NCBI GenBank assembly: GCA_002269645.1
Contig: NIVC01002383.1
Location: forward strand, 1 to 64,000
Origin: Macrostomum lignano
Taxonomy: Eukaryota
DNA length: 64,000 nt
Direction of reading: 5' to 3'
Both the position numbers and the translations under genes were made by a program. This document shows, in pieces, positions 1 to 64,000 of the stretch. Below the pieces are notes generated by a model. The model was given only the letters and a program-made list of their open reading frames with translations, did not search any database and had not been told where the DNA came from. Positions within the stretch are counted from its first letter, which is position 1, and every line of letters begins with the position of its first letter.

Positions 1-470
1 TATATGACGCTTCTATGCTTTTTATATGACGCTTCTATGATTGTTACATGACGCTTCTATGCTTTTTATAATGACGATTCTATGATTTTTACATGACGCT
101 TCTATGATTTTTACATGACGTTTCTATGATTTTTTCATGACGCTCCTATGTTTTTTTTCATGACGCTTCTATGATTTTTACATGACGCTACTATGATTTT
201 TACATGACGCTTCCATGATTTTTTACATGACGCTTCCATGCTTTTTACATGACGCTTTATGATTGTTTACATGATGCTTCTACGATTTCTGCCAGGACGC
301 TTCTAATGATTTTTACATGATGCTTCTATGATTTTTTCATGACGCTCCTATGATTTTTCATAGACGCTTCCATGATTTTTACATGACGCTTCTATGATTT
401 TTTACATGACGCTTCTATGATTTTACATGACGCTTCTATGATTTTTTACATGACGCTTCTATGATTTTTT
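1..470. repeat. Minisatellite, ~21-22 bp unit (TTTTTACATGACGCTTCTATGA-like), about 20 copies, runs off the window start
   Basis: Direct tandem reiteration of catgacgcttctatga with variable T-runs. Confidence 0.95.
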
Positions 471-1079
471 AGTTTCTTCTTGGTGTTAAAAAGCTTTAAT
501 TAAAAAAATTCCACTCTCTCAAAATTCGAACCATCGTCCCTGCATTTAGCATCAGTCTGTTTACCTCTAGGCTAGCTCTCATCGTTTTGATAATATGAAT
601 TTTAGCACTTATAATTATAAGTTTCAAAACTCCAAGCATGGAGTAAATCACACGAGGCAGTTATACATAATCAATTTTCAGTCAGTCAGTATCAGTTAAC
701 AATATGGTTACGCAATTATTAAATCAAGTTCTGTGCTACGCTTCCACACTGCATTTTCAATTCAAGTCAGAGTTACAATTCAGTTATGATGCAATCTATT
801 TCAGAATCAGAATTCAACCAGTCAGTTTTTCTCTAGCATTCTTACAATGCATTTCAAGTCGAAAAGTTTGCTTGACCTTTGCAAAAAAGCATGTTTTTCG
901 AATATTTAATCGCTTTAACATGGAGCAATTTCTTAGCCAAGATGCAGTACCGTCACGGGGGAAAATTTCTGATCAAAACAGTGCAAGTCTCATGAAAATC
1001 GGTTAAGCCATTTTTTCTCTAATCGATTACAAGCAAGCAAGCAAGCAAGCAAGATTTTCATTTTTAGTATATAGGATTT

Positions 1080-1485
1080 TCTGATCAGAACATCGTTGCG
1101 CAATTTTCTATAGTCAGTCAGCCCGTGCGCCAAGATAAAAGTGTACACACGCCGCCACTGAGACGCGACCATCCCCCCACTGGAGAGAAAATACACTACA
1201 GAGATAGGAGAAAGTTGTGGCGCAATCGCTCAAAATCATGCAAATTTTCGGCTCCGAGCAGAAAAAGTGTCCAGAGAAGGTTAGGAAATCAGTTTTCTGC
1301 TTTTTTAGGGATCTTAAAATGTGAAAATAAAAAATTGAAATAGCCCACTGCAGTCCCGGAAAATTTGCAGTTTCCCCATATAAGTTTCAACGCTGACTTG
1401 CAAGTATTCTAGGAGGAGTTATGCAACACACAAACAAACAGACAAACAAACAAACAATCATCGCACCAACTTTAGTATTAGGAGA
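1080..1485 (-). mobile_element. Partial, more diverged non-autonomous Helitron unit (5' part only); left edge of the array
   Basis: Shares the agtcagcc..tgtacacac..gtggcgcaatc and cccatataagtttcaacgctgac modules and the terminus (minus TCTCCTAATACTAAAG). Faint homology also at ~670-730. Confidence 0.7.
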
Positions 1486-4400
1486 CGAGGCCAACTCCTC
1501 CTTCGGAGAAGAAAGGGGAAGAACTCCAATCAGCGCGAATTCCATTCCCTGAACTCCATCAGCGGAATCCCATTTTCCAACACCTCTCCGCGCAACAGAA
1601 ATCGTCTCCGTGAAACTGAACACTATCGAAATCCTCTCCGTGAAACTGAACACCATCGAAATATACTCCGCGAAATAGAAATCCTCTCCGTGAAACTGGA
1701 CTAAATCGAAATTTCTACGTCAAACAGCCCAGCTCTCAGAATTCATTGGTTAGGGTTAGGGTTAGGGTTAGAGCTACACACAGCTGCGTGTTGAAAGGCG
1801 CCGTAAAAACATTGAACCAATTAAATTGCGCAACTTATTTCTCAGGCAGTCAGTATCAGCCTCAGTTAAAGTTAACAAAAAGATTGCGCAATCTAAATCA
1901 ACCCTCAAATACACAGCAACCGACCCCCCTTCCAATATGCAGTGCAGCTAGAAATTGAACCCCCCTTCACCAACTATTGGGGGGTCGGTCGAACCCCCAT
2001 TGAACTCCAAAATGAGCACAATCTTTGCAGAAAGCTAAAAGTATGAAAATCTTTTCTTGAATGCTGTGAATTAAATTTTCATATTTAAAGCAAAAAACTT
2101 ATATCCCCGAACTCATTGCAGCAAGATCTTTCCAGCAATATAAGTCTCTCCTCTCTAAGTTCAAAACTCGAGCAACAGTTAGTGTTTGAAACTTTCTGAT
2201 TTTAAGCATTGAAATATCGAGTGTACGTTCACTGCCTGCTAAAGATGCTCGCAAGTTTATGCATTAAAATGCACTGAATTTCACTGTGCAAAAAATACAC
2301 AGGGCTTCCTGTTAAAAAACAGAACACAAATAGTTGCGCAATTGTCTATAAAGTCAGTCAGTGAGCCAGGGTTCAAGTGTACACACGCAGCCACTGAGAA
2401 CGCGACCATCCCCCACTTGAGAGAAAATACACTGCCAAGATAGAAAAATTTTATGGCGCAATCACTAAAATTGATGCAAATTTTCAGCTCCAAGCAGAAA
2501 GAGGGGACAATTAAGATTATCAAAGGTCAAGACCGCCATTTTCTGCTTTTTTAGGGATCTTAAAAATTGAAAATGAAAGATTAAAATAGCCTAAAGCCAT
2601 CCTCGGAAAATTTGCAGTTTTCCCATATAAGTTTCAACGCTGACTTGCAAGTATTCTAGGAGGAGTTATCCAACAAACACACACACACACAGACAAACAA
2701 CGCACCAGTTTTAGTATTAACGAGTGGAACTCCTCCTTCGGAGGAGAAAGGGGAAGAACTCCCATCACCGGAATTCCATTCCCTGAAATATCCATCAACT
2801 GAAATTGCATTTCTTGAACCCTATTTTCCCAATCGTCTCCAAATTCTTTACAAAACCTTTCAAAGACCATGGCTCAAAGACTCTCACGTCTCTGATATCT
2901 CCTCTCTCCTCTCTTTGCTATTATCGTGACTCTCTTCTCTCTCCTCTCTCTCATCTCATCTCTACCCCTACTCCTTATTTATCTCTTCTCTCTTGTCTTT
3001 CGTCTGTACCTTCTCCTGTCTCTTGTCTCCTCTCTTCTCTCATATCTCCTCTTCACTTCTGTCTCCTGTATCTTCTCTTCGCTCTTATCTCTTCCTCTTC
3101 TCTTCTCTCTCATGTCATCTCTACTCACTTGTCTATCGTCTCTCTTAACCCTCTCTCTCTTCTCTTTTCTCTCCTCTCTGCTCTCATTTTTCATATCTCA
3201 TATACGCTCTCACACTCTACTTTCTTGTCTCCCATCCTTCTTTCCTCCTTTCCACTATCCCCTGTCTCTTCTCTTCTCTCTTTTCTATCCTCTCCATTCT
3301 CTCTTCTCTCCTCTCCTTTCTCCTTTCATCTTCTCCCCTCTCTTCTCTCCTCTCCTTGCTCCTTTCATCTTCTCCCCTCTCTTCTCTCCTCTCCTTGCTC
3401 CTTTCATCTTCTCCCCTCTCTTCTCTAATCTCTAATCTCTTCTCTGTTATGTCCTCACTCATCTCTTCTCATCGCATCTCTCATCCCTCCTCTCCTCCCT
3501 ACTTTCCTCTCTTAACTCTCTCATCTCTGATCTTTCATCTCTCTCCTCTCTCCTCTCTCTCTTCTCCTCTCGCTTCTCTCTCCTCTCTCTCCTCTCATCT
3601 CTACTACCTTATTTATATCTTCTCCCTGATCTTTCGTCTCTACTCTCTCCTGTCTCCTTCCTCCCCTCTTTTCTCCTCTCTTCTCTCCCCTCCTCTCTCA
3701 TCTCTCATCCTTCATCTCACTCTTTCTTTCTCCTCTACTTTCCCCTCTCTTCTATTTCCTCTGTACGCTCTTATCCCTCATCTATTCTCTATCCTATCAT
3801 CTCTCTTGTCTCCCTCTGTTATCTCATATCTCCCCTCTCATCTCCTATCTCCTTTTCTCTTCTCCCTCCTTTGTTCCGTCCTTACTCCCCTCTTCTCTCC
3901 ATCTGTTTAGCGGAATGGGCGTTCGCGCCTTCCCGCTGTGTCCCCCCGGGACAGCCCTGCAGCTAAGTCTCCCATCTGTCATGTCTAATCTCTCCACTCA
4001 TTTCTACTCTGTTTTCTATCATCTCATCTCTCTTCTCTTTTCATTCTTCTCTTTACTCTCTTCTCTGACTGATTGAAGATGCCAAATTCATCAAGATCCT
4101 CTCCGCAAAGCAGTCCATGCAACTGAAAACCATCGAAATCCTCTCCTTGAAACTTAAATCCATTAAAATCGTCTCCATAAAACAGAAATCAATCATAATT
4201 TATCTCCGCGAAACAGAAATACTCTCCGTGAAACTGAAAACCATCGAAATCCTCTCCACGAAACAGAAATCCTCTCCGTCAAAATTAAAACATTGAAATC
4301 GTCTCCGCTAACTGGACTCAATCAATTTTTTTTCCGTCAAACAACTTAACTCTCCGGATTCATTGGTTAGGGTTAGGGTTAGGGTTAGGGTTAGGGTTAG

Positions 4401-7400
4401 AACTACACACAGCTTCGTGTTAAAATGCACTGATAAAAATATTGAACTATTGCAATAATTGAATCAATTCATTGCGCAACCGATTTCACAGTCAGTCAGT
4501 ATCAGTCTCAGTTAAAGTTATTAAAAACATTGCGCAATCTAAATCAACCCTCCAATACACAGCAGCAGTGAGAAGTTGAACCCTCCCCCCAACCTTTATC
4601 TATTACGTCTCGCAAAACTGAGTACAATTTTTGCAGAAAGTTAAAAGTATGGAAATACTTTTTCAAATGCTGTGCTTTTTCTTTTCATATTTAAAGCAAA
4701 CAACTTACATCCCCGAACTCAGCGTTGCAAGATCTTTCCAGCAATATAAGTTTCTCCTCTCAAAGTTTAAAACTCGAGGAACAGTTAGCGTTTAAAACTG
4801 TCTGATTTATAGCATTGAAGTATCGAGTGTACGTTCTCTGCCTGCTTGCAAGTTGATGCATTGAATTTCAATGTCCAACAAATACACAGGACTGCCCATT
4901 GAAAGGCAGGAAAACTTATCAGTAGCCATATCATTGCGCAATTATCTATACAGTCAGCCAGTGAGCCAGGGTCCAAGTGTACACACGCAGCCACTGAGAA
5001 CGCTCCCAACCCCCACTGGAAAGAAAATACACTACAGAGATAGGGAAAAGTTGTGGCGCAATCACTAAAAATTCATGCATTTTTTCAGCTCCAAGCAGAA
5101 AGAGGGGACAATTAAGATTATCAAAGGTCAAGATTCAAGTTTTCTGCTTTTTTGAGGATCTAAGAAATTAAAATTTCAGAATTAAAATAGCCTATAGCCG
5201 ACCTCGGATTATTTCCAATCTTCCCATATAAGTTTCAACGCTGAGTTGCCACTATTCAAGGAGGAGTTGTCGAAATGACACACACACACACAGACAGACA
5301 AACAACGCGTCAACTTTAGTATATATAGAGAGAGACGAGTGGAACTCCTCCTCTGGAGGAGAAAGGGGAAGAACTCCCATCACCGGAATTCTGAAGGGAA
5401 AGAACTCCCATCAGCTGAAATTCCATGACTTGAATCCCATCTTCCAAATCATCTCCAAATCCTCTACAATGCATTTCAATTACCGGATATCTTGTTTTCC
5501 CTATTTGCAAAAACTCACTGGCATTGTCCAGACTCGGACTCTCATGTCTCTGCTCTCATTTCTCATATCTCATATCTTTCATATCACCATCTCCTTTCTT
5601 ATCTTCCATCTTTCTGCCCTCCTTACTACCGTCTCTTGTCACCTCTCTTTTCTCTCCTCTCCATTCTTTCTTCTCTCCTTTCCTTTCTCCTCTCATCTTC
5701 TCCCCTCTCTTCTCAAATCTCTCTCTCTCTTTTCTCACTTATCTCTTTTCTATTTGCATCTCTCATCTCTCATCTCTCTCCTCTCATATGTACTATCTTA
5801 TTTATCTCTTCTCCCAGGTCTTTCAAATTTACTCACTCCTGTCTCCTCTCTCCCCTCGTCTCTCCTCTCTCATATCTCTTCTCTACTCACTTATCTATTC
5901 TCTCTACTCTGCTCCCCTTTTACACTTTCCTATATGCTCTCACTCTCACTCTCTCCTTTCTTATCTCCTGTTTTTACACTCCTTTCTACCACCTGTCTCC
6001 TCTCGTTTCTCTCCTCTCTGCACTCTCATCTTTACCCTCTTCTTTTTCCTCACTACTTTCTTCTCTTAAATCTCTGATCTCTGATCTTTCATCTCTCTCC
6101 TCTCAACTCTCACCTCTCTCCTCTCTTTCCTCTCTTCTATTGCCTCTGTGCGCTCTTATCCCTCTTTTCTTCTCTGTCCTGTCTCCTCTCTGCTATCTCA
6201 TATCTCCTCTCTCATATCCTCTCCCTTCATCTCCTCTCTCCTCTTCTCTTCTCTCTTCCTTCGTTCCCGCCTTACTACCCTCTTCTCTCCCATCTGTCAT
6301 GTCTAATCTCTCCACTCATTTCTACTCTGTTTTCTATCATCTCATCTCTCTTCTCTTTTCATTCTTCTCTTTACTCTCTTCTCTGACTGATTGAAGATGC
6401 CAAATCCATCAAGATCCTCTCCGCGCGAAGCAGAAATCCTGTCCGTGCAACTGAAAACCATCGAAATCGTCTCCGTGAAACTGGACTCCTTCGAAATCCT
6501 CTCCTTGAAACTTAAATTCATCAAAATCGTCTCCATAAAACAGAAATCAATCATAAATTATCTCCACGAAACAGAAATCCTCTCCGTGAAGCTGAACACC
6601 ATCGAAATCCTCTCCACGAAACAGAAATCCTCTCCGTCAAAATTAAAACATTGAAATCGTCTCCGCTAAACTGGACTCAATCAAAATTTTTCCGTCAAAC
6701 AACTCAACTCTCCGGATTCATTGGTTAGGGCTAGGTTTAGGGTTAGAACTACGCACAGCTTCGTGTTAAAAGGCACTGATAAAAATATTGAACTAATTGA
6801 ATCAATTCACTGCGCAACCGATTTCACAGTCAGTCAGTATCAGTCTCAGTTAAAGTTAACAAAAACATTGCGCAATCTAAATCAACCCTCCAATACACAG
6901 CAGCAGTGAGAAGTTGAACCCTCCCCCAACTTTATCTATTCGTCTCGCAAAACTGAGTACAATTTTTGCAAAGTTAAAAGTATGCAAATAGTTTTTTAAA
7001 TGCTGTGCTTTTTCTTTTCATATTTAAAGCAAACAACTTATATCCCGAACTCAGCGTTGCAAGATCTTTCCAGCAATATAAGTTTCTCCTCTCAAAGTTT
7101 AAAACTCGAGGAACAGTTAGCGTTTGAAATTTACCAATTTCCCGACTGCTTGCTAAGTTGCTAGAGAAGCTCGCAAGTTTATTCATTGAATTTCACTGCC
7201 AAACTAATACACAGGGCTGCCTATGGAAAAAAGGCGCCAATAATAAAACCAAATGAATCTCGACACAGTCTATCTATTCACACTGTACAACTGCTATGTA
7301 CACTCAGCCCAAGCCCAACCCCCGTTCTGGGTTAAGCATTAAATTTAACTCAGCCCCCAACACGCGGGGGGTTTTATTTGCATTGAACCCAGAACACGCG

Positions 7401-7699
7401 CACCCACCACCCCTCAATACACAGCGGCTCGCGGGCGGAGGTTGGGGTGGCTATTTTTACAAACTGGCTGCTGCCCCAGTCAGAGTGGCCAAAGAAGGTT
7501 ATTGGGGTTAAAAAAGCAGTTTTCTGCTTTTTTAGGGATGTTAAAATGTGAAAATTAAAAATTAAAATAGCCTAAAGCCTGCTCCGGAAAATTTGCAGTT
7601 TTCCCATATAAGTTTCGACGCTGACTTGGCAGAATTGTAGGAGTTCACTTAATGCATACAGACAGACAGACAAACATCGCGTCAGTTTTAGTATTAGGA
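1486..7699 (-). mobile_element. Three head-to-tail non-autonomous Helitron units (1486-2720, 2721-5335, 5336-7699)
   Basis: Each begins (minus strand) T(C)..ATACTAAA plus a TG/TGTC microsatellite and ends with hairpin CTCCTCCnnnGGAGGAG (or one G:T variant), 5 nt, then CTCG. Same termini as the RepHel-encoding unit; no credible ORF. Confidence 0.8.
2880..4070 (+). repeat. Complex CT-rich polypyrimidine tract, representative of tracts in the longer units
   Basis: Almost purely C/T on plus. Related tracts at about 5540-6390, 18190-18800, 21310-22020, 23520-24230, 26640-27350, 31960-32560, 33840-34550, 39620-40330, 42740-43450, 44960-45870, 47240-47550 and 49510-gap. Confidence 0.9.
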
Positions 7700-7708
7700 C
7701 GAGGCCAA

Positions 7709-7725
7709 CTCCTCCGCTGGAGGAG
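7709..7725 (-). other. Helitron 3' subterminal hairpin (7-bp stem, 3-nt loop), 9 nt from the 3' end
   Basis: Plus strand ctcctcc-gct-ggaggag is a perfect inverted repeat; an equivalent hairpin is at the same place in every unit. Confidence 0.8.
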
Positions 7726-9163
7726 AAAGGGGAAGAACTCCTATCACCGGAATTCCATTAAGTGATCTCCATCAGCTGAATCCCATAACCCAACTCAGTT
7801 TCAGTAAAAGTCACACGAAGCAGCTTTGACATTGACATAACTATTTCTCAGGCAGTCAGTATCAGTCTCAATTAAGTGAACATTATAGTTGCGCAATCTA
7901 TGTAAATCAACCCTCCAATACACAGCGACCCACCCCCTCCAATGCACCGCGGCATTTGACCCCCCACCTCTTGAATTTCACTGCGCAGCTAATACACAGG
8001 GCTGCCTTTTGAAAGGCACCGATAATAAAGCTGTAAAATTCAAGTGCTCACTGTCAACTGAAATTGATGCAAATCAAACTTTAGGAATATGAGTCAGCGT
8101 TAGGGTGCGATTGCAGCTTAAATGTTCTGCTATGGCATTCTCTATTAAGAGCTTAGAGTTCACAGTCAGTCTAAAATTGTGATAATCTAAAGTCTGTGAT
8201 AGACCGCCACTTTGCGCAAATCATTAATTGAATGAATCACTCTGTAACAGCTGGTTGGCTACTCATTCTCTGCCAATTCATTGTAAGGCAGTTAAATGTG
8301 CGAAAAACTGATTGGCTGCCCGTCAGCTATAGCAGTCATGCAGGACTGTACATCTTAGTGAGAATGGTGGAAAAAGTACCAAAACTACTTTGTATAGCTG
8401 CACTGAATTACAACTTCTTGACTTCTTCAAGTACTTATGTTGCTGCGTTCCTTTCACAGCTAGCTGAATACCCCTACTCGAATTCCTTCACCTCTGTTGA
8501 ATATAAAAACTAATTCAAAGACATTATTGGGGGGTACGCAGGAAACGATCGAATAAATGGGATAGTCTCTTTGGCTAAGTACTTGTTAAGTTTAAATTCA
8601 TGTGAATTTTATGCCTTTCCATTACTTATACATGTTACTAATAGCCTATGATTGACAGCCTTGTTTGTATTCTGAATCCTGCGCACCCCGAGTACAGTAT
8701 GGCATATATTTGTTTTAAGCAATGCATTACAATATAGGGATGCAAGCACAGGTGGAGAGAAATGGGAAGAGAAAAGGGCAAATAATTATCAAGGTTGTTT
8801 TCTAGAGTTGTTTTTTAGACTTGATTGAAAATCTAAATAAGTATTTAGGAGGCGATCTAAGAGCTACACTGGGAACCTACTTTATAGCATTTGAGCGCGA
8901 TCATCTTTAACTTAAAAAATAGGATTTAAAATTGAGTGAAAATTATGCAGAACGAAATAGAATGTTTAATATAAATAATTACGTATGGATACTTTGTACG
9001 TCGAAAATATTCTGAAAAATAAATACAGCAATTGGATCTAAATTGGTAGGAGCCCGAGCTTTCTTAGAAGCATCCCCTTATACTAAAATATTATATCTGT
9101 AATTCATTCAGCAGCTCTGTAAGTGGAACAGTTTTGCCAGTAGTTTATTATTCATGTTACAAA

Positions 9164-9846
9164 ATTATCACTCATAATTCGTCACTCTTATAATTCATCA
9201 CTCTCATGATTTTGATTTTTGACTTTCATAATTTGTCACTCTCATATTTTTCACTCTTATAACTTGTCACACTCTCAATTCGGCACTCTCATAAGTATTA
9301 TCGCTCTCAAATTTGTTACTCTCATTATTTGCAAAACTCTTAATTAGGCACTCTCATAATTTATCACTCACATAATTTTCAACTCTCAACTTTTCACTCA
9401 TAATTTGTCACTCTCATAGTTTGTCACTCATAATTTATCAATCTTATAATTTTTCACTCTGATAATTTGTCACTCCCTCGTCATTTTTCACTCACTCACT
9501 CATAAAATTTGTAACTCCCTCATCCTTTTTCACTCAATCACTCTCATAATTTGGCACTCTCATAAGTATTATCGCTCTCGAATTCGTTACTCTCATAATT
9601 TGCCACACTTTGCCACAATTTGTCACTACCTCTCATCATTTTTCACTCACTTACTCTCATAATTTGGAACTCTTATATGCATTATCGCTCTCAAATTTGT
9701 AACTCCCTTTCATACTTTGTCACTCACTCTCATAATTTGTCACTCGCTATCATAATTTGTCACTCACTCTCATTATTTGGCACTCACTCTCATTATTTGT
9801 CACTCGCTATCATAATTTGCCACTCACTCTTATAATCTGTCACTCA
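9164..9846. repeat. Degenerate minisatellite (~17-22 bp, TCACTCTCATAATTTG-like) downstream of the RepHel stop codon
   Basis: About 35 diverged tandem copies of tcactc(t)cataattt. Confidence 0.85.
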
Positions 9847-9904
9847 AACCTATATATTTCTTTCATCCTGCCTATGATTCAGTTCAGTTCAGTTCAGATA
9901 ATAG

Positions 9905-12900
9905 TTAGTTCTGCTTGCCGATAAGCTGGCGCAGCACGATGTTCCGCGTCCGTCCGCCTGGAGCCCGAACTTTGACGCCATCGGCACTCCGCGCACGACT
10001 CAGAGCCACGTAGAGCTGGCCATGCTGAAAGCAAGCCGTCGTCAGGTCGACGGCGTAGGTGCCCAGCGACTGGCCCTGGCTCTTGTGGATGGTCATGGCG
10101 AAGCACGGCCGGATCGGGAACTGCAGACGGCGGAAAACGAACGGAACCTCTGTCGGACTCGGCTCCTGCGGGATCCGCGGGATGAACACCTGCCGCGAAC
10201 GGTAGACGCCAGTGGTTACCTCCGCTAGCAGGACGTTGTCACGCAGTTCACGCAGCAGCAGCCGAGTCCCGTTGCACAGCAGCGGTGGGTCGAGATTCCG
10301 CATCATGACGACCGGCATGCCGACCTTCAGCTCCAGTCGGTGATGCGACATACCGCTGGGGTCCAGCCGGTTCAGCAGCTCCGGCGGAAAATTGGTCGCT
10401 GCCGTGTCGTCATTCGGAATCGAGTCGACAGATAAGTAGAGTCGGCTCTCACCGGGGAAGAGCGCTAAGCAGGCGGCGTTGGCCTCGTCCACCGTCCTGT
10501 TGAGTGGCGCCAGGATGCTCCGCTCCGCGAACATCTGGTCACGCTGCGCACTCGGCTCAAAGGACGGGTAAACGTGCCGGATGAGCTGCTCAGTGGTTGT
10601 GTCCTCGGGCAGAAGGATCTCGCTAGGCAAGGAGACCATGCCCTCAACGTCCTCTGGCAGCTCCCCGTTGCCAACCTGACGGTGAAAAAGTGGAATGAAA
10701 TTTTACAATTTTTTCCTTCAATTCGCATGCTTAATGAGAGCATAGAAACTCCAGAGATTCTCACCTGCATAAGAAAATCCGCGTAGCTTTGGAGAGCCGA
10801 GCCGCCCTCCAGCCGCAGATTCCTTGTGAGCTGGTGCTGCCGGAAGTGCGGCCACAGCACCGACCGATTCAGGCAGGCTTCGATCGTGTTGGCCTGCGTC
10901 CCTCCGGGCACAACAGCAAGCAACTGCCGAAAGTCGCCAGCCAGCACCAGCAGCGCTCCCCCGAACGGCTGCCCACCGTGCAGCAAATCCCGCAGAGTCC
11001 GCTCGACGATCTCGAGGTCTTTGCGGTGCGTCATCGGAGCCTCGTCCCACACGATGAGGCGGGCGTTCCGCAGAATCTCCGCCAATTTGCTCCGCCTGCC
11101 GATGGAGCAGAAGGCGCTGTCCTGCCGTACAGCGCAGACGGGGATCTTGAACCTGTAGGCAGGTATCGCGAGGATGGTCAATTGTGATGATAAATAAGGG
11201 ATGACTTTCTGTGCTTAAAAACTAACAGTTTATAAAAATATTTATGCGGACACAAAACTCACATCGAGTGGGCGGTCCGACCTCCGGGTAGAATAGTCGC
11301 CGCGATGCCCGATGACGCGACGGCAACAGCGATTTGACGTCTTGCTCGAACCGACTTCAGCAGAAGTGTGAGCAGGAACGTCTTGCCTGTGCCTCCAGGA
11401 GCGTCAATGAAATGCAGCCCGCCGCCACCGGCCGTCAGATTGGACTGCACGGCCTCGAAGACAGCTCGCTGCTCGTCAGTCAGGGTAGCGACCAGCGCAT
11501 CCACTTCGGACTGCAGCTCAGCAGCTTCATGGGGCGTCGGCAGGCAGTCAGAAAGAAGCCGAGTCTGGATATTGAAAAGTGGCTGTCATCAGTTAGCAAA
11601 TAAAGGTAAAAAAAATTAACAGTCAGTGCATAGAAGTGATTTTATTTACCTGATCCGGCTCTGCCAGTGGTTGAGGAAGGCCGTAGGCAGACAGCTCGGA
11701 TCCGCCCATCCGCTCCAGCCGCTTCTGCAGCGACCGCAGCACTTCGGCCATAGCAGCCTCGGCGCTCAAGCCCTGGTGCAGCAGGTCGCCAGCCATCTCG
11801 CGGGAAAACTCCTCCCAGAGCTTCACGGGGTCGCTTGGATCGCCGTGCGCCAAAATTGCGGCAAAAAGTCGGCGCAGAGCAGCAGGCATCCGCGTCTGGG
11901 CAGCTTCGGACAGACACAGCTGCCAGTGCCTGTCGTCTTCCAGCAGTCCGCGAGCCTGGCAGGCGGCCTTGAAGGTCGGCAGCAGGACTCCATCGACAGT
12001 GCGCAGAGCCTCGAACGAAGTCGGGCCGCGCACATTCACCAGCAGCAGGCGCAGGTAAAAACAGTCGCCCATCCGTGGACTGACTGTGTAGATGCGGCCG
12101 ATGTTGCTGGTCGTCAGAACATCGGCTGGCTGATCAGCAGCGACTCGGCCGCGACCTGCGCGATGCCACTGGTGCGCACTTCTGTCCCAGGTGAAGTGCC
12201 GGGGCACCTCCTGGTACAGCAGCCCTCGGGCGATATCGTCATGGCGACAAAGCTGGGCGGGTAAGAATAAGAACAGGAATTAACAGGAAGGAGGAAAAAG
12301 TTGAAAAATTGCACTTTTTCTGCAAAACTCACATCGAAGAAGGCGGTCAAAGTCGTGGCCTTGGGCGTAGCAGCAACAGCCTGAGCCGTCTCGTCTGTGA
12401 AGAAGACCCGCTGCTCGTCCTTAAGATGAACCGCGAGCCTGATCACAGGGGGGTATCGGCTGTGAACCTCAAAGCCCAGGATGGTGTTGACCGCCTCCAT
12501 TGGACCGATGAACCTGCCCAGTAGGTATTCGTCGATCTCATCGATCTTGTGTCGCTTTGCGGAAGTCGCAGCAGCAGCAGCAGCAGTCCCAGTCGACGTG
12601 GACGGACCGGCGATCGCCAGTGGTCCTTCAGTGGCCGAATCAGCGCTGGCATTCGCAGCAGCCGCCGACTCCTTACGGATCTGGTATGCTGCCATGTCGC
12701 TACCCTTGGTGATGTACTTCACCACGTACTTGATGGCCCGAACTGTCGCGCAGATCTCGACATTCAGGTGACAGCGAAACTCGCGCAGCAGCGCTGGGCA
12801 GTACGGCACCACCCAGCGGTTGTCAAAGGTGAACATCACCCTCTGACCGCCACGCAGCTTTGCGAGCTTCGTCACCGTGAAGCCGCCCATCTCGACGGAT

Positions 12901-15604
12901 CTGCGGCAGTAATGCGGGTAGCCATCCTCCTCCACCTTCGTGGCGGCCAGGAACTCCCTCGGGTAGCGCTTGCTGCACTTGCCTTTCTCCATGCACGCCG
13001 CGGCAGAGTTGAGCTGCTGCCCACAGGGACCGTGCAGCATGTTCTCCGCCACCAGCTGATGCAGGTCGGCGTCGGCGACAGGGTCCGGGATCTCCGCGCT
13101 GATGACGGCGTCGTACTGATCCGGCTTCAGCTTGTTCGCCAGCCACAGCAGCGCGTGCACGTGGGGAAGACCTGGTTGTGGATAAAATTTATTGATAATT
13201 GATCATCAATAATTTTATTGAAATTTACGAAGTTATGGAGCCAACAGTTAATGCTACAGTTTAAAGCTTAAAAGTACACTTGCCTCGCTTCTGGTACTCC
13301 AGCGAGCAGACTCGAGCCAGAGTATCTCCAAACAGACTCTTAAGCCTGTTTAAGAAGGCCTTCTTCTTCAGCTCGAACACCCGGGCGGTGATGTCCGGCC
13401 GATCGACGGCAGTCTGCCCTGGAAGCAGCTCGGCCAGAATTTCCGGCCACTTCGGGTTGCATGTCATCGTCAGAAACAGGTCTGGGCGGCCAAAGGCGTG
13501 AACATACGCCATGGCATCCTGCTGACGCTCCAGACGGTACCGTGGACCTCCCACGTAGCTGGAAGTAAGAATGACACGCTTCCCGACTTCTTCCGGCCTG
13601 CCGTCGTCCTCGTGCAGCGCATCGCGGAGACCCCGAAGACTTTCGGACACCAGATCCGTTTGGTGCTGCCGGATGTACGTAAGTCGCTCGGACTCGATCT
13701 TGGCAGCCTGGTCCACCAGGAACTGCTGGAAGAGCCGGCGACCGTACAGCAGGCTGTTGAACTGGCCTGGTCGCACCTGGATCAAGTAGGCGTAGTATTT
13801 CATCATGGTGATGCCTCGATCCTTCTTGAGCCCAATGTGCCAGCCGTCCTCGCCGTACGGAAGCAGCAGCACGTACTCCAACGGATCGTAGGAGCGATGG
13901 GTCTCAGAGATCTCCTGGAGGCCTGTGGATGCAGTTGGGTAATTTAATTCTAAACTACAGTTCAAAAGCAACCAAAATGTACACCTGAATAACCCAAAAC
14001 GTTTATTTTATTATCTAACTTTACAATGCAACCCAAATTTTAAGTCTTTTAAGACGCTTAAAGTACTTACCACCACCTCTCAGACGCAAAACCACGCTCC
14101 GCCATTGCGCCTGAACTACGCCATCAGCATCGCCAAGGTCCGTCAGGATGCCGACCTCACTGCACTCGGGCAAGTTGAAGCGTCGGACATGCTCCCCAGA
14201 TGGGCGGGCATCGGGGTTGATGACGACCCTGGCGCTCTGCAGCTGCGGGTCGCTGCGCAGCAAGTCGACTGCGGACTTCAGGCTGCGCACGTAGCTGTTG
14301 CAATCATGCAGAACAGCTTGCAGCTCCTGCAGCAAAGTGTCGTTGAGACCTGCTGTCCATTGCAGTCTGTTCTGCAGCTCTTGGTCCACAAAGAAGACCT
14401 GGCAGAACCTGGCCGCATCCCCTGGGTCCGGCAACAGGCTGCCGATCCGATGGTGCATCTGACCATGGAGGATGAAGCTGGGGTTCCACCCGGGCTGTTC
14501 ACGCTGCCTGGAACCAAGCGAGGTCATATGGAGCGCGCCGTTATACTTCCTGATGTCCTTCAGGAACTGCGAGCTGAACGGATGCTCGCCAGTCAGCAGC
14601 CGCTTCAGAACATCAGGCGGGTCTCGGCGCTGCTCCAGGACGGTCTGTCAGTGTTAGAAAAAAAACTGAAGTAGCTTTTATGCGGAGACGGGCTGCAGCA
14701 AATCATGCAATTGTCGATGACTCCATAGGTGGTCAGAGGCTTGATACAGTACAGGAGGCATAAATGAGGCAGCAATTCAAGTAAACTAAAACAATAAATA
14801 TCAACTCACCTTTCCAGCATGGCAGCAAATGCTAGCTGGCTCGTCCGTCCAGCGTAGCGCGCTGCAGTGAGGGCATTGGCGGTCCATGCGACCGAGAACA
14901 TGTGGCTGGTGTGCCAGCTCCAGCAGCCTGTGGTAATGAAATAGAGTATTTTAATCAGGAATTCTTGAAAATCCAGATCCACATGCAGAAAATTTAATAG
15001 TCTCAGATTATGAGCTACCACACATAAGAATAGCAGAATAAAATTTTATATAGGAACCCTACCTGTCTCGGCGCCACTCTGCCTGTGCGTGTACACGGCG
15101 GTCGTGGTCCTCAGCGGACTCAGCCGCGCGATACTGGACCTGGCGCTGCCGCTGCGCCTCCAGGCGATGCAGATGGACTGCCTCCTCCTCGGCTTCACGG
15201 CTTTCGACAGCACGCAGCCGGTCGTGGTCGAGCCGATTCTGGCGTTCCACCTCGCCTTCAGCATCCCGGCTTTCAGCTAAGCGGAGTCGATTGCACTCAA
15301 GGCGATGCTGGCGCTGCACTTCGCCTTCGGCCTCACGGCTTCCGGCTGTGCGCAGTCGATTGCACTCAAGGCGATGCTGGCGCTGCACTTCGCCTTCGGC
15401 CTCACGGCTTCCGGCTGTGCGCATTCGATTGGACTCGAGGCGATTCTGGCGCTCCACTTCGCCCTCGGCTCTCTCGGCCCTATGCTGCCGCTCCCGCTCA
15501 ACGCGCGCTGCACGCTCATCGGGTGTCTCCGACGCCCTGCGCTTCTTGGCATCCGATGCAGCGCGTGTAGAGCGGGAAAGGCTTCCTCGACCACGTTTTG
15601 GCAT
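9905..15604 (-). CDS. Helitron RepHel transposase (HUH Rep + PIF1-family SF1 helicase), 9 exons, 1591 aa
   Basis: Exons 15604-15063, 14927-14810, 14644-14071, 13922-13284, 13171-12333, 12252-11650, 11564-11263, 11152-10765, 10675-9905 total 4776 nt with compatible phases and no stop. Zn motif CPHC..CCHAGK; Rep motifs PDLFLTMTCNPKW, EYQKRGLPHVH (HUH), YVVKYITKG; helicase motifs APGGTGKT, WDEAPM, GDFRQ, TIHKSQG, HGQLYVALSR. Confidence 0.93.
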
Positions 15605-16816
15605 TATTATAGTAAGCAAATAGGGAATAGCAAATGGGCAAAAAAGCAAAAAGCAAATGACAAAAAAATAAGGAAATAGCTCAATCGGAATATTAGACAA
15701 ATTCTATTCTGATATCGAAGGAAATGTAACTGAATTGGAATTTCGCGCTATTAAGTAAGAGTTCAGTGTAAGTAAAGGCCCAGTGTACGTGATTTTAGTC
15801 AAAAAAATAACTTGAGCCTCCACCCCCCCCCCGACTCCTCAAATACTGAAATTACTCCAAATGATAGCTGGCTTAAATGTGCGAACGCAATCCCCCAATT
15901 TTATCTGAAAGTTAAAAATAAGGTTACGCAATCTTAATAAACCCTCCAATACACAGCGACCGACCCCCCTCCAATGCAGAGCGGCAGTAAGAAATTGAAC
16001 TCCTCAACTTTATCTATTACGTATCGCAAAAATGAGTACAATCTTTGCAGAAAGTTAAAAGCATGGTTATCGTTTTCTGAATGCTGTGCTTTAAGTTTTC
16101 ATTTTTAAAGCAAACAACTTACATCTTTGAAACCAGCGTTGCAAGATCTTTCCAGCAATATAAGTCTCTCCTCTCAAATTTTAAAAGTTGAGGAACACTT
16201 TGCGTTTAAAACTTCCCAGTTTAAAGCATTGAATTTTTGTGCGTACATTCACTGCCTTTTCCACTGAGAGGCTCGCAAGTTTATTCATTGAATTTCACAG
16301 TTCAACACAGGGTTTCCTAATGAAAGGCGCTGATAATAAAACCAATTGAATCTCGACCCAGTAGCCATATCGTTGCGCTTCACACCCACCACCCCACGAA
16401 ATTCATCAATTAAGCCAAATTGCAGTTGACTAATATCGATCCGTAGCAATTGCCGGTGAGCCAGGGTCCAATTGTACGCATGCAGCCACTTAGAACGCCC
16501 CATCCCCCCACTGGAGAGTAAATGCACTGGCGACATAGGAAAAAGTTGTGGCGTAATCACTCAAAATTCATGCAAATTTTCAGCTCCGAGCAGAAAGAGG
16601 GTACAATTAAGATTATCAAAGGTCAGAATTGCCGTTTTCTGCTTTTTTAGGGATCTTAAAATGTAAAAATAAAAGATTAAAACAGCCTAAAGCCATCCTC
16701 GGAAAATTTGCAGTTTTCCCACATAAGTTTCAACGCTGACTTGCAAGTATTCTAGGAGGAGTTATCCAACAAACACACACACACACAGACAAACAACGCA
16801 CCAGTTTTAGTATTAA

Positions 16817-19800
16817 CGAGGCCAACTCCTCCTTCGGAGAAGAAAGGGGAAGAACTCCAATCAGCGGAATTCCATTCCCTGAACTCCATCAGCGGAATCC
16901 CATTTTCCAACACCTCTCCGCGCAACAGAAATCGTCTCCGTGAAACTGAACACTATCGAAATCCTCTCCGTGAAACTGAACACCATCGAAATATTCTCCG
17001 CGAAATAGAAATCCTCTCCGTGAAACTGGACTAAATCGAAATTTCTACGTCAAATAGCCCAGCTCTCAGAATTCATTGGTTAGGGTTAGGGTTAGGGTTA
17101 GGGTTAGAGCTACACACAGCTGCGTGTTGAAAGGCGCCGTAAAAACATTGAACCAATTAAATTGCGCAACTTATTTCTCAGGCAGTCAGTATCAGCGTCG
17201 GTTAAAGTTAACAAAAAGATTGCGCAATCTAAATCAGCCCTCCAATACACAGCAACCGACCCCCTTCCAATACGCAGTGCAGCTAGAAATTGAACCCCCC
17301 TACAACTATTGGGGGGGGGTCGGTCGAACCCCCATTGAACTCCAAAATGAGCAAAATCTTTGCAGAAAGCTAAAAGTATGAAAATCTTTTCTTGAATGCT
17401 GTGAATTTAATTTTCATATTTAAAGCAAAAAACTTATATCCCCGAACTCATCGCAGCAAGATCTTTCCGCAATATAAGTCTCTCCTCTCTAAGTTCAAAA
17501 CTCGAGCAACAGTTAGTGTTTGAAACTTTCTGATTTTAAGCATTGAAATATCGAGTGTACGTTCACTGCCTGCTAAAGATGCTCGCAAGTTTATGCATTA
17601 AAATGCACTGAATTTCACTGTGCAAAAAATACACAGGGCTTCCTGTTAAAAAACAGAACACAAATAGTTGCGCAATTGTCTATAAAGTCAGCCAGTGAGC
17701 CAGGGTCCAATTGTACACACGCCGCCAATGAGAACGCGCCCATTCCCCCACAGGAGAGAAAATGCACTGGCGACATAGAAAAAAGTTGTGGCGTAATCAC
17801 TCAAAATTTATGCCAATTTTCAGCTCCGAGCAGAAAGAGGGGACAATTAAGATTATCAAAGGTCAAGACCGCCATTTTCTGCTTTTTTAGGGATCTTAAA
17901 AATTGAAAATGAAAGATTAAAATAGCCTAAAGCCATCCTCGGAAAATTTGCAGTTTTCCCATATAAGTTTCAACGCTGACTTGCAAGTATTCTAGGAGGA
18001 GTTATCCAACAAACACACACACACACAGACAAACAACGCACCAACTTTAGTATTAACGAGTGGAACTCCTCCTTCGGAGGAGAAAGGGGAAGAACTCCCA
18101 TCACCGGAATTCCATTCCCTGAAATCAATCAGCTGAAACTCCATGACTTGAATCCCATCTTCCAAATCATCTCCAAATCCTCTGTAAAGCCTTTTTGCTC
18201 TCCTCTTTGCCCTCTCATCTCTACAGTGTAGTCTCTTATCTCTTCTCTCTAATCTGCTTTCCATCTCTAGTCTCTCATCTCTGCTCTCTCTTCTTTGCTA
18301 TCTTATATCTAGTCTCTCCTCTCTCTCCTCTCATCTCTACTCCCTTATGTATCTCTTCTCCTTCGTCTTTCGTCTGTACCCTCTCCTGTCTCTTGTCTCC
18401 TCTCTTCTTTCATATCTCTCCTCTTCACTTCTGTCTCCTGTCTCCTCTCTTCTCTCTTATCTCTCCCTCTTCTCTCCTCTCTCATATGTCATCTCTACTC
18501 ACTTATCTATCGTCTCTCTTAACCCTCTCTCTTCTCTTTTCTCTCCTCTCTGCTCTCATTTCTCATATCTCATATACGCTCTCAGACTCTACTTTCTTGT
18601 CTCCCATCTTTCTTTCCTCCTTTCCACTATCCCCTGTCTCTTCTCTTCTCTCTTTTCTATCCTCTTCATTCTCTCTTCTCTCCTCTCCTTGCTCCTTTCA
18701 TCTTCTCCCCTCTCTTCTCTAATCTCTAATCTCTCCTCTCTCATATCTACTCTCTTTTCTATAATCTCTTTTCTCTGTTCTCTTTTCTCTTTTCTCTCGC
18801 ATCGGAAGAATTCCCATCACCGGAATTCGATTTCCTGGACTCCATTAGCTGAATTCCATAACCCGAGTTGCATCATCCAACTCCTCTCCGAAGACAAAAA
18901 GATCCTCTCCGTGAAACTGGACTCAACCGAAATTTTCTCCGTCAAACAGAACTCAACTCTCAGGATTCAGTGGCTAGGGTTAGGGTTAGGGTTAGAGCTA
19001 CACACAGCTGCGTGTTGAAAGGCACCAATAATAAAAAATTGAACTAATTGAAGCAACAGATTGAGCAATCGATTTCTCAGTCAGCCAGTATCAGTCTCAG
19101 TTCAAGTTAGCAAAATGATTGCGCAATTTAAATCAACCATCCAATACACAGCCACCGCCCCCTTCCAATACGCAGTGGCAAGTAGAAGTTGAACCCCCCC
19201 CAACTTTATCTCTGACCTATCGCAAAAATAAGTACAATCTTTGCAAAAGTATTTAAATCGTTTTTGAATGCTGTGCTTTTAGTTTTCATATTTAAAGCAA
19301 AAAACCTATATCCCTGAACTCAACGCTACAAACTCTTTCCAGCAATATAAGTCTCTCCTCTCAAAGTTAAAAAATCGAGCAACAGTTAGCATTTGAAATT
19401 TTCTGATTTAAAGCATTGAAATATCGAGTGTACGTTCACTGCCTGCAGCAGTGGGAGCCTCGCAAGTTTATTCATTGAATTTCACTGTCCAAAACTACAC
19501 AGGGCAGCCTATTGAAAATCAGAACACATATCGTTGCGCAATTGTCTATACAATCAGCCAGTGAGCTAGGGTCCGATTGTACACACGCAGCCACTGAGAA
19601 CGCGACCATCCCCCCACTGGAGAGAAAATACACTGCAGAGATAGGAGAAAGTTATGGCGCAATCGCTCAAAATTCATGCAAATTTTCAGCTCCAAGCAGA
19701 AAGAGGGTACAATTAAGATTATCAAAGGTCAAAACCGCCGTTTTCTGCTTTTTTAGGGATCTTAAAATGTAAAAATGAAAGATTAAAATAGCCTAAAGCC

Positions 19801-22800
19801 ATCCTCGGAAAATTTGCAGTTTTCCCATATAAGTTTCAACGCTGACTTGCAAGTATTCTAGGAGGAGTTATCCAACAAACACACACACACACAGACAAAC
19901 AACGCACCAACTTTAGTATTAACGAGGCCAACTCCTCCTTCGGAGAAGAAAGGGGAAGAACTCCAATCAGCGGAATTCCATTCCCTGAACTCCATCAGCG
20001 GAATCCCATTTTCCAACACCTCTCCGCGCAACAGAAATCGTCTCCGTGAAACTGAACACTATCGAAATCCTCTCCGTGAAACTGAACACCATCGAAATAT
20101 TCTCCGCGAAATAGAAATCCTCTCCGTGAAACTGGACTAAATCGAAATTTCTACGTCAAACAGCCTAGCTCTCAGAATTCATTGGTTAGGGTTAGGGTTA
20201 GGGTTAGAGCTACACACAGCTGCGTGTTGAAAGGCGCCGTAAAAACATTGAACCAATTAAATTGCGCAACTTATTTCTCAGGCAGTCAGTATCAGCCTCA
20301 GTTAAAGTTAACACAAAGATTGCGCAATCTAAATCAACCCTCCAATACACAGCAACCGACCCCCCTTCCAATACGCAGTGCAGCTAGAAATTGAACCCCC
20401 CCCACCAACTATTGAGGGGTCGGTCGAACCCCCATTGAACTCCAAAATGAGAACAATCTTTGCAGAAAGCTAAAAGTATGAAAATCTTTTCTTGAATGCT
20501 GTGAATTTAATTTTCATATTTAAAGCAAAAAACTTATATCCCCGAACTCAGCGCTGCAAGCTCTTTCCAGCAATAAAAGTCTCGTCTCTCAAAGTTAAAA
20601 ATCGAGCAACAGTTAGCGTTTGAAACTTTCTGATTTTAAGCATTGAAATATCGAGTGTACCTTCACTGCCTGCTAAAGATGCTCGCGAGTTTATGCATTA
20701 AAATGCACTGAATTTCACTGTGCAAAAAATACACAGGGCTTCCTGTTAAAAAACAGAACACAAATAGTTGCGCAATTGTCTATAAAGTCAGCCAGTGAGC
20801 CAGGGTCCGATTGTACACACGCCGCCAATGAGAACGCGCCCATTCCCCCACAGGAGAGAAAATGCACTGGCGACATAGGAAAAAGTTGTGGCGTAATCAC
20901 TTAAAATTTATGCCAATTTTCAGCTCCGAGCAGAAAAAGTGTCCAGAGAAGGTTAGGAAATCAGATTTCTGCTTTTTTAGGGATCTTAAAATTAAAAAAT
21001 GAAAGATTAAAACAGCCTAAAGCCGATTCCGGAAAATTTGCAGTATTCCCATATAAGTTTCAACGCTGAGTTGCACGTAGTCTAGGAGGAGATATCCTAC
21101 AAACAAACAGACAAACAAACAAACAAACAACGCACCAACTTTAGTATTAACGAGTGGAACTCCTCCTTCGGAGGAGAAAGGGGAAGAACTCCCATCACCG
21201 GAATTCCATTCCCTGAAATATCTATCAACTGAAATTCCATGTCTTTAACCCTATCTTCCAAATCGTCTCCAAATTCTTTACAAAATCTTTCAAAGACCAT
21301 AGCTCAAAGACTCTCAAGTCTCTCATATCTCCTCTCTCCTCTCTCTCATCTCATCTCTACCCCTGCTCCCTTATTTATCTCTTCTCCCTCGTCTTTCGTC
21401 TGTACCTTCTCCTGTCTTCTGTCTCCTCTCTTCACTCTTATCTCTCCCTCTTCTCTCCTCTCTCATATTCATCTCTACTCACTTATCTATCGTCTCTCTT
21501 AACCCTCTCTCTCTCTTCTCTTTTCTCTTCTCTCTGCTCTCATTTCTCATATTTCATATACGCTCTGACACTACTTTCTTGTCTCCCATCTTTCTTCCTC
21601 CTTTTCACTATCCCCTGTCTCTTCTCTTCTCTCTTTTCTATTCTCTCCATTCTCTCTTTTCTCCTTTCCTTGCTCCTTTCATCTCTCTCCTCTCTCCTCA
21701 CTCTCTTCTCCTTTCGCTTCTCTCTCCTCTCTCTCCTCTCATCTTTACTACCTTATTTATATCTTCTCCCTAGTCTTTCGTCTGTACTCTCTCCTGTCTC
21801 CTCTCTCCCCTGCTCTCTCATCCCTCATCTCCTCATCTCACTCTTTCTTTCTCCTCTACTCTCCCCTCTCTTCTATTGCCTCTGTACGCTCTTATCCCTC
21901 ATCTATTCTCTCTCCTATCATCTCCAATCTGTCATGTCTAATCTCTCCACTCAATTATACTCTGTTTTCTATCATCTCTTCTCTCTTCTCTTTTCAGTCT
22001 TCTCTTTACTCTCTTCTCTGACTGATTGAAGATGCCAAATCCATCAAGATCCTCTCCGCGAAGCAAAAATCCTGTCTGTGCAACTAAAAACCATCGAAAT
22101 CCTCTCAGTGAAACTGGACTCCTTCGAAATCCTCTCCTTGAAACCTGAATCCATCAAAATTGTTTCCATAAACAGAAATCAATCATAAATTATCTCCGCG
22201 AAACAGAAAGCCTCTCCGTGAAGCTGAACATGATCGAAATCCTCTCCGTGAAACTGAACACCATGGAAATCCTTTCGTGAAACTGAACATCATCGAAATC
22301 CTCTCCACGAAACAGAAATCTTCTCCGTCAGAATTTAAACATTGAAATCGTCTCCGCTAAACTTGACTTAATCGAATTTTTTCCGTCAAACAACTCAACT
22401 CGCCAGATTCATTAGGGTTAGGGTTAGGGTTAGGGTTAGGGTTAGAACTACGCACAGCTTCGTGTTAAAAGGCACAGATAAAAATATTGAACTAATTGAA
22501 TCAATTCATTGCGCAACCGATTTCACAGTCAGTCAGTATCAGCCTCAGGTAAAGTTAACAAAAACATTGCGCAATCTAAATCAACCTCCAATACACAGCA
22601 GCAGTGAGAAGTTGAACCCTCCCCCCAACAATCTTTGCAGATTAAAGTACAATCTTTGCAGAAAGTTAAAAGTATGGAAATAGTTTTTCAAATGCTGTGC
22701 TTTTTCTTTTCATATTTAAAGCAAACAACTTATATCCCCGAACTCAGCGTTGCAAGATCTTGCCAGCAATATAAGTTTCTTCTCTCAAAGTTTAAAACTC

Positions 22801-25800
22801 GAGGAACAGTTAGCGTTTGAAACTGTCTGATTTATAGCATTGAAGTATCGAGTGTACGTTCACTGCCTGCTTGCAAGTTGATGCATTGAATTTCAATGTC
22901 CAACAAATACACAGGACTGCCCATTGAAAGGCAGGAAAACTTATCAGTAGCCATATCATTGCGCAATTATCTATAAAGTCAGCCAGTGAGCCAGGGTCCA
23001 AGTGTACACACGCAGCCACTGAGAACGCTCCCACCCCCCACTGGAAAGAAAATACACTACAGAGATAGGGAAAAGTTGTGGCGCAATCACTAAAAATTCA
23101 TGCATTTTTCAGCTCCAAGCAGAAAGAGGGGACAATTAAGATTATCAAAGGTCAAGACCGCCGTTTTCTGCTTTTTTGAGGATCTTAGAAATTAAAATTT
23201 CAGAATTAAAATAGCCTATAGCCGACCTCGGATAATTTCCAATCTTCCCATATAAGTTTCAACGCTGAGTTGCCACTATTCAAGGAGGAGTTGTCGAAAT
23301 GACACACACACACACACACACAGACAGACAGACAAACAACACGTCAACTTTAGTATATAGAGTGGAACTCCTCCTTCGGAGGAGAAAGGGGAAGAACTCC
23401 CATCACCGGAATTCTATTCCCTGAAATATCCATCAACTGAAATTCCATGTCTTTAACCCTATCTTCCAAATCGTCTCCAAATTCTTTACAAAATCTTTCA
23501 AAGACCATAGCTCAAAGACTCTCAAGTCTCTCATATCTCCTCTCTCCTCTCTCTCATCTCATCTCTACCCCTGCTCCCTTATTTATCTCTTCTCCCTCGT
23601 CTTTCGTCTGTACCTTCTCCTGTCTTCTGTCTCCTCTCTTCACTCTTATCTCTCCCTCTTCTCTCCTCTCTCATATGTCATCTCTACTCACTTATCTATC
23701 GTCTCTCTTAACCCTCTCTCTCTCTTCTCTTTTCTCTTCTCTCTGCTCTCATTTCTCATATTTCATATACGCTCTGACACTACTTTCTTGTCTCCCATCT
23801 TTCTTCCTCCTTTTCACTATCCCCTGTCTCTTCTCTTCTCTCTTTTCTATTCTCTCCATTCTCTCTTTTCTCATTTCCTTGCTCCTTTCATCTCTCTCCT
23901 CTCTCCTCACTCTCTTCTCCTTTCGCTTCTCTCTCCTCTCTCTCCTCTCATCTTTACTACCTTATTTATATCTTCTCCTTAGTCTTTCGTCTGTACTCTC
24001 TCCTGTCTCCTCTCCCCCCTGCTCTCTCATCCCTCATCTCCTCATCTCACTCTTTCTTTCTCCTCTACTCTCCCCTCTCTTCTATTGCCTCTGTACGCTC
24101 TTATCCCTCATCTATTCTCTCTCCTATCATCTCCAATCTGTCATGTCTAATCTCTCCACTCAATTATACTCTGTTTTCTATCATCTCTTCTCTCTTCTCT
24201 TTTCAGTCTTCTCTTTACTCTCTTCTCTGACTGATTGAAGATGCCAAATCCATCAAGATCCTCTCCGCGAAGCAAAAATCCTGTCTGTGCAACTAAAAAC
24301 CATCGAAATCCTCTCAGTGAAACTGGACTCCTTCGAAATCCTCTCCTTGAAACTTAAATCCATCAAAATTGTTTCCATAAAACAGAAATCAATCATAAAT
24401 TATCTCGCGAAACAGAAAGCCTCTCCGTGAAGCTGAACATGATCGAAATCCTCTCCGTGAAACTGAACACCATGGAAATCCTTTCGTGAAACTGAACATC
24501 ATCGAAATCCTCTCCACGAAACAGAAATCTTCTCCGTCAGAATTTAAACATTGAAATCGTCTCCGTTAAACTTGACTTAATCGAATTTTTTCCGTCAAAC
24601 AACTTAACTCGCCAGATTCATTAGGGTTAGGGTTAGGGTTAGGGTTAGGGTTAGAACTACGCACAGCTTCGTGTTAAAAGGCACAGATAAAAATATTGAA
24701 CTAATTGAATCAATTCATTGCGCAACCGATTTCACAGTCAGTATCAGTCTCAGTTAAATTTAACCAAAAGATTGCGCAATTTAAATCAACCCTCCAGTAC
24801 ACAGAGACCGACCCCTTTTCAATACGCTGTGGCAGTTAGAAATTGAACCCCCATCTGTTGGGGGCATTGAACCAAAAAATGAGTACAATCTTTGCAGAAA
24901 GCTAAAAGTATGGAAATAGTTTTTTTGATGCTGCTCTTTTAGTCTTTATATTGAAAGCTAACAATTTATATCCTCGAACTCAGCGTTGCAAGATCTTTTC
25001 AGCAGTATAAGTCTCTTCTCTTAAAGTTTAGAACTCGAAGAGCAGTTAGCGTTTGAAAGTTTCCGTTTTAAAGCATTAAAATATCGAGTGTACGTTCACT
25101 GCCTGCCAAAGAGGCTCGCAAGTTGATTCATTCACTACACAGGCCGGCTATTACACAGGGCAGCGTATTGAAAGGCACAGATAATAAAACAAATTGATGG
25201 TGCAACCGATTTCACAGTCAGTCAGTATCAGTCTCAGTTAAAGTTAACAAAAACATTGCGCAATCTAAATCAACCCTCCAATACACAGCAGCAGTGAGAA
25301 GTTGAACCCTCCCCCCAACTTTATCTATTACGTCTCGCAAAACTGAGCACAATTTTTGCAGAAAGTTAAAAGCATGGAAATAGTTTTTTCAATGCTGTGC
25401 TTTTTCTTTTCATATTTAAAGCAAACAACTTATATCCCCGAACTCAGCGTTGCAAGATCTTTCCAGCAATATAAGTTTCTCCTCTGAAAGTTTAAAACTC
25501 GAGGAACAGTTAGCGTTTGAATTTACCAATTTCCCGACTACTTGCTAGAGAAGCTCGCAAGTTTATTCATTGAATTTCACTGCCAAACTAATACACAGGG
25601 CCGATAATAAAAAATGAACCAATTGAATCAATTGATTGTGCAATATATTTCTGTGTTAGTCAGTATCAGTCTCAGTTAAAGTTAACAAACAGATTGCGCA
25701 ATCTAAATCAACCCTCAAATACACACCGACCGACCTCCTAACTGTTGGGGGGTCGGTCGAACGCCATTGAAATCCTAAAATGAGTACAATCTTTGCAGAA

Positions 25801-28800
25801 AGTTTAAAGTATGGAAATAGTTTTTGCAATGCAGAGCTTTTAGTTTTCATATTTAAAGCAAACAATTTATATCCCTGAAATCAGCTTTGCAAGTTCTTTC
25901 CAGCAATATAAATTTTTTCTCTCAAAGTTAAAAACTCGAGCAACAGTTTGCGTTTGAAACTTTCTGATTTAAAGCATTGAAATATCGATTGTACGTTCAC
26001 TGCCTGCTAAAGAGGCCCGCAAGTTTATGCATTGAATTTCAAGGTTCAACAAAATCACAGGGCTGCCTATTGAAAATTAGAACACAAATCTTTGCGCAAT
26101 TGTCTATACAGTCAGCCAGTGAGCCAGGGTCCGATTGTACACATGCAGCCATTTAGAACGCCCCATCCCCCCACTGGAGAGAAAATACACTGCAGAGATA
26201 GGGAAAAGTTGTGGCGCAATCACTTGAAATTCATGCAAATTTTCAGCTCCAAGCAGAAAGAGGGGACAATTAAGATTATCAAAGGTCAAGACCGCCGTTT
26301 TCTGCTTTTTTGAGGATCTTAGAAATTAAAATTTCAGAATTAAAATAGCCTATAGCCGACCTCGGATAATTTCCAATCTTCCCATATAAGTTTCAACGCT
26401 GAGTTGGCACTATTCAAGGAGGAGTTGTCGAAATGACAGACAGACAGACAGACAAACAACACGTCAACTTTAGTATATACGAGTGGAACTCCTCCTTCGG
26501 AGGAGAAAGGGGAAGAACTCCCATCACCGGAATTCTATTCCCTGAAATATCCATCAACTGAAATTCCATGTCTTTAACCCTATCTTCCAAATCGTCTCCA
26601 AATTCTTTACAAAATCTTTCAAAGACCATAGCTCAAAGACTCTCAAGTCTCTCATATCTCCTCTCTCCTCTCTCTCATCTCATCTCTACCCTGCTCCCTT
26701 ATTTATCTCTTCTCCCTCGTCTTTCGTCTGTACCTTCTCCTGTCTTCTGTCTCCTCTCTTCACTCTTATCTCTCCCTCTTCTCTCCTCTCTCATATGTCA
26801 TCTCTACTCACTTATCTATCGTCTCTCTTAACCCTCTCTCTCTCTTCTCTTTTCTCTTCTCTCTGCTCTCATTTCTCATATTTCATATACGCTCTGACAC
26901 TACTTTCTTGTCTCCCATCTTTCTTCCTCCTTTTCACTATCCCCTGTCTCTTCTCTTCTCTCTTTTCTATTCTCTCCATTCTCTCTTTTCTCCTTTCCTT
27001 GCTCCTTTCATCTCTCTCCTCTCTCCTCACTCTCTTCTCCTTTCGCTTCTCTCTCCTCTCTCTCCTCTCATCTTTACTACCTTATTTATATCTTCTCCCT
27101 AGTCTTTCGTCTGTACTCTCTCCTGTCTCCTCTCTCCCCTCCTCTCTCATCCCTCATCTCCTCATCTCACTCTTTCTTTCTCCTCTACTCTCCCCTCTCT
27201 TCTATTGCCTCTGTACGCTCTTATCCCTCATCTATTCTCTCTCCTATCATCTCCAATCTGTCATGTCTAATCTCTCCACTCAATTATACTCTGTTTTCTA
27301 TCATCTCTTCTCTCTTCTCTTTTCAGTCTTCTCTTTACTCTCTTCTCTGACTGATTGAAGATGCCAAATCCATCAAGATCCTCTCCGCGAAGCAAAAATC
27401 CTGTCTGTGCAACTAAAAACCATCGAAATCCTCTCAGTGAAACTGGACTCCTTCGAAATCCTCTCCTTGAAACTTAAATCCATCAAAATTGTTTCCATAA
27501 AACAGAAATCAATCATAAATTATCTCCGCGAAACAGAAAGCCTCTCCGTGAAGCTGAACATGATCGAAATCCTCTCCGTGAAACTGAACACCATGGAAAT
27601 CCTTTCGTGAAACTGAACATCATCGAAATCCTCTCCACGAAACAGAAATCTTCTCCGTCAGAATTTAAACATTGAAATCGTCTCCGCTAAACTTGACTTA
27701 ATCGAATTTTTTCCGTCAAACAACTCAACTCGCCAGATTCATTAGGGTTAGGGTTAGGGTTAGGGTTAGGGTTAGAACTACGCACAGCTTCGTGTTAAAA
27801 GGCACAGATAAAAATATTGAACTAATTGAATCAATTCATTGCGCAACCGATTTCACAGTCAGTCAGTATCAGCCTCAGGTAAAGTTAACAAAAACATTGC
27901 GCAATCTAAATCGACCCTCCAATACACAGCAGCAGTGAGAAGTTGAACCCTCCCCCCAACAATCTTTGCAGATTAAAGTACAGTCTTTGCAGAAAGTTAA
28001 AAGTATGGAAATAGTTTTTCAAATGCTGTGCTTTTTCTTTTCATATTTAAAGCAAACAACTTATATCCCCGAACTCAGCGTTGCAAGATCTTGCCAGCAA
28101 TATAAGTTTCTCCTCTCAAAGTTTAAAACTCGAGGAACAGTTAGCGTTTGAAACTGTCTGATTTATAGCATTGAAGTATCGAGTGTACGTTCACTGCCTG
28201 CTTGCAAGTTGATGCATTGAATTTCAATGTCCAACAAATACACAGGACTGCCCATTGAAAGGCAGGAAAACTTATCAGTAGCCATATCATTGCGCAATTA
28301 TCTATAAAGTCAGCCAGTGAGCCAGGGTCCAAGTGTACACACGCAGCCACTGAGAACGCTCCCACCCCCCACTGGAAAGAAAATACACTGCATAGATAGG
28401 GAAAAGTTGTGGCGCAATCACTTGAAATTCATGCAAATTTTCAGCTCCAAGCAGAAAGAGGGGACAATTAAGATTATCAAAGGTCAAGACCGCCGTTTTC
28501 TGCTTTTTTTGAGGATCTTAGAAATTAAAATTTCAGAATTAAAATAGCCTATAGCCGACCTCGGATAATTTCCAATCTTCCCATATAGTGAGAAGCAGTG
28601 AGAAGTTGAACTCTCCCCCCAACTTTATATATTACGTCTCGCAAAACTGAGTACAATTTTTGCAGAAAGTTAAAAGTATGGAAATAGTTTTTTCAATGCT
28701 GTGCTTTTTCTTTTCATATTTAAAGCAAACAATTTATATCCCTGAAATCAGCTTTGCAAGTTCTTTCGAGCAATATTAATTTTTTCTCTCAAAGTTAAAA

Positions 28801-31800
28801 ACTCGAGCAACAGTTTGCGTTTGAAACTTTCTGATTTAAAGCATTGAAATATCAATTGTACGTTCACTGCCTGCTAAAGAGGCCCGCAAGTTTATGCATT
28901 GAATTTCAAGGTTCAACAAAACACAGGGCTGCCTATTGAAAATGAGAACACAAATCTTTGCGCAATTGTCTATAAAGTCAGCCGGTGAGCCAGGGTCCGA
29001 TTGTACACATGCAGCCATTTAGAACGCCCCATCCCCCACTGGAGAGAAAATACACTGCCAAGGTAGCAAAATTTTATGGCGCAATCACTTAAAATTCATG
29101 CAAATTTTCAGCTCCGAGCAGAAAGAGGGGACAAATAAAATTATCAAAGATCAAGATTCGAGTTTTCTGCTTTTTTGAGGATCTTAGAAATTTAAATTTT
29201 AGAATTAAAATAGCCTATAGCCGACCTCGGATAATTTCCAATCTTCCCATATAAGTTTCAACGCTGAGTTGCCACTATTCAAGGAGGAGTTGTCGAAATG
29301 ACACACACACACACAGACAGACAAACAACACGTCAACTTTAGTATATATAGACGAGGCCAACTCCTCCTTCGGAGAAGAAAGGGGAAGAACTCCAATCAG
29401 CGGAATTCCATTCCCTGAACTCCATCAGCGGAATCCCATTTTCCAACACCTCTCCGCGCAACAGAAATCGTCTCCGTGAAACTGAACACTATCGAAATCC
29501 TCTCCGTGAAACTGAACACCATCGAAATATTCTCCGCGAAATAGAAATCCTCTCCGTGAAACTGGACTAAATCGAAATTTCTACGTCAAACAGCCTAGCT
29601 CTCAGAATTCATTGGTTAGGGTTAGGGTTAGGGTTAGAGCTACACACAGCTGCGTGTTGAAAGGCGCCGTAAAAACATTGAACCAATTAAATTGCGCAAC
29701 TTATTTCTCAGGCAGTCAGTATCAGCCTCAGTTAAAGTTAACACAAAGATTGCGCAATCTAAATCAACCCTCCAATACACAGCAACCGACCCCCTTCCAA
29801 TACGCAGTGCAGCTAGAAATTGAACCCCCCCCCACCAACTATTGGGGGGTCGGTCGAACCCCCATTGAACTCCAAAATGAGAACAATCTTTGCAGAAAGC
29901 TAAAAGTATGAAAATCTTTTCTTGAATGCTGTGAATTTAATTTTCATATTTAAAGCAAAAAACTTATATCCCCGAACTCAGCGCTGCAAGCTCTTTCCAG
30001 CAATAAAAGTCTCGTCTCTCAAAGTTAAAAAATCGAGCAACAGTTAGCGTTTGAAACTTTTTGATTTTAAGCATTGAAATATCGAGTGTACGTTCACTGC
30101 CTGCTAAAGATGCTCGCGAGTTTATGCATTAAAATGCACTGAATTTCACTGTGCAAAAAATACACAGGGCTTCCTGTTAAAAAACAGAACACAAATAGTT
30201 GCGCAATTGTCTATAAAGTCAGCCAGTGAGCCAGGGTCCGATTGTACACACGCCGCCAATGAGAACGCGCCCATTCCCCCACAGGAGAGAAAATGCACTG
30301 GCGACATAGGAAAAAGTTGTGGCGCAATCACTCAAAATTTATGCCAATTTTCAGCTCCGAGCAGAAAAAGTGTCCAGAGAAGGTTAGGAAATCAGATTTC
30401 TGCTTTTTTAGGGATCTTAAAATTAAAAAATGAAAGATTAAAACAGCCTAAAGCCGATTCCGGAAAATTTGCAGTATTCCCATATAAGTTTCAACGCTGA
30501 GTTGCACGTAGTCTAGGAGGAGATATCCTACAAACAAACAGACAAACAAACAAACAAACAACGCACCAACTTTAGTATTAAGATAGATAGACGAGGCCAA
30601 CTCCTCCTTCGGAGAAGAAAGGGGAAGAACTCCAATCAGCGGAATTCCATTCCCTGAACTCCATCAGCGGAATCCCATTTTCCAACACCTCTCCGCGCAA
30701 CAGAAATCGTCTCCGTGAAACTGAACACTATCGAAATCCTCTCCGTGAAACTGAACACCATCGAAATATTCTCCGCGAAATAGAAATCCTCTCCGTGAAA
30801 CTGGACTAAATCGAAATTTCTACGTCAAACAGCCCAGCTCTCAGAATTCATTGGTTAGGGTTAGGGTTAGGGTTAGAGCTACACACAGCTGCGTGTTGAA
30901 AGGCGCCGTAAAAACATTGAACCAATTAAATTGCGCAACTTATTTCTCAGGCAGTCAGTATCAGCGTCGGTTAAAGTTAACAAAAAGATTGCGCAATCTA
31001 AATCAACCCTCAAATACACAGCAACCGACCCCCTTCCAATACGCAGTGCAGCTAGAAATTGAACCCCCCCCACCAACTATTGGGGGTCGGTCGAACCCCC
31101 ATTGAACTCCAAAATGAGCACAATCTTTGCAGAAAGCTAAAAGTATGAAAATCTTTTCCTGAAAGCTGTGAATTTAATTTTCATATTTAAAGCAAAAAAC
31201 TTATATCCCCGAACTCATCGCAGCAAGATCTTTCCAGCAATATAAGTCTCTCCTCTCTAAGTTCAAAACTCGAGCAACAGTTAGTGTTTGAAACTTTCTG
31301 ATTTTAAGCATTGAAATATCGAGTGTACGTTCACTGCCTGCTAAAGATGCTCGCAAGTTTATGCATTAAAATGCACTGAATTTCACTGTGCAAAAAATAC
31401 ACAGGGCTTCCTGTTAAAAAACAGAACACAAATAGTTGCGCAATTGTCTATAAAGTCAGCCAGTGAGCCAGGGTCCAATTGTACACACGCCGCCAATGAG
31501 AACGCGCCCATTCCCCCACAGGAGAGAAAATGCACTGGCGACATAGGAAAAAGTTGTGGCGTAATCACTCAAAATTTATGCAAATTTTCAGCTCCGAGCA
31601 GAAAAAGTGTCCAGAGAAGGTTAGGAAATCAGATTTCTGCTTTTTTAGGGATCTTAAAATTAAAAAATGAAAGATTAAAACAGCCTAAAGCCGATTCCGG
31701 AAAATTTGCAGTATTCCCATATAAGTTTCAACGCTGAGTTGCACGTAGTCTAGGAGGAGATATCCTACAAACAAACAGACAAACAAACAAACAAACAACG

Positions 31801-34800
31801 CACCAACTTTAGTATATACGAGTGGAACTCCTCCTCCGGAGGAGAAAGGGGAAGAACTCCCATCACCGGAATTCCATTCCCTGAAATCAATCAGCTGAAA
31901 CTCCATGACTTGAATCCCATCTTCCAAATCATCTCCAAATCCTCTGTAAAGCCTTTTTGCTCTCCTCTTTGCCCTCTCATCTCTACAGTGTAGTCTCTTA
32001 TCTCTTCTCTCTAATCTGCTTTCCATCTCTAGTCTCTCATCTCTGCTCTCTCTTCTTTGCTATCTTATATCTAGTCTCTCCTCTCTCTCCTCTCATCTCT
32101 ACTCCCTTATGTATCTCTTCTCCTTCGTCTTTCGTCTGTACCCTCTCCTGTCTCTTGTCTCCTCTCTTCTTTCATATCTCTCCTCTTCACTTCTGTCTCC
32201 TGTCTCCTCTCTTCTCTCTTATCTCTCCCTCTTCTCTCCTCTCTCATATGTCATCTCTACTCACTTATCTATCGTCTCTCTTAACCCTCTCTCTTCTCTT
32301 TTCTCTTCTCTCTGCTCTCATTTCTCATATCTCATATACGCTCTCAGACTCTACTTTCTTGTCTCCCATCTTTCTTTCCTCCTTTCCACTATCCCCTGTC
32401 TCTTCTCTTCTCTCTTTTCTATCCTCTTCATTCTCTCTTCTCTCCTCTCCTTGCTCCTTTCATCTTCTCCCCTCTCTTCTCTAATCTCTAATCTCTCCTC
32501 TCTCATATCTACTCTCTTTTCTATAATCTCTTTTCTCTGTTCTCTTTTCTCTTTTCTCTCGCATCGGAAGAATTCCCATCACCGGAATTCGATTTCCTGG
32601 ACTCCATTAGCTGAATTCCATAACCCGAGTTGCATCATCCAACTCCTCTCCGAAGACAAAAAGATCCTCTCCGTGAAACTGGACTCAACCGAAATTTTCT
32701 CCGTCAAACAGAACTCAACTCTCAGGATTCAGTGGCTAGGGTTAGGGTTAGGGTTAGAGCTACACACAGCTGCGTGTTGAAAGGCACCAATAATAAAAAA
32801 TTGAACTAATTGAAGCAACAGATTGAGCAATCGATTTCTCAGTCAGCCAGTATCAGTCTCAGTTCAAGTTAGCAAAATGATTGCGCAATTTAAATCAACC
32901 ATCCAATACACAGCCACCGCCCCCTTCCAATACGCAGTGGCAAGTAGAAGTTGAACCCCCCCCCCAACTTTATCTCTGACCTATCGCAAAAATAAGTACA
33001 ATCTTTGCAAAAGTATTTAAATCGTTTTTGAATGCTGTGCTTTTAGTTTTCATATTTAAAGCAAAAAACCTATATCCCTGAACTCAACGCTACAAACTCT
33101 TTCCAGCAATATAAGTCTCTCCTCTCAAAGTTAAAAAATCGAGCAACAGTTAGCATTTGAAATTTTCTGATTTAAAGCATTGAAATATCGAGTGTACGTT
33201 CACTGCCTGCAGCAGTGGGAGGCTCGCAAGTTTATTCATTGAATTTCACTGTCCAAAACTACACAGGGCAGCCTATTGAAAATCAGAACACATATCGTTG
33301 CGCAATTGTCTATACAATCAGCCAGTGAGCTAGGGTCCGATTGTACACACGCAGCCACTGAGAACGCGACCATCCCCCCACTGGAGAGAAAATACACTGC
33401 AGAGATAGGAGAAAGTTATGGCGCAATCGCTCAAAATTCATGCAAATTTTCAGCTCCAAGCAGAAAGAGGGTACAATTAAGATTATCAAAGGTCAAAACC
33501 GCCGTTTTCTGCTTTTTTAGGGATCTTAAAATGTAAAAATGAAAGATTAAAATAGCCTAAAGCCATCCTCGGAAAATTTGCAGTTTTCCAATATAAGTTT
33601 CAACGCTGAGTTGCAAGTATTCTAGGAGGAGTTATGCAACAGACAAACAAACACACAAACATCGCACCAACTTTAGTATATACGAGTGGAACTCCTCCTT
33701 CGGAGGAGAAAGGGGAAGAACTCCCATCACCGGAATTCTATTCCCTGAAATATCCATCAACTGAAATTCCATGTCTTTAACCCTATCTTCCAAATCGTCT
33801 CCAAATTCTTTACAAAATCTTTCAAAGACCATAGCTCAAAGACTCTCAAGTCTCTCATATCTCCTCTCTCCTCTCTCTCATCTCATCTCTACCCATGCTC
33901 CCTTATTTATCTCTTCTCCCTCGTCTTTCGTCTGTACCTTCTCCTGTCTTCTGTCTCCTCTCTTCACTCTTATCTCTCCTCTTCTCTCCTCTCTCATATG
34001 TCATCTCTACTCACTTATCTATCGTCTCTCTTAACCCTCTCTCTCTCTTCTCTTTTCTCTTCTCTCTGCTCTCATTTCTCATATTTCATATACGCTCTGA
34101 CACTACTTTCTTGTCTCCCATCTTTCTTCCTCCTTTTCACTATCCCCTGTCTCTTCTCTTCTCTCTTTTCTATTCTCTCCATTCTCTCTTTTCTCCTTTC
34201 CTTGCTCCTTTCATCTCTCTCCTCTCTCCTCACTCTCTTCTCCTTTCGCTTCTCTCTCCTCTCTCTCCTCTCATCTTTACTACCTTATTTATATCTTCTC
34301 CCTAGTCTTTCGTCTGTACTCTCTCCTGTCTCCTCTCTCCCTCCTCTCTCATCCCTCATCTCCTCATCTCACTCTTTCTTTCTCCTCTACTCTCCCCTCT
34401 CTTCTATTGCCTCTGTACGCTCTTATCCCTCATCTATTCTCTCTCCTATCATCTCCAATCTGTCATGTCTAATCTCTCCACTCAATTATACTCTGTTTTC
34501 TATCATCTCTTCTCTCTTCTCTTTTCAGTCTTCTCTTTACTCTCTTCTCTGACTGATTGAAGATGCCAAATCCATCAAGATCCTCTCCGCGAAGCAAAAA
34601 TCCTGTCTGTGCAACTAAAAACCATCGAAATCCTCTCAGTGAAACTGGACTCCTTCGAAATCCTCTCCTTGAAACTTAAATCCATCAAAATTGTTTCCAT
34701 AAAACAGAAATCAATCATAAATTATCTCCGCGAAACAGAAAGCCTCTCCGTGAAGCTGAACATGATCGAAATCCTCTCCGTGAAACTGAACACCATGGAA

Positions 34801-37800
34801 ATCCTTTCGTGAAACTGAACATCATCGAAATCCTCTCCACGAAACAGAAATCTTCTCCGTCAGAATTTAAACATTGAAATCGTCTCCGCTAAACTTGACT
34901 TAATCGAATTTTTTCCGTCAAACAACTCAACTCGCCAGATTCATTAGGGTTAGGGTTAGGGTTAGGGTTAGGGTTAGAACTACGCACAGCTTCGTGTTAA
35001 AAGGCACAGATAAAAATATTGAACTAATTGAATCAATTCATTGCGCAACCGATTTCACAGTCAGTCAGTATCAGCCTCAGGTAAAGTTAACAAAAACATT
35101 GCGCAATCTAAATCAACCCTCCAATACACAGCAGCAGTGAGAAGTTGAACCCTCCCCCCAACAATCTTTGCAGATTAAAGTACAATCTTTGCAGAAAGTT
35201 AAAGCTGTGCTTTTTCTTTTCATATTTAAAGCAAACAACTTATATCCCCGAACTCAGCGTTGCAAGATCTTGCCAGCAATATAAGTTTCTCCTCTCAAAG
35301 TTTAAAACTCGAGGAACAGTTAGCGTTTGAAACTGTCTGATTTATAGCATTGAAGTATCGAGTGTACGTTCACTGCCTGCTTGCAAGTTGATGCATTGAA
35401 TTTCAATGTCCAACAAATACACAGGACTGCCCATTGAAAGGCAGGAAAACTTATCAGTAGCCATATCATTGCGCAATTATCTATAGTCAAGTCAGCCAAG
35501 TGAAGAAAACGCACACTGCAGAGATAGGGAAAAGTTGTGGCGCAATCACTAAAAATTCATGCATTTTCAGCTCCAAGCAGAAAGAGGGGACAATTAAGAT
35601 TATTAAAGGTCAAGACCGCCGTTTTCTGCTTTTTTGAGGATCTTAGAAATTAAAATTTCAGAATTAAAATAGCCTATAGCCGACCTCGGATAATTTCCAA
35701 TCTTCCCATATAAGTTTCAACGCTGAGTTGCCACTATTCAAGGAGGAGTTGTCGAAATGACACACACACACAGACAGACAAACAACACGTCAACTTTAGT
35801 ATATACGAGGCCAACTCCTCCTTCGGAGAAGAAAGGGGAAGAACTCCAATCAGCGGAATTCCATTCCCTGAACTCCATCAGCGGAATCCCATTTTCCAAC
35901 ACCTCTCCGCGCAACAGAAATCGTCTCCGTGAAACTGAACACTATCGAAATCCTCTCCGTGAAACTGAACACCATCGAAATATTCTCCGCGAAATAGAAA
36001 TCCTCTCCGTGAAACTGGACTAAATCGAAATTTCTACGTCAAACAGCCCAGCTCTCAGAATTCATTGGTTAGGGTTAGGGTTAGGGTTAGAGCTACACAC
36101 AGCTGCGTGTTGAAAGGCGCCGTAAAAACATTGAACCAATTAAATTGCGCAACTTATTTCTCAGGCAGTCAGTATCAGCCTCAGTTAAAGTTAACAAAAA
36201 GATTGCGCAATCTAAATCAACCCTCAAATACACAGCAACCGACCCCCTTCCAATACGCAGTGCAGCTAGAAATTGAACCCCCCCACCAACTATTGGGGGG
36301 TCGGTCGAACCCCCATTGAACTCCAAAATGAGCACAATCTTTGCAGAAAGCTAAAAGTATGAAAATCTTTTCTTGAATGCTGTGAATTTAATTTTCATAT
36401 TTAAAGCAAAAAACTTATATCCCCGAACTCATTGCAGCAAGATCTTTCCAGCAATATAAGTCTCTCCTCTCTAAGTTCAAAACTCGAGCAACAGTTAGTG
36501 TTTGAAACTTTCTGATTTTAAGCATTGAAATATCGAGTGTACGTTCACTGCCTGCTAAAGATGCTCGCAAGTTTATGCATTAAAATGCACTGAATTTCAC
36601 TGTGCAAAAAATACACAGGGCTTCCTGTTAAAAAACAGAACACAAATAGTTGCGCAATTGTCTATAAAGTCAGTCAGTGAGCCAGGGTTCAAGTGTACAC
36701 ACGCAGCCACTGAGAACGCGACCATTCCCCCACTTGAGAGAAAATACACTGCCAAGATAGAAAAATTTTATGGCGCAATCACTAAAATTGATGCAAATTT
36801 TCAGCTCCAAGCAGAAAGAGGGGACAATTAAGATTATCAAAGGTCAAGACCGCCATTTTCTGCTTTTTTAGGGATCTTAAAAATTGAAAATGAAAGATTA
36901 AAATAGCCTAAAGCCATCCTCGGAAAATTTGCAGTTTTCCCATATAAGTTTCAACGCTGACTTGCAAGTATTCTAGGAGGAGTTATCCAACAAACACACA
37001 CACACACAGACAAACAACGCACCAACTTTAGTATTAACGAGGCCAACTCCTCCTTCGGAGAAGAAAGGGGAAGAACTCCAATCAGCGGAATTCCATTCCC
37101 TGAACTCCATCAGCGGAATCCCATTTTCCAACACCTCTCCGCGCAACAGAAATCGTCTCCGTGAAACTGAACACTATCGAAATCCTCTCCGTGAAACTGA
37201 ACACCATCGAAATATTCTCCGCGAAATAGAAATCCTCTCCGTGAAACTGGACTAAATCGAAATTTCTACGTCAAACAGCCCAGCTCTCAGAATTCATTGG
37301 TTAGGGTTAGGGTTAGAGCTACACACAGCTGCGTGTTGAAAGGCGCCGTAAAAACATTGAACCAATTAAATTGCGCAACTTATTTCTCAGGCAGTCAGTA
37401 TCAGCGTCGGTTAAAGTTAACAAAAAGATTGCGCAATCTAAATCAACCCTCCAATACACAGCAACCGACCCCCTTCCAATACGCAGTGCAGCTAGAAATT
37501 GAACCCCCCTACCAACTATTGGGGGGTCGGTCGAACCCCCATTGAACTCCAAAATGAGCAAATCTTTGCAGAAAGCTAAAAGTATGAAAATCTTTTCTTG
37601 AATGCTGTGAATTTAATTTTCATATTTAAAGCAAAAAACTTATATCCCCGAACTCATCGCAGCAAGATCTTTCCAGCAATATAAGTCTCTCCTCTCTAAG
37701 TTCAAAACTCGAGCAACAGTTAGTGTTTGAAACTTTCTGATTTTAAGCATTGAAATATCGAGTGTACGTTCACTGCCTGCTAAAGATGCTCGCAAGTTTA

Positions 37801-40800
37801 TGCATTAAAATGCACTGAATTTCACTGTGCAAAAAATACACAGGGCTTCCTGTTAAAATAAAGTCAGCCAGTGAGCCAGGGTCCGATTGTACACACGCCG
37901 CCAATGAGAACGCGCCCATTCCCCCACAGGAGAGAAAATGCACTGGCGACATAGGAAAAAGTTGTGGCGTAATCACTCAAAATTTATGCCAATTTTCAGC
38001 TCCGAGCAGAAAGAGGGGACAAATAAAATTATCAAAGGTCAGAATTGCTGCTTCCTGCTTTTTTAGGGATCTTAAAATTTTAAAAATGAAAGATTAAAAT
38101 AGCCTAAAGCCATCCTCGGAAAATTTGCAGTTTTCCCATATAAGTTTCAACGCTGAGTTGCAAGTATTCTAGGAGGAGTTATCCAACAAACACACATACA
38201 TACAGACAAACAACGCACCAGTTTTAGTATTAAAGGCCAACTCCTCCTTCGGAGAAGAAAGGGGAAGAACTCCAATCAGCGGAATTCCATTCCCTGAACT
38301 CCATCAGCGGAATCCCATTTTCCAACACCTCTCCGCGCAACAGAAATCGTCTCCGTGAAACTGAACACTATCGAAATCCTCTCCGTGAAACTGAACACCA
38401 TCGAAATATTCTCCGCGAAATAGAAATCCTCTCCGTGAAACTGGACTAAATCGAAATTTCTACGTCAAACAGCCCAGCTCTCAGAATTCATTGGTTAGGG
38501 TTAGGGTTAGGGTTAGAGCTACACACAGCTGCGTGTTGAAAGGCGCCGTAAAAACATTGAACCAATTAAATTGCGCAACTTATTTCTCAGGCAGTCAGTA
38601 TCAGCCTCAGTTAAAGTTAACAAAAAGATTGCGCAATCTAAATCAACCCTCCAATACACAGCAACCGACCCCCTTCCAATACGCAGTGCAGCTAGAAATT
38701 GAACCCCCCCCACCAACTATTGGGGGGTCGGTCGAACCCCCATTGAACTCCAAAATGAGAACAATCTTTGCAGAAAGCTAAAAGTATGAAAATCTTTTCT
38801 TGAATGCTGTGAATTTAATTTTCATATTTAAAGCAAAAAACTTATATCCCCGAACTCAGCGCTGCAAGCTCTTTCCAGCAATAAAGTCTCTCTCTCAAAG
38901 TTCAAAATCGAGCAACAGTTAGCGTTTGAAACTTTCTGATTTTAAGCATTGAAATATCGAGTGTACTTCACTGCCTGCTAAAGATGCTCGCGAGTTTATG
39001 CATTAAAATGCACTGAATTTCACTGTGCAAAAAATACACAGGGCTTCCTGTTAAAAAACAGAACACAAATAGTTGCGCAATTGTCTATAAAGTCAGCCAG
39101 TGAGCCAGGGTCCGATTGTACACACGCCGCCAATGAGAACGCGCCCATTCCCCCACAGGAGAGAAAATGCACTGGCGACATAGGAAAAAGTTGTGGCGTA
39201 ATCACTCAAAATTTATGCAATTTTCAGCTCCGAGCAGAAAAAGTGTCCAGAGAAGGTTAGGAAATCAGATTTCTGCTTTTTTAGGGATCTTAAAATTAAA
39301 AAATGAAAGATTAAAACAGCCTAAAGCCGATTCCGGAAAATTTGCAGTATTCCCATATAAGTTTCAACGCTGAGTTGCACGTAGTCTAGGAGGAGATATC
39401 CTACAAACAAACAGACAAACAAACAAACAAACAACGCACCAACTTTAGTATTAAGAGAGTGGAACTCCTCCTTCGGAGGAGAAAGGGGAAGAACTCCCAT
39501 CACCGGAATTCTATTCCCTGAAATATCCATCAACTGAAATTCCATGTCTTTAACCCTATCTTCCAAATCGTCTCCAAATTCTTTACAAAATCTTTCAAAG
39601 ACCATAGCTCAAAGACTCTCAAGTCTCTCATATCTCCTCTCTCCTCTCTCTCATCTCATCTCTACCCCTGCTCCCTTATTTATCTCTTCTCCCTCGTCTT
39701 TCGTCTGTACCTTCTCCTGTCTTCTGTCTCCTCTCTTCACTCTTATCTCTCCCTCTTCTCTCCTCTCTCATATGTCATCTCTACTCACTTATCTATCGTC
39801 TCTCTTAACCCTCTCTCTCTCTTCTCTTTTCTCTTCTCTCTGCTCTCATTTCTCATATTTCATATACGCTCTGACACTACTTTCTTGTCTCCCATCTTTC
39901 TTCCTCCTTTTCACTATCCCCTGTCTCTTCTCTTCTCTCTTTTCTATTCTCTCCATTCTCTCTTTTCTCATTTCCTTGCTCCTTTCATCTCTCTCCTCTC
40001 TCCTCACTCTCTTCTCCTTTCGCTTCTCTCTCCTCTCTCTCCTCTCATCTTTACTACCTTATTTATATCTTCTCCTTAGTCTTTCGTCTGTACTCTCTCC
40101 TGTCTCCTCTCTCCCCTGCTCTCTCATCCCTCATCTCCTCATCTCACTCTTTCTTTCTCCTCTACTCTCCCCTCTCTTATATTGCCTCTGTACGCTCTTA
40201 TCCCTCATCTATTCTCTCTCCTATCATCTCCAATCTGTCATGTCTAATCTCTCCACTCAATTATACTCTGTTTTCTATCATCTCTTCTCTCTTCTCTTTT
40301 CAGTCTTCTCTTTACTCTCTTCTCTGACTGATTGAAGATGCCAAATCCATCAAGATCCTCTCCGCGAAGCAAAAATCCTGTCTGTGCAACTAAAAACCAT
40401 CGAAATCCTCTCAGTGAAACTGGACTCCTTCGAAATCCTCTCCTTGAAACTTAAATCCATCAAAATTGTTTCCATAAAACAGAAATCAATCATAAATTAT
40501 CTCCGCGAAACAGAAAGCCTCTCCGTGAAGCTGAACATGATCGAAATCCTCTCCGTGAAACTGAACACCATGGAAATCCTTTCGTGAAACTGAACATCAT
40601 CGAAATCCTCTCCACGAAACAGAAATCTTCTCCGTCAGAATCTAAACATTGAAATCGTCTCCGTTAAACTTGACTTAATCGAATTTTTTCCGTCAAACAA
40701 CTCAACTCGCCAGATTCATTAGGGTTAGGGTTAGGGTTAGGGTTAGGGTTAGAACTACGCACAGCTTCGTGTTAAAAGGCACAGATAAAAATATTGAACT

Positions 40801-43800
40801 AATTGAATCAATTCATTGCGCAACCGATTTCACAGTCAGTATCAGTCTCAGTTAAATTTAACCAAAAGATTGCGCAATTTAAATCAACCCTCCAGTACAC
40901 AGAGACCGACCCCTTTTCAATACGCTGTGGCAGTTAGAAATTGAACCCCCATCTGTTGGGGGCATTGAACCAAAAAATGAGTACAATCTTTGCATAAAGC
41001 TAAAAGTATGGAAATAGTTTTTTTGATGCTGCTCTTTTAGTCTTTATATTGAAAGCTAACAATTTATATCCTCGAACTCAGCATTGCAAGATCTTTTCAG
41101 CAGTATAAGTCTCTTCTCTTAAAGTTTAGAACTCGAAGAGCAGTTAGCGTTTGAAAGTTTCCGTTTTAAAGCATTAAAATATCGAGTGTACGTTCACTGC
41201 CTGCCAAAGAGGCTCGCAAGTTGATTCATTCATTACACAGGCTGGCTATTACACAGGGCAGCGTATTGAAAGGCACAGATAATAAAACAAATTGATGGTG
41301 CAACCGATTTCACAGTCAGTCAGTATCAGTCTCAGTTAAAGTTAACAAAAACATTGCGCAATCTAAATCAACCCTCCAATACACAGCAGCAGTGAGAAGT
41401 TGAACCCTCCCCCCAACTTTATCTATTACGTCTCGCAAAACTGAGCACAATTTTTGCAGAAAGTTAAAAGCATGGAAATAGTTTTTTCAATGCTGGCTTT
41501 TTCTTTACACATTTAAAGCAAACAACTTATATCCCCGAACTCAGCGTTGCAAGATCTTTCCAGCAATATAAGTTTCTCCTCTGAAAGTTTAAAACTCGAG
41601 GAACAGTTAGCGTTTGAATTTACCAATTTCCCGACTACTTGCTAGAGAAGCTCGCAAGTTTATTCATTGAATTTCACTGCCAAACTAATACACAGGGCCG
41701 ATAATAAAAAATGAACCAATTGAATCAATTGATTGTGCAATATATTTCTGTGTTAGTCAGTATCAGTCTCAGTTAAAGTTAACAAACAGATTGCGCAATC
41801 TAAATCAACCCTCAAATACACACCGACCGACCTCCTAACTGTTGGGGGGTCGGTCGAACGCCATTGAAATCCTAAAATGAGTACAATCTTTGCAGAAAGT
41901 TTAAAGTATGGAAATAGTTTTTGCAATGCAGAGCTTTTAGTTTTCATATTTGAAGCAAACAATTTATATCCCTGAAATCAGCTTTGCAAGTTCTTTCCAG
42001 CAATATAAATTTTTTCTCTCAAAGTTAAAAACTCGAGCAACAGTTTGCGTTTGAAACTTTCTGATTTAAAGCATTGAAATATCGATTGTACGTTCACTGC
42101 CTGCTAAAGAGGCCCGCAAGTTTATGCATTGAATTTCAAGGTTCAACAAAATCACAGGGCTGCCTATTGAAAATTAGAACACAAATCTTTGCGCAATTGT
42201 CTATACAGTCAGCCAGTGAGCCAGGGTCCGATTGTACACAGGCAGCCATTTAGAACGCCCCATCCCCCCACTGGAGAGAAAATACACTGCAGAGATAGGG
42301 AAAAGTTGTGGCGCAATCACTTGAAATTCATGCAAATTTTCAGCTCCAAGCAGAAAGAGGGGACAATTAAGATTATCAAAGGTCAAGACCGCCGTTTTCT
42401 GCTTTTTTGAGGATCTTAGAAATTAAAATTTCAGAATTAAAATAGCCTATAGCCGACCTCGGATAATTTCCAATCTTCCCATATAAGTTTCAACGCTGAG
42501 TTGCACTATTCAAGGAGGAGTTGTCGAAATGACACACACACAGACAGACAGACAAACAACGCGTCAACTTTAGTATATACGAGTGGAACTCCTCCTTCGG
42601 AGGAGAAAGGGGAAGAACTCCCATCACCGGAATTCTATTCCCTGAAATATCCATCAACTGAAATTCCATGTCTTTAACCCTATCTTCCAAATCGTCTCCA
42701 AATTCTTTACAAAATCTTTCAAAGACCATAGCTCAAAGACTCTCAAGTCTCTCATATCTCCTCTCTCCTCTCTCTCATCTCATCTCTACCCCTGCTCCCT
42801 TATTTATCTCTTCTCCCTCGTCTTTCGTCTGTACCTTCTCCTGTCTTCTGTCTCCTCTCTTCACTCTTATCTCTCCCTCTTCTCTCCTCTCTCATATGTC
42901 ATCTCTACTCACTTATCTATCGTCTCTCTTAACCCTCTCTCTCTCTTCTCTTTTCTCTTCTCTCTGCTCTCATTTCTCATATTTCATATACGCTCTGACA
43001 CTACTTTCTTGTCTCCCATCTTTCTTCCTCCTTTTCACTATCCCCTGTCTCTTCTCTTCTCTCTTTTCTATTCTCTCCATTCTCTCTTTTCTCCTTTCCT
43101 TGCTCCTTTCATCTCTCTCCTCTCTCCTCACTCTCTTCTCCTTTCGCTTCTCTCTCCTCTCTCTCCTCTCATCTTTACTACCTTATTTATATCTTCTCCC
43201 TAGTCTTTCGTCTGTACTCTCTCCTGTCTCCTCTCTCCCCTCCTCTCTCATCCCTCATCTCCTCATCTCACTCTTTCTTTCTCCTCTACTCTCCCCTCTC
43301 TTCTATTGCCTCTGTACGCTCTTATCCCTCATCTATTCTCTCTCCTATCATCTCCAATCTGTCATGTCTAATCTCTCCACTCAATTATACTCTGTTTTCT
43401 ATCATCTCTTCTCTCTTCTCTTTTCAGTCTTCTCTTTACTCTCTTCTCTGACTGATTGAAGATGCCAAATCCATCAAGATCCTCTCCGCGAAGCAAAAAT
43501 CCTGTCTGTGCAACTAAAAACCATCGAAATCCTCTCAGTGAAACTGGACTCCTTCGAAATCCTCTCCTTGAAACTTAAATCCATCAAAATTGTTTCCATA
43601 AAACAGAAATCAATCATAAATTATCTCCGCGAAACAGAAAGCCTCTCCGTGAAGCTGAACATGATCGAAATCCTCTCCGTGAAACTGAACACCATGGAAA
43701 TCCTTTCGTGAAACTGAACATCATCGAAATCCTCTCCACGAAACAGAAATCTTCTCCGTCAGAATTTAAACATTGAAATCGTCTCCGCTAAACTTGACTT

Positions 43801-46800
43801 AATCGAATTTTTTCCGTCAAACAACTCAACTCGCCAGATTCATTAGGGTTAGGGTTAGGGTTAGGGTTAGGGTTAGAACTACGCACAGCTTCGTGTTAAA
43901 AGGCACAGATAAAAATATTGAACTAATTGAATCAATTCATTGCGCAACCGATTTCACAGTCAGTCAGTATCAGCCTCAGGTAAAGTTAACAAAAACATTG
44001 CGCAATCTAAATCAACCCTCCAATACACAGCAGCAGTGAGAAGTTGAACCCTCCCCCCAACTTTATCTATTACGTCTTGCAAAACTGAGTACAATATTTG
44101 CAAAAGTTAAAAGTATGGAAATAGTTTTTCAAATGCTGTGCTTTTTCTTTTCATATTTAAAGCAAACAACTTATATCCCCGAACTCAGCGTTGCAAGATC
44201 TTGCCAGCAATATAAGTTTCTCCTCTCAAAGTTTAAAACTCGAGGAACAGTTAGCGTTTGAAACTGTCTGATTTATAGCATTGAAGTATCGAGTGTACGT
44301 TCACTGCCTGCTTGCAAGTTGATGCATTGAATTTCAATGTCCAACAAATACACAGGACTGCCCATTGAAAGGCAGGAAAACTTATCAGTAGCCATATCAT
44401 TGCGCAATTATCTATAAGTCAGCCAGTGAGCCAGGGTCCAAGTGTACACACGCAGCCACTGAGAACGCTCCCACCCCCCACTGGAGAGAAAATACACTAC
44501 AGAGATAGGGAAAAGTTGTGGCGCAATCACAAAAAATTCATGCATTTTTCAGCTCCAAGCAGAAAGAGGGGACAATTAAGATTATCAAAGGTCAAGATTC
44601 AAGTTTTCTGCTTTTTTGAGGATCTTAGAAATTAAAATTTCAGAATTAAAATAGCCTATAGCCGACCTCGGATAATTTCCAATCTTCCCATATAAGTTTC
44701 AACGCTGAGTTGGCACTATTCAAGGGGGAGTTGTCGAAACGACACACACACACACAGACAGACAAACAACACGTCAACTTTAGTATATACGAGTGGAACT
44801 CCTCCTTCGGAGGAGAAAGGGGAAGAACTCCCATCACCGGAATTCCATTCCCTGAAATATCCATCAACTGAAATTCTATGTTTTGAACCCTATCTTCCAA
44901 ATGGTCTCCAAATTCTTTACAAAACTTTTCAAAGACCTTTTCAAAGACCTTTACAAAACTTTTCTCCCTCTCTTGACTCTCTTCTCTCTCCTCTCTCTCA
45001 TCTCATCTCTACCCCTACTCCCTTATTTATCTCTTCTCCCTCGTCTTTCGTCTGTACCCTCTCCTGTCTCTTGTCCCGTCTCTTCTCTCTTATCTCTCCC
45101 TCTTCTCTCCTCTCTCATATGTCATCTCTACTCACTTATCTATCGTCTCTCTTAACCCTCTCTCTCTTCTCTTTTTTCTTCTCTCTGCTCTCATTTCTCA
45201 TATCTCATATACGCTCTCACACTCTACTTTCTTGTCTCCCATCTTTCTTTCCTCCTTACCACTATCCCCTGTCTCTTCTCTTCTCTCTTTTTTATTCTCT
45301 CCATTCTCTCTTTTCTCCTCTCCCTGCTCCTTTCATCTTCTCCCCGCTCTTCTCTAATCTCTAATCTCTTCTCTCTTATGTTCTCACTCATCTCTTCTCA
45401 TCGCATCTTTCATCTCTCCTCTCTCCTCTCTCTCTTCTCCTTTCGCTTCTCTCTCCTCTCTCTCTCCTCTCATCTCTACTACCTTATTTATATCTTCTCC
45501 CTGGTATTTCGTCTGTACTCGCTCCTGTCTCCTTTCTCCCCTCTTTTCTCCTCTCTTCTCTCTTCTTTCCTCTCTCATCTCTCATCCCTCATCTCACTCT
45601 TTCTTTCTCCTCGACTCTCCCCTCTCTTCTATTTCCTCTGTTCGCTCTTATCTCTCATCTATTCTCTCTCCTATTATCTCTCTTGTCTCCCTCTGCTATC
45701 TCATATCTCCCCTCTCATCTCCTCTCTCCTCTTCTCTTCTCTCTCCTTCGTTCCCGCCTTACTTCCCTCTTCTCTCCCATCTGTCATGTCTAATTTCTCC
45801 ACTCATTTCTCCTCTGTTTTCTACCCACTCATCTCTCTTCTTTTTTCATTCTTCTCTTTACTCTCTTCTCTGACTGATTGAAGATGCCAAATCCATCAAG
45901 ATCCTCTCCGCGAAGCAGTCTGTGCAACTGAAAACCATCGAAATCCTCTCCGTGAAACTGAAGACCATCGAAATCCTCTCCGCGAAACAGAAATCCTCTC
46001 CGTGAAACTGAAAACCATCGAAATTCTCTCTTTAAAACTGGACTCAATCGAAATTTTCTCCGTCAAAAAGAATAAAATATCAGAATTCATTGGTTAGGGT
46101 TAGGGTTAGGGTTAGGGTTAGGGTTAAAGCTACACACATCTGCGTGTCCAAATAAAAAAATTGAACCAATTGAATCAATTGATTGCGCAACTGATTTCTC
46201 AGTCAGTCAGTATCAGTCTCAGTTAAAGTTAACAAAAAGATTGCGCAATCTAAATCAACCCTCCAGTACACAGAGACTGACCCCTTTTCAATACGCAGTG
46301 GCAGTTAGAAATTGAACCCCCAACTGTTGGGGGCATTGAACTAAAAATGAGTACAATCTTTGCAGAAAGTTAAAAGTATGAAAGTTTTTCAAATGCTGTG
46401 TTTTTCTTTCATATTTAAAGCAAACAACTTATATCCCGAACTCAGCGTTGCAAGTTCTTTCCAGCAATATAAATTTTTTCTCTCAAAGTTAAAAACTCGA
46501 GCAACAGTTTGCGTTTGAAACTTTCTGATTTAAAGCATTAAAATATCAATTGTACGTTCACTGCCTGCTAAAGAGGCCCGCAAGTTTATGCATTGAATTT
46601 CAAGGTTCAACAAAATCACAGGGCTGCCTATTGAAAATTAGAACACAAATCTTTGCGCAATTGTCTATAAAGTCAGCCGGTGAGCCAGGGTCCGATTGTA
46701 CACAGGCAGCCATTTAGAACGCCCCATCCCCCCACTGGAGAGAAAATACACTGCAGAGATAGGGAAAAGTTGTGGCGCAATCACTTGAAATTCATGCAAA

Positions 46801-49679
46801 TTTTCAGCTCCAAGCAGAAAGAGGGGACAATTAAGATTATCAAAGTCAAGACCGCCGTTTTCTGCTTTTTTGAGGATCTTAGAAATTAAAATTTCAGAAT
46901 TAAAATAGCCTATAGCCGACCTCGGATAATTTCCAATCTTCCCATATAAGTTTCAACGCTGAGTTGCCACTATTCAAGGAGGAGTTGTCGAAATGACAGA
47001 CAGACAAACAACGCGTCAACTTTAGTATATAAGTGGAACTCCTCCTCTGGAGGAGAAATGGGAAGAACTCCCATCACCGGAATTCTGAAGGGGAAGAACT
47101 CCCATCACCGGAATTCTGAAGGGGAAGAACTCCTATCAGCTGAAATTCAATGAATTGAATCCCATCTTCCAAATCATCTCCAAATCCTCTACAATCTATC
47201 AACTCCCATCTCTCAACTCTTGCGGCCTGCGCTCTGATTTTTATTCTTACTCTCTTCTTTCTCCTCACTAATTACTTCTCTCTGCACTTTTATCTCTCTC
47301 ATCTCTATCTTCCATCTCTCTTCTCCCTCCTCTCTCCCCTGCTCTCTCATCCCTCATCTCCTCATCTCACTCTTTCTTTCTCCTCTACTCTCCCTTCTCT
47401 TCTATTGCCTCTGTACGCTCTTATCCCTCATTTATTCTCTCTCCTATCATCTCCAATCTGTCATGTCTAATCTCTCCACTCAATTATACTCTGTTTTCTA
47501 TCATCTCTTCTCTCTTCTCTTCTCAGTCTTCTCTTTACTCTCTTCTCTGACTGATTGAAGATGCCAAATCCATCAAGATCCTCTCCGCGAAGCAAAAATC
47601 CTGTCTGTGCAACTAAAAACCATCGAAATCCTCTCAGTGAAACTGGACTCCTTCGAAATCCTCTCCTTGAAACTTAAATCCATCAAAATTGTTTCCATAA
47701 AACAGAAATCAATCATAAATTATCTCCGCGAAACAGAAAGCCTCTCCGTGAAGCTGAACATGATCAAAATCCTCTCCGTGAAACTGAACACCATGGAAAT
47801 CCTTTCGTGAAACTGAACATCATCGAAATCCTCTCCACGAAACAGAAATCTTCTCCGTCAGAATTTAAACATTGAAATCGTCTCCGCTAAACTTGACTTA
47901 ATCGAATTTTTTCCGTCAAACAACTCAACTCGCCAGATTCATTAGGGTTAGGGTTAGGGTTAGGGTTAGGGTTAGAACTACGCACAGCTTCGTGTTAAAA
48001 GGCACTGATAAAAATATTGAACTAATTGAATCAAATCATTGCGCAACCGATTTCACAGTCAGTCAGTATCAGTCTCAGTTAAAGTTAACAAAAACATTGC
48101 GCAATCTAAATCAACCCTCCAATACACAGCAGCAGTGAGAAGTTGAACCCTCCCCAACTTTATCTATTACGTCTCGCAAAACTGAGTACAATTTTTGCAG
48201 AAAGTTAAAAGTATGGAAATAGTTTTTTAAATGCGGTGCTTTTTCTTTTCATATTTAAAGCAAACAACTTATATCCCTAAACTCAGTGTTGCAAGATCTT
48301 TCCAGCAATATAAGTCTCTCCTCTCAAAGTTTAAAACTCAAGGAGCAGTTAGCGTTTGAAATTTACCGATTTCCTGACTGCTTGCCTGTGAGGCTCGCAA
48401 TTTTGTACATTGAATTTCACTGCCAAGCTAATACACAGGGCCGATAATAAAAAAGCTAACCAATTGAATCAATTGATTGCGCAATATATTTCTGTGTTAG
48501 TCAGTATAAGTCTCAGTTAAAGTTAACACAAAGTTTGCGCAATCTAATCAACCCTCCAATACAAAGCAACTGACCCCTTCCTATACACAGCGCCAGTTAG
48601 AAGTCGAAACCCCCAACTTTATCTCTCACCTCTCGCCAAAATGAGTACAATCTTTGCAGAAAGTTTAAAGTATGGAAATAGTTTTTGCAATGCAGAGCTT
48701 TTAGTTTTCATATTTGAAGCAAACAATTTATATCCCTGAAATCAGCTTTGCAAGTTCTTTCCAGCAATATAAATTTTTTCTCTCAAAGTTAAAACTCGAG
48801 CAACAGTTTGCGTTTGAAACTTTCTGATTTAAAGCATTAAAATATCAATTGTACGTTCACTGCCTGCTAAAGAGGCCGCAAGTTTATGCATTGAATTTCA
48901 AGGTTCAACAAAATCACAGGGCTGCCTATTGAAAATTAGAACACAAATCTTTGCGCAATTGTCTATACAGTCAGCCAGTGAGCCAGGGTCCGATTGTACA
49001 CAGGCAGCCATTTAGAACGCCCCATCCCCCACTGGAGAGAAAATACACTGCAGAGATAGGGAAAAGTTGTGGCGCAATCACTTGAAATTCATGCAAATTT
49101 TCAGCTCCAAGCAGAAAGAGGGACAATTAAGATTATCAAAGGTCAAGACCGCCTTTTCTGCTTTTTTGAGGATCTTAGAAATTAAAATTTCAGAATTAAA
49201 TAGCCTATAGCCGACTCGGATAATTTCCAATCTTCCCATATAAGTTTCAACGCTGAGTTGCCACTATTCAAGAGGAGTTGTCGAAATGACACAACAACAC
49301 AGACAGACAGACAAACAACACGTCAACTTTAGATATACGAGTGGAACTCCTCCTTCGGAGGAGAAAGGGGAAGAACTCCCATCACCGGAATTCCATTCCC
49401 TGAAATATCCATCAACTGAAATTCATGTGTTTTGAACCCTATTCCAAATGCGGTCTCAAATCTTTACAAAACTTTCAAAGACCTTTTCAAAGACCTTTAC
49501 AAAACTTTCTCCCTCTCTTGACTCTCTTCTCTCTCCTCTCTCTCATCTCATCTCTACCCCTACTCCCTTATTTATCTCTTCTCCCCTCGTCTTTCGTCTA
49601 CCCTCTCCTGTCTCCTTGTCCGTCTTCTTCTCTCTTATCTCTCCCTCTTCTCTCCTCTCTCATATGTCATCTCTACTCA
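16817..49679 (-). mobile_element. Seventeen complete plus one partial head-to-tail non-autonomous Helitron units
   Basis: Unit low-coordinate ends at about 16817, 18057, 19923, 21151, 23360, 26480, 29353, 30592, 31819, 33683, 35806, 37038, 38234, 39457, 42580, 44790, 47032, 49338. Size classes ~1.2, ~1.87, ~2.1-2.3 and ~2.9-3.1 kb, all with the same termini. Confidence 0.82.
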
Positions 49680-50329
49680 NNNNNNNNNNNNNNNNNNNNN
49701 NNNNNNNNNNNNNNNNNNNNNNNNNNNNNNNNNNNNNNNNNNNNNNNNNNNNNNNNNNNNNNNNNNNNNNNNNNNNNNNNNNNNNNNNNNNNNNNNNNNN
49801 NNNNNNNNNNNNNNNNNNNNNNNNNNNNNNNNNNNNNNNNNNNNNNNNNNNNNNNNNNNNNNNNNNNNNNNNNNNNNNNNNNNNNNNNNNNNNNNNNNNN
49901 NNNNNNNNNNNNNNNNNNNNNNNNNNNNNNNNNNNNNNNNNNNNNNNNNNNNNNNNNNNNNNNNNNNNNNNNNNNNNNNNNNNNNNNNNNNNNNNNNNNN
50001 NNNNNNNNNNNNNNNNNNNNNNNNNNNNNNNNNNNNNNNNNNNNNNNNNNNNNNNNNNNNNNNNNNNNNNNNNNNNNNNNNNNNNNNNNNNNNNNNNNNN
50101 NNNNNNNNNNNNNNNNNNNNNNNNNNNNNNNNNNNNNNNNNNNNNNNNNNNNNNNNNNNNNNNNNNNNNNNNNNNNNNNNNNNNNNNNNNNNNNNNNNNN
50201 NNNNNNNNNNNNNNNNNNNNNNNNNNNNNNNNNNNNNNNNNNNNNNNNNNNNNNNNNNNNNNNNNNNNNNNNNNNNNNNNNNNNNNNNNNNNNNNNNNNN
50301 NNNNNNNNNNNNNNNNNNNNNNNNNNNNN
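49680..50329. other. Assembly gap (650 N)
   Basis: Run of N. Confidence 1.
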
Positions 50330-51489
50330 AAATCCGCCGTAACGGAATATGTTTCAACGCGTATTGAAACAAATGTTTACTGCTTTAAAAAATGAAATTG
50401 ACATCAATGTTAAAAACTTGAATTAAAATACTATATTTTTTTTAAGTTTTTTTCGTTTATATTTTTGGTAGAAACAAGCACTATAAAATATAGGCGAATA
50501 TTAAAATAAACCACGGTTCGATTTGGTGCTCAGCTCGATCTATCATCTATCGTTTGTATGTGATAATGTGACGATAACGATATGAAGTAAGAACTCTTTC
50601 AAATGTGATAAAAATAATTAATTAATATGTAGAATGAATAAACAAAGAAACTAGTAGACATTTATAAATGTTTCGTTCTAATTTTTACACTTGATAAAGG
50701 CAGTAGTACTTTAAATACAATTATTAAGTTAACTAAAATTACTTTGAACTAAAAAATATTGTGTTAAATTAATTAATTAACTAATAGCAATTCAAATAAT
50801 TGTTATAATTAACGCAAAAAATCGTAAAAAGTTTAAGCTAGGTCCTTAAACATGGGTTTTGAATATTACATGTGAAATAAAAATATTGAAATAAAAATAT
50901 AAGATACATGTAATTTATAAGACTATGACGTTACTTCTCTAGAAGAATACATGTAATTGTCGTAAAAATTCTATCATTAGCTTGATACAGTAAATACTTA
51001 AATTAATCCAATCGTATTGTAGTGTACTTTGAATGATTAATAATTGTGATTTCTCGCAGACATTATTACAAATCTAATTGATCAAATACATGTAAATATG
51101 TTGCAAAATTAGATGTAGTCCTTAGCTTGCATGTGATCAGGTGCATCAGCGCGTCGCTATGGATTTTATGGTTAGGGACAAAGTAAAGAATTCTAAATGA
51201 CGATATTCCTATATATATTATTTTGGATATCGGTGTTGTTAACACTCAATTTTGTTGCCAAACAAACACTCATTTTGTTCGCTTTTTCATAGCTTTTACT
51301 CAGGCCAGGGGGACATATGCACAGTTGTCCCGATGTCGGCCCCTGTCCCCGTGGTGACGCGGGCCCATGCGTGTGATTATGAATTTAAGTACAATTTCGT
51401 AAAATGAAACAATGTACAAGCTGGAAATAATTGCATATGAATTTAGTCTGCACGCGCCAGCATGAACCTCGGAAAAAAGGAAATTAAAG

Positions 51490-51590
51490 GGGTTACAAAC
51501 TCCGAAGGGCCGAGACCTTTCACGACTCTGTGAAAGGTCTCGGCCGTCGTGAAAGGTCTCGGCCTTTACTCGGAATTTGTTAGGGTTTTT
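51490..51590. repeat. Small fold-back / inverted repeat element
   Basis: ggccgagacctttcacgac (51508-51526) is a perfect inverse of gtcgtgaaaggtctcggcc (51546-51564), and also pairs over 16 bp with 51530-51545; imperfect outer arms. Confidence 0.75.
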
Positions 51591-51639
51591 AAAAATTATT
51601 ATGGCATTTGATTCAGTGCTATGTGCAGCACTTCCTTTT

Positions 51640-53030
51640 CTCTACGAACCTGTCGAGTCCCCAGCAGCTAGTTGGTGCCATCATATCGCTGTATGGTGAT
51701 ACGCTGTGGTGACGGCAGACGGGTCTGAAGCTTCTTTTAGGAGTGCTACACAGAGCGACACATCCTAGCGCCGTTCCTCTTCATGCTGCTCCTGGCATGG
51801 ATTATGCAGCTCTTGGAACGCACCCCCCTCAGCAGGCGATGGCTTCCTGCTGTGCAGACACATTGGTCGTCGCCACAACGAGAAGCGCCTGAGCGTTTCT
51901 GGGCTACGCCGACGACCTCACACTCCTGTCCTCAACTGTTGATGGTGCACAGCGCTAGATTAAGGTTGGTCGAGGTGGCATCAAAGCGTCTGCCTATTTG
52001 TCGACGCTGAAGACTAAGGCACTGGCATGACCATCTCAGCGAGCCGATATCCCAGCGGAGCTGACATGCCGCGGCGCAGACAGGCAGACGACCAACCTCG
52101 CGCATGCTGTCAGCGGTTCACCTCGGCGGTTTGGTGCCCAACGTTGAGGACGAAATTCGGCGACGCAGATCTAGATCGAGAGGACTTGCTTGAACGTCGA
52201 CGGCCTACCGGTCGATTCGCGTCATCCTTCAGTCCAAAGCGCTGCCCGATCATCAGAGGGTTCGGCTGTTGAGACTGTCTTGCTTGACAACGCTGAAACG
52301 TGCGTGTTTAAGGGACGCTAGAATTCGCGCGACTGGATTTTGCGCTAATTGTTTTCTGCACGCCAGGATTTTGCGCGAATCGGATGATTTTAGGCGACTT
52401 GAAATTGAATCGACTGCATCATTTCTCGCGACTTACATGCATTTCAAGCGGCTAGATTTCGCACGACTGCAGTATTTCGTCCGACTGGATTTTGCGCGAC
52501 TGAATTTCGCGCAACTGGATTTCGATCGACCGGATTTAAATCCAGTCGCGTGAAATCCAGTCGCTAGAAAGAATTCGCGCGCTTCAATGCCAGATCGCGC
52601 GAAATCCAGTCGTGCGAATTCTAGCGTCCCGATGTTAACGGCCACGCGCTGGAGCAACAGCTAGACAATTGGAGCACTCGGCCCGTGGGGCTGCTCCATG
52701 CGTTCAGGCTGACAAAAGCGTCCCGTCCAAGGACCTGTGCGAGAGGAACGCACAGCTGCAAGACAAAAAAAACATATGTACCATCCCGCGCCGAGACGGC
52801 GACTCCAACTGACAGGCGCTACGTGCAGATCCGGGCTAGCTATTGCCCAAGCCTGTCCAGGACATCCAGCCGCTCACTTTGCGGGAACCGTTCGTCAGCG
52901 GGCTCAAGCGATCGAGGACACGGAGATACGTGGACTAAATCCTGAGCAACGTTGGGGCGCCCGACACCGTCGATCAATGGGCCGGGCAATGGATTCTTCG
53001 CCTGCTAGAGCTTCCACATGCCATCTGACG
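51640..53030 (+). pseudogene. Decayed non-LTR retrotransposon reverse transcriptase fragment (RTE/RTEX-like), frameshifted and interrupted by a MITE
   Basis: Read across frameshifts: QLVGAIISLYGDT, DILAPFLF, LGYADDLTLLSSTVDGAQR (YADD at 51905-51916), KTKAL, and downstream RRRLQLTG. Clade assignment is approximate. Confidence 0.75.
52312..52630. mobile_element. MITE-like element with 34-bp terminal inverted repeats
   Basis: Left gggacgctagaattcgcgcgactggattttgcgc versus reverse complement of the right end gggacgctagaattcgcacgactggatttcgcgc (2 mismatches); internal cgactggattt subrepeats; no clear TSD. Confidence 0.75.
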
Positions 53031-53415
53031 CTCCCTCCCCTGACTACTGGGGGACTGCATATTTTTTTGTTGCTGTTGTTCTATATAATTACCTACGAGT
53101 ATAAGCTGGTTATTTTACAAATTCAACGCTACAAACCTTTGTAGCTACGAAATCGTACAGTTTCTGACGTTTCAACATCACGCTATGCAAGATTGGAGAC
53201 GTGCACTGAAGCAACAGTAAGGTCTGTGAAGCTGATTTTTTACATAAAGACAGATTTCAGAAGGTAAATTTTAGTTTCAAGTCAAAAATCGTTTTACATT
53301 CAATTGTTTTTTGCCAAATCGATATTTTTGTTTTTTTTTCTTATCGGGAACAACAACAACAACAACAACAAAATTCGCGACCCCGCATGCACAGTCACAG
53401 TTAGAGCAGGGCGCG

Positions 53416-53801
53416 ACAGACTGGCCGGTCGGATAGGACAGGTAATGGATCAGGCGGACCCGCCCGTTGGACTTGGGAAGGGCACCGATGGGGTTGATTT
53501 TGATCGGGCCGCTCCATTGGATGTACCTCCCAAGGCGCAGCTCCTCCTCGACCTGGGCTTCCACAGCAGAGCGGTGCAGCAGGGCGGAGGCGTGGTTCTT
53601 GGACGAAGTCAAAGGTGGCTGGCCAGCATTGGTGAGAGCGAAACCGTTGACGACGCCTTGCATCAGAAAGTCGCGGTCTGAGTCGTCGCTGAGCAGAGCA
53701 CCCCAGGCGTCAGGTTGCAGGTCAGACGAGATGGGCAGCGAAGAAGTAAAAGCAGAAAAATCGGAATTAAAAGCAGAGCAGTCAGCTGGATAAAATGGCA
53801 T
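53416..53801 (-). pseudogene. N-terminal fragment of Ngaro/DIRS-type reverse transcriptase
   Basis: DAWGALL..DRDFLMQGVVNGF..KNHASA..VEAQVEEELRLGRY..NPIGALPKSNGRVRLIHYLSYPTGQSV; homology stops there, followed by unrelated sequence and (TTG)n. Confidence 0.72.
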
Positions 53802-54916
53802 CAGTTTTTTGCACTCGCACCGGTCACGTGACCCGGCAGCTGTCCGGTGAGTAATGACTGCGGCGACTGCGTGTGAGCGTGAGCCGGGTGCGCTGCCAGG
53901 CAGCCTTGGATTTTGCAGACGTAGCGGAACTTGCAGTTCTGGCGGTTGCATCCGGACTCGCAGTTGAAGCGCAGACAGATCGGCCTGGTTGCTGCCGGGA
54001 TTTGCTGCTGGCTGGGCTGCTTAGCGAACGTGAACCGCAGGTTTCTGGGGGCGTTGAGGTGCTTGTGGTACAACTGAGGGGGCTCCTCACCCCACGCCAT
54101 GCCCGACTCCGCAACCAGCCTCCGGTAGTCCTCGTCAAACTCCCAGATTACGGACTCCGGGTAGTCAGCAGCCAGCAGCTCTCCAATCTTGCGATTGTAG
54201 TCAAGGTAGCCAAGGACGTCAGTCAGGAGACCATCAGTGCTTCCAGCAGCCGCCGGGAGTTTTTCCTTGATCAGCTTTTGCAAGATGATCGAGTTGGCCG
54301 CGATCCACTGACCAGCAGAGATACTAGACAGCTTCGGCTCCTGCTTTCTGAATGTGAGCGAGCCATTCTCCATAGTGGCGATCAACTGCTCCTGACTGGC
54401 TGAGCCGGGTCCTCTGGCTAGCTTGATGTGGTCTCTGACTGGATGCAACTTGCGAGTCGGAGCCTGGCAATTAGCGGCCTGAAGCTGAGCCGCCTCCCTC
54501 ATCCCAGATTCAAAAACCTCGGGCAACTGCAGACTGGCATGTGCGTTATGCTCACCTGATGATGATGCTGGCTGGGGCTGAGCCGTCAAGCGCTGCTGAG
54601 TGTGAAGCTGTTGCTGAAGATCCCGACGACGGCCTTCCAGGACTTGCAGTTCGAGCAGCTCCACCTCCTGCCGCAGCGCAGCCAGCCGGTCGCTCCCCGC
54701 CCCCGGAGGCGCCTCGCCCGCGCTGCCGATGCCGTCTTCGGCGTCCGGAGCAGAAGTCATCTCGGAGTTGTTGAAGTCTTCGTCAGGTTGCTCTAAACCG
54801 AGTGCAGTAGACAAGCGCTTGGCAAGCTGTTGTTTGCGGCCCGTAGTAGGCAGGCCTCTGTTTCGCAGCTCAGCCTTGAGTTGGCGCACGTTTAGTCGCT
54901 TTGGGCTGGCACTCAT
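53801..54916 (-). CDS. Gag-like ORF1 (371 aa) with N-terminal SAP domain, coiled coil and C-terminal Cys/His finger
   Basis: LNVRQLKAELRNRGLPTTGRKQQLAKRL fits the SAP consensus; CLRFNCESGCNRQNCKFRYVCKIQGCLAAHPAHAH resembles Ngaro ORF1 zinc fingers. Confidence 0.75.
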   Translation of the reverse strand: MSASPKRLNVRQLKAELRNRGLPTTGRKQQLAKRLSTALGLEQPDEDFNNSEMTSAPDAEDGIGSAGEAPPGAGSDRLAALRQEVELLELQVLEGRRRDLQQQLHTQQRLTAQPQPASSSGEHNAHASLQLPEVFESGMREAAQLQAANCQAPTRKLHPVRDHIKLARGPGSASQEQLIATMENGSLTFRKQEPKLSSISAGQWIAANSIILQKLIKEKLPAAAGSTDGLLTDVLGYLDYNRKIGELLAADYPESVIWEFDEDYRRLVAESGMAWGEEPPQLYHKHLNAPRNLRFTFAKQPSQQQIPAATRPICLRFNCESGCNRQNCKFRYVCKIQGCLAAHPAHAHTQSPQSLLTGQLPGHVTGASAKN

Positions 54917-56049
54917 GGCGGTGGCTGAGCAAAAAAATTGAGAAATGGCGGCGGAGCCAAGCCGGGCCGGGTGCAGAGGCTTTAAGCTGGCCGGCGCGGC
55001 CAACACCCCCACACCTCAACCCCCCGCCAAAGTACAGCGATATGTACAGCGGCACCCTCTGGCGCGTCTAACACCCCTTACTCAGAGAGTAACGATTGCA
55101 ATCATTATCGATGGGCATCCTGAAAGTATAAACTCTCAGAGTAGAAAAGTATTCAGCATTTGTAATTTATAATTGGTCCCCTTTTCTGGCGAATTGGAGA
55201 CAAAAGGGGGAGACAAAATACTACTCCCAGTAGTAAATACGCCTAGTTCGATAAATTAAATATCTGGAGACAAGCTCATAGTTGAAAAATAAACTACACG
55301 AGGTAGATGTACGTAGATTATCCAGCTGACTCAAAAGAGATCACTTTGATTCTACTGGATATGGCGGCCTTTATAGAAACTTTGACGTTGAACTCCACAT
55401 GCACACCCAACAAATGACACTGCCAGGTATATTGTGATTGTGACGATATTAAAGTACTTTAATCCAATTTTTAAGTAGAATCTCCATACTTCGCATATAA
55501 ATCCTGCTTCAGTGCTTTAATTGAAATTATACACTAAAAGGCTTGTATAATTCTATGAAGGAAGTCGCGGACCATGCGGTGCAGGACTGTGAAAAATTTC
55601 CCGCTAAGAAATGGTTGGAGAAATTCTCAGCTTTCAATATTCGCTCCGATCGATGTTCATTTGAAACGGATGGAAATTAATGGTTTTTAAAGGTAAAGAA
55701 GCAGCCGTAGAAGAACTCTTGTTGAAGTTTCGTATGAACAGACAGATATAGCTATATAGTAGTCAAAGTACATGTACTAACCTTTGTAGATTTTAGAGAT
55801 TCCTTTTTGGCATATATCTTATAAGTACTCGCGTATAATTATTTCCAACCAATGAGATGGAATTCGTACTATCAATAATAAGAAATTAGAATTTTAACAC
55901 ATTCATTGTAATACGTTAGGTTATCGGTTGAAGAACAAAAAAGTCAATTTTAATCACGAAAACATTTAGCCATCTTCCATATATTTTTTGTTCCACCAAT
56001 AAATGAGAAACTCTATATTTAAAACAAAACTACCGCCATCGTCGCCGTG

Positions 56050-58714
56050 TCACAATAATGGATAGCGGTGTGCCAAAAAACTGAGAAAAGCCAAAAATGA
56101 GAGCGTAGACCGTTTGGACAAACCAGCGACTTTTCGAGCAGACATCTTCTTCCCCTTGCGAGTATTACCGGAACACATGCCCATATAATAGGGCACCTTG
56201 AACTCTTTGGGATACAGCGCCCTCATTTTGTCCACATCCAGTTTGGTCATGGACTGTCGGTTAGCTACGATTTTAGACCCGTCAGATTTCTTGATCATGG
56301 TGTAGGCTCCGTTGCAGGAGAAGTGACAGGAGCCGTAGTGCATGATCGATGCGCTGTCGTAGGTGAGCTTTAGACTCGGGTCCGGCCCATCCATTGTGAT
56401 GTAGTAGTTTGAGCACTCCGATGCTGCAATGTTTTGGGGAAGCAGAGTGACATATTTATCTCGGTCTGGCCGGCACTGCTCGTGATACCGACCCAGAGCG
56501 TGTAGAATCTCGTGCTGGATTGTGCCGAACGGACAGGAGTCCTCGTGAAGCCACACGCGGGTAAACGTTGGCTGCATGCCAACCTCAGCCCGGCACTGTG
56601 ATAAAAAATTAATGAGTATAAGCTAGTATTGTTAAAACTGAATTAAGATGCTATTTATTTGAATTTTGCTAATAAATTTATCATTGATTTTAGGTTTCTT
56701 CCACTGAAACGTAGATCTGCGGCTGAGCTGTCGGTTGCACATCTGGTCCAATTGGGCATTATGTGTTACATGTACATCGAATTCGTCAACAAACTATTCG
56801 TCAACAGACCTAAAGTTTAAGAAATTCGTGGAAATCGAATTCCTCAACAGTTAAAACAAGCTGAGCGAATTCGTCATTCGGCGATCCATACTATGTACAT
56901 AATACCACGTTGTACATAGTTGAGTATATCCAGATACAATTACAAGTATATCAAGAGTCCATCGGGGTATAACGGTTTGTGTGCTGCGTATGCTTTATTA
57001 CACTTTATTGCATCTCTCGAGTGAAGTACGTCACTATAATTCAAATTTAATCCCAAGTTTTGTTTATTTCAACCATTAACAAGGTTTTGAACTTCAGATT
57101 TCAAAATGCGTGCAAAAATAGTTCCGGGAATTTAATATTGGAAATCAGTGGGTTTAAAATCTGCGGGAATTAGCAGCTTGTAAAAAATTAATATCAAATA
57201 AAAACCCTGATCCTCCTTCGTTATCTTACATGTGTCTTTTCAATAGGCTTTTTGTCTTTAAATTTTTAGCGTGTAGCAAATATACTAATAAATAGCGTAC
57301 GTATTTTCAGGTAAACTGAAATTCGTCAACAGTGCATTGTAAGGTAAACCGAATTCGTCAACAGACGTCAAGTTGACGAATTAGATTTTGACGAATTCGG
57401 TGGCACCCTCAATCATTATTATTGTCATGTATACTCTGCGTACGTACGCTCGTATATAAGCGTACGTATCCTATGTTCCGTGTATGCTCAGGGGTCAACA
57501 GAATGGCATGACGGCGTCCCCCTGCGAACGTGTCCTTGCATTTATGACTGTGGATTGCTTTGTCGATTTGAAACTTAGCAGCAACTACAACCCCACTGGA
57601 GACTATGGAATGAGCTAATCCTGTTCAAATTCCATATATGCTTAATTAACATCAGCCAACTTCGTGCCGACTCACCAGTTTGTTCACATCATTAATGATG
57701 TGCATGTAGCCTTTGCGGCAGATTTCACCGCTTGAGGTTTGCGCCGCCTTGAACTCCAAATGCTCCTCGCCAACATTTTCCTGGATAATTTTCATTGCCT
57801 CGAGAATCTTCTTTGAGTAATCGAAGCTGAATGAGGGATCAATCAAGTAGAATATGATGCCGCCAGGCCAGAACTTCATGTTCAAGTTGTAGTTCGGGTC
57901 CAAGGTGTCAGAACTCGCCCGATCGGCCTGTCCCCTGGACGATGGCGGTGGACTCCTGGGAAACACCATGTCGTCAATCACCAGATATTCGGTTCCGTAC
58001 GGGGTTTTTTCGATTTGGCCCATTGAATTTCTGAGGAAATAAATATGGATTGTCTATCAATACATTGTACAGTGACATTCATGAATGTTATATATTTAGC
58101 AAAAAACATATTCATTCAAATACTTTTCTCTTTACCTCAGGAGGGTGTCCTTGATTGGCGGATATCCACCAGTCTGGAATGTATTGTTCAGATAGGATCG
58201 CGGAATTAAAAAAGTTATAAGTTAAACCTTAAATATTCGAGTTAAATATTAATTTAGCTTTAATTAACAAGATACATATATAGTCATTTTAATTTTGTTT
58301 AACAGTATATGCTTTTGGTAATCTTACTCGCAAACAAGCTAACATTTATAACTAGATTTTTTAAAAGTAAAAATTACATATCTTATTAAACTAACAGTTA
58401 TCCGTGACGTTAGAAATGCCTGCATACTTACAGGCTAATGCCTGCAAGGGGACGGACATGGCCCTTCTGCGAAGATCCAATTGATTGTGGCACATAGCTA
58501 AATAACTATAATTATATATTCATTGCTAAGAACTCAAACTTACTGAACTTTTTATGGCAGCCGTGCAACTGCAGCTCTTATTTTGAAAGTATGGGCACTG
58601 GAGATTCTTATTGTTGCTGTTTTTATTGCTTTTGCTAGCGGCCTGATTTACAGGCAACGCCTGCAGACCAACACAACAAGTTGCAGCAACGATTAGCAGA
58701 GTTGGCCACTGCAT
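56050..58714 (-). CDS. Astacin-family (M12A) zinc metalloprotease, paralog A, ~369 aa
   Basis: Exons 58714-58544 (signal peptide MQWPTLLIVAATCCVGLQA), 58173-58136, 58030-57676, 56595-56050 with compatible phases; HEILHALGRYHEQCRPDRD, Met-turn SIMHY, mature start WPGG. The 3' end may instead splice at a GT near 56168. Confidence 0.85.
56775..57408. mobile_element. Degenerate MITE-like element in astacin A intron 3
   Basis: Repeated gaattcgtcaac motifs; right end gttgacgaattagattttgacgaattcggtggcaccc is an imperfect inverse of the left cgaattcgtcaacaaactattcgtcaac. Confidence 0.5.
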
Positions 58715-58978
58715 TGCAGAATTTTTTGCAGCCTTTGAAGACGCCGGCAGCTTCATGGCAGATTCGGCTGCTCATTTTCGAAAAAAATAGACAAAAACAA
58801 CCCCTTTTTTAGGAGCTTCGGTCTGCATTGTGTGCATCTCAAACGAAAATGCGATATCATTCTCCATAGCTGTGCAGAAGTAGCAGAATCAGATTGAGTC
58901 TATGGTCAAATTTTAAAGCACTTTGGACTTTAGGAACTTTGTACTTTCCTATTGTCTGGCGTAACTTTGCAGTAGCTG

Positions 58979-59377
58979 GGTGCTGGCGCCCCTTGGTGCT
59001 GGCGCCCCTTGGTGCTGGCGCCCCTTGGTGCTGGCGCCCCTTGGTGCTGGCGCCCCTTGGTGCTGGCGCCCCTTGGTGCTGGCGCACCTTGGTGCTGGCG
59101 CCCCTTGGTGCTGGCGCCCCTTGGTGCTGGCGCCCCTTGGTGCTGGCGCCCCTTGGTGCTGGCGCCCCTTGGTGCTGGCGCACCTTGGTGCTGGCGCACC
59201 TTGGTGCTGGCGCCCCTTGGTGCTGGCGCACCTTGGTGCTGGCGCCCCTTGGTGCTGGCGCCCCTTGGTGCTGGCGCCCCTTGGTGCTGGCGCCCCTTGG
59301 TGCTGGCGCCCCTTGGTGCTGGCGCCCCTTGGTGCTGGCGCCCCTTGGTGCTGGCGCCCCTTGGTGCTGGCGCCCCT
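58979..59377. repeat. 16-bp minisatellite (GGTGCTGGCGCCCCTT)n, ~25 copies, between the two astacin genes
   Basis: Direct reading; a few copies have gcac instead of gccc. Confidence 0.97.
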
Positions 59378-59406
59378 AGTTTTTTGTAGCTTTTTATCTC
59401 CACAAT

Positions 59407-63719
<4,313 letters not shown>

Positions 63720-64000
63720 CAGCCATAAGATTGTTAAATCTAATCGAATCTAATTTATTTTTCTATTAGTCTTGCTTAGATAATCAGTTGAAAAATGGGG
63801 ACATTATTTTTTGTCTATGGTGAATGATCAGAAAGGAAGTGTTGCTTTAAAAGGATGGGAGGCGTTGGTGATAAGCGTTTGCTTAAATGTGCAATACATA
63901 CGAAATAGAAGGCCTTTCTTGACTTGACGTTTCTTCGGTAGAAAGTCTGGAAACCTCGTGACAATTTTTTTAGAAGTACAGAACTTTGTACTTACTTTTT

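Follow-up and report, generated by a model that had tools for sequence, protein, structure and literature searches.

A head-to-tail array of Helitrons in Macrostomum lignano with a full-length, putatively autonomous element among its units

In contig NIVC01002383.1 of Macrostomum lignano, a long block of repeats runs in one orientation, and one of these repeats encloses a RepHel gene. The question is whether this is a satellite into which a Helitron has inserted or an array whose units are themselves Helitrons, and, if the latter, how such an array grew. The window analysed here is the 64,000-nucleotide stretch at positions 1 to 64,000 of this contig (assembly GCA_002269645.1, forward strand).

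A 35-nt junction-side motif (AACTCCTCCNNNGGAGRAGAAAKGGGAAGAACTCC, allowing up to 2 mismatches) matched the window 22 times, always on the plus strand, against 0 matches in any of 100 dinucleotide-preserving shuffles. The match starts were:

Plus strand, first half: 1493, 2728, 5343, 7707, 16824, 18064, 19930, 21158, 23366, 26487, 29360
Plus strand, second half: 30599, 31826, 33690, 35813, 37045, 38239, 39463, 42587, 44797, 47037, 49345

Cutting the window at these 22 junctions yielded 21 complete units of 1.2–9.1 kb, exactly the numbers of same-orientation junctions and complete units counted in the sequence-only reading that preceded this work. All units lie on the minus strand, the 3' end of one meeting the 5' end of the next across 0–14 nt of T/C/A filler, and no inverted matches were found when the window was compared with itself. 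The map reads as follows.

1–1080, minus strand: 5' part of an X Helitron; 5' end TCCTATATACTAAAAATG at 1080–1063
1081–1485, minus strand: U0, the 5' ~405 bp of an A/B-type unit, 3'-truncated, adjoining the 5' end of X
1486–2720, minus strand: U1, A-type non-autonomous unit, 1235 bp; 5' TTAATACTAAAACTGGTGCG, 3' ..TTGGCCTCG
2721–5335, minus strand: U2, non-autonomous, 2615 bp, with a long CT-rich tract; 5' TC(TC)3TATATATACTAAAGTTGACGCG, 3' ..TTCCACTCG
5336–7699, minus strand: U3, non-autonomous, 2364 bp; 5' TCCTAATACTAAAACTGACGCG; hairpin loop AGA; without the telomeric block
7700–16816, minus strand: U4, full-length, putatively autonomous Helitron, 9117 bp
16817–18056, minus strand: U5, A-type, 1240 bp
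18057–19922, minus strand: U6, B-type, 1866 bp; A-like 5' end, TTCCACTCG 3' end; 99.2% identical to U13
19923–21150, minus strand: U7, A-type, 1228 bp
21151–23358, minus strand: U8, C-type, 2208 bp; 98.3% identical to the L006 unit 12245–14475
23359–26479, minus strand: U9, D-type, 3121 bp; an internal ~470-bp module three times; 99.3% identical to U18
26480–29352, minus strand: U10, 2873 bp; a 3'-truncated unit fused to a 5'-truncated unit
29353–30591, minus strand: U11, A-type, 1239 bp; 5' filler TCTATCTATCT
30592–31818, minus strand: U12, A-type, 1227 bp
31819–33682, minus strand: U13, B-type, 1864 bp
33683–35805, minus strand: U14, C-type, 2123 bp; 99.3% identical over 1823 nt to the L004 unit 5809–7985
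35806–37037, minus strand: U15, A-type, 1232 bp; 99.2% identical to U1
37038–38231, minus strand: U16, A-type, 1194 bp
38232–39455, minus strand: U17, A-type, 1224 bp; degenerate 3' end ..GGCCTT
39456–42579, minus strand: U18, D-type, 3124 bp
42580–44789, minus strand: U19, C-type, 2210 bp; 97.7% identical over its full length to the L004 unit 3606–5808
44790–47030, minus strand: U20, 2241 bp, C-like ends
47031–49337, minus strand: U21, 2307 bp; degenerate 3' end ..CCACT
49338–49679, minus strand: 3' part of a further unit, cut by the assembly gap

The earlier placement of the array start at 1080 had to be given up: the array reaches the start of the window, with the truncated unit at 1081–1485 and a member of another Helitron family before it. 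On the right the array stops at an assembly gap (N run 49680–50329, 650 N), and BLAST of 50330–64000 against the array gave no matches, leaving nothing related to it to the right of the gap. The array measures at least 49 kb, and we hold it highly probable that bases 1–49679, with more past both edges, are a cluster of M. lignano Helitrons on the minus strand. The X element at the left edge continues after its 5' end with a (TTGC)n microsatellite, ~550 bp of unique sequence and then a 22-bp satellite (4–469; 21 copies of the 22-mer) that runs off the window. Window positions 4–1031 are 86% identical to L002 18288–17263, a stretch directly after the 3' end of an autonomous element. An X copy in L003 (322–3218) terminates in canonical CCCCCATCGGGGGGCGAAGATTGCTAG; the X family ends in CTAG, and its element is the only one in the window flanked as A followed by TC. 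In the C and D units, a 263-aa ORF (23447–24238) is probably not a gene, since no protein homologues and no Pfam domain were found for it.

The locus had also been called a satellite. The head-to-tail order and the length of at least 49 kb fit that name, but it is too loose, because the monomers are heterogeneous (1.2–9.1 kb) and one of them is coding. Where a classical satellite has homogeneous non-coding monomers, this locus has at least six size classes and several sequence subfamilies. Transposon array is the better description.

The ends of the units share one anatomy. Each 3' end consists of a hairpin with a 7-bp stem, CTCCTCC-NNN-GGAGGAG with a 3-nt loop, followed by the 9 nt TT(CCA/GGC)CTCG, and adjoins a 5' end reading (TC..)TA[T/A]ATACTAAA[G/A]. 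The subterminal hairpin was present 9 nt from the end at all 22 window ends and at the ends of L001–L007. Its stem is kept but the loop is variable, with GAA, AGA, AGC and GGA seen in the window and also ATC and AAC at other loci; the predicted fold of –6.8 kcal/mol is not significant against shuffles (z ~ –1.1), and the hairpin is supported by its positional conservation and variable loop, not by energy. The last four nucleotides are CTCG at 18 of the 22 window ends and degenerate CTC, CTT or CT at the rest, in place of the canonical CTRR. CTRR is a consensus from which known Helitron families depart, so CTCG lowers the canonical status of these elements, not their identity as Helitrons. Units open with a literal 5'-TC at 6 of the 22 junctions in the window, as do the arrays of L001, L003 and L007 at their starts (CTAG followed by TCT..), while most junctions read CTCG followed by T(T/A)(A/T)ATAC. 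Immediately 5' of each inserted unit stands G rather than A, and the flanks are other units (G before, T after), not host A and T. No terminal inverted repeat was found in U5, the one short unit scanned. A CTCCTCCT motif is conserved ~55 nt inside the 5' end; it repeats the left arm of the 3' hairpin and pairs with the hairpin arm. At L005 5283–5400 and L003 25467–25545 there are short stretches in which 5'-end motifs repeat with no bodies attached.

The fourth unit, described earlier as enclosing a full RepHel gene, was recovered with exactly the same limits, and Helitron_like_N (E = 1.8e-52), PIF1 and Pif1_2B domains were detected inside it on the minus strand with Pfam. Its features are:

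16794–16816, minus strand: 5' terminus TTAATACTAAAACTGGTGCGTTG, then a (TGTT/TG)n microsatellite
9905–15603, minus strand: RepHel gene, ~9 exon-like open segments, GC 57–59%, stop at 9905–9907
15603–15062, 14950–14804, 14647–14024, 14007–13264, 13202–12117, minus strand: RepHel segments 1–5
12279–11626, 11585–11262, 11214–10468, 10702–9908, minus strand: RepHel segments 6–9
9171–9846, minus strand: tandem repeats of 16–20 bp, CTCATAATTTGTCACT family, in the 3' untranslated part
7700–7725, minus strand: 3' terminus, hairpin CTCCTCC-AGC-GGAGGAG (7709–7725), then TTGGCCTCG (7700–7708)

RepHel is given as open segments, as there are too many GT..AG candidates for exact splice sites; frame-compatible candidate GT..AG introns exist at all eight segment joins. 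The best relative of known structure is Helraiser (7lcc, E = 8.3e-215), and the alignment with it keeps the HxH (GLPHVHALL), Y..Y (IKYVVKYITKG), Walker A (GGTGKT) and DE motifs. Along its whole length, a 1594-aa RepHel model aligns with P0024, P0030 and P0003. U4 encodes a complete RepHel whose catalytic motifs are intact, and the element is putatively autonomous. The Helentron/Helitron2 alternative was rejected: Pfam detected no endonuclease domain in RepHel, whose ORF stops after the Pif1 C-terminal region, and nothing near the 3' end is complementary to the 5' terminus TATACTAAAG. A Helentron-type inverted repeat of the 5' terminus in the 3' subterminal region was likewise not found, the internal CTCCTCCT alone pairing with the hairpin arm.

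U4 shares its element positions 1–909 and 8874–9117 with the short units, and its coding core is flanked by two copies of a ~70–100-bp unit module. The 1.2-kb A units, the only ones that match both U4 end types (5' ..GTTGGTGCG, 3' TTGGCCTCG), look like U4 derivatives that lost the core between two ~100-bp module copies. The 1.9-kb B units carry only the U4 5' end type, and the 2.1–3.1-kb units have the end types of a different autonomous lineage that is present at other loci. The proposal that U4 can mobilise every subfamily in the array is probably too broad, given that only the A units carry both of its end types.

Seven other RepHel copies of the U4 family from the same assembly (L001–L007) provided comparison loci. 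All 8 copies, the one in the window included, lie in same-orientation arrays with the same termini, in a sample that may be biased towards arrays since L001–L007 were all found through RepHel. In six of the fetched copies both ends are visible, bracketed by 5' (TC..)TATACTAAAG and 3' hairpin-CTCG; L006 begins inside its element, so that only its 3' end is visible. The order of units differs among the eight loci. Unit types recur at other loci at 97.7–99.3% identity with different neighbours, and identity falls at the unit borders: in inter-locus pairs it is 98.5–99.5% in the last 400 nt, versus 60–88% in the upstream and 79–94% in the downstream flanks. U4 positions 1–269 are 98.5% identical to L005 5400–5668. 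At L008, a control with a different M. lignano RepHel family (P0009, annotated as OTU-domain-containing), no such junction motifs were found, so on this one control (n = 1) the array habit is not general among RepHel loci of the assembly.

The clearest mobile units are two autonomous copies, L002 7074–17203 and L007 9042–19172, which lie on one contig, match over 10.13 kb (BLAST 100.0%; lengths 10130 and 10131) and have different flanks. The match defines the ends of the mobile unit as TCTCTTTACTAAAG...CCACTCG. It stops 1 nt past CTCG, and on the 5' side it goes no further than the 16 conserved nt at the 3' end of the unit upstream, the hairpin loops upstream of the two copies being different (AGA vs AAC). 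Each copy sits exactly between a resident ..CTCG and a 5'-end-like T..ATATACTAAA motif, and neither insertion shows a target duplication.

Could the RepHel element instead be an independent Helitron, with its own termini inside 8030–15900, that landed in an unrelated satellite? The U4 core (~910–8873) does lie between direct repeats of unit sequence in an insertion-like manner, and the untranslated parts of U4 are not common to other RepHel copies; its 16–20-bp repeats, for instance, were absent from those compared. Yet the long non-autonomous units carry this flanking module as a sub-repeat two to three times in their interior, and the ~900 bp upstream of RepHel (modules 1–365 and 560–909 of U4) are homologous to the region preceding RepHel in the cluster-1 lineage. 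The seven other copies have the same outer termini (both in six, the 3' one in L006) with no junction motif between these and the gene, and the matching copies of L002 and L007 end precisely there. Copies ending inside 8030–15900 with termini of their own, which the sequence-only reading had named as the finding that would speak against it, were not seen among the seven, and we regard independent insertion as very improbable. Just as improbable is that the assembler stacked the repeats. The array does stop at a 650-N gap and M. lignano assemblies are repeat-rich, but the same architecture, with distinct unit orders and fillers, recurs in seven other contig regions of GCA_002269645.1, and the junction fillers are diverse and unit-specific. 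The core of the first proposal, an array of Helitrons joined head to tail in which one monomer is full-length and putatively autonomous, is supported by the junctions, the RepHel gene and the shared termini elsewhere.

Two further explanations accept the array and concern its growth. In one, the array arose when a single bout of rolling-circle over-replication yielded a concatemer, which then integrated in one event; a model of this kind has been proposed for plant centromeric Helitron arrays. Rolling-circle amplification of truncated plant Helitrons into tandem arrays has been described (Xiong, Dooner and Du 2016, summarised in PMC12628747), and the body-less runs of 5'-end motifs at L005 and L003 would suit such a process. 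A concatemer of one circle would be homogeneous, however, whereas here neighbours belong to different subfamilies and sizes, each with a 5' and a 3' end; plant arrays carry many 5' ends and a single 3' end; and array neighbours are not systematically each other's closest relatives. We consider this origin quite unlikely. Somewhat less remote, though still unlikely, is the view that a small founder cluster expanded solely through unequal crossing-over or segmental duplication, with no continuing transposition. Block duplication is evident in the window: long off-diagonal self-matches of several units cross junctions, the unit pairs W_4/W_13 and W_5/W_15 have upstream flanks that are 99–99.8% identical, and U10 is a fusion that removed a junction (breakpoint ~28587/28588, with no junction motif there). 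Against duplication as the only process, units 97.7–99.3% identical to window units have different neighbours elsewhere, U15/U1 and U13/U6 (W_7/W_21 and W_9/W_16) are 99.2% identical with upstream flanks at 60%, the two matching 10-kb copies have different flanks, and unit orders differ at eight loci. The claim of transposon-driven growth has to be qualified, since multi-unit block duplications contributed as well.

On our best model the array grew in part by duplication of multi-unit blocks, and, we infer, in part by insertion of elements at existing junctions. In the mechanism that we propose, RepHel would nick the 5' end of a unit and unwind the strand, then pause and cleave at hairpin-CTCG to release a circle, whose joined ends would be identical in sequence to a head-to-tail junction in the genome. 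For integration the circle would favour a junction already present there or a 5'-end-like TATACTAAA site, and unequal exchange or multi-unit mobilisation would then copy blocks. If circles integrate in this way, units of different subfamilies would accumulate side by side, all facing the same way and precisely joined. Near-identical units with different neighbours could also result from recombination at the conserved unit ends, and very few independent insertions stand behind the claim; the chance that junction-targeted insertion is the main builder of the array seems to us a little short of even. More tentative still is the broader idea that the family uses its own end-to-start junction, or the TATACTAAA site, as preferred target and lives almost wholly in arrays of its own making.

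Canonical Helitrons (Helitron1 type, with Helraiser/Helibat of vesper bats as the reference example) resemble these elements in having a RepHel with HUH, two Tyr and a PIF1-like helicase as in U4, a subterminal 3' hairpin a few nt from the end without terminal inverted repeats, and no target duplication, as at the two comparable insertions. They differ in ending with CTAG/CTRR rather than CTCG and in being flanked by host A and T, whereas array units are flanked by other units, have a variable 5' end (TC plus T/C/A filler in some, T(T/A)(A/T)ATAC in most) and carry CTCCTCCT ~55 nt inside it. Helraiser makes circles that are active donors and have precise head-to-tail junctions like those of the array (PMC4778049). 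Tandem arrays are known for Helitron-1_DPe on the Drosophila pseudoobscura Y chromosome (bioRxiv 10.1101/2021.06.02.446622) and for truncated centromeric Helitrons of plants (Xiong et al. 2016, summarised in PMC12628747), whose arrays are homogeneous with many 5' ends and one 3' end; as here, head-to-tail rolling-circle copies, a coding one included, expand a chromosome region. The M. lignano arrays combine at least four subfamilies and three autonomous lineages, and the ends are complete wherever two units join. Satellite-carrying non-autonomous Helitron/Helentron elements, namely DINE-1/DINE-TR1 of Drosophila and the Cg170-carrying elements of the Pacific oyster (PMC7492417 and PMC4067079), share conserved ends, a near-end microsatellite and internal tandem repeats (in M. 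lignano, 30-bp repeats and CT-rich tracts within the units; in the X elements, satellites of 22, 23 and 17 bp), but in our array it is the entire element that repeats, not a monomer inside it.

A (CCCTAA)2–5 block in C-strand orientation is present in 19 of the 21 units. In most units it lies ~900–950 nt from the 5' end, and most autonomous copies lack it. The telomere-inserting Helitrons of Paramecium aurelia are satellite-rich and have a fixed orientation to C-strand telomeric repeats (PMC13085455); there the repeats flank the element because they are its target, whereas in array units the block is internal. If the family does live in arrays of its own making, this conserved block may belong to that way of life, either functionally or as a matter of its history.

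No account of Helitron arrays in M. lignano turned up in our literature search. Such tandem arrays are known elsewhere; here, the elements appear to land at each other's junctions. How Helitron arrays form is still argued, with over-replication, double insertion and unequal exchange all proposed, and this family is an exceptionally clear natural case on which to test them, with dozens of precise joints over eight loci, matching 10-kb copies with different flanks and several subfamilies, each with a matching autonomous lineage. The arrays explain part of the difficulty of assembling the M. lignano genome and should be masked as Helitrons, not as generic satellites. Because M. lignano can be cultured and made transgenic, the junction-targeting proposal is directly testable, and a test would link the circle biochemistry of Helraiser to array growth in a genome. 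If the proposal is true, the transposase would act much like a site-specific recombinase, threading circles into existing junctions and building one-orientation, mixed-subfamily arrays that include the genes for their own enzyme.

A 35-nt junction motif was found 22 times in the window, on the + strand only, and 0 times in 100 shuffles. Splitting the array at these junctions yielded U1-U21 in + strand order, in agreement with the sequence-only reading of 22 junctions in one orientation and 21 complete units; U4, the unit with the RepHel gene, ran exactly from 7700 to 16816, as had been proposed for the fourth unit. U10 is a fusion unit in which one junction was lost. In a self-BLAST of the window, same-strand repeats were dense across all of 1092-49679 and no inverted self-matches were found. 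GC content was ~40% over bases 1-49679 with a strongly negative GC skew, except between 10 and 16 kb, where an island of 57-59% GC lies. The array ends at the right in an assembly gap (N run, 49680-50329), and BLAST against the array detected no related sequence right of the gap. The left edge is built as follows.

1081-1485: truncated unit, first ~405 nt, at the left edge of the array
Starting at 1080: 5' end of an element of a second Helitron family (X), TCCTATATACTAAAAATG, leading into (TTGC)n and unique sequence, with a 22-bp satellite running off the window

Right of the gap, a GC-rich SAP-domain ORF (4.9e-10; 53277-55012, - strand), possibly belonging to another mobile element, and an astacin metalloprotease gene fragment (1.1e-26; 56050-58023, - strand) mark ordinary gene-bearing DNA adjoining the array. 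This flank also contains (TAGA)x141 at 60543-61106 and, at 61585-63348, a 13-bp repeat of high regularity, TCGGGATCAAGGA (x135, 97% matches), spanned by a spurious 605-aa ORF. A 16-bp minisatellite (GGTGCTGGCGCCCCT[T/G]), present x25 at 58979-59377, a few kb from the array, recurs at another RepHel locus (L005, 4980-5095), ~200 bp before the array begins; relative to their arrays the two minisatellites are oppositely oriented.

On the minus strand, each junction consists of a 3' end of the form ...GGAGTTCTTCCCCTTTCTCCTCC-NNN-GGAGGAG-TT(CCA|GGC)CTCG, a filler of 0-14 nt of T/C/A (nothing, TC, TCC, TCTC, TCTATC.. and similar) and a 5' end, TA(T/A)ATACTAAA(G/A)TTG(G/A)(T/C)GCG..., which leads into a (TGTT/CTGT/TG)n microsatellite. 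At -6.8 kcal/mol, an energy unremarkable compared to shuffles, the 3' palindrome is predicted to form a hairpin (7-bp stem, 3-nt loop). It lies at a constant 9 nt from the unit end, and its stem is kept while the loop varies (GAA, AGA, AGC and GGA in the window, also ATC and AAC at other loci). A conserved AACTCCTCCT motif ~55 nt from each unit 5' end (e.g. 17994-18003), found with each of the three 5'-end types, has the sequence of the 3' hairpin's left arm (e.g. 16824-16833) and could pair with the right arm; it may serve the transposase as a second binding site. At L005 5283-5400, L003 25467-25545 and L001 15536-15650, 5'-end motifs (TAATACTAAA..) follow one another in runs that lack a unit body, with spacers of no more than 20-100 nt, CT-rich or short and unique. 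These runs may represent starts that were aborted, or junctions that have decayed at the edges of arrays. Of the 21 window units, 19 have a single short telomeric block, (TTAGGG)2-5 along the + strand and hence (CCCTAA)n in the direction of the element (e.g. 1750-1773, 4367-4396, 17080-17109, 22412-22441, 47942-47971), in most ~900-950 nt from the 5' end. The block is also present in units of L001-L006; it is absent from U3, U4 and most autonomous copies. It could stem from the capture of a telomere or the healing of a break, or be a functional site.

The RepHel gene of U4 (9905-15603, minus strand) consists of nine open segments with short AT-rich stretches between them, with frame-compatible GT..AG pairs at every join and with Helitron_like_N (1.8e-52), PIF1 and Pif1_2B domains. 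The joined 1594-aa model aligned end to end with the full-length M. lignano models P0024 (1-1686 of 1688) and P0030 (1-1631 of 1633), and also with a distant homologue 40% identical to it (P0003, 1-1612 of 1616). Its closest proteins, 84% and 79% identical, are from M. lignano, and among solved structures it is closest to Helraiser (7lcc, E=8.3e-215), in alignment with which it shows HxH (GLPHVHALL), the tyrosine pair (IKYVVKYITKG), Walker A (GGTGKT) and DE. These alignments and motifs indicate that the gene is full-length and plausibly functional. A 69-bp x3.5 in-frame tandem repeat (15234-15478) lies in its N-terminal charged (REAEGEVQRQHRLE..) part. By protein and hairpin the family is a canonical-type Helitron; it is non-canonical in its CTCG end and variable 5' start, whereas Helraiser forms a 5'-TC/CTAG-3' joint. 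Identity as a Helentron or Helitron2 was rejected, as domain content and end structure do not fit.

Seven further RepHel loci of the same family (L001-L007) were fetched for comparison, and in 7/7 RepHel lay in a same-orientation array. RepHel-bearing units with both ends inside the fetched DNA ran from (TC..)TATACTAAAG to hairpin-CTCG, with fully bracketed lengths of 10130, 10131, 10703, 12688 and 14374 bp. Positions 1-909 and 8874-9117 of the U4 element match short units; its 5' modules 1-365 and 560-909 also precede RepHel in copies of another autonomous lineage (cluster-1), and L005 5400-5668 matches the first 269 nt of U4 at 98.5% identity. A ~70-100-bp module flanks the U4 core on both sides, and the same sub-repeat occurs 2-3 times within long non-autonomous units. 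Between RepHel lineages only the coding region and ends are conserved, and untranslated parts differ. The array context, the shared outer ends and the shared 5' modules argue against a Helitron inserted into an unrelated satellite and bear out the earlier proposal that RepHel belongs to the unit. At one control locus of another M. lignano RepHel family (P0009) these junctions were absent. There (L008, from contig NIVC01002606.1), ~23-bp satellite occupies about 3 kb (L008 1-3041) upstream of the RepHel gene, annotated OTU-domain-containing; satellites beside Helitrons may be common in this genome.

The non-autonomous units differ in their ends. A units (1.2 kb; 5' ..GTTGGTGCG, 3' TTGGCCTCG) have both end types in common with U4, B units (1.9 kb) have an A-type 5' end and, at the 3' side, TTCCACTCG, and C and D units (2.1-3.1 kb; 5' ..GTTGACG, 3' TTCCACTCG) match cluster-1 autonomous copies of other loci. 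The ..GCTGACGTCG end type matches the L002/L007 lineage; one such unit in L002 has 810 bp in common, at 93%, with its autonomous neighbour. Since end types pair with different autonomous lineages, the U4 enzyme is, judged by unit ends, the natural partner of only some units in the window array.

X Helitrons have a common 5' motif, TATATACTAAAAATG (window 1-1080; L002 17204-24008; L003 322-3218; L001 1-194), and differ in internal satellites, with a 22-mer in the window and L002 and 23-mer x70 plus 17-mer x32 in the L003 copy (322-3218). In L002, X directly follows the autonomous element, is 86% identical to the window X and carries at least 5.7 kb of 22-mer. The L003 copy ends in a canonical CCCCCATCGGGGGGCGAAGATTGCTAG (hairpin-CTAG) joined directly to TCTCTATACTAAAG of the next unit, and the L001 joint is the same; the arrays thus hold a second 3'-end type.

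The autonomous copies L002 7074-17203 (10130 nt) and L007 9042-19172 (10131 nt) were 100.0% identical by BLAST over 10131 aligned positions. This lineage seems to have moved very recently, since these matching copies lie on one contig (NIVC01000566.1) in opposite orientation, separated by ~10 kb, and differ in their flanks. At the 3' side identity ends one base past CTCG; at the 5' side it reaches only 16 conserved nt of the upstream unit's 3' end, where the hairpin loops (AGA vs AAC) and all sequence beyond differ. Each copy is enclosed exactly by a resident ..CTCG on one side and a T..ATATACTAAA motif on the other. Window units have counterparts of 97.7-99.3% identity in the M. lignano assembly GCA_002269645.1, which together with the protein matches points to M. 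lignano as the source of the window. In inter-locus unit pairs the last 400 nt were 98.5-99.5% identical compared to 60-88% for the adjoining 400 nt upstream and 79-94% downstream. Within the window, U15/U1 and U13/U6 are 99.2% identical with unrelated upstream neighbours, and the upstream neighbours of U18/U9 and U17/U7 are 99-99.8% identical, indicating multi-unit block duplication.

Tandem Helitron arrays are known, with a coding element included, from the Drosophila pseudoobscura Y (bioRxiv 10.1101/2021.06.02.446622) and, as summarised in PMC12628747, from plants, where they are described as having many 5' ends and one 3' end and modelled as concatemers. Satellite-carrying Helitron relatives are also described (PMC7492417, PMC4067079). 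Our literature search found no description of this family or its arrays in M. lignano. A one-off concatemer of the plant type would have built the array in a single event; it does not fit here, as neighbouring units are heterogeneous. Helraiser circles have precise 5'-TC/CTAG-3' joints, and such joined-end circles are active donors needing one nick only (PMC4778049). The genomic head-to-tail junction here is identical in sequence to the joint that a circle of this kind would have. We tentatively propose junction-targeted integration in this Helitron family, in which elements would integrate preferentially at existing junctions or 5'-end-like sites and block duplication, itself observed, would subsequently amplify stretches of the array. 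Such preference would account for units that all face one way, for precise joints even where subfamilies differ, and for the position of both the L002 and L007 copies at junctions.
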